In this document: piece by piece, positions 1 to 64,000 of the stretch
Position numbering within the stretch: position 1 is the first letter of the stretch
How the letters are laid out: each line of letters begins with the position of its first letter
Origin: Candidatus Latescibacterota bacterium
Lineage (GTDB): Bacteria > Latescibacterota > UBA2968
Assembly (NCBI GenBank): GCA_965204375.1
Contig: OZ241986.1
Span: 4,732,686-4,796,685, forward strand
Direction: 5' to 3'
Length of the DNA: 64,000 nt
Made by a program: the position numbers and the translations under genes
Notes under the pieces: model-generated
What the model was told of the DNA's origin: nothing
Seen by the model: only the letters and a program-made list of their open reading frames with translations
The model's database searches: none

Positions 1-306
1 GATAGGCGTCTGTTTCCATTGACGAGAGAAATTATGTAGTTTTTTCCCATATTCTTCTGAGTACGCAAGCGGTCTTCCCAGTTCATCTTTCAATAATTCC
101 CTGATGATCCCTTCCCAATCTGTCTGGACGCATCCGAAAAGAGCAATTTCAGCCAAAATTCCTTGAAGACACCACGCCGAAGAAACCGAGTCGTTAGAGA
201 TTTCTGTTTCAATGTCCAATAACCAATCTTGGAGCCAATCCTCGTGTTGTGGAACGAGCTTTAGCGTAGAAACATCAACATCTGGAATGATAATATAGTC
301 AATCAT
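1..306 (-). CDS. hypothetical protein, N-terminal part only (gene runs off the left edge)
   Basis: The minus-strand frame is open from the ATG at 306-304 to position 1 (MIDYIIIPDVDVSTLKLVPQHEDWLQDW...). Its ATG overlaps the TGA of the upstream frame (ATGA at 303-306), which suggests translational coupling. I recognise no motif. Confidence 0.4.
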   Translation of the reverse strand, partial: MIDYIIIPDVDVSTLKLVPQHEDWLQDWLLDIETEISNDSVSSAWCLQGILAEIALFGCVQTDWEGIIRELLKDELGRPLAYSEEYGKKLHNFSRQWKQTPI

Positions 307-1849
307 AAGGTAAAAGCCTCGGATGGTTCTTTTACTGTATTTCCAAATGTGGCAAACATCAGCAATGGGAAAAACCATTTACACAAGGCAGAAGACGCGG
401 AGAAATCTAATCTGGCCAGACCAGCACCCGTAGGTTCTACATGGGAGAATTTATCTTCAAAGGGCATAAGGGCCGGTGCTGTCTCTAAGGCCCAGGGTTT
501 TAATGCGGTCGAAATTTCCATTGTTCGTAATTTACCATCCCCACTCGAGCCACCCCGCAGCATCGGTACGCCGTTTTTGAGACCCATCATAACAAGTTCA
601 GGGAAATACTGCGATCCAACCTTGATTTTCTAGGTGGCAACACAATCATCTTTCTGAAATAGCTTCTGTAGAGACCTCAACATCAAATCAATGCTTCTGT
701 CTTCTGATGAAGTAAACGCCAAGCTCAACCCTGTAACCTTTTGAGAAAACATTGCAAACATCTTAGCTTTTGGGGTTGATCCCTCGGCCAAATAGAGTCC
801 TGAGACATAACAGAAAAGTGGATCTATCCGCAAAGTTGGCTTGAGTTTGAGCCTTCTGGACCTTGGCCACATCCCTTCTAATATACCAAAATTTTCCGTT
901 ATTTTTGGCCGATTGTCAGCGAGATTTCCGTAAGGATGTAACGAGAAAAATGCTTTAATATCAATATCCCTCCCTACAGATGATGGTATGTCTATCCATT
1001 GAATAAGCCCTTGGGGAGAAACCCAGGTGTCCGCATGGATTGAATCTTCCATTTCGTAAAGCATTTTAAGAAAAAATTCGCCAAACCTATTAAGGCCGCC
1101 AATATAGATTTCATCAGACCTGCTGGAGCCACCCGGTTCTCGAGCACCTTTTTTGAATGGTCTCCGTAAAGAAGCTGTAACTGTATCTGCCCGATTTAAA
1201 ACTAATCCGCTTTTTTTAAATCCATCTCCTTTTCATATGCGAGAATTTCCTGCATAGCATTCTTATGAAAATAATAGAAGGCCAAATGATTTTCGTTGGT
1301 GCCTGGCACATCTCGGCTTTCTGCTAAATACCTTTTATCGGCGTCAGTTAATGATCGGCGTAATGTTGAGAGTGGAGGTGTTTTTGGAATATATCCGCCA
1401 TAATAATTTTTTAACCTGTCTAAGCCTTCATCTGCCATAAAAAAGGCACTATCCTCTCCCAATGAAAACGTAAATCGTATTCCGTCTGAAAATATTTTGC
1501 GAAACTGTTCTACTGCAAAATGTACGAGGTTTGGTTCCCTTTGCGAAAATGAAATTGTGGGCTTAATGACCCCTAAGTTATGCTTGTCCTCACTACCCTT
1601 TGCACCGTCTCCACTATACAGCCCAAAAAATGAGACTAAACTCTCATTGAGTTCGATTTCCGATCTGATCTTTACTTCATCGCCCGTACCGTCCTTACGT
1701 GAAACGATCAAAAATCCATCTCGGATTTCTCGATATTGATAATCAGCCGAAAATGTTCTATACTTGGCATCTGTAATAACGTATCCGCGGACAGATCCCT
1801 GAGTCCTTTCAAGAAATTCTTTGACCTTGATATAGCCTAATGTTGGCAT
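303..1849 (-). pseudogene. two-motif LAGLIDADG-type endonuclease-like gene, interrupted by a frame change and an in-frame stop
   Basis: Three consecutive minus-strand ORFs (1849-1202, 1064-630, 590-303). ORF1 carries FFGLYSGDGAKGSE followed by ISFSQREPNLVHFAVEQFRKIF. ORF2 carries VSGLYLAEGS followed by LAFTSSEDRSIDLMLRSLQKLF. These look like two LAGLIDADG motif-plus-helix units. The ORF2 frame stays open upstream into the 3' end of ORF1 and is reached by a -1 shift at the A7 run (1211-1217). ORF2 and ORF3 are in the same frame, separated only by a TAG at 630-632. Confidence 0.4.
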
Positions 1850-2177
1850 ATTGTGTATCCTTTTTTTTGCTGTACGTCGTCAAATTCTGGTTACCGTCCG
1901 TCATAGTGACTGATACGTTTGTTCCGCACGCCCCTGCCTCGAGCGTCAATATAGCTACGATGCATCTCGGCTATGAGATCTGTGACAAGAGAACCTTGGT
2001 TGCCATCTCGGCTTGGTATGGCCAGAGGGAATAACACCTGGTCTGGTATTACCTTTCGTATTCCTTTAGGCCCTCCCCGATCTCATGGCTTCTCTCAAGA
2101 CACATCTGGTCTATCAGATCGAGACATTTAATTGCCCATTCGTCGCCGTCATCAGCAGATGAGTGAGACGCAAAGGA

Positions 2178-3755
2178 TCACATGCCCCAAATGTCTATCT
2201 CAACGCCACCTTCAGACACACGGCGATGGTGGAACACCTTATCCTCCCAACGCCTGCCTTCACGGCGGTCAAAAATCACCAGATGACCTGCCTCTGCATC
2301 GCAGCGATCCATGTACTCCGCGGTTTGTTCCAGGCCCTCAATGATGGTTTGCTCCAGGCTTTTGTGGAGAATTTTGCATTCGATCACAATTTTGCAGGTC
2401 TGATCGTCCTGCGGCCAGACAATCAGCAGATCGGTGCGTCCACGTCCCAAACCATACTCCCGTTCAATGCGTCCACCGCTGTTCACAATCCGCTGGAGAA
2501 ATGCCTGCAACAACAACTGCGGACCGGCTTCCTGATATTGGAATCGTCTCACCCAGTGCTCTGAGTGTTCGCGGAAAAAGGTCTGAAACTCGGTCATCAG
2601 TTTGACCACATTCAGGCTACCATCGGCATTGACGTACCAGGCTGTATCCTGCTCAAACTCCCCCTGTAACACCCACGTCAGTTCGCGCGGCACGACTTCG
2701 GCGTAGATCGGATTGGCAATGCGGTACGGCAGATCTTGAGCCACAAGACCGAGATCGCGTACATACTCCAGGTCGCGGTCAATAAAGCGACGTTCCTCAG
2801 CCCCACTCAGCAGCGGTTCAACGATGCGTTGTACGCGTTCTTCCTGCAACTTATCGGCCAACTGGTCGAGGTGTATCTCTCGGCGCAAGATGAGTTGCTC
2901 CCGTGCGTCACATATTGCGTTGTCCGTAATGGGCTGGCTGCGATCCCGCCCGGTCTTGTTTTTAAAGCCAGCTTCATAAGCCAATGCATTGACCAGCCAC
3001 GGTTGTCCCCGGGTCTGCGTCCAGATCGTCTCCAGTGCCTCGGCTGTGAATGCCTGCCCCGTTTCTGCCGTGTGCTGTGCGATGAGATCGAATACCTCGT
3101 CCTGTGAGAAGTCCCCCAGGCGCAGGGACTCAGCGCGAATGTTGAATGCACTGCCACCGGCGATGAGCGCATTTTCTGCCGTTGATTGGATGCGGTAGTC
3201 GCGCACATCGCGTACCCCACACAGCACCACACTTTGCGGAAAACCCTCTGGGCGAAGGTCATAGCCCGCTCGCAACTGCCGTAGCACAGACAGCAGAGAA
3301 TCGCCGATCAAGGCGTCAATCTCATCTATGAGCAACACCAGGGGCTTCGAGTCGGCTTTAGCCCAGCGCGTCAGTGCCACCTGCAAGGCAGCGTGCGGGC
3401 CGAACTCGGCGAGGATGCCGGACCAGACTTTGAGCAAGAATTCGTCTTCCAGCGTCAAGCTCGCTCGTAGTGCTAACACGCCCAGAAAGGTGCGCGTCAC
3501 CTGTTCCACGTCTTCGCGCGCAGTTTGCCCGCCTTCGACATTGACGTACACACAGCGGTAGTCGTCCCCTGTGTTGAGCAGGTCGCGCAGGGCCAGCAGG
3601 GCAGAGGTCTTGCCCGTCTGCCTGGGCGCGTGCAGGACGAAATAGCGTTTGTCGTGGATGAGCCTGAGAACCTCGGTGAGGTTGAGCCGTTGTAGGGGCG
3701 GGATGCAATAGTGGTCCGCAGCGACCACTGGTCCGCTCGTGTTGAAGAAGCGCAT
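2178..3755 (-). CDS. AAA-type ATPase fused to a PD-(D/E)xK nuclease-like C-terminal domain
   Basis: 525 aa. Walker A APRQTGKTS, Walker B LVLLIDEID. The C-terminus has TDLLIVW...KIVIECK, a D...ExK nuclease-like motif. The architecture matches the widespread predicted AAA-ATPase/PDDEXK proteins. Confidence 0.7.
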   Translation of the reverse strand: MRFFNTSGPVVAADHYCIPPLQRLNLTEVLRLIHDKRYFVLHAPRQTGKTSALLALRDLLNTGDDYRCVYVNVEGGQTAREDVEQVTRTFLGVLALRASLTLEDEFLLKVWSGILAEFGPHAALQVALTRWAKADSKPLVLLIDEIDALIGDSLLSVLRQLRAGYDLRPEGFPQSVVLCGVRDVRDYRIQSTAENALIAGGSAFNIRAESLRLGDFSQDEVFDLIAQHTAETGQAFTAEALETIWTQTRGQPWLVNALAYEAGFKNKTGRDRSQPITDNAICDAREQLILRREIHLDQLADKLQEERVQRIVEPLLSGAEERRFIDRDLEYVRDLGLVAQDLPYRIANPIYAEVVPRELTWVLQGEFEQDTAWYVNADGSLNVVKLMTEFQTFFREHSEHWVRRFQYQEAGPQLLLQAFLQRIVNSGGRIEREYGLGRGRTDLLIVWPQDDQTCKIVIECKILHKSLEQTIIEGLEQTAEYMDRCDAEAGHLVIFDRREGRRWEDKVFHHRRVSEGGVEIDIWGM

Positions 3756-3909
3756 GACGCAAGTCTCCTTTTTTTGGGAGATTAGATACAGGCTGTGAAA
3801 TGCAGTTCGACGGCGTATCTGTTATCTTAAAGTACGCACTGATGCCGACAATATCCAAATGAATATACACGCCATAATTTTAGTTGAAAAGCACTACTCC
3901 ACATTATGG

Positions 3910-5103
3910 TTAATACTTTGAGATTGCCTCAAAATCCAATTCTACGACCCAGTCTTGAACCGCGCCATCCCTGATAAACCGGATAAATCCAAGTTCTCCA
4001 AGCCGTATTAACTCCCTTTGAAAAGTTCGCCAGGTGACATTCTGGTACGCAGATTGTACATAACGATCTTCCTGTAGTTCTGATAGTTCGATACTTCGAG
4101 ATGGGATATCAGAGAAGGGGTCTGAAGGCTCTGTCTCGCTCAAGAGAAAGTTGAGGAGATTGTATTCCCTCTGGTTCAGGAGCCGTCTCCGGGGGCTAAC
4201 TTTTATATCGCGAGCTTGGACGAGCATCCTCTGATATACCAGTCGGTTGAGCTTTGCTTTGACGAAATTATTTATGCCTTTGAGTTCACTTGCAAAGCCA
4301 GCTACGCCAAAGCGAATAAATGGTGTCACATCGAAAGGCTGGCTTTGCCGACATTCCTGGAGGATTGATTTGTATTCTTGTTCGTGGCGATAGAAGTAGT
4401 TGGATAGCCCGTAAAAGCCATGCACATTATATCCGAGTTGAAAGAGGATACCAGCTTCAACGAGTCGGGAGATTCTTCCGTTTCCGTCTCCAAAGGGGTG
4501 AATTGTCACGAGGAAGAAGTGGGCGAGCAAGGCACGTATGACTGAATGAAGACTTTCGAGTCGGCGAGAATTGATGAAATTGATATACTCTTGCATTAAG
4601 CGAGGGAGCGTTTCGTGCGGCGCACCTCTATGGACCCCTCCAAGCTCTTCCGTGCCTACAACAACGGAAAAGTTGCGGAGTTCCCCGGGTATATTGCGGT
4701 CGGTATCTGAATCTCGGGTGATCATTTCGTGCATGGTGAGGATGTCTCTCAGACCAATAGGTGGGCTGTCTGGACGAAATCGTTTTTTTATCCAGGTCTG
4801 AGCCTCTCCTGCATTTCTGATCTGCAATTGTTCTTTTGTCGCGGTTTCCCTGTCGTGGTTGTGAGTTTGTTGTTCGAGGTACTCCATTTGCTGAGCAACC
4901 TCAGCTTCGGACAGAGGGTTGCCTTCTATCGCAGTTGTGCCATGAATAGCACGGATTCTATTGAGCCTGTCAAGCTGGCTTTGCCACTCTTGTGGAAACA
5001 CGAGGTTTAGAGAGGCTTCTTTATAAGCTTCAATAGAGATGAGATCCTGAAAGAGACCTTGCTGGTCGAGATGATACTCAAAGGGAAATTTTTCCCAGTC
5101 CAT
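3910..5103 (-). CDS. Fic family protein (AMPylase/adenylyltransferase-like)
   Basis: Canonical Fic motif HPFGDGNGRISR. I place the start at ATG 5103 (MDWEKFPFEY) because AAGAGGA lies 6 nt upstream. The ORF-track start at 5136 would put the repeats and the RBS inside the coding sequence. Confidence 0.85.
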   Translation of the reverse strand: MDWEKFPFEYHLDQQGLFQDLISIEAYKEASLNLVFPQEWQSQLDRLNRIRAIHGTTAIEGNPLSEAEVAQQMEYLEQQTHNHDRETATKEQLQIRNAGEAQTWIKKRFRPDSPPIGLRDILTMHEMITRDSDTDRNIPGELRNFSVVVGTEELGGVHRGAPHETLPRLMQEYINFINSRRLESLHSVIRALLAHFFLVTIHPFGDGNGRISRLVEAGILFQLGYNVHGFYGLSNYFYRHEQEYKSILQECRQSQPFDVTPFIRFGVAGFASELKGINNFVKAKLNRLVYQRMLVQARDIKVSPRRRLLNQREYNLLNFLLSETEPSDPFSDIPSRSIELSELQEDRYVQSAYQNVTWRTFQRELIRLGELGFIRFIRDGAVQDWVVELDFEAISKY

Positions 5104-5111
5104 TTTTGTCC

Positions 5112-5234
5112 TCTTATTTAACACGTTATTTGACACGTTGATAAATTTTGTAAGATATTAAATAATAATAATTTTTTACTAAAATTGCAAGAATATAGAC
5201 TAAAATTTATCGTTATTTGACACGTTATTTGACA
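5112..5234 (-). promoter_or_regulatory. putative Fic promoter flanked by two doublets of a 12-bp direct repeat (operator/iteron-like)
   Basis: Plus-strand unit CGTTATTTGACA at 5124-5135, 5211-5222 and 5223-5234, plus a degenerate copy TCTTATTTAACA at 5112-5123. Between the doublets, on the minus strand, is TTGCAA (5190-5185), a 17-nt spacer, then TATTAT (5167-5162). Confidence 0.4.
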
Positions 5235-5348
5235 ACAATAATACATCAAGGCGTAAGTCGCATTCATATGAAATGCCGTCACTCCTGCGGAGGCAGAAGT
5301 CCAGTCTGATAGGTTCGCCTGTGGATTACTGGCGTTGTGCCTGCGGCG

Positions 5349-5375
5349 TGGCGGCTTTAAGCATGCCGCAATGAC
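5349..5375 (-). repeat. REP-like 27-nt hairpin element, copy 1 (inverted orientation, 2-3 mismatches)
   Basis: The reverse complement GTCATTGCGGCATGCTTAAAGCCGCCA matches GTCATCGCGGCATGCTTAAAGCCGCGA at 60371-60397 and 63678-63704. It has a GCGGC/GCCGC stem. Confidence 0.55.
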
Positions 5376-5486
5376 AATCGCATCTGTTAAGGTTTTGCAA
5401 GCCAGTTCAAATTTGGTCTGACGAAGGAAGATTTTGGATGTATATTGACGGGGTGCATTTTTACATTGGATTGAAAGGATGAGATT

Positions 5487-7046
5487 ATGTTGATGACTGG
5501 TGGTCAGGCTGTGGTTGAGACGCTGGATGCATGGGGGGTGGATGTGGTGTTTGGCATTCCGGGGGTTCACACGCTCGCGCTTTACGATGCGCTTTACGAT
5601 CATCCGCGGATTCGGCATGTGACGACGCGGCACGAGCAGGGGGCGGGTTTTATGGCGGATGGATATGCGCGGGCTTCTGGGCGCGTGGGCGTGGCGTTGA
5701 CGACGACGGGACCAGCGGCGGTGAATGCATTGACGCCGATTGGAGAGGCGTACGCGGAGTCGTCGCCCGTGTTGTTGATATGCAGTGGTCCGACGGATGA
5801 AACCAATGGCACAGATGCGGGGGTGTTGCACGATATGCGCGACCAGTTTAGCACGTTGTTTTCTGTGACGGGGCGCGGGCAGCGCGTGTCGCGTGTGGAG
5901 GATATCCCGGGTGCGCTATCAGAGGGTTTTGAGGCAATGAAATACGGTCGTCCCCGGCCGTACATTCTGGAAGTTCCGCTGGATGTGTTTAAGGAAGAGG
6001 CGGATGTAAATATTGAGGAGCCAGCGCACCGCCCGCCGCATAAGCCAGAGGAGGTTGCGCTCAATGCAGCCGCAGAGATGATTCAGTCTGCGCGTAAGCC
6101 GGTGTTGATCGCGGGTGGGGGGACGCAAGATGCGAGCGGTGACGTGATCCGGTTGGCAGAGAAACTCGGATTGCCGGTGGCTGTTACTGCGAATGGTCAG
6201 GGGGCTGTCCCGGCGGACCACCCTTTGCTGGTGCGCGGTGAGAGTATGAACAAATGTTTGAATGAGGCGGATGTGGTGATTGCTGTGGGTACGCGTTTGG
6301 GTTTTCGGTTTGAGCAGATGTGGAAGGGTACACCGGAGAAGCTCATTCATCTGGATATTGATCCGGGGGTGATGGGGCGGTCGTTTGAGCCAGATGTTGC
6401 GCTGATTGGCGATGCGGGCGCGGGGTTGAAAGGATTGTACGCGCGTTTGGATGGGGTTAAGACCGCGTGGGATGTCAGTGATTCTGTGTCGCAGGCGTCC
6501 GGTCAGTGGGAGGAGAAACCTTTTCCCGAGTTGCTGGGGATTTTGCGGAATGTTCTGGATCGGGATGCGGTGGTTGTGAACGATATGACGATGATTAGCT
6601 ATCAGGCGCGTCGCCATTTTCCGGTTTATCAGCCGCGCACGTTTTTGTCACCAACGGTTTACGGAACGCTGGGTTTTTCCATGCCAGCGGCTGTGGGTGC
6701 CAAGATCGCGTGTCCAGATAAGCAGGTGGTGTCGCTGTGCGGCGATGGCGGATTTATGTACACGGCGACAGAGCTTTCAACTGCGGTTCAGCAGGGTATA
6801 TCACTGCCGGTTGTTTTGTGCAATGACAATACTTATGACGCGATCAAGCGGGCACAGGATCGAGAATGTGATGGGCGGAATATTGCCGTGGAGTTGGCGA
6901 ATCCCGATTTTGTGATGTTTGCACAGAGTTTTGGGATGCAGAGCGTTCGCGTGACTGATGGACAGGGGTTTGGCGAGGCGCTCGAAGAGGCGTTGCAGGC
7001 CGAGGGGCCGACGTTGATTGAGGTTTTTGTGCCGGAGTATTCTTGA
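5487..7046 (+). CDS. thiamine diphosphate-dependent enzyme (acetolactate synthase large-subunit-like family)
   Basis: 519 aa. The N-terminus GGQAVVETLDAWGVDVVFGIPG is typical of the ThDP pyrimidine-binding domain. The C-terminal GDGGFMYTATELSTAV...NDN is a ThDP-binding motif. An AAGGA RBS is present. Confidence 0.8.
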   Translation: MLMTGGQAVVETLDAWGVDVVFGIPGVHTLALYDALYDHPRIRHVTTRHEQGAGFMADGYARASGRVGVALTTTGPAAVNALTPIGEAYAESSPVLLICSGPTDETNGTDAGVLHDMRDQFSTLFSVTGRGQRVSRVEDIPGALSEGFEAMKYGRPRPYILEVPLDVFKEEADVNIEEPAHRPPHKPEEVALNAAAEMIQSARKPVLIAGGGTQDASGDVIRLAEKLGLPVAVTANGQGAVPADHPLLVRGESMNKCLNEADVVIAVGTRLGFRFEQMWKGTPEKLIHLDIDPGVMGRSFEPDVALIGDAGAGLKGLYARLDGVKTAWDVSDSVSQASGQWEEKPFPELLGILRNVLDRDAVVVNDMTMISYQARRHFPVYQPRTFLSPTVYGTLGFSMPAAVGAKIACPDKQVVSLCGDGGFMYTATELSTAVQQGISLPVVLCNDNTYDAIKRAQDRECDGRNIAVELANPDFVMFAQSFGMQSVRVTDGQGFGEALEEALQAEGPTLIEVFVPEYS

Positions 7047-7102
7047 GAAGTGCATCCTTATAAGTGGTAGGTAGAGATAGGACACAGGCGCAGGAGAATG
7101 TT

Positions 7103-8821
7103 ATGGCTACAAAGCGAAAAAAGAGACGTCACAGAGGGGCTGCTGGCAAGGCGAATGCGGATTTGACGGCGCATATTCGGTCGCTGGGGTTGACGAGTGT
7201 GGGGCAATACCAGGCGTGGTGTCGGGACCATGGATTTAATGGGGCGCTGAATAAGAGCTGGCAGGAGCGGCGGCAGGAGCGCAAGGTTGCGGATCGGGCG
7301 ATTGATGTGGAATTGGCCGAGCAGGAATTTGTGCGCCATATTAGCGCGTTGGGGTTGGAGACGGTTGCGGATTATACCGCGTGGTGTACCGCAAATGGGT
7401 TGAGTACGGGGACGCATAAGAGTGTTGCACAGCGCAAGAAAGAGCGCGATTTGGCCGAGCGGTTAAAGAGCGATGCGGTTTTGGCGAAGATGAAGAATCA
7501 CACGCGGCGGCCACAGGAGACGATTCGGGCGATTTATGAGGGCAAGCTGTCGGAGGCGGAGTTGAATCGCCCGCATTTGCAAAAGATCCAGCGGGCTTTT
7601 GATGGGCTGGGGAGAGACCGCAAGGGGCGGCGTGCGCTGTTGCAGTTGTTGCTTCATGTGGAAAAGCGGGACGATTTTTTTGATGTCAAGCCCGCGATTG
7701 TGCGCCTGGGACCTTCTGATGGGAATACATTTATCGAGGGTTTGGGTGCGCTGGCGCATTGGCACAAGCGGTGGTTGCGCGATCCAGCGGAGTGGCGACC
7801 AGATTCGCACAATGGGCGCAAGCAGTTTGGTTCGCTTGCGCGACATTTGCTCGCGAAGTACGATGTGCCCGCGTTTATGGATATCGCGTGGTTTCTCGGC
7901 GAGGAAGACGAGGCGCGGCAGCAGCAGGGATGGTTTGTGCATGTGGGTACGGGCGGGAATATTCGCAAGGCAGATGTTCCGCTGACGCTGACGAAGAAGA
8001 TGGCGCATTTGTTTTTGGAGTCGCCGCACGATTACACGATTTACGAGGCGTTTCGGCGCGGTCAAATTCTGGGGCTTGGCGGGGAAGAGCCGCTGGTGCG
8101 CGCGGTGAATGGTACGCGGTTGGGATCGTCTTTTGAATGCGAAGATTTCTGGCATAAGGTGGTGCATTTTTTTGTGAATAATCCAATGCTCGATCCCGAT
8201 GAGGTGGGACCGATTGTGGATTATATTCACAACCAGAAATACGTGCCTCGAGAAGAGACGGTTGGTGGCGAGGTTGTGCAATTGCCTCCCGAGCAGCCGA
8301 ATTTTTCGATTAAGGGGCGCAGTATGGTCAAGTTGCTTCGGCAGGTCGAGACGTGGCACCGGCAGTTGGCGAGGCAGAATCGCTTGCCCGCAAAGGTGTG
8401 GGCGCCTTCGGGTCTCAATGAGCTGGATTGGACAGCGACGGATAATTATGGGAATGAAAAGGAGCGGTGGACGATTACGGAGTTGCTGTCGGTCAAAGAG
8501 TTGTCCCTTGAGGGACGCAAGATGCACCACTGCGTGGGGTCTTATGCGAATAATTGCAAAACCGGGAGGTCATCGATTTGGACGATGCAGGTTACGACGC
8601 CGGAGGATGAGACACATCGGGTGATGACGATTGCGGTGCAAAATGGCAGCCGAAGTATTACGCAGGCGCGCGGGAAGTGCAATGCGCGACCCAATGGCAG
8701 GACGCCCAGTGGCAAGCGTCGAGATTTTAGCAAGGCGTATGAACGCCATTTGCGGAAGTCGCGCCATGTGTTGTATTTGTGGCGGGAGCAAGAGGGGCTG
8801 TCTATGTCGCGTGGGGTGTGA
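7103..8821 (+). CDS. PcfJ-like domain protein with a duplicated N-terminal motif
   Basis: The C-terminal region LSLEGRKMHHCVGSYANNCKTGRSSIWTM resembles the PcfJ-like family signature. Start chosen at ATG 7103 (AGGAGA 6 nt upstream) rather than GTG 7064. Two N-terminal repeats about 45 aa long (HIRSLGLTSVGQYQAWC... / HISALGLETVADYTAWC...). Confidence 0.45.
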   Translation: MATKRKKRRHRGAAGKANADLTAHIRSLGLTSVGQYQAWCRDHGFNGALNKSWQERRQERKVADRAIDVELAEQEFVRHISALGLETVADYTAWCTANGLSTGTHKSVAQRKKERDLAERLKSDAVLAKMKNHTRRPQETIRAIYEGKLSEAELNRPHLQKIQRAFDGLGRDRKGRRALLQLLLHVEKRDDFFDVKPAIVRLGPSDGNTFIEGLGALAHWHKRWLRDPAEWRPDSHNGRKQFGSLARHLLAKYDVPAFMDIAWFLGEEDEARQQQGWFVHVGTGGNIRKADVPLTLTKKMAHLFLESPHDYTIYEAFRRGQILGLGGEEPLVRAVNGTRLGSSFECEDFWHKVVHFFVNNPMLDPDEVGPIVDYIHNQKYVPREETVGGEVVQLPPEQPNFSIKGRSMVKLLRQVETWHRQLARQNRLPAKVWAPSGLNELDWTATDNYGNEKERWTITELLSVKELSLEGRKMHHCVGSYANNCKTGRSSIWTMQVTTPEDETHRVMTIAVQNGSRSITQARGKCNARPNGRTPSGKRRDFSKAYERHLRKSRHVLYLWREQEGLSMSRGV

Positions 8822-8995
8822 GCGAATAGACGAATAATCCGCAGATGACGCAGAAAAAACGCGAGTAATTTGAGCGTTTTACACAGATGAAGGGCGAATA
8901 GACGGAGCGGTGTACAACTGACCGCCTCTCAGGTCAGTTCATAGACGAATAGACGAATCAACGAATCGTAGCAGTTCATAGGCGCACAGATTTAA

Positions 8996-11395
8996 TTATT
9001 CATATCGCAACGCTGTGGCTGGGTCGGTCAGGGCTGCGCGAATCGCCTGGGTGCTTACTGTCATGATCGCGATTGCCATTGTCAGCAATCCGCTCAATAT
9101 AAAGACCAACGCGCCCAGGTCTATGCGATACGCGAATCCCGCCAACCATTCGTTCATGACCCAATAGGCCAGCGGAAATGCGATCAGGTTGGCCAGGAGT
9201 ACCAGAATTACAAATTCCCGCGAGAGCAGGCGTATGATATTGGGCACGGATGCGCCCAGGGTCTTGCGGATGCCAATTTCTTTGGTGCGCTGTTCTGCTG
9301 TAAATGCCGCCAGGCCAAACAGGCCCAGGCACGCGATTACAATCGCCAGTCCGGCAAATACGGTTATAAGTGTTCCTATCCGTTGTTCAGCCAGATAATA
9401 TCGCGCCAGGTTTTCGTCTAAAAAACGATAATAAAACGGCTTTTCGGGAATGTATTTCCGCCATATTTCACCGATATATTTAAGCGTTTCGTCAATATCC
9501 TGGCCGCGAATTTTTAGTGCTATCACGTTGAACTTGGGTTGCCACATCGCGATCGCCACGGGCCGAATGACTTCGTGTAGCGACCGGTTGTGAAAATCTT
9601 TTACCACGCCGATCACAACGCCCTTCTCCCGGTTATCCGCGGCCCATCCAAATTCCTTTCCAAGCGGGTCGGTCCATCCCAATCGCTTCACGGCAGTTTC
9701 GTTCAGGATAAACGCCTGAGATGTATCGGTTGTTACGGCCAGCGAAAAATTGCGACCCGCTGTGAGTTCCAGATTATAGGTGTCTAAAAAAGCTTCATCC
9801 ACGCCCAGGACACGCATCCGCCAGTCTTCACCTCCCCTGCCTTCGGGAAATACCCTGTCCAGTTGTCCCCCATATCTCATCGAAGAATGCGATGCCGATG
9901 CTTTCAAAATGTTTGGGTGCTTCAAAAATTCATTCTTGATGTTCAAATAATCATCGGTCAATCGCCGGTCTGTCGCAAATAGCCAGGTCATGACCATGAG
10001 ATCTTTATCAAATCCCAGATTCTTATTCTGCACGTAATTCAATTGCTGGTACACCGTGTATGTACCCGCGATTAAGAATGTCGAGATCGCAAATTGAAAT
10101 ACCACGAGGATCTGTCGCAGTCGGCCGCTTCTGTTACTCGAGACAAGCGTACCTTTCAGTACTGTTACGGGCCGAAAACTGGATAGAAATAGCGCAGGAT
10201 ATCCTCCGGCGAGTACGCTTACCAGCACGGTTAAAGCAAATAGTCCGGCAATCGCATACCACAGGGTCTGTCCTTCAAGCGCGATTGTTTTTTGGGCGAA
10301 GTTATTCAGGAGGGGGAGTGAAATTTTCACAATAATTAGCGACAATATCCCGGCCAGCAGTGCGGTTAAAAATGTTTCTCCCAGAAATTGTCGAATCAAT
10401 TGGATGCGATAGGCTCCCACTACCTTCCGCAACCCAACTTCGCGTGCCCGTCGCGCTGAGCGCGCTGTTGATAGGTTCATAAAGTTGATGCACGCAATCA
10501 GTAAAATAAATATTCCGATGATCGCAAACAGGTACACATATGTGATGTCGCTATAAGATGAAATGCCATAATCCACTTTGGAATACAGATACATGCGCTC
10601 TAAAGGCTGCAAAAAATAGGTGCTCTTTTTGACGATCTCATCGCCCATGTATCGCGCCATGAATTCAGGCAATTTTGCTTCGAGTGCTTTCGCATCTGCG
10701 CCTTCTCGCAATAAGATGTAATTGTTTGCTGGTCGCCAGGTTGAATCTACCGCCCAGTTTTCAAATACGTTCCGCGTCCAACGGGTATTTACCGTTGCAC
10801 ATACAATGTCAAATTGCAGGGTTGAATGTCGAGGCACGTTTTTCAGCACCCCGGTAATCGTATATACCCCACCCATATACCGATCATCGACGGTGAGTAC
10901 TTTTCCTATTGGGTCGTCATTCCCAAAAAATCGTTGCGCGGTTGTCTCTGTCACCAGGATGGAAAGCGGTTCTTTGAGTACTGTCGCGCGATCTCCCTTT
11001 ACCAGTTCAAAATCGAAGACTTCCAAAAAATCGGGATCCGTCAAACAGAACCGCTGATTGAATTTGCGGTCTTTATACGTGGTCCAGCTATAGTCCGGCA
11101 TATATCGTACGACTGTTTCGATTTCTGAATAATCTTTTTTTAGCGCGGGTCCCGCTGCGCCCGATGTGCCAAATCCCATGTCACGGGTGCCGTCATCGTT
11201 GCGCATCTCGCGGAGCAATTTGTAGATCCGATCACTCTTTGTGTGAAACCGATCCACACGAAATTCATCGTGAATAAATAATCCGATCAGAACACAACAA
11301 GCCACGCCTACCGATAATCCCAGTACGTTGATCAGGGAGTATCCTTTGTGGCGCATCAAATTGCGCAGGGCGATTTTCAGATAGTTTTGGAGCAT
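8996..11395 (-). CDS. MacB/FtsX-type ABC transporter permease, internally duplicated (two FtsX modules)
   Basis: 799 aa. N-terminus MLQNYLKIALRNLMRHK plus a TM helix. First FtsX module ACINFMNLSTARSARRAREVGLRKVVGA. Second module CLGLFGLAAFTAEQRTKEIGIRKTLGAS. C-terminus TDPATALRYE. Confidence 0.85.
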   Translation of the reverse strand: MLQNYLKIALRNLMRHKGYSLINVLGLSVGVACCVLIGLFIHDEFRVDRFHTKSDRIYKLLREMRNDDGTRDMGFGTSGAAGPALKKDYSEIETVVRYMPDYSWTTYKDRKFNQRFCLTDPDFLEVFDFELVKGDRATVLKEPLSILVTETTAQRFFGNDDPIGKVLTVDDRYMGGVYTITGVLKNVPRHSTLQFDIVCATVNTRWTRNVFENWAVDSTWRPANNYILLREGADAKALEAKLPEFMARYMGDEIVKKSTYFLQPLERMYLYSKVDYGISSYSDITYVYLFAIIGIFILLIACINFMNLSTARSARRAREVGLRKVVGAYRIQLIRQFLGETFLTALLAGILSLIIVKISLPLLNNFAQKTIALEGQTLWYAIAGLFALTVLVSVLAGGYPALFLSSFRPVTVLKGTLVSSNRSGRLRQILVVFQFAISTFLIAGTYTVYQQLNYVQNKNLGFDKDLMVMTWLFATDRRLTDDYLNIKNEFLKHPNILKASASHSSMRYGGQLDRVFPEGRGGEDWRMRVLGVDEAFLDTYNLELTAGRNFSLAVTTDTSQAFILNETAVKRLGWTDPLGKEFGWAADNREKGVVIGVVKDFHNRSLHEVIRPVAIAMWQPKFNVIALKIRGQDIDETLKYIGEIWRKYIPEKPFYYRFLDENLARYYLAEQRIGTLITVFAGLAIVIACLGLFGLAAFTAEQRTKEIGIRKTLGASVPNIIRLLSREFVILVLLANLIAFPLAYWVMNEWLAGFAYRIDLGALVFILSGLLTMAIAIMTVSTQAIRAALTDPATALRYE

Positions 11396-11402
11396 GATTT
11401 TT

Positions 11403-11999
11403 TTAAATCAGACAATGCGCCACTGCGTCTCTGTACGTTTCGAGCGCTGGGGTTTCCAGGTTCTTCACCTTGGCCAGATCATCCCATTTCCTGAGGTGTA
11501 CGGCATTCTGGTAGTAAGGATTGCTTTCGAACTCGGTCCTTTCCCGATCTGACATGAGGCCTCCTTGCAGTTGGAAACTATGCTTAGAGGCTTCGGAAAG
11601 GGTGTTGTAGTAGGTCGAATCCGTGGTGCAGATGTATCGCTTGGCCGGAACGTGAAGTTTCACCGGTTCGGTCACCGCCTCGATAAAAAAGGGTGCTATG
11701 TACGCGGCGCCCACTTCTTCGTGGAGAAAGTCCTGGGTGTGGAAATCTGCGTTTTCTGCGTGTTCGTCCATCAGAAAATGGCCGATATCGTGCAATAGTG
11801 CGGCAGTTATCTGAATCGCGTCTCCATTGGCGAGCTGGGCCAGATTGGCGCACTGGAGCGCGTGTTCGAGTTGCGTTACGACTTCGTCGTAGTAGGACTG
11901 GCCCCTCGCTTCCATGTAGGCGAACAGGGCATCTATTTTTTTTTCTGGCCTGCCTTCGGCCAATTGGTTCGCGAGTGTTGGATCGACGCGTTCCTTCAT
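11403..11999 (-). CDS. HD-domain protein, PhnZ-like (phosphonate-degradation HD oxygenase family)
   Basis: 198 aa. QLEHALQCANLAQ, AALLHDIGHF, HEEVGAAYI, HVPAKRYI and LSEASKHSFQLQGGLM line up with the conserved blocks I recall from PhnZ. Confidence 0.55.
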   Translation of the reverse strand: MKERVDPTLANQLAEGRPEKKIDALFAYMEARGQSYYDEVVTQLEHALQCANLAQLANGDAIQITAALLHDIGHFLMDEHAENADFHTQDFLHEEVGAAYIAPFFIEAVTEPVKLHVPAKRYICTTDSTYYNTLSEASKHSFQLQGGLMSDRERTEFESNPYYQNAVHLRKWDDLAKVKNLETPALETYRDAVAHCLI

Positions 12000-12052
12000 T
12001 TTGGCACCATCTTTCTCTAAAAATGTTCGAGTGATAAATTGAATTGGAGGGG

Positions 12053-12727
12053 TTACAACTGTTCATCCCGGTCTAACCATCCGTCTGATAGATGTACGAT
12101 GCGGTCTCCGTAAGCGGCGTTTTTCTCGGAGTGCGTGCATTGGACAATGGTTACGCCTTCGGCATTCAGGTGTTTGAACAGGGTCATGATCCGCTCGCCT
12201 TCTGCCGAGTTTAAGTTGCCGGTTGGTTCGTCGGCCAGGATCAATTTTGGTTGGGTGATCAATGCCCGGGCTATGCCCACCTGTTGTTGTTGTCCGCCGG
12301 ATAACTGGTTGGGGAATAGTCGCTTTTTTGCCACGATGTTGAAGCGGTCCAGCATTTCGGCGATGCGGCCTTTGCGCTCGGCACCTTTTACTTTTTGATA
12401 TAAGAGGGGTGTTTCCAAATTTTCGGAGACGGTTAGTTCGTCGATTAGATGGTAACTTTGGAATACAAATCCGATGTGGTCTCGGTGCAACTCGGTCAAT
12501 GCGCGTTCGTCCAGTTTGTGAACTGCGCGGTTGTAAAAATGATACTCTCCATTCGAGGCGGTGTCCAGCATGCCCAGGATGTGCAATAGGGTTGATTTGC
12601 CGGCTCCAGAGGGTCCCATGATGGATACAAATTCCCCTTCGCGGATTTGTAGGTCTATTCGCCGGAGTACGAATGTTTTTACGATGCCGTTTTCGTAGTA
12701 TTTTTCGATGTTTTTTAGTTCGATCAT
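12053..12727 (-). CDS. ABC transporter ATP-binding protein (MacB/LolD-type)
   Basis: 224 aa. Walker A GPSGAGKST, signature LSGGQQQQ, Walker B ILADEPTGNL. Confidence 0.9.
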   Translation of the reverse strand: MIELKNIEKYYENGIVKTFVLRRIDLQIREGEFVSIMGPSGAGKSTLLHILGMLDTASNGEYHFYNRAVHKLDERALTELHRDHIGFVFQSYHLIDELTVSENLETPLLYQKVKGAERKGRIAEMLDRFNIVAKKRLFPNQLSGGQQQQVGIARALITQPKLILADEPTGNLNSAEGERIMTLFKHLNAEGVTIVQCTHSEKNAAYGDRIVHLSDGWLDRDEQL

Positions 12728-12773
12728 CTCTATCTCCTTATTAGCTATCAGCGGTTAGCTGTTAGTCCCAGCC

Positions 12774-12819
12774 CTTCACACTTCACACTTCACACTTCAC
12801 ACTTCACACTTCACACTTC
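12774..12819. repeat. tandem heptamer repeat (CTTCACA x6 plus a partial copy; GAAGTGT on the minus strand)
   Basis: Read directly: cttcaca repeated six times immediately after the stop codon of ORF 12820-13077. Confidence 0.9.
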
Positions 12820-13077
12820 CTATGCGCGTCGTTCGAAAAGGATGGATACCTCGTGTTCAGATGGCTCGCCAATTTCTACGAGCGACCAGTCTGCGTCGTA
12901 GTTTTCCACGATCCGCTTCAAACACATGACTCTCTGTTCGTGGGGTTCGGCGTGTTCCTCCCAGGCGAATAGTTCCATGCGGTAATCGTATTTTCTGCTT
13001 TTGCCGTTTACCACCACGGTTACTTCCACGGTGTCTTCGGCGTCTAAAGGCGGCAATTTGATTGAGATTTTGGGCAT
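12820..13077 (-). CDS. small hypothetical protein (85 aa) inside the ABC operon
   Basis: ORF with GGAGAA 6 nt upstream of the ATG. It lies between two ABC ATPase genes on the same strand. No motif recognised. Confidence 0.45.
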   Translation of the reverse strand: MPKISIKLPPLDAEDTVEVTVVVNGKSRKYDYRMELFAWEEHAEPHEQRVMCLKRIVENYDADWSLVEIGEPSEHEVSILFERRA

Positions 13078-13104
13078 GGTGATTCTCCGAAGTCGTGATC
13101 AACG

Positions 13105-13203
13105 CTACTCATACCGCAGGGCGTCAACGGGATTGGATCGCGCAGCGCGAATGGCCTGGAGGCTTACGGTACACAGGGCGATTTTGAGATAGTTTTTGAG
13201 CAT
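13105..13203 (-). pseudogene. collapsed permease relic: 32-codon in-frame fusion of a permease N-terminus and C-terminus
   Basis: It translates to MLKNYLKIAL-CTVSLQAIRAARSNPVDALRYE*. The first 10 residues match the N-terminus of 8996-11395 (MLQNYLKIAL). The last 21 match the paralog C-termini (TVSMQAIRAARSNPIDALRYE). Confidence 0.7.
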
Positions 13204-13215
13204 GCGGTTTTTCCG

Positions 13216-13893
13216 CTATCCCCTGATGTTTTCTGTGACGACATGACCGTCGAACAGGTGGATGATGCGATGCGCGTATCCCGCGTCGTGCGAATTGTGG
13301 GTCACCATGACGATTGTGGTGCCGTTTTTGTTCAGTTCGGTCAACAGATCCATGACCTCGTTGCCGTTTGCCGAGTCGAGGTTACCCGTTGGCTCGTCTG
13401 CAAGGATGATGTTGGGGTTTGCTATGACGGCTCTGGCCACGGCTACGCGCTGCTGCTGACCGCCGGATAGTTGTTGCGGGAAATGCTTTTCGCGGTGTTT
13501 GATGCCCATGTATTCGAGGGATTCATCCAGGCGCTGTTTGCGCTCGCTGGTTGGTAAGCCCAGGTATAACAGAGGCAGTTCCACGTTTTCGGCGACGGTC
13601 AGTTCGTCGATGAGGTTGAAACTTTGAAATACAAAGCCGATATTTGACTTGCGGGTGTTGGCTCTTTGCCGTTCGGTGTGTTTGGAGACTTCTTCTTCGT
13701 TCAGAAAGTATTCCCCACCGCTCGGATTGTCCAGCAGGCCGAGTACGTTCAAGAGTGTGGATTTGCCACATCCAGACGGTCCCATGATGGCGACAAATTC
13801 GCCTTCGTCAATATCTACGTTGACATTGTTCAGAGCCGTGGTTTCCACTTCTTCGGTGGTATAGACTTTCTGGAGGTTGACGGTTTTGATCAT
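13216..13893 (-). CDS. ABC transporter ATP-binding protein (MacB/LolD-type)
   Basis: Walker A GPSGCGKST, signature LSGGQQQR, Walker B ILADEPTGNLD. Start moved to MIKTVNLQKVY (ATG 13893; AAGAGGAG upstream). Confidence 0.9.
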   Translation of the reverse strand: MIKTVNLQKVYTTEEVETTALNNVNVDIDEGEFVAIMGPSGCGKSTLLNVLGLLDNPSGGEYFLNEEEVSKHTERQRANTRKSNIGFVFQSFNLIDELTVAENVELPLLYLGLPTSERKQRLDESLEYMGIKHREKHFPQQLSGGQQQRVAVARAVIANPNIILADEPTGNLDSANGNEVMDLLTELNKNGTTIVMVTHNSHDAGYAHRIIHLFDGHVVTENIRG

Positions 13894-13964
13894 TGTGAGA
13901 CTCCTCTTTAAGGTGAGATGTAAGACATAAGACATGAGACGTTAAAAGCATCTACTTTGAGACA

Positions 13965-16346
13965 CTATTCATACCGCAGCGATTCAACGGGATTGGCCAT
14001 AGCGACTTTGACCGCTTGATAGCTCACGGTGATACAGGCAATAATCAGAGACAAGACGCCAGCAAAAACAAAGATGCGCCACCCCATAGATGTGTGGTAC
14101 GCAAAATCGTTTAACCAGTCGTTCATAAAGTGATAGGCCAGCGGAGCGGCCAGTGCAAAGGCAACGACAACCAGCCTGATGAACTCTTTGGAAAGCAAAA
14201 TGACGAGATTGGGGATGGATGCGCCGAGGACTTTTCTAATGCCGATTTCCTTGGTGCGCTGTTCGGCGGTATAGGACGCCAGGCCGAACAGCCCCAGGCA
14301 AGAAATAAAAATGGCGAAAATGGCAAAAAAAGTAGCCAGCGTGCCCATCGTGCTCTCGTTGCGATACATCCTTTCAAACTGTTCGTCCTGAAAAGAAAAC
14401 TCAAAAGGACGGTCCGCATTGAATTTCTTGGATGCCCTCTCGATACCTGCAATAGCCTCAGCCGTTTGTCCCCCGGCAATACGCACAAATAAAAACTCGG
14501 TACGGGTGGGACTCAGAAGAATAATCAGCGGTTCGATAGCCGTGTACAGGGATTGAAAATGGAAATTTTTAACCACGCCAATAATTGGACCTTCGCGACC
14601 AAACCGCAGACGGGTGCCAACCGGGTTTTCCATGCCCATAGCCCGAGCCATTTCTTCATTCACAATAAAACTTCTGAGATCCCCGGGAAAATCTCTGGAA
14701 AATTCGCGCCCGTGAACAAGCTCCATGTGCAGGGTATTGACCACATCGTAGTTGGCCTGTAACCTGTGAAAAATATGTTCTGAATTGGGGTCTCTCCCCT
14801 CCCACATCGCATTTGTTCCGGTACTCGTCACCCTGAGCGGATTGTGTCCGGTACTGGTCACGCCGACAATGCCCGGCTGTTGCAAAAGTTCCTGTCTGAA
14901 AGCCTCATACTGTCTCTTAGCTGCACCCTCCAACCGCATATACACCAGATTATCGCGGTCAATTCCCAGATCTTTGTTTCGCATATACGCAATCTGCTCA
15001 TAAACCGTCAGCGTGCCGATAATGAGCAAAATAGAAAGACCAAATTGGAACACCACCAGCACCCGGCGCAACTGACTCGAACCCGACCCCGGTGTAAACG
15101 TACCGCGCAAAACAATGACGGGATTAAAATTGGAAAGATAAAAAGCGGGATAGCTTCCCGCGAGCACTCCGGTTACAATCGCAATACCAAAAAAAATGAG
15201 AAGAATCTCAATGCTGAAAAGATCGGTCGTGAGCGTCTGATTGATCAAGTCGCTAAACGACGGCAAAACCAGAATGACCATGATCAGCGCCAGAATGGCA
15301 GCGAACATGGTCATCATAAGCGATTCGCCCATAAACTGCCCAATCAGAATGGTTTTATGCGCCCCGACAGCCTTGCGAATCCCAATTTCTCGAGCGCGTT
15401 GCGTAGAACGCGCAGTCGATAGATTCATAAAGTTGATACTCGCAATCAGGATGATGAACGCGGCCACGACAATAAACATCTGCACATAGTCAATCCGACC
15501 ACCGACCAGTTTGCCATTCCTGTAGTCGGAATACAGATGCATATCCAGATAGGGCTGCAAAAAAGCATCGCTTGTGACCGTATCATCATTCTCCTTAATG
15601 ATATTTTTGATCTTGGCATTGAATTGATCGATATTGACATCCTTTTGCAACTGAACGTATAGCCGAAGGTGATTGACCGTCCACCGATAAAAACCGCGTT
15701 TATTGGCCAAATAAGATGCCATTGGCAAAATACAGTCATATCGCTGCGTCGAATTTACGGGCATGTTTTCATAAACCCCAGCCACCTTAAAACTTTTGTT
15801 ATCGTATTGCACCAGCGCGTGCGTATTATTCACCACAAAGATCTGTCCCATCGCGGTACTCCTCCAATCCTCTCCAAAATACTTCTCGGCCAGTCGCTCT
15901 GAGATGGCGATATTATCCGGTTCCGCAAGCGCGGTTTCGGGATCGCCCAAGATGAGGGGAAAGGTGAAAATCTTAAAAAAGGCCGGTCCAGCGTGATATC
16001 CGCTCTCCCGAAAAGTCTGTTCCCCATGCGTCAAATACATGGGCTGATTCCAGGTCACAAGCACGGTCTCGGTAACCTCTGGATATCGCTCTTCCAGCAG
16101 TTTGGCACTCGGATGGGGTATCGAAGACAGCGTCGAGATCTTATTCATGCCGTGATGATGCCGCATGAAGCGGTAGATTCGGTCGCCATTCACATGGAAT
16201 TGATCGTAGCTGAGTTCGTGGGCGATCCACATAAAAATTAAAAAACTACAGGTCAGGCCCACGGAAAGACCCGCAATATTGATTATAGAATGGGTTTTTT
16301 GCCCCAAAAAATTGCGGACCGCGATTTTGAAATAATTCTTAAACAT
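13965..16346 (-). CDS. MacB/FtsX-type ABC transporter permease, internally duplicated
   Basis: 793 aa. MFKNYFKIAVRNFLGQK plus a TM helix. SINFMNLSTARSTQRAREIGIRKAVGA and CLGLFGLASYTAEQRTKEIGIRKVLGAS. C-terminus NPVESLRYE. Confidence 0.85.
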   Translation of the reverse strand: MFKNYFKIAVRNFLGQKTHSIINIAGLSVGLTCSFLIFMWIAHELSYDQFHVNGDRIYRFMRHHHGMNKISTLSSIPHPSAKLLEERYPEVTETVLVTWNQPMYLTHGEQTFRESGYHAGPAFFKIFTFPLILGDPETALAEPDNIAISERLAEKYFGEDWRSTAMGQIFVVNNTHALVQYDNKSFKVAGVYENMPVNSTQRYDCILPMASYLANKRGFYRWTVNHLRLYVQLQKDVNIDQFNAKIKNIIKENDDTVTSDAFLQPYLDMHLYSDYRNGKLVGGRIDYVQMFIVVAAFIILIASINFMNLSTARSTQRAREIGIRKAVGAHKTILIGQFMGESLMMTMFAAILALIMVILVLPSFSDLINQTLTTDLFSIEILLIFFGIAIVTGVLAGSYPAFYLSNFNPVIVLRGTFTPGSGSSQLRRVLVVFQFGLSILLIIGTLTVYEQIAYMRNKDLGIDRDNLVYMRLEGAAKRQYEAFRQELLQQPGIVGVTSTGHNPLRVTSTGTNAMWEGRDPNSEHIFHRLQANYDVVNTLHMELVHGREFSRDFPGDLRSFIVNEEMARAMGMENPVGTRLRFGREGPIIGVVKNFHFQSLYTAIEPLIILLSPTRTEFLFVRIAGGQTAEAIAGIERASKKFNADRPFEFSFQDEQFERMYRNESTMGTLATFFAIFAIFISCLGLFGLASYTAEQRTKEIGIRKVLGASIPNLVILLSKEFIRLVVVAFALAAPLAYHFMNDWLNDFAYHTSMGWRIFVFAGVLSLIIACITVSYQAVKVAMANPVESLRYE

Positions 16347-16451
16347 TGGGATTCTCCAGTTCAGGTGTAAGTTGTGGCTTATCTTATTATAATCAATTTA
16401 CCTGATTTTGGGCGGTATTGAGTGGTCGTCTTACTTCTTATGTCTCACCTC

Positions 16452-17810
16452 TTACTGCTTTAAAACCAACTTGTCGATTTCTTCGTAATTGTCATAGGAC
16501 GATGTGACCACGCGCTCGCCGGGAGAGAGGCCAGCGAGGACTTCGAAGTATTCGGGGCTTTGGCGGCCTATGCGTACGTCGCGGCGTATGGCTTCGTCGC
16601 CTTCGACGACAAATACCCAGTTGCCGCCTGTTGTTTGATAAAATCCGCCGCGGGGGAGCAAGAGGGCTTCTTCGGGTGCGTCGAGTTCCAGACGTATCTG
16701 TTCTGTTTGACCGCGCCGGATGCTTTGAGGTGTCGCATCGACAAAATCCATATCGACTTCAAATTGTCCTTCTACGACTTCGGGAAAGACCCGACGGATT
16801 GTGAGGTCATACGTTTCATCGCCGATTTCAATGGTGCCTTTGAGTCCCTTTGTGATTCGCGTGATGTAAAATTCATCGATGCCCACCCGCATCTTGTAGG
16901 CGTCGAGTACATCGACCTGACCAATGCGCCTTCCCCTGTTCATCAACTGACCGATTTCTGCATTTAATTGGGATAATTGTCCAGCAATGGGGGCGCGCAC
17001 GGTCAGGTTTTCCAATGGACGGCGCACATGTTCCAATTGTCGTTGCAAGCTTCTGGCGCTCGTGTCCAGTGCAGCGAGTTGGTTGATGCGATACAGCGAG
17101 TCCTGGCGTACTGTTTCCAATGCAAATGACCTGCGTTTCTGATCGTTTTGATATCGATCTCGCGCACCTTCAAACAGGTCTTGGGAAGTCAGTCCGCGTT
17201 CATATAAAACTTTCTGCTTTTCGTGTTGGCGTTCTGTCTCCCGCAAGTTCAATTCAACGCGCATCAGTTCCTGGCGGTTGCGAATGGCCCGATTTTCCAG
17301 ATTCAACCGCGTGTTTTCCATGTTGTTGATTTGTTCGAACAAGCGGGCTTCTTGGGTTAAAATATTTTGTTCCAGGGTGGGATTCGACAATTTCAAAATG
17401 GGCATGCCTTTTTCGACCATGGTCCCTTCTTCCAGGAAGATTTCCTCTATTTGTCCGCCTTCGAGTGCGTCGATATAATAGGTTTGTATCGGCAATACGG
17501 TGCCGCGCTGGACGGTAAATTCCTGAAAGGGACCGCGCGTGACTTCTGAGATGGTAATCCGATCGACCTGTACATTGAGCCGGGCGCTGTGGTCGCCAAA
17601 GATCGCCATGTAGATTACGGCACACACAAATATGGCGATTCCGCTTATGGTCGCAATGCGCTTTGGTGTCCATACTTTCTTTTCGACCCTGCGGTCCATG
17701 CCGTCTTGACCCGTGGCTTCTGTTGCCGGTTGGGACGATGAAGAACCGCTGCCGACAAAACTGGGTACGGCTTTCTTACTCGGTGCATCATCTCGTTCGG
17801 GTGTTGACAT
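16452..17810 (-). CDS. HlyD/MacA-type periplasmic adaptor (membrane fusion protein)
   Basis: N-terminal TM anchor, a long coiled-coil-like segment (LEQNILTQEARLFEQINNMENTRLNLENRAIRNRQEL...), then beta-barrel-like C-terminal domains. Start set at MSTPERDD (ATG 17810) with GAGGA upstream. Confidence 0.75.
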   Translation of the reverse strand: MSTPERDDAPSKKAVPSFVGSGSSSSQPATEATGQDGMDRRVEKKVWTPKRIATISGIAIFVCAVIYMAIFGDHSARLNVQVDRITISEVTRGPFQEFTVQRGTVLPIQTYYIDALEGGQIEEIFLEEGTMVEKGMPILKLSNPTLEQNILTQEARLFEQINNMENTRLNLENRAIRNRQELMRVELNLRETERQHEKQKVLYERGLTSQDLFEGARDRYQNDQKRRSFALETVRQDSLYRINQLAALDTSARSLQRQLEHVRRPLENLTVRAPIAGQLSQLNAEIGQLMNRGRRIGQVDVLDAYKMRVGIDEFYITRITKGLKGTIEIGDETYDLTIRRVFPEVVEGQFEVDMDFVDATPQSIRRGQTEQIRLELDAPEEALLLPRGGFYQTTGGNWVFVVEGDEAIRRDVRIGRQSPEYFEVLAGLSPGERVVTSSYDNYEEIDKLVLKQ

Positions 17811-17935
17811 GTTTATATCCTCTATCCAAAAGTTTGGTGTATCATAGAATGCTGAATGGGGAAAATAGTCATACTTTGAACAATATTCAACTTTGTTTTG
17901 CGTCAATGTGCCTCTATCCTATCCATTCTCGATTT

Positions 17936-20362
17936 TTACTCATCTCGCAAGGCATCAATGGGATTGGATCGCGCGGCGCGAATGGCTTGCATGCTTACGG
18001 TTCCAAAGGCGATGATCAGGGCCATTATCGCGCTTGCGACAAATGGCAAGACATTTAAATCTGTCTGATAGGCAAACCCGGAGAGCCAGTCGCGCATCAG
18101 ATAGTAGGCGATTGGCCAGGCGATGAGATTGGCAAGTAGAATGAGCAATATAAATTCGCGGGAGAGTAGCATCACCAGATGAGATGTGGATGCGCCCAGT
18201 ACCTTCCGCACACCAATTTCTTTGGTGCGAGATTGAACCATGAATGCGGCCAGTCCGAACAGTCCCAAACAGGCTACAAAAATTGCCAGTAGTGAAAACA
18301 CGCCGAGCATTTTACCAGTGAGCCGTTCGTTGAAATAGTACCGCTGTATGATCTCGTCCAAAAATATATATCGAAAGGGTGCGTCTGGCACAAAGCGTTT
18401 CCACTGTGTTTCGAGAAATGACAGGGTTTGCGCGGTGTTTTCTGGTCGGACGCGCAGGGCCAGGGAATAAAATAGCCTCCAACGGGCTACGAATCCCATG
18501 GGGGCGATTTCTTCTCGTAGCGTCAAGCTGTGGTAGTCTTTTACGACGCCAATTACGGTCAGGGTTTGGTTGTTAAATGCTGCTGGCGTCTCGATCTGTT
18601 TGCCAATCGGGTCGTCCTCCCAGCCGAGCAGGCGCACGGCTGTTTCGTTCAAAATAATTGCCTGAGAGGTGTCGCTGGCAACATCGGCTGAAAAGACGCG
18701 ACCGCGAAGCACGGGAATGTCGAATATTTCAAAGAACGAATCATCTACCTCGTTTATGCGAATTGTCCGTTCTTTTGTGCGGTCTCCATCGGGCCAGATC
18801 AGTCGCGGTCGTCCACCGTATCCAGAAATGTCGTATCTCAATGCCGATGCGCTGAGGATATTGGGGTGTTCGAGAAATACCTGTTTCACCGTCTGGTGGC
18901 GTGCCGAAAGGCGCATTTGTGGGGCAAATTCATGCTCGCGATCATGAGCGAAGATTGGCACACTTACAATGTGATCGCGCGTGAAACCCATATTTTTGGT
19001 TTCTATATATCGCAGTTGTTGATAAACCACCAGGGTGCAGATCACCAGCAAGATGGACATGCCGAACTGAAAAATCACGAGTCCTTTCTTCAGTCCTGTG
19101 GAACCCGATGAGGAAGACGCCCTACTTTTTAGTGCTGTTACCGGACTAAAGGATGAGAGGAAGAACGCCGGATACCATCCTGCCAGCAATCCGACTACCA
19201 AGGTTAATGCCAGTGCCGCCGGCGCACCTATTATTACTGTAGCCGCGTTGAGGTGTAAATTGCCGCGTACAAATTGGTTGAATAAGGGCAGGCATAACTC
19301 GACCAGTGCCAGGGCAATCAGCAGGGCGACGGAGGTTAAAAGCAGAGATTCAGTTAAAAATTGAATCATCAGTTGTGGACGATGCGCGCCGACCACTTTT
19401 CGCACGCCTACTTCGCGCTTGCGGGTGACAGCGCGAGCAGTTGCCAGATTTGTAAAGTTCACGCATGCAATGACCACTACGATCAGCCCGATAGCCACCA
19501 GTATGTAAATTTGTTGTATGGGGCTGTTGGCAGCCGGGTTAAAATCGGATTCGCCATACAGGTACACGCGGTGCAGGGACTGTAGATGATAGGTGTTTTT
19601 TGCCGCAACTTCATCTCCCATATATTGTTTGATCAACGGCTGCATTTTTGTTTGCAGGGTTTCTGCGTTTTGTCCTGTTTTTAATAGTACGTATGTGTTT
19701 ACTGGACGCCACGATTGCCTGGGTAGCCACATTATCCACGGCGTTTTTCCTACGGAGGGTATTGTGGTTGTGAGTAAGTGAAAATGAAGGTCTGATGAGC
19801 GTTGTGGTGCCTTTACGATACCTGTTACTGTGTACTCGCCTGGAAAAATGCGATTGTCAACAGAAACTGTTTGGCCCATCGGGTCCGTATCGCCAAATAA
19901 ATGTTGCGCCATGTCGTCAGTTATGACCACAGAGTAGGGTGTGCGAAATGCGGTTTCTGGATCGCCTTTTATGAGGGGAAAATCGAACACGTCCAGAAAG
20001 TTGTCATCTATCAGTGCCAGGGTATATCGATTTTTGCGTTTGCCGTATTGTGCAGACACAAGCCACTGCCAGATACGCACCGTTGTTTCTACTTCGGGAA
20101 ATGTTTCTTTCAACACAGGTCCGAGTGCGCCTGATGTGCCTTCTTCATAAGTTGTTTGCGTACTGCTGCGCTTTTCTCGAATCACTTTGTAAATGCGGTC
20201 GCCCAAGGTGTGTGAGCGATCTACTGCAAACTCTTGTTGGATGTACAACAGGATCAAGATGCCACACGCCAGCCCAATGGCAAGTCCCAGTACATTGATG
20301 GTTGTGTACAGTTTGTGCCGCATCAAATTGCGGATCGCAACAGTCAGGTAATTTTTGATCAT
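17936..20362 (-). CDS. MacB/FtsX-type ABC transporter permease, internally duplicated (subfamily A)
   Basis: Start at MIKNYLTVAIRNLMRHKLY (ATG 20362). CVNFTNLATARAVTRKREVGVRKVVGA and CLGLFGLAAFMVQSRTKEIGVRKVLGAS. C-terminus NPIDALRDE. Very close to 34301-36730 and 39129-41558. Confidence 0.85.
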   Translation of the reverse strand: MIKNYLTVAIRNLMRHKLYTTINVLGLAIGLACGILILLYIQQEFAVDRSHTLGDRIYKVIREKRSSTQTTYEEGTSGALGPVLKETFPEVETTVRIWQWLVSAQYGKRKNRYTLALIDDNFLDVFDFPLIKGDPETAFRTPYSVVITDDMAQHLFGDTDPMGQTVSVDNRIFPGEYTVTGIVKAPQRSSDLHFHLLTTTIPSVGKTPWIMWLPRQSWRPVNTYVLLKTGQNAETLQTKMQPLIKQYMGDEVAAKNTYHLQSLHRVYLYGESDFNPAANSPIQQIYILVAIGLIVVVIACVNFTNLATARAVTRKREVGVRKVVGAHRPQLMIQFLTESLLLTSVALLIALALVELCLPLFNQFVRGNLHLNAATVIIGAPAALALTLVVGLLAGWYPAFFLSSFSPVTALKSRASSSSGSTGLKKGLVIFQFGMSILLVICTLVVYQQLRYIETKNMGFTRDHIVSVPIFAHDREHEFAPQMRLSARHQTVKQVFLEHPNILSASALRYDISGYGGRPRLIWPDGDRTKERTIRINEVDDSFFEIFDIPVLRGRVFSADVASDTSQAIILNETAVRLLGWEDDPIGKQIETPAAFNNQTLTVIGVVKDYHSLTLREEIAPMGFVARWRLFYSLALRVRPENTAQTLSFLETQWKRFVPDAPFRYIFLDEIIQRYYFNERLTGKMLGVFSLLAIFVACLGLFGLAAFMVQSRTKEIGVRKVLGASTSHLVMLLSREFILLILLANLIAWPIAYYLMRDWLSGFAYQTDLNVLPFVASAIMALIIAFGTVSMQAIRAARSNPIDALRDE

Positions 20363-20419
20363 GAGTGCCTCCCGAAGCGCGATCTTTTGTAATGAAAAAT
20401 AACGGTTGCACAATTTTAC

Positions 20420-20435
20420 TGCAATAATCGTGCCA
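20420..20435 (-). promoter_or_regulatory. sigma-54 promoter (-24/-12)
   Basis: Minus strand TGGCACGATTATTGCA, a perfect match to TGGCAC-N5-TTGCW, 57 nt upstream of ATG 20362. Confidence 0.8.
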
Positions 20436-20499
20436 AAACAATCAAGTACTGAAATAACAACATGTTATGAAATATTGCTTAAAATTGATAGGTTGAATA

Positions 20500-20538
20500 G
20501 TGTCCGATTTTGATACAGTAGTGTCCGAAAATGAACAC
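20500..20538 (-). promoter_or_regulatory. 39-bp two-site upstream activating sequence (putative enhancer-binding-protein site), copy 1
   Basis: GTGTCCGATTTTGATACAGTAGTGTCCGAAAATGAACAC, identical in four copies. It lies 64 nt upstream of the -24 element. Confidence 0.7.
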
Positions 20539-20542
20539 TTAA

Positions 20543-20582
20543 AATACAACAGACACATTGTTTTTAATGTGTCTGTTGTATT
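20543..20582 (-). terminator. intrinsic terminator hairpin downstream of permease 20794-23274
   Basis: Perfect 17-bp stem (20543-20559 / 20566-20582) with a 6-nt loop. On the minus strand the stem runs into TTTTAA. Confidence 0.6.
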
Positions 20583-20793
20583 AGCCGTAGAACCATTATT
20601 TGTTCAGGATTTTATTCTACAACGCGGAAATAGACGTATTTCCTATCCGTCTGATCAGTTTGCTTGTCCTTCGCCAATACGGTCAATTGATAAATCCCTT
20701 CGGGCACCTGATTCACATCGATTTGCAAATACGTAAAATCATCTTCTCGATCTGTATCTATTGTGAACCAGTAAAAGAATGAGACGCTTGTTT

Positions 20794-23274
20794 TTACTCC
20801 GTCCGCAAAGCATCCACTGGATTCGTGCGTGCGGCTTTGAGTGCTTGATAGGTCATGGTTGTAAGTGCGAGCAAGAGCGCGAGAGCACCGCCTATGAGAA
20901 AATACATAAGGTGTAGATCGATGCGATAGGCGAAGTCCTGCAACCATCTGCTCGAAAACAGATAGGCTATTGGACAGGCTATTGCACAGGCGATGATTAC
21001 GAGTTTGACAAATTCTCTGGATAACAACCCAAAAATACTGAATACCGATGCGCCCAGAACTTTCCGTATGCCAATTTCTTTTGTTTTTTGTTCTGCGCGA
21101 AACGATATCAGGCCGAGCAGTCCCAGGCAGGCTACGAAGATGGTCAGTCCGGAAAATACTGCCAATGCATTCCCCGTGCGGATTTCATTTTGATAACGCA
21201 CGCGTGTCAGGTCATCATTCAAGAACCAGAAAGTGCATGGAATTTGTGGTAAAAATTGGTGCCATGTTTTCTCTATAAATGCGAGGGTTTCCGGTATGTT
21301 CTGTGTGCCCAGTTTGAGGTAGAGGTGTTTGGCGCCTCCCGTAAAAAGTCTGAATACAACGGGCCGGATGGCATTGTGCAATGTTTGGACGTGAAAATCT
21401 TTCATCACACCTACCACATATCCCTCGGGTCCATTTTTTTCCTTAAAACGCCTGCCAATTGGATCGTCCCATCCGAGATGTCTTGCGGCTGTTTCATTTA
21501 AGATAAGTGGTCGGCCTTTTTCTCGATATGCTTGCACTAATTCTCGATATTTTTCTAACTCCGCACGACTTTCTATTCTTTCTGGCCACTTTGGTGGTTC
21601 TGGTGCCAGACGGCCTGCTGCCAGTTCGATGTTGAAGAAGTCCAGAAAATCGCGGTCAATATCAAACAGACCCATCTGCCAGTCGGCGTCATCGGCTCGA
21701 AACGTTTCTGTTGTATGATATCCACCTTGATGAAAACGCGTGGCTGTTGCGTTCAAAATATTCGGGTGTGCCATGAACACCTGTTTTACCGTGGGAATGC
21801 GCCATCTCAGATCTTCTGAACTACCGTGATGTAGTTGCCGAGAATAGATGAAAAGCGGTATGCCGACTACGAGTTCTTTGTCAAATCCGAGGTCTTTATT
21901 TCGGATATATGCCAGTTGCTCCTGTACGACAACAGTACCTGTGATGAAAGCAATCGAAATTGCAAATTGGAAGATCACGAGTGCTTTTCGCAGCCCAACG
22001 TGTTTCGATCCCGGTATCCAGTCCCCTTTCATTACCTGCGTGGGCAAAAAGGATGAGAGTACAAATGCGGGATAACTACCCGCGAGCACACCAACGCCCA
22101 GCCCAAACCCGATCAATCCGATCATCCACCACAGATTTTCAGTTCTGTGCAATATCAGATCTCGTTGAATAAAACTGTTAAACCGTGGCAGGACCAGTTC
22201 AACTAAGGCGAGTGCTACTATCATTGCAACGAGTGCCACCAGTACTGATTCGCCTAAAAATTGTCCGATCAATTGCTGGCGAGATGCACCCACCACTTTT
22301 CGTAATCCCACCTCGCGTGCTCTGGTGGATGAGCGCGCCGTTGAGAGATTCATAAAATTGACACAGGCGAGTACGAGAATAAAACCCGCGACGAGTCCAA
22401 AGGCATATATCTGGGTGATATCGCCATGGTCCCTAAACTGAAGCCCCAAATCCGGATGGGTATAAAGATGCACGCGCGTGAGGGGTTGCACTATGTACCG
22501 GGTCGTTTGGCGCACGTCATCACCCATGTATCGCGTTATCAAATCGGGCAGTTTTTGCTGTAGTGTGCGGTGGTCGTAGCCTTCGGGCAACAGGAGATAT
22601 GTGAAAAAGGGACGATAAGCGCCCGTGGGTTGCCACATAGACCATAGGTCCGCCAACTGGCCCCTTGGCGTGGCGGTCAGGCAATCGAAATAAAAGGTCG
22701 AGTTGGGCGGAAAGTCGCGCACAATACCCGTTACAAAGTATGTCACCGTGCCGCTCAGTTGTTCGTGATCCACTTGCAGTGTTTTTCCAATTGGATTCTG
22801 ATTTTGGAAGAATTTGCGCGCCATTGATTCTGTTAGCACTATAGAACCCGGTTGGGTCAATGCCGTGCCTGGGACACCGATTACAAATGGGATTGTAAAT
22901 ACATTGAAAATTTCCCGATCTGCGACACATACATCTTGCTGAAAAAAGCGGTCGTCGGTTTTGACCCATGAGGTGAGTATTTGTGTGCGGATGGCTTCCT
23001 GTACTTCGGGAAAATCGCGCTTTAATGCCGGTGCCAGTGCGCCAGATGCACGCGGATTGACCGATGTTGTATTTTCCATTGAAACTGTGCGGATGACGCG
23101 ATAGATGCGGGGTGCATTGGCATGGTGTCGGTCGTAGCTAAATTCATATTGAATGTAGAGGGCGATCAAAATGACGCACGCCATTCCAGTTGCCAGGCCC
23201 AGGATATTAATCGTTGTCAAGCCCCTGTTTTTCAGCAAGGTGCGAATGGTAGCTATGAGATAACTGCGAAACAT
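20794..23274 (-). CDS. MacB/FtsX-type ABC transporter permease, internally duplicated
   Basis: 826 aa. MFRSYLIATIRTLLKNRGL plus a TM helix. CVNFMNLSTARSSTRAREVGLRKVVGA and CLGLLGLISFRAEQKTKEIGIRKVLGAS. C-terminus NPVDALRTE. AGGAGG RBS. Confidence 0.85.
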   Translation of the reverse strand: MFRSYLIATIRTLLKNRGLTTINILGLATGMACVILIALYIQYEFSYDRHHANAPRIYRVIRTVSMENTTSVNPRASGALAPALKRDFPEVQEAIRTQILTSWVKTDDRFFQQDVCVADREIFNVFTIPFVIGVPGTALTQPGSIVLTESMARKFFQNQNPIGKTLQVDHEQLSGTVTYFVTGIVRDFPPNSTFYFDCLTATPRGQLADLWSMWQPTGAYRPFFTYLLLPEGYDHRTLQQKLPDLITRYMGDDVRQTTRYIVQPLTRVHLYTHPDLGLQFRDHGDITQIYAFGLVAGFILVLACVNFMNLSTARSSTRAREVGLRKVVGASRQQLIGQFLGESVLVALVAMIVALALVELVLPRFNSFIQRDLILHRTENLWWMIGLIGFGLGVGVLAGSYPAFVLSSFLPTQVMKGDWIPGSKHVGLRKALVIFQFAISIAFITGTVVVQEQLAYIRNKDLGFDKELVVGIPLFIYSRQLHHGSSEDLRWRIPTVKQVFMAHPNILNATATRFHQGGYHTTETFRADDADWQMGLFDIDRDFLDFFNIELAAGRLAPEPPKWPERIESRAELEKYRELVQAYREKGRPLILNETAARHLGWDDPIGRRFKEKNGPEGYVVGVMKDFHVQTLHNAIRPVVFRLFTGGAKHLYLKLGTQNIPETLAFIEKTWHQFLPQIPCTFWFLNDDLTRVRYQNEIRTGNALAVFSGLTIFVACLGLLGLISFRAEQKTKEIGIRKVLGASVFSIFGLLSREFVKLVIIACAIACPIAYLFSSRWLQDFAYRIDLHLMYFLIGGALALLLALTTMTYQALKAARTNPVDALRTE

Positions 23275-23365
23275 ATTGACCTCCTGATGCAGTTTTCAAC
23301 GCGGGTTAGTATCCCGATGTCCGATGCAATGCGATACGCGAAAGGATGAATGTATAAAAATAGTA

Positions 23366-23381
23366 AGCAATTACTGTGCCA
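23366..23381 (-). promoter_or_regulatory. sigma-54 promoter (-24/-12)
   Basis: Minus strand TGGCACAGTAATTGCT, 91 nt upstream of ATG 23274. Confidence 0.8.
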
Positions 23382-23445
23382 AAAACTTCTTGTCTATATT
23401 TTACAAGTAGTTATGAGAATTTGTGTCATGAGCACAGTTCAATAA

Positions 23446-23484
23446 GTGTCCGATTTTGATACAGTAGTGTCCGAAAATGAACAC
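23446..23484 (-). promoter_or_regulatory. 39-bp two-site upstream activating sequence, copy 2
   Basis: Identical 39-mer, 64 nt upstream of the -24 element. Confidence 0.7.
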
Positions 23485-23499
23485 TTAGCCAATAAAAAT

Positions 23500-23528
23500 A
23501 GGCACATTGTTTTGATTGCAATGTGCCT
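23500..23528 (-). terminator. intrinsic terminator downstream of the HAD hydrolase gene
   Basis: 10-bp stem AGGCACATTG/CAATGTGCCT with a 9-nt loop, followed on the minus strand by ATTTTTATT. Confidence 0.6.
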
Positions 23529-23575
23529 GATGTATTAGCCGTAGAACCATTATTTTGCAATGGCGTTACCCCGGT

Positions 23576-24280
23576 TTAGTGGGTATGATTGATGCGTGCG
23601 AGTAATTCAGGCAGTTCCTCAATTTCAGTAATTGATAACCCACGCCAGCCAATTATGTCTGGTCGCGCGTCATATACATCTTCTAAATCGACTTGCTTTA
23701 GCACGGGTAAGAAACCTATTTCTTTAGCACCGGTCATTTCCTGGCTGCTACCATCGCCCACATAAATACAGACATTTGACGGAAGTCCCAACTGTTCATG
23801 TGCCCGTTTATAGATTTCAATAGCGGGCTTTTGTATTTTTTCTGTACAAGAAAAGAGCGGTAAATCGATATGCTCTGCTAAAGGGGACGTGTGCCAGAGT
23901 AGCGGGACATCTGGACCACAGTTTGTTATGAGTCCAATTTTATAGCCATCATTTTTTAGATTTTGAAGCGTAAGCAGGACCTCAGCCTTTGGTTTCAGTG
24001 TTCTCATTGTGAAGTCGTATCGATATTGTGCGGCAGTGTTGATTTTGCAATCGCCTGGGGAGAGACCAATTTGAGCGCAACATACCGCGATATTCTCTTC
24101 TATTGACCTGAATTTCCCAATACATCGGTCAGAAAAAGAAAGATCGGATGCGTGTCTAAACGCTTCATACGGCACCGACAAAGTTTCGGCCATCAATGCA
24201 AGTACTTTGTCGTACTTTTTTTTGCTAAAATTATCAACCAGTGTCCCAAACAAGTCGAAAATTACTGCCTTAAATTTCAT
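23576..24280 (-). CDS. HAD-superfamily hydrolase
   Basis: Start at MKFKAVIFDLFGTLVD (HAD motif I, DxFGT). Later VGDGSSQEMTGAKEIG (motif IV-like). Confidence 0.75.
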   Translation of the reverse strand: MKFKAVIFDLFGTLVDNFSKKKYDKVLALMAETLSVPYEAFRHASDLSFSDRCIGKFRSIEENIAVCCAQIGLSPGDCKINTAAQYRYDFTMRTLKPKAEVLLTLQNLKNDGYKIGLITNCGPDVPLLWHTSPLAEHIDLPLFSCTEKIQKPAIEIYKRAHEQLGLPSNVCIYVGDGSSQEMTGAKEIGFLPVLKQVDLEDVYDARPDIIGWRGLSITEIEELPELLARINHTH

Positions 24281-24321
24281 TATACCAAACTCTCTGTTCG
24301 GTACTCCTGTGACTGACCTGA

Positions 24322-24738
24322 TCATGATGGTGCTGGTGCCTGGATGAGTTCCAGGTCGGGAATGTCGGAGAAGTCGTGGTCGTCCGACGCAAGCGGACAC
24401 TCTAAGAGTAGTGCGGTTGCAGCAACCCAGGCATCTCCCGTGTTTAGCCTGCGCCCCATACGCTCTTGTTCGCTACGCAGATGTGCAGAGATACGAACCA
24501 GGTCAGAATTCGGCCACACAACTTCATACCGATCAAGGGTCTGCCGTAGGGCATTCTTCCGTCTGTCACCCCAGTTCCCTTTGTAGGCGCCAAACCACAA
24601 CTCTTCCAGTGTCTGAAATGAAATGACTGCACGCCGTCCCACAATGCGCTCCCGGTAGTAGGTAGCCGATTCTGCTCGGCGTATGAGTATTGAGACAACG
24701 CTGGTATCGAGGACGATAGGCGAAGGGTTTGAAAGCAT
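24322..24738 (-). CDS. vapC: PIN-domain toxin (VapC family)
   Basis: 138 aa. IVLDTSVVSIL gives the N-terminal acidic residue. LASDDHDFSDI is typical of PIN domains. Its ATG shares one nucleotide with the upstream stop (TGATG). Confidence 0.75.
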   Translation of the reverse strand: MLSNPSPIVLDTSVVSILIRRAESATYYRERIVGRRAVISFQTLEELWFGAYKGNWGDRRKNALRQTLDRYEVVWPNSDLVRISAHLRSEQERMGRRLNTGDAWVAATALLLECPLASDDHDFSDIPDLELIQAPAPS

Positions 24739-25391
24739 CAGATATTCCGTCCTTCACATATCGCGCGATGAAAAGCCTCCCACTCTTCTTCTGTCAGATT
24801 AATGGTGACTATTTTGTCAGGGTCAAAAATCTTCGGATCCGGGTCGTTGCGAAACGCTTCGAGGTCAAACGGTTCCGAGCACGACCGCGTGCTGGTTATC
24901 TGATCTACATAAATAACATCCCATTCGTCATTGTCTTTGAAGCGACCACGGCCTCTGATCTCGACATACTGTGTCGCCAGCCGACGCATGTCGTCGTTCA
25001 GTGCTGGATCGAAACGCAATGGTACGACCCTTTGTGGGATGAAATGCAGTTCCGCTGTCCCACAAGCCCAGTTCACTTCCATCAGTCGCCCTTCCACCAA
25101 TGCTGGCTCGTCCGGAACCGTCGGCTTTGTTTTGTCGGGTTTCTGCCTTTTTTTTGAGAGGCGGCCTGCAAATAGTGTTTCAACACTGAGGCTTTCATTC
25201 AGGTCGGGCCAATGGATGCCTTCCCCGGTACGTCGCCAGTTGCGTCTTTCTCTGGCGGTAGCGTGTGCGAGCCTGGGATACCATTTCAGAGGCACAGAGA
25301 TGGTTCGTCCATCAGAGAGCACCGCCGTCAGCCTATCCTCGCTTACTTCCACGCGCTCAGCCTGCGGCATATCACTTGTCGAAATATTCAT
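24738..25391 (-). CDS. DUF2442-like N-terminal domain fused to an unknown C-terminal domain; presumed VapC partner
   Basis: RLTAVLSDGRTISVPLKWYPRLAHATARERRNWRRTGEGIHWPDLNESLSVETL matches the DUF2442 pattern, followed by about 130 aa I cannot assign. Start set at MNISTSD (25391) because the upstream 45 nt is a leader conserved with the one at 26387-26432. Confidence 0.5.
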   Translation of the reverse strand: MNISTSDMPQAERVEVSEDRLTAVLSDGRTISVPLKWYPRLAHATARERRNWRRTGEGIHWPDLNESLSVETLFAGRLSKKRQKPDKTKPTVPDEPALVEGRLMEVNWACGTAELHFIPQRVVPLRFDPALNDDMRRLATQYVEIRGRGRFKDNDEWDVIYVDQITSTRSCSEPFDLEAFRNDPDPKIFDPDKIVTINLTEEEWEAFHRAICEGRNI

Positions 25392-25425
25392 CCCATGCCT
25401 CCATGTTGTGCAACTTCTCAGAAGT

Positions 25426-25818
25426 TCATCCGGCATCAACCTCTATCAGTAAATCCGCTGGAATGCCCAGATGTGCTCGCAATGCGCCAATTTGTTCAAT
25501 AGAGAGCGGGCGAGTTCCTTCAAAAAATTCCACTGTCTGACTGCTACTGCCCAGCCACTTTGCCAGATCGTCCCGGGAGAGTCCCTTCTGATCCAGCATA
25601 AAGTCAACCACTTCTTGGGGTGTCGATTGTTCATAGGCCTGCAAATGCGTGTCTTCATAAGCCTGCACGAGTACAGACAAAAACGCCAGTCGCGCATACG
25701 CTTCTGTTCCGGACTGAGGATCTGTATCGAGAAGGGTATCGATTTCAGCGACAGCAAGATCGTATTCTTCTTCCTTTCTCAACACATGAGGTTTGGTGAA
25801 ATCGAGTATGTCAGCCAT
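25426..25818 (-). CDS. HTH-domain protein (HigA/COG5499-like antitoxin or regulator)
   Basis: 130 aa. The C-terminal half QEVVDFMLDQKGLSRDDLAKWLGSSSQTVEFFEGTRPLSIEQIGALRAHLGIPADLL is an XRE-type HTH. The N-terminal helical extension is typical of HigA-like antitoxins. Confidence 0.55.
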   Translation of the reverse strand: MADILDFTKPHVLRKEEEYDLAVAEIDTLLDTDPQSGTEAYARLAFLSVLVQAYEDTHLQAYEQSTPQEVVDFMLDQKGLSRDDLAKWLGSSSQTVEFFEGTRPLSIEQIGALRAHLGIPADLLIEVDAG

Positions 25819-25845
25819 TGGGTACTTCTTTAACGATGTGCAGTT

Positions 25846-26112
25846 TCACAGTTTGCTTTTCATATTTCGATCAAAGAATACGCTCACCACCCGCCAGGGC
25901 GTAACGGTGGTGTTTACGGCTACGCGTAGTACACGGTTACCCTGTTCCGGAATGACCCGAAAAAATCGCTCTACCTCAGGATCATTCGGGTCGGATATAC
26001 GCAACATCGGTTCGGCTACCACCCGTTCGACCCACTCGTGAGGGATCATGCGTTCTGTCCTTGCAAGAACCGCATGTTTGCTAAATTCCAGCTTTATCGG
26101 TCCGGTTGCCAT
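25846..26112 (-). CDS. DUF4258-like small protein (putative toxin)
   Basis: IKLEFSKHAVLARTERMIPHEWVERVV resembles the DUF4258 N-terminal pattern. It sits next to a DUF2283-like gene. Start assumed at MATGPIK (26112). Confidence 0.5.
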   Translation of the reverse strand: MATGPIKLEFSKHAVLARTERMIPHEWVERVVAEPMLRISDPNDPEVERFFRVIPEQGNRVLRVAVNTTVTPWRVVSVFFDRNMKSKL

Positions 26113-26185
26113 ATCGCGCTCATGGGCTTCAGGGTGCGCGGCTGAATATATCCACAATAAAAACGATGGTTCTTGTAGGGAACTG

Positions 26186-26386
26186 TCAAGCTGTCTCGAA
26201 TTCCAGGGTGGAGAGCTTCAGATTGGAGGAGCGTTTCGAGAGATAGAGCAGTTCTACGCCCACCACTTCGTTTGATGCATTGTAATCGAGCACCACGCCG
26301 GGCGAGACCTCTTCTGACTCGACAATAGTAGAGTCGTCAAGGCGCAGATAGAGCGCGTCGGCTTCCTTATCCACATGTAGTTTCAT
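26186..26386 (-). CDS. DUF2283-like small protein (putative antitoxin)
   Basis: 66 aa. MKLHVDKEADALYLRLDDS...VVLDYNASNEVVGVELL is the characteristic DUF2283 pattern. Confidence 0.6.
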   Translation of the reverse strand: MKLHVDKEADALYLRLDDSTIVESEEVSPGVVLDYNASNEVVGVELLYLSKRSSNLKLSTLEFETA

Positions 26387-26532
26387 AATGCGTTACCTCC
26401 ATCGTGTACAACTTCTCAGATGTCCATTCGGGATCACTGGATCCGTATTTACAAATATCCGCAATTTAAGCGAAAAAACAAGGGGTTATAATGAGTGTTT
26501 TTAACTTAAGTTGGTACGTTGGATCGCCCAGA

Positions 26533-27246
26533 TTAAAGACTCAGGCGTTCTCGAAATTTTTGTGCCTGACGTCGGGAGATTTCAATTTCATGGCCTCCTT
26601 GCAACAACACTTTTAGGCCGCCTTGAAACCATGGTTCAATTTTTTCGATATACTGTAAATTGACAATTTGCTGGCGATTGACGCGAAAAAATATGCGTTT
26701 GTCCAAACGCTCTTCAAGGTGGTTGAGGGTGCGCGGAATAAGGGGTTTGAATTTTTGAAAATAGACCCGTGTGTAATTGCCAGAGACTTCGAACAATTGA
26801 ATGTCTGAGAGTTTGATAAACCAGCATTGATCACCGTCTTTTACAAAGACGCGACTCGAATCTGTCAATGCTGGTGCAATAGCTTCATCGGAAGAATGGG
26901 TTTGGGCTTGCAGTTTTTCAATCGCGCTTGCAAGGCGTTCGGGCTGAATGGGTTTTAGCAAGTAGTCGAGCGCATTGACTTCAAATGCTCGAATGGCATA
27001 TTCGTCATAGGCGGTTGTAAAGATCACCTGTGGTACCTGGTCAAGGGTTTCGAGCAGTTCAAAGCCGTCTTGCCCGGGCATCTGAATGTCGAGGAAGATC
27101 ACATCGACAGATAGTTTTTCGAGTTGCTGCCGTGCAGCATCTGTATTTGCGGCCTCACCTGCGACAGTGATAGTCTCAACAGCTTTGAGTAAATGTTTTA
27201 ACTCCTGGCGGGCAAGTCGTGAATCATCGACGATCAATGCATTCAT
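26533..27246 (-). CDS. LytTR-family response regulator
   Basis: Receiver domain (ALIVDDS...DVIFLDIQMPGQDGFELL) plus a C-terminal LytTR DNA-binding domain (YFQKFKPLIPRTLNHLEERL...FFRVNRQQIVNL). Confidence 0.85.
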   Translation of the reverse strand: MNALIVDDSRLARQELKHLLKAVETITVAGEAANTDAARQQLEKLSVDVIFLDIQMPGQDGFELLETLDQVPQVIFTTAYDEYAIRAFEVNALDYLLKPIQPERLASAIEKLQAQTHSSDEAIAPALTDSSRVFVKDGDQCWFIKLSDIQLFEVSGNYTRVYFQKFKPLIPRTLNHLEERLDKRIFFRVNRQQIVNLQYIEKIEPWFQGGLKVLLQGGHEIEISRRQAQKFRERLSL

Positions 27247-28298
27247 GTTTGTTGTCCAGTGAGCGGTACCTGAAACCTGGCACAGACCTGATTTTGAGAA
27301 GTATTTTCAACTGCCAATTGCGCGGTGTTACCAAATAAGAGGCGCAGACGTTCTCTGGTATTTTGCAGGCCAATGCCGTCATTTGTTGCGTTGTTTTTTA
27401 GTTGGCCGGTGTTTACAATGCAGACCACCATAGCAGTTTGCTGAAGGGTTGTCCGTATTGAGATTTCGCCACCATCCGGATGCTGTGCAATGCCGTGTCG
27501 AATCGCATTTTCGACCAGGGTCTGTATGGTCATCGGCGGAATTTCGACTTGTCGTGTTTCTGGCGCAATGTCGAACCGATAACGCAACCGGTCTTCCAAC
27601 TGGGTGGCTTCGAGTTGGAGATAGTTTTTCACAATTGCCAATTCTTCTTTCAACAGTACACTTCTGGTGTTGCTGACCTGTAGCGCGTATCGAAATAGCT
27701 CAGACAGTTTTGAGATCATGTCGCGTGCGCGTTCGGGGTTTTCAATGACCAGGGCACGGATATTGTTGAGGCTGTTAAAAAGAAAATGGGGATTTATCTG
27801 GGCTTTCAGTGCCATCAATTCGGCTTCTTTAACCGCTGTTTGCAATTCCCATTTTTCGCGTTCTCCGCGTTTGGTTATGTCAAATATGTGGAAGATGACG
27901 TACAACAGCGACCATATCCAGAGGATAAAGTTCGTGTTGAGTATTTGCAGACCATACAATTTCCAACGGAATTGTTCAATCGTAAGCGTCTCGTCTATAT
28001 AAAGATAACCAAAGATCTGAATACTCTGGCTGATAATCGCAATGACCAGATCGGCTATCAATACTCTGATAAATAGTTTCCACAAAGGCAGTGTGACCCA
28101 ATGCCGCTTTTTGAATATGGTTCTGAGCAGGTGTGTCCACAACAAGAGTTGTGCAGATCCAAAGACAGTGATGCCCAAATTTTGTGCGGTAATGGTCTGA
28201 AAAGCAGATAGGAAGACCGTGTTGAGTAGGCCGTATATTCCCCATCCCAAAATCTGACAGGTCCAATATGCTTTGCTGTGGTTTTTGAACTGAGACAT
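27243..28298 (-). CDS. LytS/YehU-type sensor histidine kinase
   Basis: Multi-TM N-terminus. INPHFLFNSLNNIRAL is the His_kinase PF06580-type H box. HATPase region with NAIRHG and GIGLQNTRERL. It overlaps the regulator gene by 4 nt. Start set at MSQFKNH (28298). Confidence 0.8.
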   Translation of the reverse strand: MSQFKNHSKAYWTCQILGWGIYGLLNTVFLSAFQTITAQNLGITVFGSAQLLLWTHLLRTIFKKRHWVTLPLWKLFIRVLIADLVIAIISQSIQIFGYLYIDETLTIEQFRWKLYGLQILNTNFILWIWSLLYVIFHIFDITKRGEREKWELQTAVKEAELMALKAQINPHFLFNSLNNIRALVIENPERARDMISKLSELFRYALQVSNTRSVLLKEELAIVKNYLQLEATQLEDRLRYRFDIAPETRQVEIPPMTIQTLVENAIRHGIAQHPDGGEISIRTTLQQTAMVVCIVNTGQLKNNATNDGIGLQNTRERLRLLFGNTAQLAVENTSQNQVCARFQVPLTGQQT

Positions 28299-28305
28299 AT
28301 TGTGC

Positions 28306-29223
28306 TCATCTGGGAGTCTGGGGCGCGGTTGTCTTGTTAGAGAGGAACGCATCAATGGTCTTAAAGTAGCCCTCTGGGTCGTCCCACATGATAAAGTGTT
28401 TGCCCGTGTCCGTCATCCATATTTCGCAATTCTCAACATGAACGTACTGTTTTTGATACGCGGATAGTGAACTTTCTCGCGTTGCGCCACGAGATTGACC
28501 CGAAACCCAGGCGCCCAATACCAGTACAGGTGTTTGTATTTTTTTTATTTCGGTTCGCAAGTCTGTCAAAAATATTTCGTACATCACTTGTGCAACGGTG
28601 TTTGGGTCCGAAGATAGACTCCACACAACAGCCGTATCTATTTTTGCGGGGTCTGTGATCATCATTTTGAGCATAGATGGCGTTGCTTTTTCTCTTTGTT
28701 CAGGTGTTTGCGAAAGTATCCAGGCGCGTGTTTGTTCTGCTGGCGCACGCATAAAGTCAACGGTTGCTGCTGGATTTTGTAATGCGGGTAAAAAGGGCAC
28801 GGCATCGACTATAATAAGCGGTCCTGCGCTTTCGGGGATGCTTGCCGCAACCCACAAGGATAGAAAACCGCCCAGACTGTGTCCTGCAAGGATTGGTTTT
28901 TTCAGTTCGTTTTCCTGGATATATGCAATAAGCGCGTCTCTCATGGTTTGCAGATAATGTTCTGTTTGCACGGGTGGTTGTCCGGCAAATCCCGCGAGTG
29001 TAAAGACATGGCATTCAAAGCTGTTCTGGTATCGGCTGACTGTTTCGCGCCAGACATCTCCAGAACTACTTAGACCCGGAATTAAAATCATCGGATGTCC
29101 AGATCCTGTTATTTGTACTTTGAAAGGTTGCGGATTATCTGTTTGTGTAAGTGCGGGAATTGGTGTTAGAAGCGCGATGAAGATTGCACTTATTTGCAAT
29201 ATGACGTATTTCCATTTTGACAT
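28306..29223 (-). CDS. secreted alpha/beta-fold hydrolase
   Basis: Signal-peptide-like N-terminus and the nucleophile elbow GHSLGG. Confidence 0.75.
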   Translation of the reverse strand: MSKWKYVILQISAIFIALLTPIPALTQTDNPQPFKVQITGSGHPMILIPGLSSSGDVWRETVSRYQNSFECHVFTLAGFAGQPPVQTEHYLQTMRDALIAYIQENELKKPILAGHSLGGFLSLWVAASIPESAGPLIIVDAVPFLPALQNPAATVDFMRAPAEQTRAWILSQTPEQREKATPSMLKMMITDPAKIDTAVVWSLSSDPNTVAQVMYEIFLTDLRTEIKKIQTPVLVLGAWVSGQSRGATRESSLSAYQKQYVHVENCEIWMTDTGKHFIMWDDPEGYFKTIDAFLSNKTTAPQTPR

Positions 29224-29307
29224 GACATCCTCCTTTTGACGGTGGATACTTCTCTGTTGTGATCGATCAAAAGGTAGGTAATCAATCGCGTTCTAATAAG
29301 CAAAAGA

Positions 29308-29345
29308 TGATAAACGGTTCAACAGGCTGATGAACGGTCAACAGG
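29308..29345. promoter_or_regulatory. tandem direct repeat of about 19-20 bp in a divergent promoter region (candidate LytTR site)
   Basis: TGATAAACGGTTCAACAGG (29308-29326) and TGATGAACGGTCAACAGG (29328-29345). The region lies between the hydrolase-kinase-regulator operon and the divergent phosphatase gene. Confidence 0.35.
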
Positions 29346-29403
29346 TCCGATGGTGTATGCTGTTGAGATTCTTTCAGTTTCACATATCAATGGAGATTGA
29401 GGA

Positions 29404-29928
29404 ATGACGACTTTCTATCTTGTTCGACATGGAGAATCCCGGCTGGATTTGGCTGCTGGTGGGAATCTCAAAGGCGCAGAGAGGGGTTGGGCAGCGCATA
29501 TTATTCCGTTGACCGAGACGGGGATCAGCCAGATTGAGAATGCTTCAAAATCCCTATCAACTGAAGGCCCTCAGATCGTTATTTCATCCCCAATGTCACG
29601 GGCGCTCCAATCGGCTGCAATACTCAGCCGAATACTCGATCTTCCGCTTCGAGTCGAGTTTGATCTGCACGAATGGATTTGCGGATGGCGCGATTCGATG
29701 GAGCTTGTCGGAGAAACAGAGGCAGAAATGCTTGAGCTGGGAGGTGAGTGGCCTATAGGAGAGACGAGAGATTGGGAGCCGATGTCCAGTGTGCGAGATC
29801 GTGTTGGTCGTGTATTAGAACGGTACCAGACTTTTCAGCGTGTTATTGTTGTGTGTCATGAAACGGTCATCTTTTCGCTGACTGGAAAGAGGATGGGGTT
29901 TGCAGAATTTGTAAAGTTAGAAAAGTAA
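29404..29928 (+). CDS. histidine phosphatase family protein (phosphoglycerate-mutase-like)
   Basis: N-terminal FYLVRHGES catalytic motif; 174 aa. Confidence 0.75.
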   Translation: MTTFYLVRHGESRLDLAAGGNLKGAERGWAAHIIPLTETGISQIENASKSLSTEGPQIVISSPMSRALQSAAILSRILDLPLRVEFDLHEWICGWRDSMELVGETEAEMLELGGEWPIGETRDWEPMSSVRDRVGRVLERYQTFQRVIVVCHETVIFSLTGKRMGFAEFVKLEK

Positions 29929-30080
29929 GTGTCCGAGTCGTATAAGAAAGGAGGATGCCTATTGGGCTGAGAAATCTCTCCCAAAAGACTTGCTTTATGA
30001 TGCTCTGTAACATATCATTGGTGTGAACAAGCAATAGAAAATATTGGCAGAACCAATATTTTGCGTCACCTGAATTGATG

Positions 30081-30141
30081 GCGCGGGGGAGCTTCTATAG
30101 GAGAGATACATCTCCTATGGTAAATCGCCCGCGCTTTTTTT
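30081..30141 (+). terminator. strong intrinsic terminator or attenuator hairpin
   Basis: Outer stem GCGCGGG/CCCGCGC and inner stem ATAGGAGA/TCTCCTAT, followed by T7 (30135-30141). It lies 65 nt upstream of the next start codon. Confidence 0.6.
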
Positions 30142-30205
30142 GTTTTCGAGGCCAGTGATGCACAAAAATTCCTTTGAAACTCTCTCACTACAAGGAGGTA
30201 TGAAT

Positions 30206-30991
30206 ATGCGAGTCGCCATCATCTCTGATATTCATGGAAATTTAGTGGCTCTGGAAGCTGTCTTGAACGATCTCAAAACAGAATCTATTGATCACATTGT
30301 GTGCCTGGGTGATACAGTCTCTGGCGGTCCCCAACCATGTGAGGTTATTGCTCGTTTGAAAACGCTAAATGGTCCTGTTGTTATGGGGAACATGGATGTG
30401 TGGTGTCTTGATCCTCATCCGGGTAGGGGAAAGAGCAAGAATGCGAGGCGAGGAAATGAAGTTCGATTCTGGGGTGTTCGTAGGCTTTCACCTGACGATC
30501 TCGACTACATGCGGACGTTCCAGGCTACGGTCGCGATACCGCTCGACACAAATACCAATCTTCTTTGCTATCACGGTTCGCCACGATCTAATGAAGATGC
30601 TATTGCTTCTCACACGCCAGATGAGGAGATGGAACGCATGCTGTCTGGTTGTCGCGCTATGGTGTTGGCTGGAGGACATACGCATACACAGATGGTTCGT
30701 TATTACGGAGATTGCACGACCGTCAATCCCGGAAGTGTTGGTGCGCCTGTTCCCGCACAAGACCGGATACGCCGAGTTCTTCGAGGTCCATTGCGTAATT
30801 CGCACGATAGGGGATATCCTCCTTGGGCAGAATATGGCGTTATTACTTGGGAGAATAAGAGTCTTCGTATTGAGTTACGCCGTGTGCTTATAGATATCGA
30901 TTTGCTGGTGAAAAAAACGCGAGAGAGCGAGATGCCAAACGCGGATTGGTGGATTCAAAATCGGTATCCGGAGGTGGTTTCCGAGGTATAG
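30206..30991 (+). CDS. metallophosphoesterase (YfcE/MPP superfamily)
   Basis: MRVAIISDIHGN, CLGDTVSGG, GNMD, GGHTH motifs. AAGGAGG lies 7 nt upstream of ATG 30206. Confidence 0.8.
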   Translation: MRVAIISDIHGNLVALEAVLNDLKTESIDHIVCLGDTVSGGPQPCEVIARLKTLNGPVVMGNMDVWCLDPHPGRGKSKNARRGNEVRFWGVRRLSPDDLDYMRTFQATVAIPLDTNTNLLCYHGSPRSNEDAIASHTPDEEMERMLSGCRAMVLAGGHTHTQMVRYYGDCTTVNPGSVGAPVPAQDRIRRVLRGPLRNSHDRGYPPWAEYGVITWENKSLRIELRRVLIDIDLLVKKTRESEMPNADWWIQNRYPEVVSEV

Positions 30992-31126
30992 CTGATGGGT
31001 GGATTCAAATGGTAGCTGTGGGGATTTTATTCGATCATTCTACCCTATTTTTTTAGGACTGGATGATGTCGAAAAATCAGATATGGCTCCGCCCGTTGAC
31101 GAGGTCAGGAAATAGAAATGGCTCAC

Positions 31127-31396
31127 TCATCCATCCAATTGATCCCAATCTGGTGGGGTTTGGCTGGGAATTTTTTTATTCATAACAGCGTCAAAAGCTT
31201 CCAAAATTTCTCGTTTGTTTTTGCCCGCATATTGATTTTGAAAAAAGGCTGTGGTTTCAAGCTCGGCAATTTCACGCGCAAAAGCATAAATTGCAAACTG
31301 ATTCATAGATACGCCCTGTTTTTCCGCTGTCTTTTCTATTCGCTCTTTGAGGTCCTTTGGCACGCGAATGGTCAATACGTGATTTTTTTTATTCAT
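31127..31396 (-). CDS. ribbon-helix-helix (CopG/Arc-like) antitoxin-type protein
   Basis: VLTIRVPKDLKERIEKTAEKQGVSMNQFAIYAFAREI is a typical RHH fold signature. It overlaps the upstream PIN gene by 8 nt. Confidence 0.6.
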   Translation of the reverse strand: MNKKNHVLTIRVPKDLKERIEKTAEKQGVSMNQFAIYAFAREIAELETTAFFQNQYAGKNKREILEAFDAVMNKKIPSQTPPDWDQLDG

Positions 31397-31826
31397 AACG
31401 TTGTCTCCAATATCGAACAAATTGAGCTGGCGTGATGATTTCGAACTGGTCGAATCTCAATTCCGTCCCTTTTGTAAAGTCATTGACATTTTGCGTAATG
31501 ATATATCGCGCATTGCTCGCGAAAGCCAGATCGGTAAACATATTATCGTTCTCATCACGAAGATTTGGTCGCATGAGAAAGTGGATGGGGATAGGCTTGC
31601 CAATATACGCTATAAATCGAAGAACCGATTCTATCTCTTCGCGCGTTCGTTTGAGGTCCTGAAGTGTGTTTGGGCGTAGCAGGACGTCTGAATATTCTAA
31701 AAAGATAGGGATTGATAGGGCCAAATCAAGGCGATAAGCGCGAATGAGTTGTAAAATATAATTTGATGCACCTGTGATATTTCGCAGTGCCTGGTAGAGT
31801 ACATTGGTATCCATTACAATTCTCAT
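31389..31826 (-). CDS. PIN-domain protein (toxin component)
   Basis: MRIVMDTNVLYQAL at the N-terminus; DENDNMFTDLA and ITQNVNDF are typical PIN blocks. Confidence 0.7.
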   Translation of the reverse strand: MRIVMDTNVLYQALRNITGASNYILQLIRAYRLDLALSIPIFLEYSDVLLRPNTLQDLKRTREEIESVLRFIAYIGKPIPIHFLMRPNLRDENDNMFTDLAFASNARYIITQNVNDFTKGTELRFDQFEIITPAQFVRYWRQRYE

Positions 31827-31900
31827 GTTAAAATGATAGTATATATGCTATCAAGTGTCAAGAATGTATTGTTTTGAACGAAGGTGGGCGACTTGATAGC

Positions 31901-34282
31901 TTATTCATATCGCAGAGCATCTACGGGATTGGTGCGGGCGACTTTATAGGCTTGATAACTCACTGTGGTCAATGCAATGAACAACGCCAGAAAACCACTC
32001 AATACAAATGCCCATATTTCCAGATCAATGCGATAGGCGAAGTCCTGTAGCCACCTGTGCATCGCGTAGTAGGCAATTGGCCAGGCGATGAGATTGGCAA
32101 TGCCGACAAGCAGGGCAAACTCTTTTGACAACATGAGTACGAGATTGGAGACCGATGCGCCCAATACCTTGCGGATGCCGATTTCTTTGATGCGCAGTTG
32201 CGCGGTGAAGGAGGCGAGGCCGAACAGTCCGAGGCTTGCAACAAAGATGGCGAGGATGGAGAAGAGGCCAAAGAGTGTGCCGATTTGTTTTTCTGCGCGA
32301 TATAGTTTGTCGTAATCGTCGTCGAGAAAGAAATAGTCGAATGGCTTGTTCGGCGCGATTTCCTTCCATTGCGTCTTCAGAAAACTGAGTGTGTCTGCGA
32401 CATCATCTGAACGGATTCGGATAGCAAAATACTCAAACCAATTTCCCGTCATGATAATCAGAGGTTCTATTTCGTGATGCAGGGACTGATAATGAAAGTC
32501 TTTCACCACACCTATGACCTCTCCTCTATACCATACTTTCATTTTGCCACCCTCTGGCCATATATTCTCCACTTCTTTATCCACACACGAAGTCCATCCA
32601 AAGTGTCGCATAGCTGCTTCATTCAGGATGAGTTCTCCCTCTCCATCATTCATCATGTCTTTTGAAAAGTCTTTGCCTTCTATAAGCTCAAGGCCATAAG
32701 TCGAGATAAATTCGCGATCGACCACAATCATGTTCATCTGGAAACCATCCTGAGATGTTCCATCAACAGGAGAGCGAAACTGACTGGTGGGAAATTGTCG
32801 TCCCGGTATATTCGAGGATGTCGAAGTGCTCAATACATTTGCATACCCTGACAATCGCGATTTATATCGCTCTGTCACCTGCATACCGGGGTAAGGCATG
32901 ACAATGACCTGTTCTTTATTGAAGCCCAACTTTTTGTTTCTGATGTAATCCGCTTGGTGGTAAACGACAACTGTTCCAATGATGAGAATGATCGAAATGA
33001 CAAACTGAAATACGACGAGTGTTTTGCGGGAACTGGAGGTTTTCAACCCTCTCTTCAGTGTGCTTTTTAATACCTCTACTGGCTGAAAAGCCGAGAGGAA
33101 TAAGGCGGGGTAAATTCCAGAGATTAGCCCTGCAAATAACACAACCCCGAGCAGGACTAATACGACATGCCAATTACCCGTGTAATCCAATACCAATTCG
33201 CGCTGGATAAAGGCGTTGAATGCTGAGAGCGAGACTTCAACAAGAGCAACGGCAAACAGTAGAGCCAATAGTGCCAGCAATATGGATTCGCCCATAAACT
33301 GATGGATTAGTTGCGTGCGGTTGGCACCAACGACTTTTCTCATGCCGACCTCTTTTGATCGAGTTGCTGAGCGAGCGGTGGAAAGGTTCATAAAGTTGAC
33401 GCAGGCGAGTATGAGCACAAAAAGGGCTATGATCAGGAAGAGATAGACATACCGAATATCGCTGTTTTTGCTCATTTCCCCTGCCAAATTGGAGTACAAA
33501 TGAATATCAGTCAGAGGTTGCAAGAAGTACCTGGCAAAGCCTCCTTTGAGCAGTTCTCCTGCATGTGCCTCAATAAAGTCGGACAATTTCGCTTCTAATC
33601 CCTGGGCAGAATCTCTCTTCTGAAGTAGCAAATAGGTATAAAAATCATGTCGCTGCCAATTTGATTGATGATCGCGGGACATAGGAGATGCAAGAAGGTT
33701 GAATTGGAAATGAGAGTTGTGAGCCGTGTCCTTCAAAACACCTGTCACCTTAAATGCCTTATCATTGAACGACAGGGTCTGTCCCATCGGATTCTGTTCG
33801 CCAAAATACTTTTGTGCTATTGTTTCTGTAATTACAACAGAATAGGGTTCCGAAAATGCCGTCTCGGGATTCCCTTGGCTGAGTGGGAAATTGAAGACTT
33901 CAAAAAAATTTGGATCGGTAAACACAACACCATTTTCATAAAAGAAATGATCGTGTTGATCTTCAACAAGCGTTTTGGGGTCAGCTCTGGAAAACCGCAC
34001 AGCCTCTATCACTTCGGGATAGGCTTTGACAAGTGCTGGTCCCATTGGCAATGGCGTGACCGCATACTGACTCAGGACCCCAGCGACTTTTGACTCTGAA
34101 GCAACCCGATAGATTCGGTGTGCGTGTTCGTGGTGCTGGTCATAGCTCAGTTCATCCTGAACATAGAGCAGGATGAGGATGCAACAGGCCATGCCGATGG
34201 CAAGACCGAGGATGTTGATGGCAGAGAATGTTTTGTTTCTGGCGATGTTGCGGACCGCAACAGTCAGATAGTTTTTGATCAT
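31901..34282 (-). CDS. MacB/FtsX-type ABC transporter permease, internally duplicated
   Basis: 793 aa. MIKNYLTVAVRNIARNK. CVNFMNLSTARSATRSKEVGMRKVVGA and SLGLFGLASFTAQLRIKEIGIRKVLGAS. C-terminus NPVDALRYE. Confidence 0.85.
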   Translation of the reverse strand: MIKNYLTVAVRNIARNKTFSAINILGLAIGMACCILILLYVQDELSYDQHHEHAHRIYRVASESKVAGVLSQYAVTPLPMGPALVKAYPEVIEAVRFSRADPKTLVEDQHDHFFYENGVVFTDPNFFEVFNFPLSQGNPETAFSEPYSVVITETIAQKYFGEQNPMGQTLSFNDKAFKVTGVLKDTAHNSHFQFNLLASPMSRDHQSNWQRHDFYTYLLLQKRDSAQGLEAKLSDFIEAHAGELLKGGFARYFLQPLTDIHLYSNLAGEMSKNSDIRYVYLFLIIALFVLILACVNFMNLSTARSATRSKEVGMRKVVGANRTQLIHQFMGESILLALLALLFAVALVEVSLSAFNAFIQRELVLDYTGNWHVVLVLLGVVLFAGLISGIYPALFLSAFQPVEVLKSTLKRGLKTSSSRKTLVVFQFVISIILIIGTVVVYHQADYIRNKKLGFNKEQVIVMPYPGMQVTERYKSRLSGYANVLSTSTSSNIPGRQFPTSQFRSPVDGTSQDGFQMNMIVVDREFISTYGLELIEGKDFSKDMMNDGEGELILNEAAMRHFGWTSCVDKEVENIWPEGGKMKVWYRGEVIGVVKDFHYQSLHHEIEPLIIMTGNWFEYFAIRIRSDDVADTLSFLKTQWKEIAPNKPFDYFFLDDDYDKLYRAEKQIGTLFGLFSILAIFVASLGLFGLASFTAQLRIKEIGIRKVLGASVSNLVLMLSKEFALLVGIANLIAWPIAYYAMHRWLQDFAYRIDLEIWAFVLSGFLALFIALTTVSYQAYKVARTNPVDALRYE

Positions 34283-34300
34283 GATTTTAAACCCCCATTT

Positions 34301-36730
34301 TCACTCATATCGCAGGGCATCAATCGGGTTGGATCGCGCTGCGCGAATGGCTTGCACGCTCACGGTTCCAAAGGCAATAATCAGTGCCATTATCGCGCTC
34401 ACGATAAATGGCAAGACATTTAAATCTGTCTGATAGGCAAACCCGGAGAGCCAGTCGCGCATCAGATAGTAGGCGATTGGCCAGGCGATGAGATTGGCAA
34501 GTAGAATGAGCAATATAAATTCGCGGGAGAGTAGCATCACCAGATGCGGTGTGGATGCGCCCAGTACCTTTCGCACACCAATTTCTTTGGTGCGAGATTG
34601 AACCATGAATGCGGCCAGTCCAAACAGTCCCAAACAGGCTACAAAAATTGCCAGTAGTGAAAATATCCCGAGTATTTTGCCGGTGAGTTGCTCGTTGAAA
34701 TAGTACCACTGTATGATTTCATCTAAAAAGTGATATGCAAAGGGTACCTCTGGCAAAAAGTGTTTCCACTGTGTTTCGAGAAATGACAGGGTTTGCGCGG
34801 TGTTTTCTGGTCGGATGCGCAGGGCCAGTGAAACAAACAGTCTCCATTTGCCTATAAATCCCATGGGGGCGATTTCTTCTCGTAGCGTCAAGCTGTGGTA
34901 GTCTTTTACAACGCCAATTACGATCAGGGATCGGTTTTCATAAGCTGGTAACAGAATCTGCTTGCCAATCGGGTCGTCCTCCCAGCCGAGCAGGCGCACG
35001 GCTGTTTCGTTCAAAATAATCGCCTGAGATGTGTCGCTGGCAACAGCGGCCGAAAAGACGCGACCGCGAAGTACGGGAATGTCAAATGTTTCAAAATATG
35101 AATCATCAACCTCGTTTATGCGAATTGTCCGTTCTTTTGTGCGGTCTCCATCGGGCCAGATCAGTCGTGGTCGTCCACCGTATCCAGAAATGTCGTATCT
35201 CAATGCCGATGCGCTGAGGATATTGGGGTGTTCGAGAAATACCTGTTTCACCGTCTGGTGGCGTGCCGAAAGGCGTTTTTGTGGGTCGAATTCATGCTCG
35301 CGATCATGAGCAAAGATCGGCAAACTCACAATGTGATCGCGTGCAAAACCCATATTTTTGGTTTCTATAAATCGCAGTTGCTGATAAACGATCAGGGTGC
35401 AGATCACCAGCAGGATGGACATGCCAAACTGAAAAACCACGAGTCCTTTCCGTAGCCCTGTGGAACCCGAGGAGGAAGACGCCCTACTTTTTAGCACTGT
35501 GACCGGACTAAAGGATGAGAGGAAAAATGCTGGATACCATCCCGCCAGCAGTCCGACCAACAATGTGAGTGCCAGTGCCGCCGGCGCACCTATTTTTACT
35601 GTATCCGCGTTGAGGTGTAAATCGCCGCGTACAAATTGGTTGAATAAGGGCAGGCATAACTCAACCAGTGCCAGTGCAATCAGCAAGGCTGCGCAGGTTA
35701 AAAGCAGGGATTCGCTCAAAAACTGAACCATCAATTGTGGACGATGCGCGCCAACCACTTTTCGCACGCCGACTTCGCGCTTGCGGGTGACAGCGCGAGC
35801 AGTTGCCAGATTTGTAAAGTTCACGCATGCAATGACCACTACGATCAGCCCGATAGCCACCAGTATGTAAATTTGTTGTATGGGGCTGTTGGCAGTCGGG
35901 TTAAAATCGGATTCGCCATACAGATACACGCGGTGCAAAGGCTGTAAATGGTAGGTATTTTTTTTTGCAACGTCGTCCCCCATGTACTGCTTGATCAGCA
36001 TCTGCATTTTTGCCTGTAGGGTTTCTGCGGTTTGTCCTGTTTTTAATAGTACAAAGGTTTTTACAGGCCGCCAGGATTGCCTGGGTAGCCACATCATCCA
36101 CGGCTCTTGTGTTTTTCCTACGGAAGGTACTGTGGTTGTGAGCAAATGAAATTGAAGGTCTGATAAAAGGTGTGGCGCCTTGACTATGCCAGTAACTGTG
36201 TACTCGCCCGGAAAATTGCGATTGTCGATTGAAACTGTTTTGCCCATTGGGTCAATATCGCCAAATAGCTGTTGTGCCATGTCATCGGTAATGACCGCAG
36301 AGTACGGCAGGCGAAACGCGGTCTCTAAGTCGCCTTTTATGAGGGGAAAATCAAATACATCCAAAAAGTTGTCATCTACCAGTGCCAGGGTATATAGATT
36401 CTTGTGGTCGCCATATTTTGCAGATACACCCCATCGCCAGATACGCACCGTTGTTTCTACTTCGGGAAATGTTTCTTCCAACACGGGACCGAGTGCGCCT
36501 GATGTACCTTCTTCATAAGTTGTTTGCGTACTGCCGCGTTCTTCTCGAATTACTTTGTAAATGCGGTCGCCCAGTGTGTGGGAGCGATCTACTGAAAACT
36601 CCTGCTGGATATACAACAGGATCAAGATGCCACACGCCAGCCCAATGGCAAGTCCCAATACATTGATGGACGTGTACAATTTGTGCCGCATCAGATTGCG
36701 GATCGCTACTGTCAGGTAATTTTTGATCAT
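34301..36730 (-). CDS. MacB/FtsX-type ABC transporter permease, internally duplicated (subfamily A)
   Basis: 809 aa. Near-identical N-terminus to 17936-20362 (MIKNYLTVAIRNLMRHKLYTSINVLGLAIGLACGILILLYIQQEF). Both FtsX modules are present. Confidence 0.85.
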   Translation of the reverse strand: MIKNYLTVAIRNLMRHKLYTSINVLGLAIGLACGILILLYIQQEFSVDRSHTLGDRIYKVIREERGSTQTTYEEGTSGALGPVLEETFPEVETTVRIWRWGVSAKYGDHKNLYTLALVDDNFLDVFDFPLIKGDLETAFRLPYSAVITDDMAQQLFGDIDPMGKTVSIDNRNFPGEYTVTGIVKAPHLLSDLQFHLLTTTVPSVGKTQEPWMMWLPRQSWRPVKTFVLLKTGQTAETLQAKMQMLIKQYMGDDVAKKNTYHLQPLHRVYLYGESDFNPTANSPIQQIYILVAIGLIVVVIACVNFTNLATARAVTRKREVGVRKVVGAHRPQLMVQFLSESLLLTCAALLIALALVELCLPLFNQFVRGDLHLNADTVKIGAPAALALTLLVGLLAGWYPAFFLSSFSPVTVLKSRASSSSGSTGLRKGLVVFQFGMSILLVICTLIVYQQLRFIETKNMGFARDHIVSLPIFAHDREHEFDPQKRLSARHQTVKQVFLEHPNILSASALRYDISGYGGRPRLIWPDGDRTKERTIRINEVDDSYFETFDIPVLRGRVFSAAVASDTSQAIILNETAVRLLGWEDDPIGKQILLPAYENRSLIVIGVVKDYHSLTLREEIAPMGFIGKWRLFVSLALRIRPENTAQTLSFLETQWKHFLPEVPFAYHFLDEIIQWYYFNEQLTGKILGIFSLLAIFVACLGLFGLAAFMVQSRTKEIGVRKVLGASTPHLVMLLSREFILLILLANLIAWPIAYYLMRDWLSGFAYQTDLNVLPFIVSAIMALIIAFGTVSVQAIRAARSNPIDALRYE

Positions 36731-36752
36731 GAGAATTTCCTCTTATTGTTCT

Positions 36753-39104
36753 CTACTCATCTCGCAACGCGTCCGCCGGGTTTGCGCGGGCTGCTTTGAG
36801 GGCTTGGGCGGTGACGGTTGTGAGCACGACGAGGAACATGGCGACGCTGCCGAGTAAGAATGCGCCAATACCCAACTCAGTGCGATAGGCGAAGGTTTGT
36901 AGCCATTGATTGGTGGCGTAATAGGCGATGGGGAATGCGATGAGGCTTGATAGGGCGATGTAGAGGACGAATTCCCGCGAGAGCAGGGATAGGATTTGGG
37001 ATTGCGATGCGCCCAGGACTTTCCGAATGCCGATTTCTTTGGTGCGTCTGGTTGTGGCGAGTGCAGCGAGTCCGAATGCGCCGAGTGCGGCGATGAAGAT
37101 GGCGAATCCTGTGGCGTATTGGATCATTTGGTTCCAGCGTTCTTCTTTTTTGTATTGTTTGTCTAAGTCTTCATCGATGAATGAGAAGTTGAATGCGTGG
37201 TTGGGTGCAACTTTTTCCCACTGTTCTTTGATAAATGCGATGGTGCCGGGTACATTTTCGGGGTGAATGCGGACCAATAAGCGTCCAGTGGCTGTGCTAA
37301 GTGGCAGGACAGCGGGCGCAACTTTATGATGCAGGGAGCGGAAATGGAAATTTTGAACAACGCCGATGATGGTTCTGTTTTGTGAGCCGCCGTATTTGAT
37401 TGTTTTGCCGATCGGGTCTTCTATGCCGAATTTTTTGACGAGTGCTTCATTGACAATGACAGCTTCCTTTTGATCGGTTGGAAATTCTCTGTTGTATTCT
37501 CGACCTGCGATGAATTTCATACCGAGCGTTTTGAACAGGTCGTAGTCGATACCAATACCTTCAACGGGTTGTTCTGGACTTCCCTGATATGTTACGTAGG
37601 TTGACATACTCATGTCGTTGTTTAGACGGTGGTTAAGCCAGGTTGTGCTGATCACGGCATGGTGAGACAGCAGGGCATCCCGAAAAACTGTTTCTGTGGT
37701 TTTGTTTTCTTTTTTTAGATCACTGGTCCAAATGGCGACGACGTGTTCGGTTTGATATCCCAGGGGTTGGGTTCGCAAAAAGGTGAGCTGTTTGCCCATC
37801 ATCAGGGTGGTGATGATGAAGAATATGGATAGGGCAAACTGAAAGATGATCAATACGTTGCCAAAACGATTGCCCGTTTTGATTTGCAATCTGCTCGCGA
37901 TGATTTGGGTCGGTTGCAGTCGGGATAGGATAAGGGCGGGATACCCCCCTGCTGTGATGCCGACGAGGCCGACAAGCAGGAGGAGAAAGGCGAGTGTTGT
38001 GGTGTTGAGACCGTCGGCTAGAGATAGGGATTTCCCGGATAGGTTATTGAATGTGGGTAAGGTGAGTTCTGCGATGGCAATGCCGGCGATGAGTGCGATG
38101 GTGATGAGTAAGAGCGATTCGCCGATAAATTGGTTTGCGATTTGCAGGCGTTTTGCGCCGACGACTTTTCTCAAGCCGACTTCTCGCGCCCGGGTTGCCT
38201 GCCGTCCGAGGGTTAAGGTTGTGAAGTTGACGCAGGCGATAAATAATACGAGGATTGCGATGCCCGATAAGATGTATGAGTAAATTGGATTACTGCGGCG
38301 GCTTACATGCATGGTCTGATCGAAGTGCATCTGGGTGAGTGGTTGAAGTTTGATCAGGTTTTCGCTCTTTTCGTCCCACCAGTTTTTGGTCCATTTGGGA
38401 AATTGTTGTTCGAGACTGTTGGGGTGTACATTTGGGGGGAGCATCATGAAAGTAAATATGCTGTAGTAATTCCATCTGTCTTCGACCTTGCTTTGTTCAA
38501 AGGGTAGTAGTACGTCAAATTGAATTGTGGAGTTTTTGGGCGCGTTTTGCACAATGCCCGTGATGGTGTAATCCTGGATTTCATTTTTGTATTCAATGGG
38601 AAGTATTGCTCCGACTGGATTGACATTGTTGAAATATTTCTGAGCAGTTTTTTCTGTTATGAGTGCGGAGTATTTGTCTTGAAGGGCATGGGATGGATCG
38701 CCCTGAAGGATTGGAAAAGAAAAAATGTCGAGGAAGTTGGGATCGGTAAATCCCAGCTTCGCTCGAAAAGCGCGATTTTTTGTTCCAATTTTCCCCGTGC
38801 GAGACGCGAAACGAACCGTCTGCATGTCGGGAAAGGCTTCTGTTAATGCAGGTCCAAGAGGGCCGGGTGTTACACCGTGAACGCGCTCGCCTCGCCCTTT
38901 TATATAAACCCGATAGATGCGGTCGGCATTTTCGTGGAAGGTGTCGTAGGTCCATTCGTTATGGACAAAGAGAAAGGTGAGGATGCAAAAGGCGAGGGCG
39001 ATGGATAGGCCGATGATGTTGATGGCCGAGTACACACGGTGTCTGGCGAGGTTGCGGATCGCCGTTTTCAGATAGCTACTGAATAAAGATATTTCAGTGA
39101 ACAT
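36753..39104 (-). CDS. MacB/FtsX-type ABC transporter permease, internally duplicated (subfamily B)
   Basis: 783 aa. MFTEISLFSSYLKTAIRNLARHR. CVNFTTLTLGRQATRAREVGLRKVVGA and ALGAFGLAALATTRRTKEIGIRKVLGAS. C-terminus NPADALRDE. Confidence 0.85.
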   Translation of the reverse strand: MFTEISLFSSYLKTAIRNLARHRVYSAINIIGLSIALAFCILTFLFVHNEWTYDTFHENADRIYRVYIKGRGERVHGVTPGPLGPALTEAFPDMQTVRFASRTGKIGTKNRAFRAKLGFTDPNFLDIFSFPILQGDPSHALQDKYSALITEKTAQKYFNNVNPVGAILPIEYKNEIQDYTITGIVQNAPKNSTIQFDVLLPFEQSKVEDRWNYYSIFTFMMLPPNVHPNSLEQQFPKWTKNWWDEKSENLIKLQPLTQMHFDQTMHVSRRSNPIYSYILSGIAILVLFIACVNFTTLTLGRQATRAREVGLRKVVGAKRLQIANQFIGESLLLITIALIAGIAIAELTLPTFNNLSGKSLSLADGLNTTTLAFLLLLVGLVGITAGGYPALILSRLQPTQIIASRLQIKTGNRFGNVLIIFQFALSIFFIITTLMMGKQLTFLRTQPLGYQTEHVVAIWTSDLKKENKTTETVFRDALLSHHAVISTTWLNHRLNNDMSMSTYVTYQGSPEQPVEGIGIDYDLFKTLGMKFIAGREYNREFPTDQKEAVIVNEALVKKFGIEDPIGKTIKYGGSQNRTIIGVVQNFHFRSLHHKVAPAVLPLSTATGRLLVRIHPENVPGTIAFIKEQWEKVAPNHAFNFSFIDEDLDKQYKKEERWNQMIQYATGFAIFIAALGAFGLAALATTRRTKEIGIRKVLGASQSQILSLLSREFVLYIALSSLIAFPIAYYATNQWLQTFAYRTELGIGAFLLGSVAMFLVVLTTVTAQALKAARANPADALRDE

Positions 39105-39128
39105 TGGTTTCTCCTGTGCGGGATTGAT

Positions 39129-41558
39129 TTACTCATATCGCAAGGCATCAATTGGATTGGATCGCGCTGCGCGAATGGCCTGCATGCTCACGGTTCCAAA
39201 GGCGATGATCAGTGCCATTATTGCGCTTGCGACAAATGGCAAGACATTCAGGTTTGTCTGATAGGCAAATCCAGAGAGCCAGTCGCGCATGAGATAGTAG
39301 GCGATTGGCCAGGCGATGAGATTGGCAAGCAGGATGAGCAACATAAATTCGCGCGAGAGCAGCATGACCAGATGCGGTGTGGATGCGCCCAGTACTTTCC
39401 GGATACCAATTTCTTTGGTGCGGGATTGAACCATGAACGCAGCCAGTCCGAACAGTCCCAAACACGCTACAAAAATTGCCAGTAGTGAAAATATCCCGAG
39501 CATTTTGCCGGTGAGTTGCTCGTTGAAATAGATCCAATCTATGATTTCGTCCAAAAAATGATATTCAAAGGGTGCGTCCGGCACAAAGCGTTTCCACTGC
39601 GTTTCGAGAAAGGACAGGGTTTGCGCGGTGTTTTCTGGTCGGATGCGCAGGGCCAGCGAATAAAGCAGTCTCCAACGGGCTACAAATCCCATGGGTGCGA
39701 TTTCTTCCCGTAGCGATAAACTGTGGTAGTCTTTTACAACGCCAATTACGGTCAGGGTTTGGTTTGGAAATGCCGGAGACTCGATCTGTTTGCCAATCGG
39801 GTCGTCCTCCCAACCGAGCAGGCGCACGGCTGTTTCGTTCAAAATAATTGCTTGAGATGTATCGCTGGCAACATCGGCTGAAAAGGCGCGACCGCGAAGT
39901 ACGGGGATTTCAAATGTTTCAAAGAATGAGTCGTCAACTTCGTTTATGCGAAATGTTCGTTCTTTTGTGCGGTCCCCATCGGGCCAGATTAAGCGCGGTC
40001 GTCCTCCGTATCCCGCGATGTCGTATCTCAGTGCCGACGCGCTGAGGATATTGGGGTGTTCGAGAAATGCCTGTTTGACCATCTGGTGGCGTGCTGAAAG
40101 ACGCATTTGTGGGTTGGGTTCCTTCTGAAAATCGCGCAAAAAGATCCGCAACATCACAATATGATCGCGTGCAAAACCCATGTCTTTGGTTTCCATAAAT
40201 CGCAGTTGCTGATAAACTATCAGGGTGGAGATCACCAGCAAGATGGACATGCCAAACTGAAAAACCACGAGTCCTTTCTTCAGTCCTGTGGAACCCGAGG
40301 AGGAAGACGCGCTGCTTTTTAATGCAGTCACCGGGCGAAAAGAGGAGAGGAAAAACGCCGGATACCATCCCGCCAGTAGTCCGACCAATAACGTTAATGC
40401 CAGTACCGCTGGCGCACCTGCCAGTACTGTAGTTGCGTTGAAGTGTAAATCGCCGCGCACAAATTGGTTGAATAAGGGCAGGAATAACTCGACCAGTGCA
40501 AGGGCAATCAGCAGGGCGGCACTGGTTAAAAGCAGGGATTCGCTCAAGAACTGGACCATCAGTTGCGGGCGATGCGCGCCAACGACTTTTCGCACGCCCA
40601 CTTCGCGCTGGCGGGTGACAGCCCGTGCCGTTGCCAGATTTGTAAAATTCACGCAGGCAATGATTACCAGGATCAGTCCGATAGCCGCCAGCATGTAAAT
40701 TTTTTGAATAGGGGTATTGGTAGTCGGGTTAAAATCGGATTCGCCATACAGGTACACGCGGTGCAGGGGCTGTAGATGGTAGGCGTTTTTTTTTGCTACT
40801 TCATCCCCCATATACTGCTTGATCAACGACTGCATTTTTGTCTGTAGGGTTTCTGGATTTTGTCCTGCTTTTAATAGCACATAGGTGTTTACCGGACGCC
40901 AGGATTGCGTGGGTCGCCATAGTGTCCACACCTCTTGCGTTTCTTCTACGGGGGGTATTGTGGTTGAGAGTATTTCAAAATAAAGATTGGATGAGCGGGG
41001 TGGTGCTTTTACGAGGCCAGTTACTGTGTACTCACCTGGAAAACTGATGTTGTCGATTGAAAATGTTCGGCCCATTGGGTCAATATCGCCAAATAAGTGT
41101 TGTGCCATGTCGTCGGTAATGACCACAGAGTAGGGCGTGCGAAACGCAGTTTCTGGATCGCCTTTTATGAAGGGAAAATCAAATACGTTCAGAAAGTTGT
41201 TATCTACCAGCGCAAAAGCATATTGACCCGTGCGTTCGCCGTATTGTGCAGATACGCCCCATCGCCAGATGCGCACCGTTGTTTCTACTTCGGGAAATGT
41301 TTCTTTTAGTACAGGTCCGAGCGTCCCTGAAGTTCCGCTGCCATAAGTTGTTTGTGTACTGCTGCGTTCTTCTCGAATCACTTTGTAAATGCGGTCGCCC
41401 AGGGTGTGGGAGCGGTTTACTGCAAATTCCTGTTGGATGTACAACAGGATCAAAATGCCACACGCCAGGCCGATGGCAAGCCCCAGTACATTGATTGAGG
41501 TGTACAATTTGTGCCGCATCAGATTGCGAATCGCGACAACAAAATAATTTTTGATCAT
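39129..41558 (-). CDS. MacB/FtsX-type ABC transporter permease, internally duplicated (subfamily A)
   Basis: Start at MIKNYFVVAIRNLMRHKLY (ATG 41558). Both FtsX modules are present. C-terminus NPIDALRYE. Confidence 0.85.
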   Translation of the reverse strand: MIKNYFVVAIRNLMRHKLYTSINVLGLAIGLACGILILLYIQQEFAVNRSHTLGDRIYKVIREERSSTQTTYGSGTSGTLGPVLKETFPEVETTVRIWRWGVSAQYGERTGQYAFALVDNNFLNVFDFPFIKGDPETAFRTPYSVVITDDMAQHLFGDIDPMGRTFSIDNISFPGEYTVTGLVKAPPRSSNLYFEILSTTIPPVEETQEVWTLWRPTQSWRPVNTYVLLKAGQNPETLQTKMQSLIKQYMGDEVAKKNAYHLQPLHRVYLYGESDFNPTTNTPIQKIYMLAAIGLILVIIACVNFTNLATARAVTRQREVGVRKVVGAHRPQLMVQFLSESLLLTSAALLIALALVELFLPLFNQFVRGDLHFNATTVLAGAPAVLALTLLVGLLAGWYPAFFLSSFRPVTALKSSASSSSGSTGLKKGLVVFQFGMSILLVISTLIVYQQLRFMETKDMGFARDHIVMLRIFLRDFQKEPNPQMRLSARHQMVKQAFLEHPNILSASALRYDIAGYGGRPRLIWPDGDRTKERTFRINEVDDSFFETFEIPVLRGRAFSADVASDTSQAIILNETAVRLLGWEDDPIGKQIESPAFPNQTLTVIGVVKDYHSLSLREEIAPMGFVARWRLLYSLALRIRPENTAQTLSFLETQWKRFVPDAPFEYHFLDEIIDWIYFNEQLTGKMLGIFSLLAIFVACLGLFGLAAFMVQSRTKEIGIRKVLGASTPHLVMLLSREFMLLILLANLIAWPIAYYLMRDWLSGFAYQTNLNVLPFVASAIMALIIAFGTVSMQAIRAARSNPIDALRYE

Positions 41559-41642
41559 GATATTCCCCTGTTCCGTCCAGTTATTTCGCAGCAAGAAGTC
41601 AGCCATTCATCATTCAGGTAGAGTGGACGTATGAAAATAGTA

Positions 41643-41658
41643 AGCAATTTTTGTGCCA
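41643..41658 (-). promoter_or_regulatory. sigma-54 promoter (-24/-12)
   Basis: Minus strand TGGCACAAAAATTGCT, 84 nt upstream of ATG 41558. Confidence 0.8.
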
Positions 41659-41722
41659 AAAGGATCTTTTCTATGTTTTACAAGGGGTTATGAAAATTTG
41701 TGCTCTGAATACAGTTTAATAA

Positions 41723-41761
41723 GTGTCCGATTTTGATACAGTAGTGTCCGAAAATGAACAC
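41723..41761 (-). promoter_or_regulatory. 39-bp two-site upstream activating sequence, copy 3
   Basis: Identical 39-mer, 64 nt upstream of the -24 element. Confidence 0.7.
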
Positions 41762-41852
41762 TCTCTATATGCTAAAAACCTTGAAATCTTCATATAAATA
41801 TGGTAAATTTGCCATAAATTGAGGGAAGGTACAATTTTGATGGAGACCTAAA

Positions 41853-42182
41853 ATGAATGAAAAAGTCAAATTTGAGCAAAGCTCTGGAAATGTATTTCGG
41901 GACATCGGGTTCTCAGAATCAGAGGCTGAACGTGAGTTGCTGAAGGCAGATCTCGCATTTGAAATCTATAGTATTCTTGAAGGGCGGAAGCTGACGCAGG
42001 CAAAAGCGGGGGAAATTCTTGGGATCAATCAGTCCGACGTATCCCGGCTAAAGAACGGCGATTTTAGCCGTTTTAGTGTAGAGAGACTGTTTGGGTTTCT
42101 GAATCGGCTGAACCGCAATATCGAGATTCGCATTACGCATTCGGAAGATAGAGGCGGTCATCAGCGGGTCGTTGCTGTTTAG
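41853..42182 (+). CDS. XRE-family HTH protein (antitoxin-like, no adjacent toxin)
   Basis: 109 aa. SSGNVFRDIGFSESEAERELLKADLAFEI...KLTQAKAGEILGINQSDVSRLKNGDFSRFSVERL is the pattern of small XRE antitoxins that usually follow a RelE/ParE-type toxin. Only about 90 nt of non-coding DNA lies upstream. Confidence 0.6.
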   Translation: MNEKVKFEQSSGNVFRDIGFSESEAERELLKADLAFEIYSILEGRKLTQAKAGEILGINQSDVSRLKNGDFSRFSVERLFGFLNRLNRNIEIRITHSEDRGGHQRVVAV

Positions 42183-42192
42183 CGCCATCACC

Positions 42193-44529
42193 TCACTCAT
42201 CTCTCAACGCATCCGCCGGGTTTGCGCGTGCGGCTTTGAAGGCTTGGGTGGTGACGGTTGTGAGTACGACGAGGAACATCGCTACGCTGCCGAGTAAGAA
42301 TGCGTCCACTCCCAATTCAGTGCGGTAGGCGAATATTTGCAACCATTGATTGGTCGCGTAATAGGCGATGGGGAATGCGATGAGGCTTGATAGGGCGATG
42401 TAGAGGACAAATTCTCGTGAGAGCAGAGATAGGATTTGCGCCTGGGATGCGCCTAAGACTTTGCGAATGCCGATTTCTTTGGTGCGTCGTGCGACAGCTA
42501 ATGCCGCCAGTCCGAATGCGCCGAGTGCGGCGATGAAGATGGCGAATCCCGTGGCGTATTGGATCATCTGGTTCCAGCGTTCTTCTTTTTTGTATTGTTT
42601 GTCTAAGTGTTCATCGATGAATGAGAAGTTGAATGTCTGGTTGGGGGCGACTTCTGCCCATTTTTCTTTTATAAATGCGATGGTGCCCGGCACGTTTTCG
42701 GGGTGAATGCGAACCAACAAGCGTCCAGTGTATATACCGAGTGGCAGGACAGCGGGTGCAATTTTGTGATGCAGGGAGTTAAAATGGAAATCGCGGACAA
42801 CACCGATGATGGTTTTGTCTCGTCCATGTTTGATTGTTTTGCCAACGGGATCTTCTATGCTGAATTTTTGGACGAGTGCCTCGTTGACAAGGATTGATTC
42901 TTTGGCATCTGTTGGAAATTCTCTGTCGTATTCTCGACCTGCAACCAACTTTATGCCGAGTGTTTTGAATAGGTCGTAATCAATGCGGATGTTCTCAACG
43001 TATTGCTTTGGACTTCCTTCATAAGTTACATCAGCCCGGGAACTCATGGTGCTGCTTAGATAATGATTGAGCCAGGTCGTGCTGATCACTGAGGGATGTG
43101 ACAGCAGTTCATCCCGAAAAACGTTTGGCAGGGTTTTGTTTTCTCTTTGCAATGCACGGGTCTGAATAGCGACGACGTGTTCGGTTTGATACCCCAGGGG
43201 TTTGGTTCGCAAAAAGGTGAGTTGTTGGGCCATCATCAGGGTGGTGATGATGAAGAATATGGATAGGGCAAACTGAAAAATGACCAGTATTTTGCCAAAA
43301 CGATTGCCCGTTTTAATTTGCAATCTGCTCGCGATGATTTGGGTTGGCTGTAGGCGGGATAGGATAAAGGCGGGATACCCCCCTGCTGTGATGCCCACGA
43401 TGGTGACGAGAAGAATGAGAAAGGCGAGTGTTGTAAGATTGAGGCCGTCGCTCAGGGATAGGGATTTTCCGGCCAGATTGTTGAATGTTGGCAATGTGAG
43501 TTCTGCTATGGCAATGCCAACGATGAGCGCGATGAGGATGAGTAAGAGCGATTCGCCGATAAATTGGTTTGCGATCTGCATGCGCCCTGCGCCGACGACT
43601 TTTCGCAAGCCGACTTCTCGCGCCCGCGTTGCCTGTCGTCCGAGGGTTAAGGTGATGAAGTTGACACAGGCGATAAATAGCACGAGGATAGCAATGCCCG
43701 ATAGAATGTATGAATAAACTGGATTACTGCTATTACGCACCCCCATATTTTGAGCAAAATGCATTTGGGTGATGGGTAGAAGTTTGAGTTGGTTTTCGCT
43801 CTTTTCACCCCACCAGATTTTGGTCAATCTGGGAAATTGCTGTTCGACACTATTTGGAGATACATTTTGGGGGAGCATCATATACGTAGCCAGATAGTAT
43901 ATATTCCATTGGTTTTTGACTTGGACCCAGGAGGCCCGTTCAAATGGCAGTAGTGCGTCAAATTGAATTGTGGAATTTTTGGGTACGTTTTTTACAATGC
44001 CCGTGATGGTGTAGTTTTGAATTTCCTCTCCGCGCTGAATTGGAAGCACTTCTCCAACCGGGTTGGCGTTGTTGAAATACTTCTGCGCGGTTTTTTCTGT
44101 TATGATTACAGAATACTTGTCCTGGAGTGCTTGAGTGAAATCGCCGTGAATGACTGAGAAAGAAAAAATGTCGAGGAAGTTGGAATCGACAAACCCCAAA
44201 TTCGCTTGAAAAGCGCGATCTTGTGTACCAATTTTACCCCCGCTACCTCTGAAACGAACCGTCTGCATTGCGGGGAATGCTTCTGTTAATGCGGGTCCGA
44301 GGGGATCTGGTGTTATACCAGAAACCCGATAGATGCGGTCGGCGTTTTTGTGAAAGGTGTCGTAGGTCCATTCGTTGTAGGTAAAGAGGTAGGTGAGGAT
44401 GCAGAAGGCGAGGCCAATGGCAATGCCGATGATGTTAATGGCAGAGTAGATGCGGTGTCTGGCGAGGTTGCGGATCGCTGTTTTCAGGTAGCTACTGAAT
44501 AAAGATATTTTAGCACCTGCTTTGAACAT
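42193..44529 (-). CDS. MacB/FtsX-type ABC transporter permease, internally duplicated (subfamily B)
   Basis: Start at MFKAGAKISLFSSYLKTAIRNLARHR (ATG 44529, GGAGG upstream). Both FtsX modules are present. C-terminus NPADALRDE. Confidence 0.85.
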   Translation of the reverse strand: MFKAGAKISLFSSYLKTAIRNLARHRIYSAINIIGIAIGLAFCILTYLFTYNEWTYDTFHKNADRIYRVSGITPDPLGPALTEAFPAMQTVRFRGSGGKIGTQDRAFQANLGFVDSNFLDIFSFSVIHGDFTQALQDKYSVIITEKTAQKYFNNANPVGEVLPIQRGEEIQNYTITGIVKNVPKNSTIQFDALLPFERASWVQVKNQWNIYYLATYMMLPQNVSPNSVEQQFPRLTKIWWGEKSENQLKLLPITQMHFAQNMGVRNSSNPVYSYILSGIAILVLFIACVNFITLTLGRQATRAREVGLRKVVGAGRMQIANQFIGESLLLILIALIVGIAIAELTLPTFNNLAGKSLSLSDGLNLTTLAFLILLVTIVGITAGGYPAFILSRLQPTQIIASRLQIKTGNRFGKILVIFQFALSIFFIITTLMMAQQLTFLRTKPLGYQTEHVVAIQTRALQRENKTLPNVFRDELLSHPSVISTTWLNHYLSSTMSSRADVTYEGSPKQYVENIRIDYDLFKTLGIKLVAGREYDREFPTDAKESILVNEALVQKFSIEDPVGKTIKHGRDKTIIGVVRDFHFNSLHHKIAPAVLPLGIYTGRLLVRIHPENVPGTIAFIKEKWAEVAPNQTFNFSFIDEHLDKQYKKEERWNQMIQYATGFAIFIAALGAFGLAALAVARRTKEIGIRKVLGASQAQILSLLSREFVLYIALSSLIAFPIAYYATNQWLQIFAYRTELGVDAFLLGSVAMFLVVLTTVTTQAFKAARANPADALRDE

Positions 44530-44612
44530 TTTACACCTCCTATAAATACAGAATTGCAAAACCACTGGAAATTCACGATATTTAAAATTATATCGTCTTC
44601 TAAACTCCAACT

Positions 44613-44852
44613 ATGAGAGATAAAATGCACAAAATCTCCCTAACAGAAGCAGAAACCTGCCTTGCTGAACTGGTTAAAGAAGCGACAAGTGGCGAAGAAG
44701 TCATTATTACTCAGACAGATGGCTCTGTAGTTAAGCTTGTGGCAGTCTCGTCCAAACAACCAGTTCCAAAATTCGGCAGTGCAAAAGGGCTTGTTAAAAT
44801 GTCAGATGATTTTGACGAACCTCTTGAAGATTTCGAGGATTATGCCCTGTGA
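44613..44852 (+). CDS. small antitoxin-type protein (Phd/YefM-like or VapB-like)
   Basis: 79 aa. ISLTEAETCLAELVKEATSGEEVIITQ followed by an acidic tail FGSAKGLVKMSDDFDEPLEDFEDY. GTGA overlap with the downstream PIN gene. The start could instead be ATG 44625. Confidence 0.55.
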   Translation: MRDKMHKISLTEAETCLAELVKEATSGEEVIITQTDGSVVKLVAVSSKQPVPKFGSAKGLVKMSDDFDEPLEDFEDYAL

Positions 44853-45241
44853 AGTTGCTTCTCGACACGCACACGTTTCTTTGGTTTATCAATGGGGATG
44901 CCAATCTCAGTGCCGCTGCCAGACAACTAATCGAAAATCATGAGAATGAGCGCCTATTGAGCATTGCGAGCCTGTGGGAGATGGCAATAAAGGTCAGTAT
45001 TGGAAAACTGGAACTGAACATTTCCTTTGCTAACTTATTGGAACAACAAATCACCGGAAATGCGATTGATCTCCTTCATATTAGTCCTGCCCATCTCGAT
45101 GTTCTCAAAACCCTTTCCTTTCATCATCGCGACCCCTTTGACCGCCTCATCATTGCTCAAAGTATTGTTGAAAATGTCCCGATTTTAAGTCGAGATATAA
45201 CATTTGATTTATATCCGATTGAACGAAGGTGGACGACCTGA
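44849..45241 (+). CDS. vapC: PIN-domain toxin (VapC family)
   Basis: 130 aa, GTG start. LLLDTHTFLWF, SIASLWEMAIK and HRDPFDRLIIAQS are typical VapC blocks. Confidence 0.75.
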   Translation: MKLLLDTHTFLWFINGDANLSAAARQLIENHENERLLSIASLWEMAIKVSIGKLELNISFANLLEQQITGNAIDLLHISPAHLDVLKTLSFHHRDPFDRLIIAQSIVENVPILSRDITFDLYPIERRWTT

Positions 45242-45250
45242 CCTGATAGC

Positions 45251-47665
45251 TCACTCATCTCGCAACGCATCCACGGGATTGCGGCGCGCGGCTTTCAGTG
45301 TTTGAAAATTCACTGTCAACAACGCGACTAACAGGGTCAGTATCCCGGCGAGGCCAAAAACGCCTATGCTCAGTTCAATGCGATATGCGAAGTTGGTCAA
45401 CCATTGATTCATCATCCAGTAGGCAACAGGATAGGCGATGATGTTGGCGACCAGTAGTAACTTGATAAAATCTCTGGAAAACAACCACATCACATGATGG
45501 ACAGAAGCCCCCAGCACTTTCCGAATCCCAATCTCCTTTGTCCGCCGCGCAACCGCCAGCGACGCCAGTCCGAATAATCCCAAACACGAAAGCAGGACAG
45601 CCACGAGAGCCGAATGGCTCAATACGCGAAACCAATAGACCTCATTGGCATACTGTTGATTCAGGTTTTCATCCAGAAACGAGAGTTCAAAAGGCATATT
45701 GGGTGCAACTTTTTCCCAGGTGTTTTTGAGCATCCCAATCGTTTCAAAAATTTGGTCTGAGCGCAGGCGAACCAGCAAAGATGGATAAGTTCTGTATTTT
45801 TCCATCACCAATGCCACCGGCTCAATTGGTCGATGCAAAGATTCTATGTGAAAATCGCGCACCACACCAATAATAATGGGGTCTTCAACGCCTTCCCGGC
45901 TATAGCCTGCATTCCAACCAAAACCCGTCAGCGTTTCTCCTACCGGATTTTCAAAGAATTGCTTTGCCAGCGTTTCGTTGATCAAGATTGCTTTAGTCAT
46001 ATCTGACGGATGATCTTTTGAAAAATCTCGGCCCTCGACCAGTGAAATTTCTAACGTGGATAGATAATCGACATCTACGCCAATCACCCTGAAGGTAATC
46101 TTTCTGCCATCAGGCAATTTATAAGGGTACGTGGAATAACCCATTACTGAGGGTGGACGATCCGTAATTGTAACACCCGCAATGCGTGAGTCGTTTACAA
46201 TGGCTTCCTTATAGGGTTTTGCCAACTGTCGACGACCTGTCTGAATAACAACGACCTGCTCTTTGTTAAAGCCCAGGTTTTTGTTACGCACATAATCCTG
46301 CTGTTGAATCATCACACCTGTGCCAATGATGAGGGCTATGGATGTCGCATATTGCAGAATGATTAACGTGCGCGTCAAAAAGTTGCGCCCACCAAGGCGC
46401 GCTTCGCCTTTTATGGCTAAAACAGGTTGAAACCGCGATAAGACCAGAGCGGGATAACTGCCAGCGATTAGTCCGACAATGCCGAGCAGGAGCAGCAATA
46501 CCCACCAATCGCCAAAATAAGCGAGGGTCAATTTTTGATGTACAAATCCGTTGAATACGGGCAAAAGGATTTCGGCAAGTGCAGTGCCCACGAGTAAGCC
46601 CAAAAAGCACAACACCAGTGCTTCGCTCCAGAACTGCTGAATAATCTGACCTCGCTTGGCGCCTACCACTTTGCGCAATCCCACTTCTTTTGCCCGCCCG
46701 GAAGATTCTGCGACCGATAGGGTAATAAAGTTGCTGCACGCAATGAGCAAGACCAGCCATGCAAGCCCCCACAAGATATAAACCCCTGTTGGATTGCCCT
46801 GCGGTCCATAGCGATTGGGAATGTCTGTATTCCAGTACACATCCGTCAGGGGTTGAAGAATAAAGTTAAATGGTTCGCTTTTGGATCTATCTTCCCGCAA
46901 CTTTTCTTTTTTTGACCAATGGTTGAGATCGTCAATTACGCGAGAAGCATTTGTTTCATCTATTTGCACAAAAATCCATGCACAGGCACCACGGCTTCTT
47001 GCAAGAGGGAAACCTTTTTCAGCTTTTGTCGAAACCAACACATCGAATTGAAGACTCGATGTTGTAGGCACATCTGCCATAACACCTGTCACGACAAATT
47101 GCTTATTGTTTGCGGTCAGTGCTTGCCCTATTAGCGCGTTGTAATCCTGTACATCTCCAAAAAATTTGTGTGCAATGGTTTCAGTAATCACCATGCCATC
47201 TGGTCGGGTAAGTACAGTCTCTGGATTCCCGACCAGCAGTGGAAACGTGAACATTTGAAAGAAATTTGTGCTCACAATCCCAATGTCCTGTGGGAATGTC
47301 TTTTCATCCCTTGTGATTTTCGCCCACCTACTCTCCCATCCACTACTGCGAATCCGCATAAATGCACAGGCTTGTTCAACACCAGGCATTTCATCTTTTA
47401 ACGCATCGACAACCCAAAGCAGATGCACAGTATCCCAGAGATTAAATGGAATCGCCTTCCCGTCCGGTTGAAGTCTTTGCGCTACCAACCGAAACATCTG
47501 ATCGTGGTTCTCGTGAAACTGATCGCGTGACCATTCGTGTTTGACAAACAGAGCCATCAAGATACAGCAGGCAAGTCCCAGCCCGAGGCCGAACACATTG
47601 ATGAATGTGTAGAGCTTCTTTCGCATTAAATTGCGAATCGCAACGGTTAGATAATTTTTGATCAT
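45251..47665 (-). CDS. MacB/FtsX-type ABC transporter permease, internally duplicated
   Basis: Start at MIKNYLTVAIRNLMRKKLY (ATG 47665). CSNFITLSVAESSGRAKEVGLRKVVGA and CLGLFGLASLAVARRTKEIGIRKVLGAS. C-terminus NPVDALRDE. Confidence 0.85.
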   Translation of the reverse strand: MIKNYLTVAIRNLMRKKLYTFINVFGLGLGLACCILMALFVKHEWSRDQFHENHDQMFRLVAQRLQPDGKAIPFNLWDTVHLLWVVDALKDEMPGVEQACAFMRIRSSGWESRWAKITRDEKTFPQDIGIVSTNFFQMFTFPLLVGNPETVLTRPDGMVITETIAHKFFGDVQDYNALIGQALTANNKQFVVTGVMADVPTTSSLQFDVLVSTKAEKGFPLARSRGACAWIFVQIDETNASRVIDDLNHWSKKEKLREDRSKSEPFNFILQPLTDVYWNTDIPNRYGPQGNPTGVYILWGLAWLVLLIACSNFITLSVAESSGRAKEVGLRKVVGAKRGQIIQQFWSEALVLCFLGLLVGTALAEILLPVFNGFVHQKLTLAYFGDWWVLLLLLGIVGLIAGSYPALVLSRFQPVLAIKGEARLGGRNFLTRTLIILQYATSIALIIGTGVMIQQQDYVRNKNLGFNKEQVVVIQTGRRQLAKPYKEAIVNDSRIAGVTITDRPPSVMGYSTYPYKLPDGRKITFRVIGVDVDYLSTLEISLVEGRDFSKDHPSDMTKAILINETLAKQFFENPVGETLTGFGWNAGYSREGVEDPIIIGVVRDFHIESLHRPIEPVALVMEKYRTYPSLLVRLRSDQIFETIGMLKNTWEKVAPNMPFELSFLDENLNQQYANEVYWFRVLSHSALVAVLLSCLGLFGLASLAVARRTKEIGIRKVLGASVHHVMWLFSRDFIKLLLVANIIAYPVAYWMMNQWLTNFAYRIELSIGVFGLAGILTLLVALLTVNFQTLKAARRNPVDALRDE

Positions 47666-49360
47666 GAGAATTTCCTCCCATTGTTCACTATTCATCTCTC
47701 AGGGAATCCGCCGGATTTGCGCGTGCGGCTTTGAGGGTTTGGGCGGTGACCGTTGTGAGCACGACGAGGAACATGGCGACGCTGCCGAGTAAGAAGGCAC
47801 CAATACCCAATTCAGTGCGGTAGGCGAATATTTGCAACCATTGATTGGTCGCGTAATAGGCGATTGGGAATGCGATGAGGCTTGATAGGGCAATGTAGAG
47901 GACAAATTCTCGTGAGAGCAGGGACAAGATTTGCGTTTGTGATGCGCCCAATACTTTGCGAATGCCAATTTCTTTGGTGCGTCGCGCAGCGGCCAGTGCT
48001 GCGAGTCCGAATGCGCCGAGTGCGGCGATGAAGATGGCGAATCCCGTGGCGTATTGGATCATCTGGTTCCAGTATTCTTCCCTTTGGTATTGGTTGTTTA
48101 CGCCTTCATTGAGAAATGAGAAGTCGAATGTCTGGTTGGGTGCGACCTTTTCCCACTGTTTTTTGATAAATGCGATGGTGCCCGACACATTTTCGGGTTG
48201 AATGCGAACCAGCAGGCGATTATGCATTGGAAAGATGTACAGAATAGCGGGCACAATTTTGTGATGCAGGGAGCGAAAATGGAAATCCCGGACAACGCCG
48301 ATGATGGTCCTGTCTCGTCCAGCGTTGATTGTTTTGCCAATGGGATCTTCTATGCCGAGTGTTTTGACCAGTGACTCGTTGACAATGACCGCTTCTTCTT
48401 TATCGGTTGGAAATTCTTTAGAAAATGCGCGACCTGTGACGAGTTTGATGTCGAGTGTTTTGAACAGATCGTAATCTATCTGAATATTTTCAACGCGTTG
48501 CTTTGGGCTTCCTTCATAGGTTACACTGGCTCCATACTGTCCTCTGTTGTTTAATGGGTGACTGAGCCAGGTTGTGCTGATCACTGAGGGATGCGACAGC
48601 AGCAAATCCCGAAAAACATTTGGTAGGGTTTCGTTTTCTTCTTCGAGGTCATAGGTCGAGATGGCGACAACGTGTTCGGTTTGATATCCCAGGGGTTGGG
48701 TTCGCAAGTATGTGAGCTGGTTGCTCATCATCAGGGTGGTGATGAGCAAAAATATGGATAAGGCGAACTGAAAAACGATCAGTGCTTTGCCAAAGCGATT
48801 GCCCGTTTTGATTGTAAATCGGTTTGTTATGATTTGGGTTGGCTGGAATCGGGACAGGATAAAGGCGGGGTACCCTCCTGCTATGATGCCTACGAGGCTG
48901 ACAAGCAGAATGAGAAAGGCGAGTGTTGTGAAATTCATACCGTCGCCCATGGACAGGGATTTTCCAATTAAGTTGTTGAATGTTGGCAGGGCGAGTTCTG
49001 ATAGGGCGATGCCAACGATGAGTGCGATGAAGATGAGCAAGAGCGATTCGCCGATAAATTGATTTGCGATCTGTATGCGTTTTGCGCCGACGACTTTTCG
49101 CAAGCCGACTTCTCGCGCCCGCGTTGCCTGTCGTCCGAGGGTCAGGGTGATGAAGTTGACACAGGCGATAAATAGCACCAGCATTGTGATGCCAGATAAA
49201 ATGTATGAATAGACTTTTTGAACAAAGGGCCTTTGGGTAAAGGGCTGAAGTTTGAGTTGTTTTTTACTTTTTTCTCCCCACCAGAGTTTGACATATTTGG
49301 GAAATTGTTGTTCGATGCTCTTTGGGGATACATTCGGGGGGAGCATCATATACGTCGTCA

Positions 49361-50289
49361 GAAGCTGTTTTAAAATTATGGAGAAATAAAAAAAAGAGTT
49401 GAAAAAGCGTATTCATCAGTCCAAATTTAGGGTATCCAAAAACCTTAAAAAGAAAGGACATGCGATGAATACGCCAAGACAATATCCGACAAATGTCACC
49501 CAAGCGCAATGGCAACTGCTGATCCCCTTGTTGCCCAAACGCAAATGGCAAAAAGGAGGTCCCGGACGTCCACCTGCCAATTTGCGACGCGTGTTTGATG
49601 GCATCCTGTATCTGACGAAGACGGGCTGCCAATGGCGCATGCTGCCTCATACCTTTGGCTGTTGGCAAACCGTGTATGGCTATTTCAACAAATGGCGCGA
49701 GCAAGACATCTTTCAGCAGGTGCAACAAGCACTCTCACGTAGGGAGCGCAAACGGCAAGGGCGCAAGCCTGACGCATCAGCAGGCTGTATTGACAGCCAA
49801 AGTGTTAAGACAGCAACACAAGCAGACTCAAAGGGTTACGATGCGGGAAAGAAGATCAATGGACGAAAACGCCATCTGCTTGTCGATACCCTCGGACTGG
49901 TCATCAGCACCTATGTCTCACCGGCTAATCTCCAAGATCGTGATGGCCTCAAAAAGGTGCTCAATCAGTATTTTGAAACAGGCGTGACACGCTTACGCAA
50001 GCTGTGGGTTGATGGCGGATATCGCGGCGAAGACCTCAAGGAATGGGTCGCTGATAGAAAACAAACACATAAGATTGATCTTGAGGTCGTTACCCCAAAA
50101 GGGGAAGGCTTTCAAATAGTCAAACGCCGTTGGGTCATTGAACGCACCTTTGCTTGGTTATTCAATTTCCGCCGACTGTCAAAGGATTATGAACGCTTAA
50201 CGGACAACAGTGAAGCCTTTATTCACATCGGTATGATTTATCTCTTAATTAACAGACTTGCTTAAACGCCAGGGTTTTAAAACAGCTTC
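49361..50289 (+). mobile_element. IS5-family insertion sequence (IS1031-like group), 929 bp, 3-bp TCA target duplication
   Basis: Terminal inverted repeats GAAGCTGTTTTAAAA (49361-49375) and the reverse complement of 50275-50289. Flanking direct repeat TCA at 49358-49360 and 50290-50292. A single transposase ORF. Confidence 0.85.
49465..50265 (+). CDS. IS5-family DDE transposase
   Basis: N-terminal TQAQWQLLIPLLP...GRPPANLRRVFDGILYLTKTGCQWRMLP, the DUF4096-type HTH of IS5-family transposases. DDE region ...IDSQSVK...GKKINGRKRHLLVDTLGL...WVDGGY...VIERTFAWL. Start set at MNTPRQ (49465). Confidence 0.85.
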   Translation: MNTPRQYPTNVTQAQWQLLIPLLPKRKWQKGGPGRPPANLRRVFDGILYLTKTGCQWRMLPHTFGCWQTVYGYFNKWREQDIFQQVQQALSRRERKRQGRKPDASAGCIDSQSVKTATQADSKGYDAGKKINGRKRHLLVDTLGLVISTYVSPANLQDRDGLKKVLNQYFETGVTRLRKLWVDGGYRGEDLKEWVADRKQTHKIDLEVVTPKGEGFQIVKRRWVIERTFAWLFNFRRLSKDYERLTDNSEAFIHIGMIYLLINRLA

Positions 50290-51001
50290 TCAGGTAATAT
50301 ACATTCCATCGGTTAGGGGCGCGCATCCCGGGGTGAGGTTCAAATGGCAGTAGTATGTCAAATTGAAGTGTGGAGTTTTTGGGCACGTTTTTCACGATGC
50401 CCGTGATGGTGTAGTTTTGAATTTCTTGATCGAAGTACTGAATTGGAAGCACTTCTCCAACCGGGTTGGCGTTGTTGAAATACTTCTGAGCGGTTTTTTC
50501 TGTTATGAGTGCTGAATACTTGTCTTGAAGGGCCTGGGCAGGATCGCCATGAAGGATTGGAAAAGAGAAAATATCGAAGAAGTTGGGATCGGCAAATCCC
50601 ACATGTGCTTCAAAAATGCGATCTTCTGTACCAATTTTTCCCGTTAGGTACGGAGAATGATAGACACGAACTGTCTGCATTGCGGGGAATGCTTCTGCTA
50701 TTGCGGGTCCGAGGGGGTCTGGCGATACACCAGAAGCGCCGGGAGAAACCAGATAGATATTGTCGGCGTTTTCGTGAAAGGTGTCATAGGTCCATTCGTT
50801 TTGGACAAAGAGGTAGGTGAGGATGCAGAAGGCGAGGCCGATGGCAATGCCGATGATGTTAATAGCAGAGTAGATGCGGTGTCTGGCGAGGTTGCGGATC
50901 GCCGTTTTCAGATAGCTACTGAATAAAGATATTTCAGTGAACATTGGTCTCTCCTGTGTATGGTGTGGCGTAAACTCTATATTTTATTTTATCAGGTGCG
51001 A

Positions 51002-51580
51002 TCAGCCCGCCCAGCCTCCCAGTTGTTTTTCCAATGCGCGTTTTAGCTGATGGCGTCCGCGGTGGAGCCAGATTTTCACAGAGCCGAGGGGTGCTTGCAT
51101 TTCCCATACGATTTCGCGGTAGGACAGTTCTTTTATGTAGCGAAGCCACATTGCGCGTTGTTGTGTCTGGGGCAATGTGCGCAGGCCCTGTGCTATGAGT
51201 TGATGGCGTTCTTTTTTTATGATGCTATCTTCTGGTGTTGTCAGAGTAATTGGTTCGGGCATTTGTCGCGCTGCTGTTTCCATACCATCTTTTCGGGACA
51301 GCCGGGACCGGAGGTGTGACCGCCCGACGTTGATGGCAATGCGCGTTAGCCATGTTGTGAATGCCGATTTGCCGCGAAACTGGCGCAGGCTCTGAAAGAC
51401 TTTCATGAATACCACCTGCATCAGGTCTTCGGTTTCCTCGCGGTCCTGCACATATCGCCCGACAATGGCGCGTACGCGGCTCTGGTGCAAATAGTAGAGT
51501 TTGCCAAACGCGCTTTTGTCGCCGGCTTTTATCATGTGGACCAATTGCACATCGTTTTCTATGTCTGATTGTTTATTCAT
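51002..51580 (-). CDS. ECF-type sigma-70 family RNA polymerase sigma factor
   Basis: 192 aa. Region 2 (EDLMQVVFMKVFQSLRQFRGKSAFTTWLTRIAINV) and region 4 (LPQTQQRAMWLRYIKELSYREIVWEMQAPLGSVKIWLHRGRHQLK). Its start overlaps the upstream permease stop by 8 nt (ATGAATAA). Confidence 0.85.
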   Translation of the reverse strand: MNKQSDIENDVQLVHMIKAGDKSAFGKLYYLHQSRVRAIVGRYVQDREETEDLMQVVFMKVFQSLRQFRGKSAFTTWLTRIAINVGRSHLRSRLSRKDGMETAARQMPEPITLTTPEDSIIKKERHQLIAQGLRTLPQTQQRAMWLRYIKELSYREIVWEMQAPLGSVKIWLHRGRHQLKRALEKQLGGWAG

Positions 51581-53936
51581 ATCGCAATGCCTCCACGGGG
51601 TTCATTTTTGCAGCTTTTATGGCTTGCAGGCTTACTGTTCCGATTACGACCAATAGGGTCAATACACCGCCCAGCGCGAATGCTCCGATGCCCAGTTCAA
51701 TTCGATACGCGAAGTCCGATAGCCATTTGCTCATTGCCCAATAGGCGACGGGCCAGGCGAGTACGTTTGCAATGCCGACCAGCAGAACGAATTCGCGCGA
51801 TAGCAAACGCACGACGTTTGTGACGCTGGCGCCCAATATTTTGCGAATGCCAATTTCTTTGGTGCGCCGGGTCACGGCGAGTGCTGTCAATCCAAATGCG
51901 CCCAGACACGCGATAAAAATGGCAAATAGGGTTCCGTATCCGATCATGCGATGCCAGCGCTCTTCGGTTCGGTATTGGCGATCTATGCCTTCGTCGAGAA
52001 ATGAATATCGGAAGCCAGGGGATTGTGTTACGGCTTCCCATTGCGCTTCCATAAATGTTAGTGTGCCGGGGATATCGTCGGCACGCACCCGAACCAGCAA
52101 TCGGCTAAATTGATGTTCTGGATCGCATTTCAGGAGTGCGGGGCCAATTTTGTGGTGGAGAGAGCGAAAATGAAAATCGTTTACCACGCCGATTACTGTC
52201 ATATCATCAAAAAATTTCAGTGTTTTTCCGAGGGGTGGTCCCGGTCCCAGTTGTTTGGCCAGGGTTTGGTTGATGATTACAGATGCGGTGGGGTCTGTCA
52301 CAAGGTCCCGTGAATAATTTCGTCCTTCGATCAATTTGATGTCGAGCGTTGGCACAAAGTCGTAATCGACAAAGAAGACCTCCACGCCTGTTAAGGTTGT
52401 TCCTTCATGTACCACAACCCCGCGCGACTGGTATCCATTCCGCATCATGTGATATATTGGGGTCACGCCGAGAATTGCGTGATGGGATAAGAGGGCGTCT
52501 CGATAGGTTTCAATGCCTTTTGGTCCCAGGCCTCGCAGCTTGCTGAGGCGACTGACGACAATCAAATGTTCGCTGTCAAATCCCAGGGGTTTGGTCCGCA
52601 AATAGTCGAGTTGAGAGGTCATGATGAGGGCGCTGATGACGAGGACCGCAGACAGCGCGATCTGGAAGACCACGAGAAACTGGCTGAATAATCCCGCACT
52701 GACAATTTTCAATCTGCCTTTGAGTACGTGGATTGGCATAAATCCGGATAGGACAAAGGCCGGATAGGTACCTGCGAGCAGGCCGACAATTAGAGCCAGA
52801 CCTATGAGCGAGGCAAATGCCAGACCATCCAGATGTGCAACTATGGATAGTTTTTGCGCCATGAGGTTGTTGAACAATGGCATTAAAAGTTCTGATAGTG
52901 CGAGTCCGATTACAAATGCTATGAGGCTCAAGAGCACGGATTCTGTGAGGAATTGCACGATGACCTGGGGTTTGTGTGCGCCAACGACTTTGCGGATGCC
53001 GATTTCCCGCGCCCGAGAAGCCGACCGTCCCAGGGCGAGGGTCATAAAGTTCACGCATGCGACAAAGAGTACCAGGGCTGTAATGCACAACAGGATGTAG
53101 CTGTATGCCGGGTCAGTGGCGGGTTCGGGTGCGCGGATATTTGGACTGAAATGCACATCGGTAAGGGGTTGCAATTTCATCTCCTGCTTTTCTCCCATGA
53201 TGGGCCAGGACCAGTTTAGAAAACGCGGAAATAATTTTTCTATGTCTTCGGGGCGGACCTGATTGTGGAGTAAGACGTAAATGCTGGTGTCTGTTGTGTA
53301 ATTCCACGAGTTGAGCGCGTCTTCGACATTCTCATAGGACTGGATGCAGCCGAATTGAATGCTGGATGTTTCGGGGGTATCTTTCACGATGCCCGTAATT
53401 AGAACCTGATGGATTTTTGAGTTTCTTGTGAAAGAGATCGTTTTCCCCATTGGGTCGGTGTTGCCGAAGATTTTTTGCGCGGCTGTTTCTGATATGACAA
53501 TGGCGTCTTTGTGGTCCAGTGCTGTTGCGGGGTCGCCTTTTATCAGGGGAAATGTGAAGATATCCCAGAAACCCGGATCGACATAAATAACGCGCTCTTG
53601 AAATGAATGGTCGCCATATTGGAATGTGCGAGAAGTGGTATTGATTCTCACGACCTGCTGCATTTGTGTGGGGAATGCTTCTGCCAATACAGGACCAAGA
53701 GGACCCGGCATATAAGCCGAGGCATCACTGCCTTCTCCCACTTCTCCTTTATTGTAAACGCGATAAATCCGATCTGCTTTTTCGTGGAATGCGTCGAAGG
53801 ACCATTCGTGTCGTACGTACAGGAAGGTCAAGATGCAAAACGCGATCCCGATTGCCAGGCCGGTGATGTTGATCGCTGAATACACTTTGTAGCGGACGAG
53901 GTTGCGGTACGCCACGGTCAGGTAATTGCGGAACAT
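51573..53936 (-). CDS. MacB/FtsX-type ABC transporter permease, internally duplicated
   Basis: 787 aa. MFRNYLTVAYRNLVRYK. CVNFMTLALGRSASRAREIGIRKVVGA and CLGAFGLTALAVTRRTKEIGIRKILGAS. C-terminus NPVEALRYE. Confidence 0.85.
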   Translation of the reverse strand: MFRNYLTVAYRNLVRYKVYSAINITGLAIGIAFCILTFLYVRHEWSFDAFHEKADRIYRVYNKGEVGEGSDASAYMPGPLGPVLAEAFPTQMQQVVRINTTSRTFQYGDHSFQERVIYVDPGFWDIFTFPLIKGDPATALDHKDAIVISETAAQKIFGNTDPMGKTISFTRNSKIHQVLITGIVKDTPETSSIQFGCIQSYENVEDALNSWNYTTDTSIYVLLHNQVRPEDIEKLFPRFLNWSWPIMGEKQEMKLQPLTDVHFSPNIRAPEPATDPAYSYILLCITALVLFVACVNFMTLALGRSASRAREIGIRKVVGAHKPQVIVQFLTESVLLSLIAFVIGLALSELLMPLFNNLMAQKLSIVAHLDGLAFASLIGLALIVGLLAGTYPAFVLSGFMPIHVLKGRLKIVSAGLFSQFLVVFQIALSAVLVISALIMTSQLDYLRTKPLGFDSEHLIVVSRLSKLRGLGPKGIETYRDALLSHHAILGVTPIYHMMRNGYQSRGVVVHEGTTLTGVEVFFVDYDFVPTLDIKLIEGRNYSRDLVTDPTASVIINQTLAKQLGPGPPLGKTLKFFDDMTVIGVVNDFHFRSLHHKIGPALLKCDPEHQFSRLLVRVRADDIPGTLTFMEAQWEAVTQSPGFRYSFLDEGIDRQYRTEERWHRMIGYGTLFAIFIACLGAFGLTALAVTRRTKEIGIRKILGASVTNVVRLLSREFVLLVGIANVLAWPVAYWAMSKWLSDFAYRIELGIGAFALGGVLTLLVVIGTVSLQAIKAAKMNPVEALRYE

Positions 53937-53980
53937 TTTATTCTCCTTGGCTGTCCCAGGCGGTCAGGACGAAGCCTGTT

Positions 53981-55420
53981 TTAAAGGAGCGGGGAGATTA
54001 TCGTGAGCATGACTCGAACAGAACGATTTGTCATCATAACCTTTCCTTGCCGATCGATCAGGACATAGTGCGGAAAGCCTCCAATGTTATACATCTTTGA
54101 CACTTTGTTATTGTTGTCCATAGCGTCCAGGATCTGGGGCCATTCAATGTGAGACTTCTCTACATAATTTTTAACTTTGTCTCTTCTGATATCGGTACTG
54201 ACGCCGATAATCTCGAAATTATCGCGGTCGAATTTTTCAGATAGTGCTTTCAATCTGGGGGTATCTTTGATACAAGGCCCGCACGAGGTGTGCCAGAAGT
54301 CCAACAAAACGTATTTGCCCCGGAAATTTGAAAGCTGAAGATTCTTTCCGTCTATATCCCTAACTACAAAATCCGGTGCCGCAGAGCCTCGCTTGATCTC
54401 AATCTTTGTCGGGACGAAGACATCTGACTTCTTGAGGATAATTTCATCACCAGAGGCGGAGATGCTTTTAATTTTAAATGTGGTACCACCGATATTAAAG
54501 GGTTTGTCCGCGTCGTAATATTCCGCTGATTCGCGCTCACTCCCGAATATGCCATCGTGATCGAGATCCCATAGTATTCTGTTAAAAATTTTGGTAGAGT
54601 AGGTCGCGAAGCGTCCTTTGTTGTAGATCGCCAGATCGTATAATTGACCATCTATTTTCACTTGTCCTTTTCTATATTCAGTTACGCTTCCCCTGAATTT
54701 TGGGAAGGTTGGATCTTTCCGCTTTTTCACATATTGCGTATATCTATGAACCTCCACGCCCACCCTTTGGGTTTTGGCGATTCTACCATCGTTGTATTCA
54801 AATTCAACGGTGGCATTTGCCTTCTGCCCATAGGGGAGTCTCCACGGTAGAATGTAGCTCAGCAGACGAAATACCGTACCGAAGTTCTCTGGATATATCG
54901 CATGTTCATCGGAGAAGTCTTCATTGTTGTTGGTATCAAAAATGAAAACAGCATTTCCATTCTGGTCCTGCCCATTCACAAAGGATACTTTGCTATCTAC
55001 AGGTACACCCAAGCTATATAGTTCCCAGAGTTCTCGTTTCGTCTCTTCTGGGCGACTATCGTCCAACAAAAACTGTAGCGCACTCAATTCGAATATCCCA
55101 TAGAATTCGATGGTCATTCCCGGTGGAAATCCTCTTAAACCTTTCTCAAGCGGTTTTCGACTTATCTGATCGTGATCATGAAAGTCAATCGATGATGACC
55201 TGAATCTCGATAATGCTTGTGAGCTTAAAGGTACACGCTCCAGGGGGATCACAACTTCATCCATATTAGCTGAGTTAAATCGCGCAACGGATGGGTCATC
55301 TGAGGAATCCTGGGTATTCTTGGAAAGGCCGAAGAGAGTGGAATGAACAGAGAGTGAGAAGAGTATAAGCAGACCAGCAATAATGCTGTTCTTTCTGAAA
55401 GTCGGGTTAATGGAGATCAT
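53981..55420 (-). CDS. membrane-anchored or exported protein with a C-terminal TlpA/ResA-like thioredoxin domain
   Basis: Start at MISINPTFRKNSIIAGLLILFSLSV (AGGAGG upstream). About 330 aa that I cannot assign, then FRGKYVLLDFWHTSCGPCIKDTPRLKAL (CxxC redox motif) and GFPHYVLIDRQGKV. Confidence 0.7.
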   Translation of the reverse strand: MISINPTFRKNSIIAGLLILFSLSVHSTLFGLSKNTQDSSDDPSVARFNSANMDEVVIPLERVPLSSQALSRFRSSSIDFHDHDQISRKPLEKGLRGFPPGMTIEFYGIFELSALQFLLDDSRPEETKRELWELYSLGVPVDSKVSFVNGQDQNGNAVFIFDTNNNEDFSDEHAIYPENFGTVFRLLSYILPWRLPYGQKANATVEFEYNDGRIAKTQRVGVEVHRYTQYVKKRKDPTFPKFRGSVTEYRKGQVKIDGQLYDLAIYNKGRFATYSTKIFNRILWDLDHDGIFGSERESAEYYDADKPFNIGGTTFKIKSISASGDEIILKKSDVFVPTKIEIKRGSAAPDFVVRDIDGKNLQLSNFRGKYVLLDFWHTSCGPCIKDTPRLKALSEKFDRDNFEIIGVSTDIRRDKVKNYVEKSHIEWPQILDAMDNNNKVSKMYNIGGFPHYVLIDRQGKVMMTNRSVRVMLTIISPLL

Positions 55421-55500
55421 GATTTCCTCCTGAAGATTTATAGGGTGGATACCTCCAACCGCACACAATTTCAGGCGACGTGTTCTTTGGTTGATTTTAT

Positions 55501-55516
55501 AGCAATAAACGTGCCA
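55501..55516 (-). promoter_or_regulatory. sigma-54 promoter (-24/-12)
   Basis: Minus strand TGGCACGTTTATTGCT, 80 nt upstream of ATG 55420. Confidence 0.8.
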
Positions 55517-55579
55517 AAAGATTCAAATGTTGAAATAACAATGAGTTATGAAAATTGCTTGAAATTGACTAATTGGAAA

Positions 55580-55618
55580 GTGTCCGATTTTGATACAGTA
55601 GTGTCCGAAAATGAACAC
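55580..55618 (-). promoter_or_regulatory. 39-bp two-site upstream activating sequence, copy 4
   Basis: Identical 39-mer, 63 nt upstream of the -24 element. Confidence 0.7.
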
Positions 55619-55620
55619 TT

Positions 55621-55660
55621 GGAGGAAGAGTGAGGTGGGAAGAGTGAGGAGGGAAGTGTG
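55621..55660. repeat. purine-rich imperfect tandem repeat (GGAAGAGTGAGG-like units)
   Basis: ggaggaagagtgaggtgggaagagtgaggagggaagtgtg. It is related in composition to the GAAGTGT repeats at 12774, 60295 and 61618. Confidence 0.6.
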
Positions 55661-55753
55661 TATAAATTAAATGAGGGTTGTGCATAAAAGCTGTGACATA
55701 GTCGGTAAAAGTCGCCACTTGTAGAAGCAACCAACTTCACAAGGAGGCGACCG

Positions 55754-55936
55754 ATGGCAAAACCAAGATTCACCGACTATGTCGACCTGATACATACGCT
55801 GTTTGATCAGTTTACACAAGCGCAAATGGGAAATGGGAAAGAGGGAATAGGAACACAGGTGCAAATCTTTAGCACACAAGGGAAGCAAGAAATACAGAAA
55901 AAAATAAGAATGACGTCATCCTGGCGGTACTATTAG
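55754..55936 (+). CDS. small hypothetical protein (60 aa)
   Basis: AAGGAGG lies 6 nt upstream of the ATG. No similarity recognised. It sits in the AT-rich islet next to the TIR gene. Confidence 0.35.
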   Translation: MAKPRFTDYVDLIHTLFDQFTQAQMGNGKEGIGTQVQIFSTQGKQEIQKKIRMTSSWRYY

Positions 55937-56034
55937 CAGTCATTCGCCCGATGATCTCTTGAAGGATAGATAGATGTGTTTGGACAGCGGGAGAATTTCC
56001 ATCGAACTTCGAGCAGTCAGCCATTTTTTATTCC

Positions 56035-56523
56035 TCAGCCATTTTTGCGAATGCGGATGGCATCCTCTATCCACCCGGCGATTTTGCTCTTGACGTAATG
56101 GTAAGCGTCCTTGCTATCGCCATGTGGCGGATTGTACGATTTTACCACGTTTGATAATATCTGGCCGTTGATATTAATGTTATCAAAAGGATTTTTTCCT
56201 TTTGGGGATTGTTTCCCGTATTGATCCTTAAGCTTATGAACATAGATGCCAAGCAGTCCTTTGCCCTCATCCCATGATTTTTTTATTTCATAATGGATCC
56301 ATTCACTCTCAGCAGTATGACTTCCAATCAGAACGATTGTACAGGATGCTCCGGCAAGCTGACTATCTACCCATTTCTTGATTGAGGCGGTGTCGGCATA
56401 GCTTTCCCACTGGTTATCGCTGACGAGTTTATTGCCCTCGACGACACCAGCATTTCTAATTTGGGCAGCCCGCCAATTGTCGTGTGCATAGTGAAAACTA
56501 AAAAAGACCCGTCGTCCTTTCAT
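56035..56523 (-). CDS. TIR-like domain protein, ThsB-like (Thoeris-type TIR, DUF1863 family)
   Basis: RRVFFSFHYAHDNWRAAQIRN..., CTIVLIGSHTAESEWIHYEIKKSWDEGKGLLGIYVHKLKDQYGKQSPKGKNPFD closely parallels the blocks of Bacillus ThsB as I recall them (KRVFFSFHY.., CVLIGSQT..WV.YEI.KS.E.G...GI....KD.YG...KG.NPFD). The start could instead be 56571. Confidence 0.65.
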   Translation of the reverse strand: MKGRRVFFSFHYAHDNWRAAQIRNAGVVEGNKLVSDNQWESYADTASIKKWVDSQLAGASCTIVLIGSHTAESEWIHYEIKKSWDEGKGLLGIYVHKLKDQYGKQSPKGKNPFDNININGQILSNVVKSYNPPHGDSKDAYHYVKSKIAGWIEDAIRIRKNG

Positions 56524-56700
56524 TGCACTCTTTGCTCCTAAACATTGTTTCCCGAGTTGTTCACATTCCATTGTACCAGAGTACCAAAAAGTCAGGCCAG
56601 CATGTACGCAGCCTCTGCTATTGTGGCATACTTGGGAATCAAAAATCTAACATTTTTAAATAATATAGTCAATCCCATCATATCGCTACCTTGAGATGCT

Positions 56701-56988
56701 CTACAGCATGGTCTTACCCAATGAAAAGACATCGAAAACATATCCCAGGATTACGAGAGATCGCAAGTTTAGACGGTCTGACTGATGTCCGATGATGGGT
56801 TGAAATACCGAGGGGGCCTGTCTGACGACCATTAACAAGCTGGCTTCGGTTTTGGATAAGGATAGAGTTTGAATGAAAATGGGGAGTAAGGGCGGTAGGA
56901 ATCCGCTGTATGTGTCGTGTACCGCATGCCCTCCGGAGAGGGTGATTACGTCACGGGTTTGAAAACGGCTCTCACTATTTGTGGACAT
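56701..56988 (-). pseudogene. N-terminal fragment of an MFS transporter (Fsr-like)
   Basis: Only 95 codons. ITLSGGHAVHDTYSGFLPPLLPIFIQTLSLSKTEASLL...FQPIIGHQSDRL resembles the first two TM helices and loop of Fsr-type MFS proteins, which are normally about 400 aa. The frame ends just upstream of the TIR islet. Confidence 0.45.
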
Positions 56989-57179
56989 GGGGTTCTCGAA
57001 AAAAAGTGATGAATGACGGCTGTAAGATAAAGCGCGAAGGCTACTTGAAGGAGAGATAAATGGTGTGGCTAAGTACAGCAGTGCTTCTTAGGGTTGCGGG
57101 AATAGAAATGGGGACATAATTTAAAAGAACCAAAGCCATTATGCACAGCGCGTAAGTCCGTCTCGCAAAGGATTATTAC

Positions 57180-58340
57180 ATGTCTGATTATCCCCCTATT
57201 CGCGCGATTACTCGGGGACCTGAGTTTCACTGGTTCGGTTATTACGACAAGTGGCAAATAGACCCGTCAGGCCGGTATGCGCTTAGTATGGAGGTGGATT
57301 TTGAACACCGGTCGCCTTCGGCGGATGATACGGTTGCGCTGGGTATCATTGATATGGAGGATGGCGATACGTGGTCTGAGTTCGGGCGCACGCGGGCCTG
57401 GTGCTGGCAACAGGGGTGTATGTTGCAGTGGATTCCCAATTCGGAGACGGATGTTATTTTTAATGATCGCGAGGGGGATGCGTTTGTCTCGCGGATATAC
57501 AATGTGAAAACGGGGGCGATTCGCACGCTTCCGCACGCGATTTATACGGTTTCGCCGGATGGGAAGACCGCTATTGGGGCGGATTTTCGCCGGATTAATC
57601 ACATGCGGCCCGGGTATGGGTATGCGGGGATTCCCGATCCGAATCGCGATGTGCGTGCGCCGGATGATGTGGGTGTTTATACTGTGGATCTGGAGACGGG
57701 TGAGTCAAGGCTTGTTGTTGCGATTGCCGAGGTTGCTGCGATTCCGTATCCGCATGGCGATATTTCCGGGGCGCGGCACTATTTTAATCATTTGCTGTTT
57801 AATACGGATGGGTCGCGGTTCATTTTTTTGCACCGCTGGCGATTTGGAGAGGGCGGTTTTGATACGCGGATGATGACGGCAAATGCCGATGGGTCAAATT
57901 TGCATGTGGTTGATGATTACGGCAAGATGTCGCATTTTATCTGGCGCGATCCAGAGACGATTCTCGGGTGGGCGTATCATCCGGCGCACGGGAATAAGTT
58001 TTATCTCTATCGGGATCTTTCCGACGCGGAGCCAGAGGTGATTGGTGCCGGGGTGATGACGGTTAATGGTCACTGTACGTATTTGCCGGGCAATGAGTGG
58101 ATTCTCAATGATACGTATCCGTCACAGGGTGATCGCAGTCAAGTTCCGTATCTGTATCATGTTGCGACTGGCAAGCGCGTCGATCTGGGCGTTTTCCCGT
58201 CGCCGGAACCCTATACGGGCGAGTGGCGCTGTGATTTGCATCCGCGCTTTAGTCCCGATGGGCAGTTTGTGGTGATTGATTCGGCACACAGAGGCAATGG
58301 ACGGCAGATGTATCGGATTGAGGTTGGGGATATTGTATAA
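57180..58340 (+). CDS. TolB-like / oligogalacturonide-lyase-like beta-propeller protein
   Basis: 386 aa. Repeated SPDG-type strands (YTVSPDGKTAIG, LLFNTDGSRFIF, LHPRFSPDGQFVVIDS). The C-terminal block resembles the end of Ogl-type propellers. The functional assignment is weak. Confidence 0.35.
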   Translation: MSDYPPIRAITRGPEFHWFGYYDKWQIDPSGRYALSMEVDFEHRSPSADDTVALGIIDMEDGDTWSEFGRTRAWCWQQGCMLQWIPNSETDVIFNDREGDAFVSRIYNVKTGAIRTLPHAIYTVSPDGKTAIGADFRRINHMRPGYGYAGIPDPNRDVRAPDDVGVYTVDLETGESRLVVAIAEVAAIPYPHGDISGARHYFNHLLFNTDGSRFIFLHRWRFGEGGFDTRMMTANADGSNLHVVDDYGKMSHFIWRDPETILGWAYHPAHGNKFYLYRDLSDAEPEVIGAGVMTVNGHCTYLPGNEWILNDTYPSQGDRSQVPYLYHVATGKRVDLGVFPSPEPYTGEWRCDLHPRFSPDGQFVVIDSAHRGNGRQMYRIEVGDIV

Positions 58341-58351
58341 GGAGATATGAG

Positions 58352-59095
58352 ATGGCAATAGCTGCAGTACCTGCAGTACTGACGGAAGAGGAAATGTTGC
58401 ATTTTCGCACGCGGGGCTATCTGGGTCCGTATTCGCTGTGTTCGGAGAGGGAGATGGCGGATCTTCGTCCGGCGATTGAAGAGGTGCTGGAGACGGATCC
58501 ACCGAATGGTAAGAATCGCATTCACAACCGGCATCTGGATAGTCGCGCGGTTTACGATTTGTCAACGCATCCCGAGATTCTCAGTCGTATGGTGGCTCTG
58601 TACGGGACGGATTTGCTGTTGTGGCGCACGAATTTTTTTATCAAATACAAGGGTACGAAGGCGATTCCCTGGCATCAGGATTTCAATTATTGGCCGCTCG
58701 AGCCGCCGATTATTGTTTCGGCGTGGATTGCGGTGGATGCTTCGACTAAGGAGAATGGGAATTTGCAGCTTATTCCCGGGTCACATCGCAAAATTATTCC
58801 CCATGTCAAAGCCACGCCCGATGTGCAGTTCAAAGAGATGGCCGATGCGGGGTATTACGATCCGGAGCAGCTGGTCGATCTCGAGATGCAGCCCGGTGAG
58901 TTTATTTTGTTTAACGAGCGCACGTTGCATCATTCGAAAGCGAATTTCTCGGATTTGCGGCGCATTGGTCTGGCGGTGCGCGCGATTCCTCCGATTGTGC
59001 ATGTTCTCAAGTACGATTCCGAAGACCACGCGCTTCCGGTTATTCACGGCGAGGATACGATGGGGTTTAATCGCGTTACACAACCGCCGTTATAA
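58352..59095 (+). CDS. phytanoyl-CoA dioxygenase (PhyH) family Fe(II)/2-oxoglutarate oxygenase
   Basis: WHQDFNYW (HxD iron ligands), later GSHRK and LHHS. 247 aa. AAGGAGA RBS. Confidence 0.75.
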   Translation: MAIAAVPAVLTEEEMLHFRTRGYLGPYSLCSEREMADLRPAIEEVLETDPPNGKNRIHNRHLDSRAVYDLSTHPEILSRMVALYGTDLLLWRTNFFIKYKGTKAIPWHQDFNYWPLEPPIIVSAWIAVDASTKENGNLQLIPGSHRKIIPHVKATPDVQFKEMADAGYYDPEQLVDLEMQPGEFILFNERTLHHSKANFSDLRRIGLAVRAIPPIVHVLKYDSEDHALPVIHGEDTMGFNRVTQPPL

Positions 59096-59106
59096 GGAAC
59101 TATTAT

Positions 59107-60294
59107 ATGAAGATTACCAATATTGAGACGTTTATTGTGGATGCGGGTTGGCGCCCGTGGATATTTGTCCGGGTGGATACAGATGCGGGTATTAGTGGCT
59201 GGGGAGAGTGTAGCGATGGGCGCAGTCCCTATGGGGTTACGGGTACGGTGCGCGATTTGACGCCTTTGCTCCTCGGCAAGGATCCCCGCGCTTATGAGAT
59301 GCGCTTTTGGGATATGTTGCGGGGGACGCGGCAAAGTCCGGGGGGTATTGCGGCGAAGGCGATTGCAGGTGTTGAACTCGCGCTTATTGATATTAAGGCG
59401 CGTGCGCTCGGTATTTCTGTTGTGGAGCTTTTTGGGGGTCCAACGCGGGAGCAGGTTCGGGTTTACTGGTCGCATTGCGGGACTTCGCGTGCGCGCAATA
59501 GCGAGTTGCTCAATACGCCACCGCTTCGCACGATGGACGATATTGCCGCGCTGGGGCGAGAGGTTGTGGCGAGGGGATATACGGCGTTGAAGACGAATAT
59601 CGTGATACCGGGGGATCCGGCCGGTGTGTATTTTGGGGGTTTTGGCGGCGAACCTGGGACGACGGATGGCGTGGTTTCGCGGCAGATTCTCCGGCATATT
59701 GAGACGCTTATTGGGACGTTTCGAGATGCTGTGGGTCCGGATGTCGATATTAATCTGGATCTGAATTTTAATTTCAAGCCCGAGTCGTGTATGCGTATTG
59801 CCCAGGTGCTGGAACAATTTGATTTGCTGTGGCTGGAGATCGATATGTACGAGCCTGATGCGATTCGGCAGATTAAGGATTCGACGAGTACTAAAATTTG
59901 TACGGGTGAGAATTTGTTTTATATGCGCGAGTTTATTCCTTATTTCCAGGCGCGGTCTGCGGATGTGTTTATGATCGATGTGCCGTGGAATGGGTTTGCC
60001 CAGTCGAAGAAGGTGGGGGAGTTGGCCGAGGCGTATCAACTCAATGTTGCGCCACACAATTATTATAGCCATCTTTCGACGTGTATCAGTGCGAGTCTGT
60101 GCGCGGTTTTGCCGAATGTGCGCATTATGGAGATTGATGTTGACGATGTGCCCTGGCGCGAGGATATGGTGACGAATGTACCCCATATTGAGAATGGGTA
60201 TTTGACGATTCCCTCAGGTCCGGGTTGGGGTATTGAGATGGTTGAGGATGTGCTCAAAGCGCATCCCTGGGATAAGGGAAATGCGAATTGGTGA
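59107..60294 (+). CDS. enolase-superfamily enzyme (mandelate racemase / sugar-acid dehydratase-like)
   Basis: MKITNIETFIVDAGWRPWIFVRVDTDAGISGWGEC capping domain, then a barrel with LWLEIDM and TGENL metal-ligand-type blocks. 395 aa. Confidence 0.8.
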   Translation: MKITNIETFIVDAGWRPWIFVRVDTDAGISGWGECSDGRSPYGVTGTVRDLTPLLLGKDPRAYEMRFWDMLRGTRQSPGGIAAKAIAGVELALIDIKARALGISVVELFGGPTREQVRVYWSHCGTSRARNSELLNTPPLRTMDDIAALGREVVARGYTALKTNIVIPGDPAGVYFGGFGGEPGTTDGVVSRQILRHIETLIGTFRDAVGPDVDINLDLNFNFKPESCMRIAQVLEQFDLLWLEIDMYEPDAIRQIKDSTSTKICTGENLFYMREFIPYFQARSADVFMIDVPWNGFAQSKKVGELAEAYQLNVAPHNYYSHLSTCISASLCAVLPNVRIMEIDVDDVPWREDMVTNVPHIENGYLTIPSGPGWGIEMVEDVLKAHPWDKGNANW

Positions 60295-60364
60295 GAGAAG
60301 TGTGAAGTGTGAAGGGAGAAGTGTGAAGGGAGAAGTGTGAAGGGAGAAGTGTGAAGGGAGAAGG
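60295..60364. repeat. tandem 14-mer repeat GAGAAGTGTGAAGG (about 4-5 copies)
   Basis: Read directly, immediately after the stop codon of 59107-60294. Confidence 0.9.
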
Positions 60365-60370
60365 AAAACT

Positions 60371-60397
60371 GTCATCGCGGCATGCTTAAAGCCGCGA
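60371..60397 (+). repeat. REP-like 27-nt hairpin element, copy 2
   Basis: GTCATCGCGGCATGCTTAAAGCCGCGA, identical to 63678-63704. CGCGGC/GCCGCG stem with a 9-nt loop. Confidence 0.6.
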
Positions 60398-60437
60398 GCC
60401 AGAAGGGTTTTTGTCGTTACTTTTATTAGAGGACAAT

Positions 60438-61175
60438 ATGAATAATCAACAACACTTGTTTGAACTCGATGTCTATGGCTTTACGGTTGTTGAAGATGTT
60501 TTGACGACTGAGGAAGCGGGCGAGATGCGCGAGGCACTTATGCGCTGTGAAAAGGAGGTTGGCACGGAGGCCAAAAATCGGGGTACTGCTCGGCATGTCG
60601 CCAATTTGCCGGTGCTGGATCGCGTTTTTCACAAGACTATTGATCATCCGCGGATTCTGCCGTTGCTGGAGCACTATCTCGAGAAGTCGCTTATTCTGGG
60701 GAGTCTCAATGCCCGGATTGTGCGTCCGGGCGATCCAGACCAGGGTTTGCATAGTGATATTCCGCTGGAGATGCTCAATTTTAGTTCGCCAGTTATGATG
60801 AATACGATCTGGATGCTGGATGATTTTTCGCCGATCAATGGCGGTACGCGCGTGGTGCCGGGGTCTCATAAAAGCGGGTTGGTTATCCCGCCAGAGGATG
60901 TGTCTGTCAAGCATATCGCGCAGCCCGAGGGATCTGCGGGTAGTGTTATTGTTATTAATGGTCAAATATGGCATGGCGGCGGGGCGAATACGGGGACGAC
61001 GAATCGCCATGCGTTGTTCGGTCATTATCGCAAACGGATGTGTATGTTTCAGGTGGATCCCCACGATGGGTTTCCGCCCGAGTGGTTTGATGGGCTCACG
61101 GATAGACAAAGGCAATTGATGCGGATGAGCAAGGGGCTTAGATCTGCCCACGCAGCGGATGCGCATTTCAGGTAG
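60438..61175 (+). CDS. phytanoyl-CoA dioxygenase (PhyH) family oxygenase
   Basis: GLHSDIP (HxD), [19 protein letters not shown] at 60438 preferred over the TTG at 60411. Confidence 0.75.
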
Positions 61176-61194
61176 TTGGAAACAGGAGATCAAT

Positions 61195-61626
61195 ATGCTC
61201 GTTGGTATATCCCCATTGTTCAGTCCCGAGTTGCTGGCTACGATTTATCGCATGGGACACGGAGATGAGATTGTTCTGGCAGATGCGCATTTTCCCGGAC
61301 ATTCGGTGAATGCCAATACGCTTCGGGCAGATGGTCTGGGGGTTGCGGCGTTGCTGGAGGCAATTTTGCCGCTGTTTGTGCTGGATACGTATGTGGATAG
61401 TCCGGTTTTTATGATGGATGCGGTGCCGGGCGATGCGCTCGATCCCGCGGTTGAGGCGTCTTACCGGGCTGTTATTGACCGGGTATGGCCCGATACACCC
61501 CCTATTGCGCGCGTTGAACGCTTTGCTTTTTACGAACAGGCGAGAGACGCTTTTGCGGTTGTTATGACCGGGGAGACGGCGAAATATGGCAATGTTATTT
61601 TGAAGAAAGGTGTGACGGAAGTGTGA
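61195..61626 (+). CDS. RbsD/FucU family sugar mutarotase
   Basis: [22 protein letters not shown] is the family signature. 143 aa. GGAG RBS. Confidence 0.75.
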
Positions 61627-61673
61627 AGTGTGAAGTGTGAAGTAGGAAGTGTGAAGTAGGAAGTGTGAAGTAG
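61618..61673. repeat. tandem heptamer repeat GAAGTGT/GAAGTAG (8 copies) overlapping the FucU stop codon
   Basis: Read directly. It is followed at 61708-61745 by a CTTC-rich tract of the opposite polarity. Confidence 0.9.
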
Positions 61674-61742
61674 GATAAGACACCAGCTTTAGGGTGGTGG
61701 GGCAGGGTCTTCTCACTTCTTCCTTCTTCCTTCTAACTTCTT

Positions 61743-61770
61743 AACCTGTCCAAAAGGACAGGTTGTTTTT
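61743..61770 (+). terminator. intrinsic terminator
   Basis: AACCTGTCC-AAAA-GGACAGGTT followed by GTTTTTG. Confidence 0.7.
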
Positions 61771-61853
61771 GTCCCTGGGGACGGTGTTTTGGGGTTTCGG
61801 ATGGCGTATTTTTGGGGTGAGATTAGTTCATTCCAATCAAAAGGAGGCATACC

Positions 61854-63620
61854 ATGGCTGTGACGACTCTTGATTATGTGCCCTGTGCGCGTGTGGAAGA
61901 TATTCCCGAGGGTGGGATTATGGCTGTGAATGTGGAGGGCCATGCGATTGCGCTGGCAAAGTCGGATGGCGAGATCCGGGCGGTGGATAATCGGTGCCCG
62001 CATATGGGGTATCCGCTGAGTGAGGGGTCGATTCACAATGGGTTGATTATTTGCCACTGGCATCACGCGCGGTTTGATCTGGTTAGCGGGTGTACGTTTG
62101 ATCCGTTTGCCGATGATGTTCGGAGTTATCCAGTGGATGTGCAGGATGGTGAGATTTATGTGAATGTGCATGCGACGCATCCCGATCCGGTGGGTCATTG
62201 GAAGCGGCGGTTGAGCGAGAGTTTGGAGCAGAATATCAATCTGGTGATTGCCAAGTCGGTGATCGCGCTTCGGGGTCAGCGGGTTGATGGCGATGAGATT
62301 GCGGAGATTGGCGCGCGGTATGGTGCGCTGAGGCGGCGTCAGGGGTGGGGTCCGGGGTTGACGATTTTGACGTGTATGGCGAATGTGGTGCCAAAGCTGG
62401 CGCCCGAGGATCAGGTTCTGGCGCTGTACCAGGGGTTGTTGCATGTGGCGAGCGAGACGAGCAATGCAGCGCCGAGGATTGTTTTTACGCCTCTGGAGAC
62501 GGAGGAGCTGACGCTGGCGAGGATTAAGGAGTGGTTCCGCTATTTGATTGAGGTGCGGAATGCCGATGGTGCGGAACGCGCTTTGTTGACGGCGATCCAG
62601 ATGGGGGCAACGCCTTCGGAGATGTGCGATATGCTGGTGACTGCAGCGACGGATCACTTTTATCGCGATGGCGGGCATGTGCTGGATTTTATCAATAAGG
62701 GTTTTGAGGTGCTCGAGCGCATTGGTTGGGACAAGGCCGATGAGGTTTTGCCTTCGCTGGTGGGTGTGCTTTCGGGTTCACAGCGGAGTGAGGAGTTGAA
62801 TCGGTGGCGCAGTCCCGTTGATCTGGTGGCGTTGTTAAACGGCGCGTTTGATGAGCTTGAGGATCTGGTGCGCGAGGGTGAGGGGAAGACGTGGGACGAT
62901 GCGGATGCTTTGACGGAGGTTCTGTCAGGTGATGATCCGCATGCGATTGTGGATGGGTTGAAGGCGGCGTTTGCCGGTGGGGCGACGCTGACGCAGTTGA
63001 CGCAGACACTGACTTATGCAGCGGCTTTGCGGATTGCGCGGTTTCACGTTAAGAATGAGTTTGCCGATTGGATCGCGGTGCTGCATACGCATTCGGCGGC
63101 CAATGCGCTGCATCAATGTGCAAAGCGCGCGCCGTCTCTGGATCTGGCGCGGGGGATTTTCCACGGTGCAATGGCGCTGTATTTTGACCGGTGGTTTAAT
63201 AAGCCGGCAGCCCGTTTGCCGCAGGATCAGCGCGCGACCCAGCAGTTGCCGGAGGATGCGGATGAGTTGCTGGATTCTTTTGTGGCGTTGCTCGATACTC
63301 AGGCGCAGGTGGATGAGGCGGGGCGAATTGTGTATCGGTATTTGTCGCTGGGGCATCCGCGCGGTGCTTTGTGCGAGCGGTTGGGCCATGTGTTGCTGCG
63401 AGAGGATGCCGAGTTTCATTCGTTCCAGATGCTGGAGTCTGCGTTTAGCCAGGCAGAGGAGTTGGATGAGGAACGCGCATGGATTACGCTGGTGGGCGCG
63501 GCGCGTTATCTGGCAGCGCATGCACCAACGGCGCGTGCGTTGGGACAGACGGCGAATTTGGCACTTCGACTCCACCGGGGAGAGGATCTTTCGGCTGAGG
63601 ATCCAGATGAGGAGGTGTGA
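61854..63620 (+). CDS. Rieske [2Fe-2S] domain protein fused to a long unassigned C-terminal domain
   Basis: CPHMGYPL...CHWHHARF Rieske ligands lie within the first 100 aa or so. The remaining 480 aa or so are alanine/leucine-rich, helical-looking, and carry no motif I recognise. AGGAGG RBS. Confidence 0.7.
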   Translation: MAVTTLDYVPCARVEDIPEGGIMAVNVEGHAIALAKSDGEIRAVDNRCPHMGYPLSEGSIHNGLIICHWHHARFDLVSGCTFDPFADDVRSYPVDVQDGEIYVNVHATHPDPVGHWKRRLSESLEQNINLVIAKSVIALRGQRVDGDEIAEIGARYGALRRRQGWGPGLTILTCMANVVPKLAPEDQVLALYQGLLHVASETSNAAPRIVFTPLETEELTLARIKEWFRYLIEVRNADGAERALLTAIQMGATPSEMCDMLVTAATDHFYRDGGHVLDFINKGFEVLERIGWDKADEVLPSLVGVLSGSQRSEELNRWRSPVDLVALLNGAFDELEDLVREGEGKTWDDADALTEVLSGDDPHAIVDGLKAAFAGGATLTQLTQTLTYAAALRIARFHVKNEFADWIAVLHTHSAANALHQCAKRAPSLDLARGIFHGAMALYFDRWFNKPAARLPQDQRATQQLPEDADELLDSFVALLDTQAQVDEAGRIVYRYLSLGHPRGALCERLGHVLLREDAEFHSFQMLESAFSQAEELDEERAWITLVGAARYLAAHAPTARALGQTANLALRLHRGEDLSAEDPDEEV

Positions 63621-63677
63621 TCCGCAGATGAACGCAGATGGACGCAGATAACCGTAGGGGCGAGGCAGGCCTCGCCC

Positions 63678-63704
63678 GTCATCGCGGCATGCTTAAAGCC
63701 GCGA
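63678..63704 (+). repeat. REP-like 27-nt hairpin element, copy 3
   Basis: GTCATCGCGGCATGCTTAAAGCCGCGA, preceded by a second GC hairpin GGGGCGAGGCAGGCCTCGCCC (63657-63677). Confidence 0.6.
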
Positions 63705-63750
63705 TCCAGTGGCGGGACGGATGATTCCAGATCACACAGACAGGTATTAC

Positions 63751-63787
63751 AAAAGCCTGTACCAGCGATGGTACAGGCTTTTTCTTT
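63751..63787. terminator. bidirectional intrinsic terminator between convergent genes
   Basis: AAAAGCCTGTACC-AGCGAT-GGTACAGGCTTTTTC. A-run and T-run flank a 10-bp stem. Confidence 0.75.
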
Positions 63788-63791
63788 GGGT

Positions 63792-64000
63792 TCATGTCGT
63801 CGGTTTCCATTTTCCCTGTACGCGGTAGGCTTCATCGTCGCCCGACCACGGGGGCATGGTGATGGCGACCGCGCAGAGTGGTTCGCTGTTGTGGGCGCGA
63901 AATTGGAAGTGCGTGCCTTGTGGTATGGTGAGGCTTGTGCCAGGGGCGAGGGATGCGATTTCTTCGCGGTTGCCCTGTTTGCGCCACATTTCGCCCTGTC
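63792..64000 (-). CDS. cupin-domain protein, C-terminal part (gene probably continues beyond the right edge)
   Basis: GTSLTIPQGTHFQFRAHNSEPLCAVAITMPPW is cupin motif-2-like. The frame remains open upstream of the ATG at 63989 to the end of the window. Confidence 0.5.
   Translation of the reverse strand, partial: QGEMWRKQGNREEIASLAPGTSLTIPQGTHFQFRAHNSEPLCAVAITMPPWSGDDEAYRVQGKWKPTT

Follow-up and report, generated by a model that had tools for sequence, protein, structure and literature searches.

Twelve duplicated MacB/FtsX-type permease genes with two ATPases, one adaptor and four predicted sigma-54 promoters in a Latescibacterota genome

Background

The ADOP family (TIGR03434) consists of full-length permeases with two MacB_PCD+FtsX units, which form large paralogous families, mostly lack an adjacent ATPase gene, and have an adjacent PadR-type regulator. 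Similar arrays have been reported from Psychroflexus torquis, in which a 42-kb island carries ten paralogs, transposases and an addiction module (PMC3914696), and from Dyadobacter, with 28-33 ADOP-like copies per genome (PMC11573002). Here we analysed a window, that is, one whole stretch of 64,000 nucleotides from a Candidatus Latescibacterota bacterium (GCA_965204375.1 OZ241986.1:4732686-4796685), whose permeases share with ADOP the unit structure and the paralogy. Unlike ADOP, the arrays of the window and of its FCB relatives come with a defined core, consisting of one adaptor, ATPases of two lineages, an enhancer with a sigma-54 promoter and, in other phyla, a neighbouring two-component system of the NtrC type; we did not find this core described in the literature searched. 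The same literature gave no tested function for the permease family, only descriptive mentions and a computational sigma-54 survey.

Several other systems resemble the window in part. E. coli YbbAP(-TesA), the best structural match, has a pseudo-symmetric fused permease with two Porter/Sabre domains and two coupling helices, through which one permease binds two ATPase monomers (PMC12646458); it differs in that YbbP has 10 helices, two of them linkers, in comparison to 8 in the window permeases, and in that YbbAP uses a single ATPase type as a homodimer, is single-copy, has no adaptor and works with the partner TesA. MacAB-TolC resembles the window system in its FtsX/MacB fold, in having an adaptor of the MacA type and an ATPase domain of the MacB type, and presumably in mechanotransmission (PMC5985334). 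In MacB, however, two 4-helix subunits pair as a homodimer and carry the ATPase at their N-terminus, whereas the window encodes joined permease halves and stand-alone ATPases and has no TolC-like gene. The darobactin exporter DarBCD (NF038008, NF038010, NF038007) is likewise built from a fused permease together with an adaptor and a stand-alone ATPase, but it has one permease and one ATPase type, and the window has no darobactin biosynthesis genes. In BceAB-BceRS, a Type VII ABC transporter is coupled genetically to a kinase that senses within the membrane, and the kinase found in relatives of the window has an N-terminus that looks alike by eye; BceB differs by having 10 helices and a single extracellular domain, and it works with a sigma-70 dependent regulator of the OmpR type, in comparison to the predicted NtrC-type, sigma-54 dependent regulator here. 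In group II ECF transporters and with MsiK/MsmX-type ATPases, one ATPase module serves many interchangeable membrane components; these differ in being importers with unrelated folds, and we infer such sharing for the window system.

Results and Discussion

Permease genes and their architecture

The ORF listing, with starts corrected, gave 11 intact minus-strand permease genes of 778-826 codons, and the window also holds one copy split by an IS5-family element and one 32-codon relic. The copies are as follows, all identified by Pfam.

8996..11395, minus strand: permease P1, singleton, 799 aa
13965..16346, minus strand: permease P2, singleton, 793 aa
17936..20362, minus strand: permease P3, group A, 808 aa (MacB_PCD x2, FtsX x2; also structure model)
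20794..23274, minus strand: permease P4, singleton, 826 aa
31901..34282, minus strand: permease P5, singleton
34301..36730, minus strand: permease P6, group A, conversion tracts in common with P3
36753..39104, minus strand: permease P7, group B
39129..41558, minus strand: permease P8, group A
42193..44529, minus strand: permease P9, group B
45251..47665, minus strand: permease P10, singleton
50291..50944, minus strand: permease P11, N-terminal part, group B
47688..49355, minus strand: permease P11, C-terminal part
51573..53936, minus strand: permease P12, 47-48% identical to group B

Pfam matched two MacB_PCD and two FtsX domains in each of the 11 intact genes, hydropathy gave eight peaks per permease with domains of about 240 residues after TM1 and TM5, and the permease motifs were invariant in all copies of the alignment. 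An earlier note on this DNA had described the same inventory (11 intact, one IS-split, one relic), the same double MacB/FtsX architecture and its motifs, and the ORF listing, Pfam and the alignment consensus agree with it on all of these. The AlphaFold model of P3 was of moderate confidence (pLDDT 70, pTM 0.53), and its nearest Foldseek match was the fused YbbP (9ge6, E 6e-19), followed among the top matches by MacB, Spr0694-0695, LolCDE, YtrEF, BceAB and HrtBA; the permease profile also matched MacB chains and the 3is6 periplasmic domain. By domains, eight-peak topology and fold similarity, the permeases are Type VII ABC proteins of the MacB/FtsX superfamily. With the TIGR03434 model, the five copies tested scored 294-343 bits against a cutoff of 622.3, the match covering positions 6-803 of 803 in P2 and P3, 5-803 in P7, and two stretches in P1 and P12, and given these sub-cutoff scores the window permeases are a sister clade to ADOP and strictly not members of it. 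The family is very large, with 58,713 cluster representatives in a profile search at E <= 1e-30, and certain Bacteroidota from soil and water have tens of copies in each genome.

ATPases, adaptor and related loci

The genes accompanying the permeases are listed below.

12053..12727, minus strand: ATPase NBD1, distal lineage (ABC_tran, NCBIfam)
13216..13893, minus strand: ATPase NBD2, adaptor-associated lineage (ABC_tran; MacB/LolD/DarD-like)
16452..17810, minus strand: periplasmic adaptor, HlyD/MacA/DarC-like membrane fusion protein (Pfam HlyD_3, HlyD_D23)
12820..13077, minus strand: orf85, small conserved array-associated protein (homologs inside arrays)
11403..11999, minus strand: PhnZ-like HD-domain oxygenase within operon 1 (NCBIfam NF052439)
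53981..55420, minus strand: TlpA/ResA-like periplasmic thiol-disulfide oxidoreductase with a CGPC motif, heading operon 4
51002..51580, minus strand: ECF sigma factor, overlapping the P12 stop by 8 nt

A six-frame HMM search of the window returned exactly two MacB-type ATPase genes and one adaptor gene, the numbers that the earlier note had given. Both ATPases have intact Walker A, Q-loop, LSGGQ, Walker B and H-loop motifs. The adaptor matched NCBIfam RND_mfp above the cutoff and the DarC-like model below it, and the DarBCD models were the next-best NCBIfam matches after ADOP for the permease and among the strongest for the adaptor and ATPases, although all equivalog scores were far below the cutoffs (75-133 for the permeases against 700, 195 for the adaptor against 450, and 244 and 277 for the ATPases against 375). 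The PhnZ-like protein reached 273 bits with NF052439, under the cutoff of 300. No Pfam or NCBIfam match was found for orf85, whose homologs sit within the arrays of L006, L023, L037, L063, L074 and L079 of the related loci described below. The ECF sigma factor is kept between permease genes in L001 and L005, and the relatives have no TlpA/ResA-like gene at the corresponding position. A TolC-like outer-membrane factor (OEP) had no match among the window ORFs scanned.

The window was compared with 80 related loci (1.4 Mb) from Bacteroidota, Ignavibacteria, Aminicenantes and others, which are the best matches to one query and not a random sample, and which contain 264 permeases, 25 ATPases and 13 adaptors. 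The earlier note had regarded the tandem packing as unusual, and this view was not supported: both tandem packing and a low ratio of ATPases to permeases are normal for this permease family in the FCB group, and the literature has similar arrays (PMC3914696, PMC11573002). Such arrays are common in the FCB superphylum, and the window by itself is an ordinary, well-preserved instance in a little-studied phylum. An operon of the form adaptor-NBD2-permease x n-(orf85)-NBD1 recurs in L006, L023, L052, L069 and L070, while in L058, L075 and L080 the adaptor and NBD2 are followed by 4-7 permeases. The normal place of NBD2 is after the adaptor gene, and that of NBD1 is at the far end of the array. For 14 of the 15 solitary permeases with full flanks there is no ATPase within 10 kb, and OEP genes account for only 3 of 141 neighbour ORFs.

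The ATPases across phyla form two lineages, with 67-71% identity within and 52% between them, the latter being also the identity of NBD1 to NBD2 in the window, in comparison to 35-47% for the permeases across phyla. NBD2 is 68-75% identical to adaptor-following orthologs in other phyla, leaving out the divergent L027 (54%), and NBD1 is 60-72% identical to orthologs in 11 other loci, where it is never beside an adaptor gene. Both ATPase types are old, well-conserved lineages which do not diversify along with the permeases. It could be argued that each permease has a dedicated ATPase encoded elsewhere and that the shortage is an artefact of viewing one window, as the ATPase count for the source genome covers the window alone. 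We consider this very unlikely, since the deficit persists when 1.4 Mb from related loci are considered, only two conserved lineages account for the ATPases, and we repeatedly see operons in which a single adaptor and one or two ATPases accompany as many as seven permeases.

Sigma-54 promoters and enhancers

Four exact copies of a 33-nt upstream element were found in the window in comparison to 0 expected, and the pattern TGGCAC-N5-TTGC occurs 4 times in comparison to 0.15 expected. Every copy of the element is paired with one such pattern at a distance of 63-64 nt, which bears out the co-regulation proposed in the earlier note.

20499..20539, minus strand: enhancer (UAS) 1 (exact repeat, invariant block, composite pattern)
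20421..20435, minus strand: predicted sigma-54 promoter 1, TGGCACGATTATTGC, of operon P3-adaptor-P2-NBD2-orf85-NBD1-PhnZ-like-P1
23445..23485, minus strand: enhancer 2 (exact repeat, composite pattern)
23367..23381, minus strand: predicted sigma-54 promoter 2, of monocistronic P4 (motif scan)
41722..41762, minus strand: enhancer 3 (exact repeat, composite pattern)
41644..41658, minus strand: predicted sigma-54 promoter 3, of operon P8-P7-P6-P5 (motif scan)
55579..55619, minus strand: enhancer 4 (exact repeat, composite pattern)
55502..55516, minus strand: predicted sigma-54 promoter 4, of operon TlpA-like, P12, ECF sigma, P11, P10 (motif scan)

The predicted sigma-54 promoters have their -24 GG and -12 GC elements at canonical spacing, and each enhancer, made up of two tandem TGT-N10/11-ACA dyads about 21 bp apart, lies 63-65 nt upstream of the -24 element. 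The enhancer dyads are also conserved in other phyla. A 41-nt block and TGGCAC-N5-TTGC are invariant in 10 aligned promoters from five genomes. Enrichment of sigma-54 promoters upstream of COG0577 FtsX-like permeases has been reported (PMC12316311). Nine of the 12 permease copies are in operons without an ATPase, and the other three are in the operon with both ATPases. In the operon P8-P7-P6-P5 the intergenic gaps are 18-24 nt, so that there is no room for a PadR-type gene between the permease genes. P4 and enhancer 1 are separated by a hairpin resembling a terminator. Between P9 and P10 there is a VapBC module on the opposite strand; as P9 is without a sigma-54 promoter of its own and P10 is downstream of the IS insertion, these two copies may be expressed differently. 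A scan of the first operon for sigma-70 promoters and terminators showed no enrichment over shuffles, and an Rfam scan of the window gave no matches. When metagenomes were scanned with the enhancer sequence, only three short contigs from a close relative were found, in which the enhancer precedes a permease or the adaptor and which carry no regulator.

Candidate regulators of the enhancer

In other phyla the core also includes an adjacent NtrC-type two-component system: in 7 loci, a REC-Sigma54_activat-HTH_8 regulator and a kinase are divergent to the adaptor gene, and sigma-54 activators are among the commonest neighbour families. Dyad pairs are directly upstream of system genes in 25 loci, with the consensus TGTCCG-N4-CGGACA or TGTATCAAAACCGAACA, and the composite of dyads and sigma-54 promoter has 15 occurrences in comparison to 0 in controls. 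On this comparative evidence, the most likely protein to bind the enhancer is a response regulator of the NtrC type (REC, sigma-54 AAA+, HTH_8) that is paired with a membrane histidine kinase. No GAFTGA enhancer-binding protein was found in the window or in L001-L005, and the window is also without rpoN, so the activator-kinase pair would have to be encoded outside the window in the Latescibacterota genome.

The array region does encode another two-component system.

26533-27246: LytTR-type response regulator
27243-28355: its kinase

This LytTR-type regulator might be thought to bind the enhancer in place of an NtrC-type activator, because its two-component system is syntenic in L002 and L005 and a possible view of the element is as a pair of direct repeats of 9 bp (TCGGACACT) with 12 bp between them, the classical layout of a LytTR site (PMC4064291). 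The regulator lacks an AAA+ domain and thus cannot open a sigma-54 promoter unaided, a different repeat (ACCGTTYAT) is upstream of the LytTR operon itself, and several loci show a true palindrome (TGTCCGAAAACGGACA) compatible with HTH_8 dimers. We have downgraded its candidacy to improbable mainly because the identical enhancer type adjoins NtrC-type regulators in other phyla.

Paralog divergence and gene turnover

Pairwise identities are 85-90% in group A (P3/P6/P8), 77-80% in group B (P7/P9/P11) and 32-48% for the remaining pairs. The periplasmic domains are the most divergent parts, with 30% identity in comparison to 50%, and the best-kept segments are the coupling loops (60-62%) and the C-terminus (67%), both with invariant motifs and both predicted to contact the ATPase. 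Among recent paralogs, dN/dS was 0.04-0.31 in every domain, indicating purifying selection, and no domain-level positive selection was seen, all values being below 0.32. No cross-phylum orthologous subfamilies of the window paralogs were found, the best outside matches being 38-47%, no better than between paralog groups. The traces of gene turnover are the following.

13105..13203, minus strand: 32-codon relic of a deleted permease gene, MLKNYLKIALCTVSLQAIRAARSNPVDALRYE and stop (tblastn, translation)
49349..50301, plus strand: IS5-family insertion sequence interrupting P11 (transposase, inverted repeats, empty site)

In the relic, 10 N-terminal codons are fused in frame to 22 C-terminal codons. 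The IS5-family element has its transposase at 49399-50265 (plus strand) and inverted repeats at 49349-49375 and 50275-50301, and in relative L005 the site lacks the element. Conversion tracts are seen between P3 and P6, in which identical stretches of 124, 107 and 141 nt stand out from a background of 80-90% identity. The picture drawn in the earlier note, of groups A and B besides singletons, and of birth and death of genes through relic, IS hit and conversion, is consistent with these results in every part.

These traces, together with the inserted toxin-antitoxin modules, could be taken as a sign that most permease genes are duplicates without a function of their own or in decay, present only because of recent amplification. 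Such an explanation is extremely unlikely in view of the 11 intact reading frames, the low dN/dS and the functional motifs invariant in all copies, and also because each group B paralog has closer orthologs in other genomes than paralogs in its own genome.

A proposed shared energising module and alternative roles

Taken as a whole, the window carries the Latescibacterota form of a system whose genes are conserved across the FCB superphylum, and it probably encodes an inducible Type VII ABC system in which diversified permeases use a shared energising and adaptor module. Each permease consists of two fused MacB/FtsX units with 8 TM helices, two periplasmic Porter/Sabre-type domains and cytoplasmic coupling loops at TM2-TM3 and TM6-TM7, and two fused units with two coupling loops suggest a pseudo-dimeric Type VII module that needs two ATPase subunits. 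NBD1, NBD2 and the single MacA-like adaptor may form a common energising and exit module, into which the twelve permeases would plug as alternative substrate- or partner-recognition modules differing mainly in their periplasmic domains, with expression driven by the four predicted sigma-54 promoters and their identical enhancers. The system would probably serve, when induced, to clear compounds out of the periplasm or the inner membrane's outer leaflet through mechanotransmission; substrates and direction of action are guesses, for which peptides, toxins and lipophilic molecules may serve as examples of cargo. A diversified permease set sharing ATPases was one of the explanations offered in the earlier note, and it fits the divergence pattern, the purifying selection and the two non-diversifying ATPase lineages.

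A different role for the same permeases is conceivable, namely as mechanotransmission engines which each dock a different periplasmic partner (hydrolase, lipoprotein or chaperone) rather than as efflux modules, on the models of FtsEX-EnvC, YbbAP-TesA and LolCDE-LolA, so that the diverse periplasmic domains would mirror different protein partners. Among solved full-length structures the closest is YbbP, whose partner is a periplasmic hydrolase; most permeases are encoded at a distance from the only adaptor gene, one operon begins with a TlpA-like oxidoreductase of the periplasm, and OEP genes are seldom adjacent. We nevertheless regard this role as rather unlikely, since the adaptor is the conserved first gene of the core operon across phyla, as is typical of tripartite pumps, and the neighbour census revealed no recurrent periplasmic partner gene.

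Less probable still is a role of some or all of the permeases chiefly in sensing or co-sensing for the histidine kinase associated with them, in the manner of BceAB and BceS, and not in transport; permease-like sensors were the other explanation offered in the earlier note. Co-sensing is known from Type VII ABC transporters, the N-terminus of the kinase of other phyla, read by eye, has two TM helices and almost no external loop, and the ECF sigma factor embedded between permeases is conserved in relatives. Against these points, twelve co-sensors per kinase are not parsimonious, the kinase is outside the window, and the permeases have the two-domain MacB/YbbP layout and not the single-domain 10-helix Bce layout.

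In the window and its relatives, permeases that have been called orphan are linked to a compact and conserved core made up of one adaptor, ATPases of two lineages, one sigma-54 enhancer and, in other phyla, the neighbouring NtrC-type two-component system, and a vague annotation becomes a testable system: in cultivable relatives, loss of the regulator, of either ATPase or of the adaptor is predicted to silence or disable the entire repertoire. Should ATPase sharing be confirmed, the system would represent a Type VII ABC machine that works combinatorially, of which, to our knowledge, no earlier one has been described.

A broader and more tentative proposal, to which we give less than even credence, is that of one deeply conserved, FCB-wide modular machine, in which a kinase and NtrC-type regulator, a tandem-dyad enhancer with its sigma-54 promoter, one MacA-like adaptor and an obligate NBD1/NBD2 pair would serve an expandable and fast-evolving library of interchangeable permease cassettes energised by that pair.

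Some further points belong to the FCB-wide proposal. NBD1 and NBD2 would possibly form a heterodimer that corresponds to the two unlike halves of the fused permease, arrays of the window type would be a substrate-recognition repertoire, and the whole would parallel, for export or defence, the way in which ECF importers share one module.

Permease genes of the window

The ORF list and the Pfam matches showed 11 intact permease genes in the window, all on the minus strand and each matching MacB_PCD twice and FtsX twice, together with a twelfth copy (P11) split by an IS5-family element. Four of the permease ORFs were shortened to start at the conserved N-terminal motif, which gave product lengths of 778 to 826 residues. 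The two halves of P11 align with nucleotides 17 to 592 and 636 to 2333 of P9, and the uninterrupted site is present in a related genome (locus L005). A relic joins the first 10 codons of a lost gene in frame to its last 22. The features concerned are (window positions):

49399-50265, plus strand: IS5-family transposase
49349-49375 and 50275-50301: inverted repeats of the IS5 element
13105-13203: permease relic of 32 codons, MLKNYLKIALCTVSLQAIRAARSNPVDALRYE followed by a stop

The ORF list, Pfam, the alignment to P9 and translation thus confirmed the intact gene count, the split copy and the relic described in an earlier note made from the sequence alone. The sequence groups named there were also recovered, with identities of 85% to 90% within group A (P3, P6 and P8), 77% to 80% within group B (P7, P9 and P11), and 32% to 48% for the remaining pairs. 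A six-frame HMM search of the 64 kb, and Pfam and NCBIfam likewise, found the two MacB-type ATPase genes (NBD1, 12053-12727, and NBD2, 13216-13893) and the one adaptor gene (16452-17810) that the note had counted, and none further.

Architecture and family of the permeases

Over the paralog alignment, hydropathy peaked at eight transmembrane segments, and TM1 and TM5 are each followed by a domain of about 240 residues. In NCBIfam, the ADOP model aligned end to end with the window permeases at 294 to 343 bits in comparison to a cutoff of 622, and the next match was DarB, the darobactin exporter permease. A profile search of PDB sequences returned MacB chains and a Porphyromonas periplasmic domain, and no full-length relative of the permeases. 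The AlphaFold model of P3 (pLDDT 70, pTM 0.53) matched E. coli YbbP along its full length, followed by MacB, Spr0694-0695, LolCDE, YtrEF, BceAB and HrtBA. Based on the hydropathy, the family matches and the match of the P3 model to YbbP, the window permeases are pseudo-dimeric members of the Type VII ABC class, each a fusion of two halves.

Two ATPase monomers are bound by the single fused permease of YbbAP, via coupling helices in each half (PMC12646458). MacB has its major coupling helix in the stretch from TM2 to TM3, and a minor one at the C-terminus (PMC5985334). The segments corresponding to the MacB coupling helix and C-terminal coupling element are the most conserved among the window paralogs, the coupling loops being 60% to 62% identical and the C-terminus 67%. 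Taken overall, identity is 50% in the transmembrane and cytoplasmic parts in comparison to 30% in both periplasmic domains, so the divergence check bore out the greater divergence of the extracytoplasmic domains relative to the membrane modules. The ranking is unchanged inside the young groups A and B, where dN/dS ranged from 0.04 to 0.31 over all domains, the periplasmic ones lying somewhat higher; all permease copies are therefore maintained. Their divergence is concentrated mostly where substrates or partners would bind.

Distribution of the permease family

The scan of species-representative genomes matched the window to three complete Latescibacterota MAG chromosomes at 84% to 87% identity, and to distant relatives at 33% to 47% in Bacteroidota, Ignavibacteria, Aminicenantes, KSB1, Cloacimonadota and others. 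In 80 related loci chosen as best matches to one query (L001-L080, 1.4 Mb), six-frame HMM annotation identified 264 fused permeases, 25 MacB-type ATPases and 13 adaptors. At least four permeases were present in 33 of the 80 loci, the maximum of nine filling a 22-kb locus, and 14 of 15 solitary permeases with full 10-kb flanks had no MacB-type ATPase nearby. Arrays have also been published elsewhere: in Psychroflexus torquis, ten ADOP paralogs lie together with transposases and an addiction module on a 42-kb island, and protein abundance is high (PMC3914696), and Dyadobacter genomes hold 28 to 33 permease copies each (PMC11573002). The suggestion that the tandem packing is unusual was thus not borne out, and on these counts and reports dense packing and ATPase scarcity are typical of the permease family rather than peculiar to the window.

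At E <= 1e-30, 58,713 of 1.84 billion cluster representatives match the permease profile, and the best 150 of these matches are all full length. The array is a Latescibacterota case of a known, very widespread and functionally uncharacterised kind of permease. Some of the full-length matches in the representative library (P0014, P0018, P0022 and others) are extended at the N-terminus by about 73 further residues.

Conserved ATPases, adaptor and orf85

The ATPase-containing loci follow a regular order of adaptor, ATPase and a variable number of permeases, often with a second ATPase at the end. NBD1 and NBD2 are 52% identical, and close orthologs of both exist in other phyla. Identity of the NBD2 type to 13 orthologs is 68% to 75%, with the divergent L027 (54%) set aside, and the adaptor gene directly precedes ten NBD2-type genes, L027 counted. 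The NBD1 type is 60% to 72% identical to 11 orthologs, none of which adjoins an adaptor gene, their usual place being the far array end. Both types occur in the loci with both array ends visible (L006, L023, L052, L069 and L070), with L025 as the exception, and L070 forms a minimal unit of adaptor, NBD2, permease and NBD1.

The mean ATPase identity was 67% to 71% within a lineage in comparison to 52% between lineages, and the permeases of other phyla are 38% to 47% identical to the window paralogs, a level no higher than that between the window groups themselves. The permeases thus evolve fast with the ATPases held nearly constant, the contrast to expect if a small number of ATPases had to fit many permeases. 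Six of the eight residues fixed differently between the NBD lineages fall between the Q-loop and the signature motif, which is the coupling-helix region of ABC ATPases; that NBD1 and NBD2 may each serve one half of an asymmetric permease is only a hint. With the ATPase lineages and the operon order, the diversified permease set sharing ATPases proposed in the earlier note is the best-supported reading, while substrate, direction of action, ATPase stoichiometry and inducing signal can only be inferred.

A further gene shared across phyla, orf85, has no Pfam or NCBIfam family match and in some loci its type directly precedes the NBD1-type ATPase:

12820-13077, minus strand: orf85, acidic, 85 residues, with homologs inside the arrays of six other-phylum loci
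L006:12460-12723, orf85 homolog
L023:12933-13181, orf85 homolog
L037:17477-17725, orf85 homolog
L063:11125-11376, orf85 homolog
L074:12461-12709, orf85 homolog
L079:9614-9856, orf85 homolog

Intergenic tandem repeats of the heptamer GAAGTGT, in 6 to 10 copies, were seen at 12774-12819 (between orf85 and NBD1), 60297-60363 and 61617-61675. The permease/ATPase operon also contains a gene for a PhnZ-like HD-domain oxygenase (11403-11999, minus strand; 273 bits against a cutoff of 300 for the hydroxymethylphosphonate dioxygenase model), and two PhyH-family dioxygenases, one weakly PhnY-like, lie about 47 kb from it (58352-59095 and 60411-61175, plus strand); a link of these genes to phosphonate catabolism is possible.

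Sigma-54 promoters and the candidate regulator

A 33-nt element is present in four exact copies in upstream regions of the window, and a canonical sigma-54 promoter, TGGCAC-N5-TTGC, lies 63 to 64 nt downstream of each. These four cassettes of element and promoter define four operons:

Operon 1: P3-adaptor-P2-NBD2-[relic]-orf85-NBD1-PhnZ-like-P1
Operon 2: P4 alone
Operon 3: P8-P7-P6-P5
Operon 4: TlpA-like-P12-ECF sigma-P11(IS)-P10

The 41-nt enhancer block, a middle box (CATAAC..TGT) and the promoter do not vary among the ten promoters compared, which come from the window and from loci L001-L005 of four related MAG genomes. Directly 5' of enhancers 1 and 2 are strong hairpins followed by U-runs (20536-20600 and 23482-23550, minus strand; z-scores -6.5 and -4.8), both preceded by the shared box AATAATGGTTCTACGGCTAATACA; the whole terminator-enhancer-promoter cassette therefore seems to have been duplicated. 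A 14-mer repeat related to the GAAGTGT heptamer is found at 55624-55660, just upstream of enhancer 4.

The enhancer consists of two TGT-N10/11-ACA dyads with centres 20 to 23 bp apart and consensus forms TGTCCG-N4-CGGACA and TGTATCAAAACCGAACA. The composite of dyad pair and sigma-54 promoter was found 15 times in the window and related sequences in comparison to 0 in reversed or shuffled controls, and dyad pairs alone 80 times in comparison to 8 to 18; 29 dyad pairs, in 25 loci, lie directly upstream of system genes. For Bacteroidia and Opitutia, a 2025 computational survey independently found that sigma-54 promoters are enriched upstream of permeases of the FtsX-like COG0577 group (PMC12316311).

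No enhancer-binding protein was found among the window-encoded proteins. Within the array region, a LytTR two-component system (26533-28355) is the weaker candidate for the regulator of the enhancer: the enhancer fits the LytTR rule of a 9-bp repeat with a 12-bp spacer (PMC4064291) and relatives L002 and L005 keep the system in synteny, but the regulator lacks an AAA+ domain and a different repeat is present at its own operon. That operon (26533-29223, minus strand), likewise syntenic in both, encodes an alpha/beta hydrolase, a LytS/YehU-type kinase and the LytTR regulator, and upstream of it a 20-bp tandem repeat with two ACCGTTYAT boxes (29308-29352), partly conserved in relatives, may be an autoregulatory LytTR site. 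In seven loci from Bacteroidota, Ignavibacteria and others, a REC-Sigma54_activat-HTH_8 regulator and a membrane histidine kinase are encoded divergently to the adaptor gene, and the regulator/adaptor intergenic region in other phyla carries the same enhancer type. On this basis the window enhancer is provisionally assigned to an orthologous NtrC-type regulator encoded elsewhere. In the census of 141 flanking ORFs, sigma-54 activators were among the commonest neighbour families and TolC-like OEP proteins accounted for three.

The most useful additions are the pair of conserved ATPase lineages, the conserved operon grammar, and a sigma-54 enhancer that is shared across phyla along with its two-component system of NtrC type; together they make the permease family experimentally approachable.

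Gene turnover and inserted genes

Several lines of comparison show that the array is undergoing gain, loss and homogenisation. Permease copy number and order vary among related genomes, and neither L001 nor L005 has the TlpA-like gene at the same promoter. Stretches of 124, 107 and 141 nt are exactly alike in P3 and P6 within a background of 80% to 90%, for which gene conversion is the best explanation, in agreement with the conversion tracts noted earlier. P3 and P6 are also closer to each other than either is to any ortholog, a likeness which points to conversion or recent duplication. For the group B paralogs, the orthologs in other genomes are closer than the paralogs in the window, and these paralogs are thus old duplicates.

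The TlpA/ResA-like thiol-disulfide oxidoreductase (53981-55420, minus strand, 479 residues) lies between sigma-54 promoter 4 and P12, and has a CGPC motif, a signal anchor and a domain of about 330 residues without assignment. An ECF sigma factor gene (51002-51580, minus strand), with no anti-sigma gene visible beside it, overlaps the P12 stop by 8 nt, and its position between permeases, kept in L001 and L005, suggests a possible sigma-54 to ECF cascade.

Toxin-antitoxin modules occupy gaps between the permease operons:

44613-45241: VapBC, separating P10 from P9
24322-24738 and 31389-31826: PIN genes
41853-42182: HTH_37 gene

In all, the inter-operon regions 24322-25439, 31389-31826, 41853-42182 and 44613-45241 contain three PIN-domain toxins, a VapB/Phd antitoxin, HTH_37 and DUF2442. 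The left flank (2178-5136, minus strand, and 7064-8821, plus strand) encodes an AAA/PD-(D/E)XK ATPase, a Fic-domain protein and a PcfJ-like protein, which look like mobile or defence genes, and just past the array is a ThsB-like TIR-domain protein, a Thoeris defence component (56035-56571, minus strand).

Follow-up and report, generated by a model that had tools for sequence, protein, structure and literature searches.

Four promoter modules in a 64,000-nt stretch of Latescibacterota DNA (the window) are, with good confidence, predicted to be sigma-54 promoters that depend on an enhancer-binding protein (bEBP), and the 39-bp sequence that all four share is read as a tandem UAS most likely bound by a conserved regulator of the NtrC family. 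Judged from sequence comparison, this regulator and its partner histidine kinase are most likely encoded elsewhere in the genome from which the window comes. Contigs of a Latescibacterota MAG (isolate p16x33bins.50) match the window at 96-97% identity.

Four identical tandem sites upstream of sigma-54-type promoters

The 39-mer GTGTCCGATTTTGATACAGTAGTGTCCGAAAATGAACAC has exactly four exact matches in the window, all on the forward strand, at positions 20500, 23446, 41723 and 55580 (copies a, b, c and d; Table 1). Allowing up to three mismatches added no further copy, and 100 shuffled sequences gave none. The -24/-12 consensus TGGCAC-N5-TTGCW also has exactly four matches, all on the reverse strand, where shuffles predicted 0.09; its GG and GC elements are 10 nt apart, in TGGCAC-N5-TTGC context, in each of the four modules, and 39-mer and promoter element are never found apart. 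In gene orientation, the 119-bp module consists of the 39-mer, a spacer (64, 64, 64 and 63 nt in copies a, b, c and d) and the -24/-12 element, the end of which is separated from the ATG by 57, 91, 84 and 80 nt, respectively. A GGAGG-like ribosome-binding site precedes the ATG behind each module. An earlier note on this DNA had described four 39/39-identical copies at a fixed 63-64 nt from sigma-54-type elements that lie 57-91 nt before gene starts, and these counts bear it out. Its two observations on the spacer also hold. The division into two spacer types (a/d and b/c) is real, because identity within the pairs a-d (48/64) and b-c (50/64) exceeds that of all other pairs (35-38/64), and in each of the four copies the third block, TTTCATAAC (GTTATGAAA when reverse-complemented), keeps the same position.

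The two halves of the 39-mer had been described as two palindromes on one face of the helix. The centres of the two sites lie at about -100 (proximal) and -120 (distal) from the predicted transcription start, some 20.5 bp apart, which is roughly two helical turns and places both on about the same helix face, as proposed. They are not equal, however: the distal site is a good palindrome (GTGTYCG-N4-CGRACAC), whereas the centre of the proximal site is 5 nt long and its match to the palindrome is weaker. When the palindrome was searched for across the window at up to four mismatches, the number of matches was at the level of shuffled sequence; the matches that stood out were the four distal sites and one with two mismatches inside the permease gene at 13965-16346. 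On the reverse strand, the mid-spacer block matches the IHF consensus WATCAANNNNTTR only in its CAA-N4-TTA core (3+3 bases), and the block, at about -55, is a plausible candidate for an IHF-like DNA-bending site. A scan of the whole window at gathering thresholds gave no Rfam family.

The proteins encoded first behind modules a and c are 86% identical, that behind b is 40-42% identical to both, and the first gene behind d is unrelated (blastp). A 39-mer that stays unchanged while the genes behind it are 40-42% identical or unrelated points to selection or gene conversion and not to recent duplication of whole loci.

Table 1. Predicted promoter elements and genes of the four modules; sites and operon extents are predictions from sequence
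Feature	Position	Strand	Remarks
Copy a, putative distal (strong) UAS palindrome GTGTTCATTTTCGGACAC	20521-20538	-	Centre about -120; 2 mismatches to GTGTCCG-N4-CGGACAC
Copy a, putative proximal (weak) UAS site CTGTATCAAAATCGGACAC	20500-20518	-	5-nt centre; centre about -100
Copy a, mid-spacer block ATATTTCATAACATGTTGTTATTT	20452-20475	-	Candidate bending-protein (IHF-like) site; centre about -55
Copy a, -24/-12 element TGGCACGATTATTGCA	20420-20435	-	Predicted start near 20409
Copy b, putative distal UAS palindrome	23467-23484	-	39-mer match
Copy b, putative proximal UAS site	23446-23464	-	39-mer match
Copy b, mid-spacer block AATTCTCATAACTACTTGTAAAAT	23398-23421	-	Positional conservation
Copy b, -24/-12 element TGGCACAGTAATTGCT	23366-23381	-	Predicted start near 23355
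Copy c, putative distal UAS palindrome	41744-41761	-	39-mer match
Copy c, putative proximal UAS site	41723-41741	-	39-mer match
Copy c, mid-spacer block AATTTTCATAACCCCTTGTAAAAC	41675-41698	-	Positional conservation
Copy c, -24/-12 element TGGCACAAAAATTGCT	41643-41658	-	Predicted start near 41632
Copy d, putative distal UAS palindrome	55601-55618	-	39-mer match
Copy d, putative proximal UAS site	55580-55598	-	39-mer match
Copy d, mid-spacer block AATTTTCATAACTCATTGTTATTT	55533-55556	-	Positional conservation
Copy d, -24/-12 element TGGCACGTTTATTGCT	55501-55516	-	Predicted start near 55490
Operon a	13216-20362	-	4 genes; Pfam and NCBIfam scans
Operon a gene 1, duplicated MacB/FtsX permease	17936-20362	-	
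Operon a gene 2, HlyD adaptor	16452-17906	-	
Operon a gene 3, permease	13965-16346	-	
Operon a gene 4, ABC ATPase	13216-13935	-	
Unit b, single duplicated permease gene	20794-23274	-	Pfam
Operon c	31901-41558	-	Four tandem ORFs of about 800 aa, gaps 18-24 nt
Operon c ORF 1	39129-41558	-	MacB_PCD and FtsX Pfam hits; the one ORF of operon c scanned with Pfam
Operon c ORF 2, permease by homology	36753-39104	-	79% identical to 42193-44610 (blastp)
Operon c ORF 3, permease by homology	34301-36730	-	90% identical to 17936-20362 (blastp)
Operon c ORF 4, permease by homology	31901-34282	-	41-43% identical to several (blastp)
Operon d	42193-55420	-	Predicted extent
Operon d gene 1, TlpA/AhpC-like protein	53981-55420	-	
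Operon d, permease by homology only	51573-53936	-	47% identical to 42193-44610 (blastp)
Operon d, ECF sigma factor	51002-51580	-	
Operon d, permease split by IS4/5-type element	50249-50944 and 47688-49349	-	
Operon d, last two permeases	45251-47695 and 42193-44610	-	

Genes downstream of the modules

The genes behind the modules are listed in Table 1. In operon a, a MacB_PCD + FtsX permease, an ABC ATPase and an HlyD-family adaptor occur together, which is the composition of a MacAB-type tripartite ABC exporter; no gene for TolC turned up in the window. The architecture of the permease matches that of the ADOP model (TIGR03434), which aligned over its full length, although the score of 342.8 is below the cut-off of 622.3. 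An exact-protein look-up of the first permease returned nothing on record. Unit b is followed by a terminator-like hairpin (20539-20600; z = -7.3), which lies just upstream of the UAS of copy a. As had been stated before, the window encodes neither rpoN nor a sigma-54 AAA+ enhancer-binding protein, as judged by Pfam searches of 40 ORFs and by six-frame searches for bEBP signature motifs. A search for the RpoN box found no rpoN in the comparison loci.

Distribution of the module across species genomes

A motif-first scan was carried out with a degenerate form of the 39-mer (21 specified bases) over one genome per species and yielded at least 112 stretches of 8 kb. From the 116 pattern matches listed, five were excluded (four truA-like and one ambiguous, L076), which left 111 instances. 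The module is thus represented by at least 111 non-coding instances and in at least about 23 assemblies labelled Latescibacterota, and several genomes hold at least 5-11 instances each. Among the matches listed, the exact 39-mer was found at least 41 times and a one-base variant at least 35 times. The listed instances elsewhere belong to one Rhodothermales MAG (L069) and to four contigs binned as Poribacteria or Ekhidna (L045, L061, L068 and L099). The latter were rejected as independent phyla because they come from the same sponge or coral samples and are possibly misbinned; the ECF sigma gene of L061 is 72% identical to that of the window. The Acidobacteriota matches L025, L033, L046 and L110 were considered as a cross-phylum regulon with TolC and were discarded, since they lie inside truA-like coding sequence.

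A -24/-12 element was located 62-64 nt from the 39-mer in 96 of the 111 instances listed when a relaxed form was allowed (72 of 111 with the strict form), and on the opposite side of the 39-mer in none of them. Seven listed instances, situated between an ECF sigma gene and a permease gene, were without a recognisable -24/-12 element. The 39-mer might be thought an operator for a conventional repressor or activator at a sigma-70-type promoter, with the -24/-12 matches being coincidental. Such an arrangement is extremely improbable, given that the -24/-12 element stands at this distance in all four window copies as well as in the instances just counted, that sigma-70-like hexamers around the modules are no commoner than in shuffles, and that the associated regulator (described below) has a sigma-54 interaction domain.

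The positional profile of the 98 unique instances listed showed that conservation is limited to the UAS, the mid-spacer block and the promoter. In these instances, the mid-spacer block reads TTTTCnTAAC-N3-TTGTAAAA and occupies positions -40 to -17 from the T of TGGCAC. This profile bears on the explanation that the 119-bp module is a dispersed repeat, either mobile or a gene-converted promoter cassette, whose identity would reflect recent spread and whose link to genes would be incidental. The complete identity of the 39-mer among the four copies and its recurrence across genomes are what such a repeat would produce, and the mosaic flanks (spacers shared by a/d and by b/c, an upstream hairpin shared by a/b) suggest recombination between copies. 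Against this, the conserved part amounts to three blocks that correspond to functional elements, with variable DNA between them, the modules keep a fixed orientation and distance relative to the next start codon, and the one transposase of the window has no relation to them; moreover, the palindrome is kept beside the regulator gene in distant phyla, whereas the rest of the module is not. The dispersed-repeat explanation is accordingly very improbable. The earlier note had named a mobile repeat with no positional link to -24/-12 elements as one outcome that would overturn its reading; with three-block conservation and an orientation that is always towards the next gene in the 111 instances listed, that outcome found no support.

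The module had been proposed to define a regulon of permease operons. Permeases indeed prevail among the first downstream genes (63 of the 116 matches listed, before exclusion), but the regulon does not consist of permeases alone: the same matches include 12 ABC ATPases, four HlyD adaptors, one TlpA-like protein and, in seven cases, an orthologue of the ECF sigma factor of the window. By eye, the remaining downstream genes encode mostly envelope or secreted proteins, such as TPR/Sel1-like repeat proteins and lipoproteins.

A candidate regulator and histidine kinase

A strict search for GAFTGA-bearing bEBPs found none among the 112 loci listed. Relaxed bEBP patterns (Walker A/B, the loop G[AS][FY][TS][GD]A and FRxDLxYR) identified a protein of 456-458 aa in L003, L069 and L109. 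In these three loci, the UAS is situated in the divergent gap between the regulator gene and a target gene, which encodes an ECF sigma factor, an HlyD adaptor or a permease, and the regulator gene is followed by a gene for a histidine kinase of about 450 aa. The search for bEBP genes beside the motif, recommended at the outset, thus uncovered regulators with the domain order Response_reg, Sigma54_activat and HTH_8 (Pfam, E-values 1e-15 to 1e-69) adjoining the site. Their loop reads GAFTDA or GAYTDA, compared with GAFTGA in the reference sigma-54 contact loop; both are among the variants expected to keep activity (PMC4641369). The regulator scores below every NCBIfam equivalog cut-off, including those of PrsR (384.5 versus 502.6), AtoC (370.6 versus 714), NtrC (323.1 versus 558.6) and ZraR (318 versus 760), and its nearest solved structures are 4l4u, 1ny5 and 1ojl (Aquifex NtrC1 and ZraR).

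Orthologues of the regulator, which are 67-78% identical and nearly always 458 aa long, were found in Latescibacterota, KSB1, Handelsmanbacteria, Glassbacteria, Aminicenantes and Bacteroidota. Their HTH is nearly invariant across phyla, the sponge-symbiont orthologue included, which fits a conserved binding site. Covariation of the HTH with position 5 of the half-site (C, A or T) was considered and gave no clear pattern. The HTH form TRTSLYRRM tends to go with the A variant of the half-site, which may reflect phylogeny. At its N terminus, the kinase has two hydrophobic helices with a linker of at most five residues between them and would therefore have no periplasmic sensor domain.

The sponge-symbiont regulator P0013 is 76% identical to that of L109 and has 170 near-identical cluster members. 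A closed genome that holds the regulon (OZ253501.1) encodes P0013 and its kinase at a locus unlinked to any of the sites. No 39-mer site was found upstream of the regulator gene in sponge-symbiont genomes, and autoregulation was thus rejected for this lineage. Since the gene for P0013 is unlinked and lacks an upstream site, the circuit appears to act in trans on many promoters here. The regulator had previously been called unknown. None is encoded in the window, as said above, but a candidate two-component pair can now be named from its adjacency to the site; in the sponge-symbiont lineage, this putative assignment is based on orthology and on the invariant HTH.

The palindrome is associated with the regulator gene

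The association was examined from the opposite direction by an independent metagenome scan with the regulator alignment, which returned 80 loci (59-71% identity). In 41 of 73 loci, the palindrome GTGTCCG-N4-CGGACAC, with up to three mismatches, lay no more than 400 bp upstream of the regulator gene, and its density there was 42-fold higher than elsewhere in the loci (1.39 versus 0.033 sites per kb). About 45 of the 80 loci have the arrangement permease <- ABC <- HlyD divergent from regulator -> kinase. The presence of a site tracks with this divergent HlyD-ABC-permease operon (36/9 versus 3/16; odds ratio 21, p = 2e-6). With up to three mismatches allowed, no site was found in nine of the regulator loci that have a divergent pump operon. 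The pairing of a strong site with a weak proximal one, the latter of the form GTGTCCG-N5-GAtACAc, recurs in the upstream regions, and the predicted UAS pair is conserved across phyla. GC-N10-CC, the reverse-strand form of the -24/-12 element, was found in 23 of the 36 site-bearing pump-operon loci and was absent from 13. Its distances from the strong site (71-76, 79, 82-87, 128-129 and 148-151 nt; 85 nt in the window) fall into classes that are roughly one, two and four helical turns apart. The enrichment of the palindrome beside the regulators, together with the spacing of the promoter element in most of the listed instances (96/111), supports the original reading of the module as a sigma-54 promoter with a tandem NtrC-type enhancer.

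A sigma-54 promoter with a UAS could also be served, in the lineage of the window, by a bEBP other than this regulator, either a paralogue or an unrelated protein. The bEBP families are large (8000 matches at E <= 1e-60), the candidate pair is unlinked to any site in sponge-symbiont genomes, and an unrelated 1080-aa propeller-AAA+ bEBP is encoded 3 kb downstream of one site in L100. The L100 protein was rejected as the regulator because it is missing from every other site-bearing locus and from the window. The 458-aa family, in contrast, adjoins the site in both the motif-first and the regulator-first searches and does so across phyla, and the near-invariance of its HTH extends to the sponge-symbiont orthologue. 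Binding by another bEBP is thus unlikely, and the conserved NtrC-family regulator is preferred as the protein that would bind the 39-mer.

Discussion

In the proposed mechanism, the kinase would phosphorylate the NtrC-family response regulator (REC, AAA+ with a GAFTDA loop, and a Fis-type HTH), which would then assemble on both sites of the UAS. The DNA between the UAS and the promoter would loop, possibly aided by the A/T-rich block at about -55, whether as an IHF-like site or as an intrinsic bend, and ATP hydrolysis would open the sigma-54 closed complex at TGGCAC-N5-TTGC. Tripartite ABC exporters of the MacB type (duplicated FtsX permeases with an ATPase and an HlyD adaptor) would then be induced in concert, and an ECF sigma factor and a TlpA-like redox protein with them. 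The signal is probably an envelope-active or exported compound.

As a tentative evolutionary reading, held with low confidence, an ancestral NtrC-type pair divergent from a single HlyD-ABC-FtsX pump operon in FCB-group phyla may have been expanded in sponge-associated Latescibacterota. The expanded form would comprise at least 10 promoters per genome controlled in trans, dozens of ADOP-like permease paralogues and the ECF sigma factor. Within the same reading, the kinase might read pump activity, by analogy with Bce-like flux sensing but in a diderm, which is pure conjecture. If this reading holds, a single signal would unlock what the large, unexplained families of duplicated permeases do. 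Such FtsX/MacB-type (ADOP-like) permeases are among the largest paralogous families in Acidobacteriota, Latescibacterota and their relatives, and to our knowledge their substrates are unknown. If one two-component activator switches the whole array, finding the signal of the kinase or expressing a constitutively active regulator should induce the set of pumps together. A further product of the analysis is a predicted binding motif, shared across phyla, for an NtrC-family regulator that is widespread and unnamed.

The earlier note knew of no description of sigma-54 control of MacB/FtsX-type permease arrays; in the passages available, a 2025 PLoS One paper predicts such control of FtsX-type permeases in silico (PMC12316311). 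For Bacteroidia, Opitutia and gamma-proteobacteria, it reports an enrichment of predicted sigma-54 promoters in front of COG0577 FtsX permeases and COG1136 ATPases, and the same passages term the link between sigma-54 and FtsX the first of its kind (PMC12316311). Those passages name no activator, UAS or two-component partner and mention neither Latescibacterota nor a multi-operon expansion (PMC12316311). The predicted system presented here supplies a specific example for this recent in-silico proposal of sigma-54 control over FtsX-type exporters. None of the terms FtsX, MacA, MacB, HlyD, efflux or Bacteroidetes appears in the main text of Francke et al. (2011). Literature searches that combined sigma-54 with FtsX/Bacteroidetes, Latescibacteria, MacB/HlyD, MacAB or sponge symbionts found no description of the circuit. 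The mechanism is a textbook one, and it is the pump family that is little studied and much expanded, in a sponge-associated bacterium. What appears to be new is the assignment of the regulator to the site, the retention of the tandem UAS across phyla and the expansion of the regulon in sponge-associated Latescibacterota.

The closest parallel to the proposed mechanism is NtrC at glnAp2 of enteric bacteria, where a response regulator with REC, AAA+ and Fis-type HTH domains acts by DNA looping from two dyad-symmetric sites located about 100-140 bp upstream of TGGCAC-N5-TTGC. The paired dyad sites, the TGGCAC-N5-TTGC promoter and the domain order of the candidate regulator (Pfam) are alike in both systems. 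However, the half-site is GTGTCCG here and TGCACC for NtrC, the targets here are exporters and not nitrogen-assimilation genes, and the regulator gene is unlinked in this lineage. The UAS of NifA is TGT-N10-ACA, and IHF binds midway at nifH-type promoters. The strong site described here similarly reads G-TGT-N10-ACA-C, and halfway from the UAS to the -24 element, where nifH has its IHF site, there is a conserved A/T-rich block whose core is CAA-N4-TTA. Nevertheless, the input domain of the candidate regulator is REC, while that of NifA is GAF, and the half-site GTGTCCG is much more specific than TGT.

Among curated families, AtoC, ZraR and PrsR are the best relatives of the candidate regulator, which brings ZraSR and AtoSC into the comparison. 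The scores are below the equivalog cut-offs, however, the kinase here is predicted to lack a periplasmic sensor domain, and the divergent partner operon is HlyD-ABC-FtsX. In the BceRS-BceAB system of Firmicutes, a kinase without an extracellular sensor domain is encoded beside the FtsX-domain ABC exporter that it regulates, and BceR is an OmpR-type regulator that acts at sigma-70 promoters. The kinase described here, likewise without a predicted sensor domain and encoded near an FtsX-domain exporter, resembles it by functional analogy only, because Bce involves neither sigma-54 nor an HlyD adaptor. With respect to the pumps themselves, the permeases of the window are similar to ADOP (TIGR03434) in being about 800 aa long with two MacB_PCD + FtsX units, at a score below the cut-off. 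The operon resembles MacAB-TolC in having an HlyD adaptor and a MacB-like ATPase, but the ATPase here is a separate polypeptide, unlike that of Escherichia coli MacB.

ECF sigma factor genes behind the enhancer site

Orthologues of the ECF sigma factor encoded within operon d form the first gene after the tandem 39-mer enhancer site (UAS) in six other loci among the matches listed from the 39-mer pattern scan (L003, L019, L031, L040, L048, and L061). With two UAS copies in L003, these loci provide seven instances, and a strict or near-consensus -24/-12 element is present in five of the seven. The direct succession of UAS and ECF sigma gene, together with these promoter elements, suggests from sequence a cascade in which sigma-54 would control an ECF sigma factor. 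One permease gene of operon d is interrupted by the IS4/5-family element, leaving pieces at 50249-50944 and 47688-49349. Just upstream of module d lies a ThsB-like TIR-domain protein (56035-56571; Thoeris ThsB_TIR, E = 2.9e-24).

Features located in the window
Feature	Position	Strand	Remarks
Second ABC ATPase gene	12053-12727
Stem-loop, U-rich tail	20539-20600	-	Directly upstream of UAS copy a; 16-bp stem; z-score -7.3
Stem-loop, U-rich tail	23485-23550	-	Directly upstream of UAS copy b; 10-bp stem; z-score -5.1
LytTR-type two-component pair	26533-28355		Between modules b and c; His_kinase, then Response_reg-LytTR
IS4/5-family element	49349-50301		Inside operon d; 27-nt terminal inverted repeats
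DDE_Tnp_1 transposase	49399-50265		Of the IS4/5-family element
ECF sigma factor gene	51002-51580		Within operon d

Other regulators and neighboring genes

The second ABC ATPase gene is preceded by a 488-nt gap (12728-13215) that contains neither a UAS nor a -24/-12 element; homologues of this ATPase (61-63% protein identity) are direct UAS/sigma-54 targets in at least 10 loci of other genomes. The LytTR-type pair has no UAS or sigma-54 promoter of its own in the window. In one sponge-symbiont genome (L100), a UAS-driven gene for an ABC ATPase is followed, 3 kb further downstream, by the gene for a 1080-aa sigma-54 enhancer-binding protein (4539-7781). This enhancer-binding protein harbors a sigma-54 AAA+ region with a GAFTSA loop, a C-terminal HTH-like tail, and an N-terminal region that, judged by eye, looks repeat-rich and propeller-like; no protein of this type was found at other sites among the matches listed. 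Separately, Fic/DOC, AAA_22, and PcfJ-like proteins are encoded at 2178-5136 and 7064-8821, the AAA_22 protein showing a PD-(D/E)XK (PDDEXK_9) match below threshold, and may represent a mobile or defence-related patch beside the pump arrays.

Hairpins, matches lacking a recognisable -24/-12 element, and false positives

Among the four UAS copies of the window, strong U-tailed stem-loops are restricted to a and b, whose upstream regions are identical at 74 of 100 positions. These hairpins are probably terminators that shield the sigma-54 promoters against read-through.

Among the matches listed, the 39-mer pattern lies between an ECF sigma gene and the gene of a ~845-aa permease in seven Latescibacterota genomes (L014, L016, L024, L059, L066, L073, and L095). 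No recognisable -24/-12 element occurs at 62-64 nt from the 39-mer in these seven loci, and the sequence downstream of it is conserved among them; they may carry a decayed promoter or another promoter type. The degenerate pattern was also listed within a truA-like coding region of Terriglobia MAGs (L025, L033, L046, and L110), where the reading frame encodes ..YDG..F.GWQ.QP..VSVQGTLVSAFEHL.., and these matches were rejected as cross-phylum sites, being coding-sequence false positives.

Spacing in regulator-first loci

Among the 80 metagenome loci found with the candidate NtrC-type regulator (L120-L199), reverse-strand GC-N10-CC matches were taken as candidate -24/-12 elements. Their distances to the strong palindrome (GTGTCCG-N4-CGGACAC) fall into clusters of 71-76, 82-87, 128-129, and 148-151 nt. 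The steps between clusters approximate whole helical turns, as would be expected for looping dependent on helix face.

Follow-up and report, generated by a model that had tools for sequence, protein, structure and literature searches.

An ECF sigma factor gene situated among efflux permease genes of an uncultured sponge bacterium probably (we would put it at about 0.7) encodes a transcriptionally controlled orphan sigma factor, which forms the second tier of a two-component/sigma-54 regulon around MacB-type (ADOP-like) tripartite efflux pumps. The gene lies in a 64,000-nucleotide stretch of DNA (hereafter called the window) from a member of the Latescibacterota, a candidate phylum without a cultured member. 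Control at the level of transcription is the simplest reading of the locus, and it is the outcome that the first-pass annotation had set against its own suggestion that a neighboring permease controls the sigma factor. The locus is a further, well-supported case in which a two-component system acts through a sigma-54 promoter on an ECF gene; this wiring is already known, and the lineage is new. The 2021 ECF classification paper does not mention Latescibacterota in its main text, and a literature search recovered no paper connecting Latescibacteria, sponges and sigma factors.

Organization of the operon and its ECF protein

Open reading frames, Pfam matches and the sequence itself confirmed the gene order that had been described, along with the 8-nt overlap, the 57-nt gap, the sigma-54 promoter and the enhancer. 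All five operon genes are on the minus strand. The first encodes a TlpA/ResA-like thiol-disulfide oxidoreductase (53981–55420; 495 aa, TTG start) composed of an N-terminal membrane anchor, approximately 330 aa without an assigned domain, and a C-terminal thioredoxin fold that matches AhpC-TSA/Redoxin/Thioredoxin_8 at residues 360–481. Its scores against the NCBIfam ResA and TlpA profiles are below the cut-off. Next is a 787-aa duplicated MacB/FtsX (ADOP-like) permease (51573–53936; two MacB_PCD and two FtsX domains), which scores 308.9 bits against the ADOP profile TIGR03434 (cut-off 622.3) and is a divergent relative with the same architecture. The ECF gene (51002–51580) follows, and then a permease gene that is split by an insertion sequence into an N-terminal part (50290–50944, ORF 50249–50944; MacB_PCD at 26–202) and a C-terminal part (47688–49360, ORF 47688–49349; two FtsX domains and MacB_PCD). 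The intervening IS5-family element (49361–50289, plus strand) carries a transposase gene (49399–50265; DDE_Tnp_1 and DUF4096), is bounded by 15-bp terminal inverted repeats, GAAGCTGTTTTAAAA, at 49361–49375 and 50275–50289, and is flanked by a TCA target duplication. The last operon gene encodes another duplicated MacB/FtsX permease, assigned by Pfam (45251–47665, alternative start 47695). A convergent PIN toxin-antitoxin module is located beyond it.

The junctions between these genes consist of a 44-nt gap, an 8-nt overlap, a 57-nt gap, and then a junction that depends on the start codon of the last permease, with a 22-nt gap for 47665 and an 8-nt overlap for 47695. Thus, there is no space for an extra ORF among the five genes. 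The overlap preceding the ECF gene, ATGAATAA, contains both the ATG of the sigma factor (51580–51578) and the TAA of the permease (51575–51573), and the 57-nt gap separates the ECF stop codon from the start of the next permease. This overlap is unchanged in 14 of 14 related genomes of the window's clade, and a GGAGG sequence is positioned 9 nt upstream of the ECF start, within the 3′ end of the permease gene. The overlap from which translational coupling had been proposed therefore stands, and coupling itself is plausible. Judging from gene spacing, transcripts from the promoter at 55502 would extend through the ECF gene; consensus promoter-like or terminator-like matches inside the operon genes are about as frequent as in shuffled sequence.

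The 192-aa ECF protein includes matches to Sigma70_r2 (PF04542, E = 1.5e-16, residues 29–93) and Sigma70_r4_2 (PF08281, E = 4.7e-11, residues 127–178), with no extension. The presence of sigma2 and sigma4 only, and a TIGR02937 score of 90.6 bits (cut-off 42.9), define it as an ECF (group 4) sigma factor. Its closest NCBIfam profiles are of the RpoE and SigW types, all well under their cut-offs, and its best PDB matches are AlgU/RpoE (AlgU 6in7, E = 1.3e-29).

A sigma-54 promoter and its proposed two-component input

The operon is headed by a −24/−12 element of perfect sigma-54 consensus, TGGCACGTTTATTGC (55502–55516, minus strand), located 64 nt downstream of an enhancer, or UAS (55581–55617, minus strand). 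The 37-bp enhancer core, TGTTCATTTTCGGACACTACTGTATCAAAATCGGACA, contains two TGT-N10/11-ACA sites and is identical at four sites in the window, and an IHF-like block (CATAAC..TTGTTA) resides between the enhancer and the −24/−12 element. Because all four perfect matches to TGGCAC-N5-TTGC in the window are intergenic, are on the gene strand, and are 64–65 nt behind the same enhancer, this promoter is no chance match. Genome-wide, there are nine such enhancer-promoter modules plus a tenth with a variant enhancer, and every module checked is upstream of MacB-type permease or ABC genes. The enhancer is kept in 21 of 21 genomes of the genus (a reversed-pattern control gave 0 matches), and rpoN is present in the window's own genome. 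When 30-odd promoter regions were aligned, no conserved block was observed beyond the enhancer, the IHF-like site and the −24/−12 element, so nothing pointed to autoregulation by the ECF at an HrpL-like site.

We compared the window with 28 related loci of the orthologous ECF clade of Candidatus Latescibacterota, representing at least three genera and two families. All 28 ECF operons begin with the enhancer and sigma-54 promoter described above, and it is this comparison that makes the sigma-54 to ECF cascade, as originally suggested, well supported. In the tree, the orthologous clade, with 23 rows, is monophyletic (support 88/93) and nested in a Latescibacterota-specific ECF clade (97/98), and it appears to be specific to this phylum. 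Some distant homologues from Acidobacteria (32–39% identity) are near a sigma-54-like promoter or ADOP permeases. These were rejected as further members, as they fall outside the clade in the tree and promoter matches in single sequences may be due to chance.

The placement of the ECF gene between permeases, pointed out by the first-pass annotation, is unsupported as a designed feature, being on the tree a derived state of one subclade. Outside the window's subclade, the ECF gene always directly follows its enhancer and sigma-54 promoter. The order P54-ECF-MFP-(x)-ATPase is found in branches with 72–74%, 51–55% and 42–47% identity, the exception being one locus (L056) with a permease between the ECF and MFP genes. 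The distance from promoter to ECF start codon is 43–97 nt in the deeper branches, apart from a single case of 531 nt. The TlpA-permease pair is also found upstream of the ECF gene in family f2. The ancestral layout is a TlpA-permease unit followed by P54-ECF-MFP-ATPase, and the ECF gene between permeases is a late, genus-specific change that arose when the two operons merged on losing the promoter inside. The sigma-between-permeases order is thus the outcome of promoter loss between two ancient adjoining operons.

A likely input to the cascade is suggested by other loci of the set. In two of these, both from one genus (L081 and L083), genes for an HK (73–74% identical to that of the window's own genome) and a bEBP (80–81%) divergently adjoin P54-ECF-MFP-ATPase, and in another (L013) an HK and a bEBP are encoded at the head of the array. 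The corresponding pair in the window's genome (C1:4510826–4513532) is 270 kb from the ECF locus, and its HK is of the intramembrane type, with two TM helices and a loop of approximately 4 residues.

We propose that this HK and its partner, an NtrC-family response regulator that would bind the conserved enhancer, activate the sigma-54 promoters before the pump operons and before the ECF gene. The promoters and enhancers that this step involves are seen in the sequence, and the link to the HK and regulator comes from adjacency in related genomes. With its own promoter copy lost in this genome, the ECF gene would be expressed by read-through from the upstream TlpA-permease unit and translated from the SD within the permease 3′ end, where stop and start overlap. 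The newly synthesized sigma factor is then presumed active without release by an anti-sigma factor and would direct RNA polymerase to a further promoter set. Expression of the pump genes would not need the ECF, because these genes have sigma-54 promoters of their own. Together, the HK, bEBP, enhancer/P54 and orphan ECF define a compact, portable module.

Partner proteins and target promoters

The observation that no anti-sigma gene resides next to the ECF gene of the window holds in all 28 loci, wherein no ORF with anti-sigma features adjoins the ECF gene and the gaps are 28–195 nt. An anti-sigma gene in the disrupted region of IS-free relatives had been named as a refuting outcome; these relatives have only a permease or MFP gene at the +1 position, and this refutation therefore fails. 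This neighbor is a permease in the window and its genus, and an MFP in deeper clades. With no spare ORF, the locus departs from the canonical ECF module in which an anti-sigma gene is adjacent. That the sigma factor is active as soon as it is made is presumed from this absence; an unlinked or unrecognizable anti-sigma factor, proteolysis, or phosphorylation would be alternatives. Among other candidates, a STAS protein in L013, considered as a partner-switch element, is lineage-specific and missing from the arrays of the window's own genome. Likewise, a small CxxC..CxxC ORF, considered as a zinc anti-sigma factor, follows the ECF paralogue L003, resembles an MqsA-like zinc ribbon antitoxin, and is missing from the window.

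A reading of the ECF gene as a decaying passenger without present function, carried in a quickly rearranging array, would fit its loss from one genome of the genus (G001) and the crowding of the array with IS elements, toxin-antitoxin modules and collapsed permease remnants. We judge it very improbable. The gene has dN/dS values of 0.12–0.35 relative to genus orthologues and therefore is under purifying selection, its reading frame is intact in 19 of 20 genus genomes and across two families, and 44 residues are invariant among 14 homologues reaching down to 40% identity. A functional sigma factor might instead be sequestered and released by a conventional anti-sigma factor that is unlinked or too divergent, such that sigma-54 sets its level only. 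Anti-sigma factors are indeed very diverse (PMC7826278), and at least one other ECF gene in the same genome (L005) has an adjacent classical partner, a downstream ORF whose N-terminus resembles, by eye, a zf-HC2-type anti-sigma domain. This arrangement is quite unlikely for the window's ECF, given that the 28 loci yielded no linked candidate across their several genera and two families, that 114 of 157 ECF groups have a linked cognate anti-sigma gene, and that three sister paralogue types are also without an anti-sigma gene (one of these, L002, is followed by NfeD/flotillin genes).

We also weighed a mechanism, extending the BceAB-like idea of the first-pass annotation to the MFP, in which a pump component, either a permease, the ATPase, or the N-terminal tail of the MFP, tethers the sigma factor to the membrane and lets it go in response to transport activity. 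The ECF gene never occurs without pump parts encoded alongside it, and its start overlaps a permease stop in the window's clade. Moreover, the MFP, whose gene is at the +1 position of the ancestral operon, has the N-in, single-TM topology of classical anti-sigma factors and an unusually long cytoplasmic N-terminal tail (40–80 residues) with a motif, KKxVPSFVGGG / PMPGFV, kept across two families. Gating of this kind is nevertheless unlikely. The neighbor of the ECF gene differs by clade (permease vs MFP), the MFP gene (16452–17810, with the tail at residues 1–48 of its product) is 35 kb away in the window's own genome, Pfam reveals only HlyD, MacB_PCD and FtsX domains, and MacB-type permeases expose little cytoplasmic surface. 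In the genome without the ECF gene (G001), the tail motif of the MFP is still present, as is the pump operon with its sigma-54 promoter. Because the ECF neighbor varies, this genome has a pump without the ECF, and the permeases have no domain beyond MacB_PCD and FtsX, the earlier speculation that a MacB/FtsX permease controls the sigma factor is unsupported. The MFP tail was likewise rejected as an anti-sigma domain: it has no Pfam match, is kept in the ECF-less genome, and is predicted to be without secondary structure (pLDDT 26–36), which is weak evidence because the model is poor as a whole (mean pLDDT 53). It is similarly doubtful that this tail or another pump subunit is a non-canonical anti-sigma element, wherein transport activity, and not only the two-component signal, frees the ECF. 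If true, such a pump-gated ECF would constitute a flux-sensing ECF module.

A search for ECF-type −35/−10 elements before other permease genes, as the first-pass annotation had advised, yielded no ECF-dependent promoter or regulon. On the window's gene strand, the pattern GAAC-N15-18-CGT matches at four places, none of which precedes a permease gene, and canonical motifs of this form were not found in intergenic regions of the arrays. One RpoE-like site, GAAYTT-N16-TCTG, is present at 44549–44574, upstream of a permease gene (42193–44528). We did not accept it as regulon evidence, as it is isolated and looser matches precede unrelated genes that form no coherent set; only 2 of the 22 strict matches genome-wide are in promoter position. 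The ECF-MFP and MFP-ATPase intergenic regions of relatives share no common bipartite motif and contain only heptamer tandem repeats. The target promoters of this sigma factor would be of local rather than general importance.

Comparison with known systems

Precedents exist for ECF sigma factors that are switched by transcription, namely HrpL/ECF32 (bEBP and sigma-54), SigE/ECF39, and ECF234, which is associated with a two-component system and an ABC transporter and has no anti-sigma factor (PMC7826278, PMC8999054). A close functional likeness is to HrpL of Pseudomonas syringae and Erwinia, which has no anti-sigma factor and is expressed from a sigma-54 promoter by enhancer-binding proteins under two-component control (PMC8999054, PMC7826278). 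The window's ECF shares the lack of an anti-sigma factor, the sigma-54 promoter and, probably, the second-tier position, and the enhancer with TGGCAC-N5-TTGC ahead of every related ECF operon (28 of 28) fits this functional class. HrpL of Proteobacteria is encoded by a separate gene, hrpL, and governs type III secretion, whereas the Latescibacterota ECF gene is promoter-proximal in, or embedded in, a MacB-type pump operon, and no named equivalog is as close to its sequence as the RpoE/SigW profiles.

ECF234 of Firmicutes, which is predicted only, and SigE-CseABC (ECF39) of Streptomyces also have no anti-sigma factor and have a neighboring two-component system thought to control ECF transcription, and ECF234 additionally has an ABC transporter in its gene context. 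Both belong to other phyla, and their response regulators are not sigma-54 activators. The two-domain architecture is shared with RpoE/AlgU (ECF02; TIGR02939, E = 1e-35) and SigW (ECF30). However, the window's ECF falls far short of the TIGR02939 cut-off (123.5 bits against 236.15), no RseA/MucA-like gene is in the gene context, and there is no RsiW partner. When aligned by eye, the sigma4 recognition helix of the window's ECF (K-I-W-L-H-R-G-R) differs from that of RpoE (R-S-R-I-F-R-A-R), and therefore its promoter specificity may differ as well.

The combination of an ABC pump regulon and an intramembrane-type HK (two TM helices, loop of ~4 residues) is reminiscent of BceAB-BceS, the analogy originally drawn for the sigma factor. 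Here it is the unlinked HK, rather than the sigma factor, that corresponds to BceS; the permeases belong to the duplicated MacB/ADOP type and not to BceB, and the ECF neighbor varies. In their duplicated FtsX permeases, large paralogous arrays, few ATPases and one MFP, the pumps resemble ADOP/MacAB-type tripartite systems. The ADOP arrays of Acidobacteria are described with PadR regulators, whereas those examined here form a sigma-54 regulon with an ECF sigma factor among its members.

The ECF operon and its sigma-54 module

Open reading frame and domain analysis of the window confirmed the five genes listed in the first-pass annotation. On the minus strand, a TlpA/ResA-like oxidoreductase gene (53981–55420) is followed by a duplicated MacB_PCD/FtsX permease (51573–53936), a 192-amino-acid ECF sigma factor carrying sigma2 and sigma4 domains only (51002–51580), a permease split by an IS5-family element (N-terminal part to 50944; C-terminal part 47688–49349), and a further permease (45251–47665). 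The interrupting element, whose transposase gene (49399–50265) lies on the plus strand, is bounded by 15-bp inverted repeats and flanked by a TCA duplication. The reported overlap between the permease stop and ECF start codons (ATGAATAA) and the 57-nt gap between the ECF stop codon and the next gene start are likewise present, and such tight packing leaves no room for an additional ORF.

The sigma-54 promoter and enhancer previously placed upstream of this operon are also real. The promoter element (TGGCACGTTTATTGC, 55502–55516, minus strand) lies 64 nt downstream of a 37-bp enhancer core (55581–55617, minus strand). All four perfect matches to TGGCAC-N5-TTGC in the window are intergenic and on the gene strand, and an identical enhancer is located 64 to 65 nt ahead of each. 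A genome-wide search yielded nine such modules, and a tenth with a variant enhancer surfaced in the promoter alignment; every module checked precedes genes for MacB-type permeases or ABC ATPases. The enhancer occurs in every one of 21 genus genomes, and a reversed-pattern control gave zero matches. These patterns indicate that the promoter of the ECF operon belongs to a regulon. The genome has one rpoN copy and about 19 enhancer-binding proteins. Module number per genus genome tracks expansion of the permease array, ranging from 1–3 where operons are compact (G001, G011, G017, and G019) up to 12 (G005, G010, G015, and G006).

The window encodes about a dozen duplicated FtsX permeases of 780–830 amino acids each, one HlyD-type membrane-fusion protein (MFP; 16452–17810), and two ABC ATPases, with toxin-antitoxin modules scattered among the pump genes. 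The 488-nt gap between the two ATPase genes (12728–13215, minus strand) holds a collapsed permease remnant, in which an N-terminal MLKNYLKIAL is fused to a C-terminal ...NPVDALRYE, as well as an 85-amino-acid ORF with no Pfam match and a GAAGTGT x7 heptamer array immediately before the ATPase ribosome-binding site (RBS). Tandem heptamers of the CCGTCTA/GCCGTTT type sit directly 5′ of pump ATPase RBSs at four related loci from two bacterial families (L013, L060, L061, and L062), and ACTTCCT/ACTTCAC arrays lie just upstream of enhancers at two others (L012 and L050). An MFS gene is reduced to a 95-amino-acid fragment beside a ThsB-like TIR gene in the window (56035–56988); in most relatives an intact MFS gene (387 amino acids) lies just 5′ of the enhancer.

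Orthologous loci and a probable origin of the embedded layout

Orthologues of the ECF factor occur in 19 of 20 genomes of the same genus (86–95% and 72–74% identity), in a second genus (51–55%), and in a second family (42–47%). The 20-kb contexts of 28 orthologues were compared, with genes labelled by homology to window proteins and gene calls in relatives being ORF-based approximations. In a maximum-likelihood tree the orthologues are monophyletic (23 rows, support 88/93) and nested in a Latescibacterota-specific ECF clade (support 97/98) that also includes three paralogue types from the genome of the window at about 40% identity. At all 28 loci an enhancer and sigma-54 promoter head the ECF-containing operon. 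This conservation shows that the module belongs to the operon that it would drive, and it supports the sigma-54 to ECF cascade proposed earlier.

Gene order following the promoter (P54) differs among the groups. It is P54-ECF-MFP-ATPase-permease-ATPase in the 72–74% clade (except at L056, where a permease separates the ECF and MFP genes), P54-ECF-MFP-(small gene)-ATPase in the 51–55% clade, and P54-TlpA-permease followed by a second P54 and ECF-MFP-ATPase in the second family. The promoter lies 43–97 nt from the ECF start codon in these three groups, with one exception of 531 nt.

A permease immediately 5′ of the ECF gene is found only in a terminal subclade (10 tree rows, support 97/99), wherein the junction ...GGAGGCATTGCGATATGAATAA is identical in 14 of 14 related genomes. 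In three of these, the ECF gene now directly follows the promoter and a 32–80-nt remnant of the permease 3′ end is retained, which indicates that the permease was deleted secondarily. Because the second family has the arrangement TlpA-permease/P54-ECF, the simplest history is one in which the inner promoter was lost and neighbouring sigma-54 operons fused; the MFP-ATPase part would then have relocated elsewhere within the expanding array. The position of the ECF gene between permeases, pointed out in the first-pass annotation, is on this comparative evidence a recent by-product limited to the terminal subclade, and the conserved feature is an ECF gene heading a sigma-54 MacAB-type operon.

Two further ECF or ECF-like genes were noted in this genome (C1 coordinates). 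About 300 nt past the right end of the window, C1:4796989–4797552 encodes an ECF factor from within the Latescibacterota-specific clade that is 42% identical to the focal one; its gene is a syntenic neighbour of the focal gene in all genus genomes checked and has no evident anti-sigma gene. The other encodes a 395-amino-acid ECF-like protein that has a long extension at its C terminus (C1:3501773–3502960, minus strand), and it lies next to, and divergent from, another enhancer/P54 permease operon at 3503024 (plus strand).

Anti-sigma genes and the idea of pump-coupled control

No anti-sigma gene is linked to the ECF gene, as first noted from the window. At none of the 28 loci is the ECF gene separated from its neighbours by another ORF, and the following gene encodes a permease or an MFP. 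IS-free relatives, where a disrupted anti-sigma gene might have been preserved, also lack one. Sister paralogues have no classical partner genes. One is followed by NfeD-like (weak match) and flotillin-like (read from sequence) genes, and another (L003, C1:2546697–2548218) by a 70-amino-acid CxxC..CxxC zinc-ribbon ORF that is weakly MqsA-N-like. Beyond this ORF are a terminator-like hairpin, the same enhancer, a sigma-54 promoter (TGGCACGATTTTTGT), a second zinc-ribbon ORF (77% identical to the first), and a permease. The focal ECF protein has no extension, retains acidic region 2 residues, and is under purifying selection (dN/dS 0.12–0.35).

The first-pass annotation had raised, as speculation, the possibility that a permease controls the ECF factor. 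For this idea we found nothing in favour except co-location, and the window permeases and MFP carry only MacB_PCD/FtsX and HlyD domains. A more specific form of pump-coupled control would involve the MFP, whose gene directly follows the ECF gene in the ancestral operon, whose topology is anti-sigma-like, and whose cytoplasmic tail of 40–80 residues bears a short conserved motif. However, the tail has no family match, is predicted to be unstructured (in a low-quality model), and is retained in G001, a genus genome that lacks the focal ECF gene. We therefore regard control by either pump component as improbable.

Candidate activator, output, and known systems

At two second-genus loci (L081 and L083), a histidine kinase gene divergently adjoins P54-ECF-MFP-ATPase and is accompanied by a response-regulator enhancer-binding protein (bEBP); another array (L013) is headed by the same pair. 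The counterparts in the present genome (73–74% identical for the kinase, 80–81% for the bEBP) lie 270 kb distant (C1:4510826–4513532). From this adjacency in relatives we infer that the pair would act at the enhancer to activate the sigma-54 promoter. In the kinase (C1:4510826–4512166, minus strand), a stretch of about four residues connects two transmembrane helices, which makes it of the intramembrane-sensing kind; like BceS, which relies on BceAB, it may depend on the pump to sense its signal. At L013, L081, and L083, the kinase/bEBP operon is itself preceded by a half-enhancer and by TTGGCAT-N5-GTGC, which suggests that the activator is autoregulated.

Given the absence of a linked anti-sigma gene, the sigma factor would be active once synthesised. 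Pump genes have their own sigma-54 promoters, so the ECF factor is not needed for their expression, and G001, from which the ECF gene has been lost, retains P54-permease-MFP-ATPase. Thus, the factor must serve an additional output. The intergenic regions of the arrays contain no canonical ECF motifs, and promoter alignments revealed no additional conserved block. By eye, the sigma4 helix reads K-I-W-L-H-R-G-R, unlike the usual K-S-R-L motif, and the −35 element may therefore be unusual. The sole array unit of the window without a sigma-54 promoter, permease 42193–44528, has an RpoE/AlgU-like TGAATTT-N16-TCTGTA about 20 nt 5′ of its RBS (44549–44574, minus strand). We do not take this isolated site as regulon evidence; the motif is rare genome-wide, defines no regulon, and may be a chance occurrence.

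The wiring proposed here, in which a kinase/bEBP pair would act through sigma-54 on an ECF gene, is of a known type, found in an uncultured phylum with an odd gene order that has a clear evolutionary explanation. The nearest profile matches, RpoE/AlgU and SigW, score far below cut-offs, and the protein is thus not a member of those families. By analogy, it belongs functionally with transcriptionally controlled orphan ECF factors. Matching logic has been described (PMC7826278 and PMC8999054) for HrpL (ECF32; HrpRS and sigma-54), SigE (ECF39; CseBC), and the predicted ECF234 group, wherein a two-component system and an ABC transporter occur with no anti-sigma factor.
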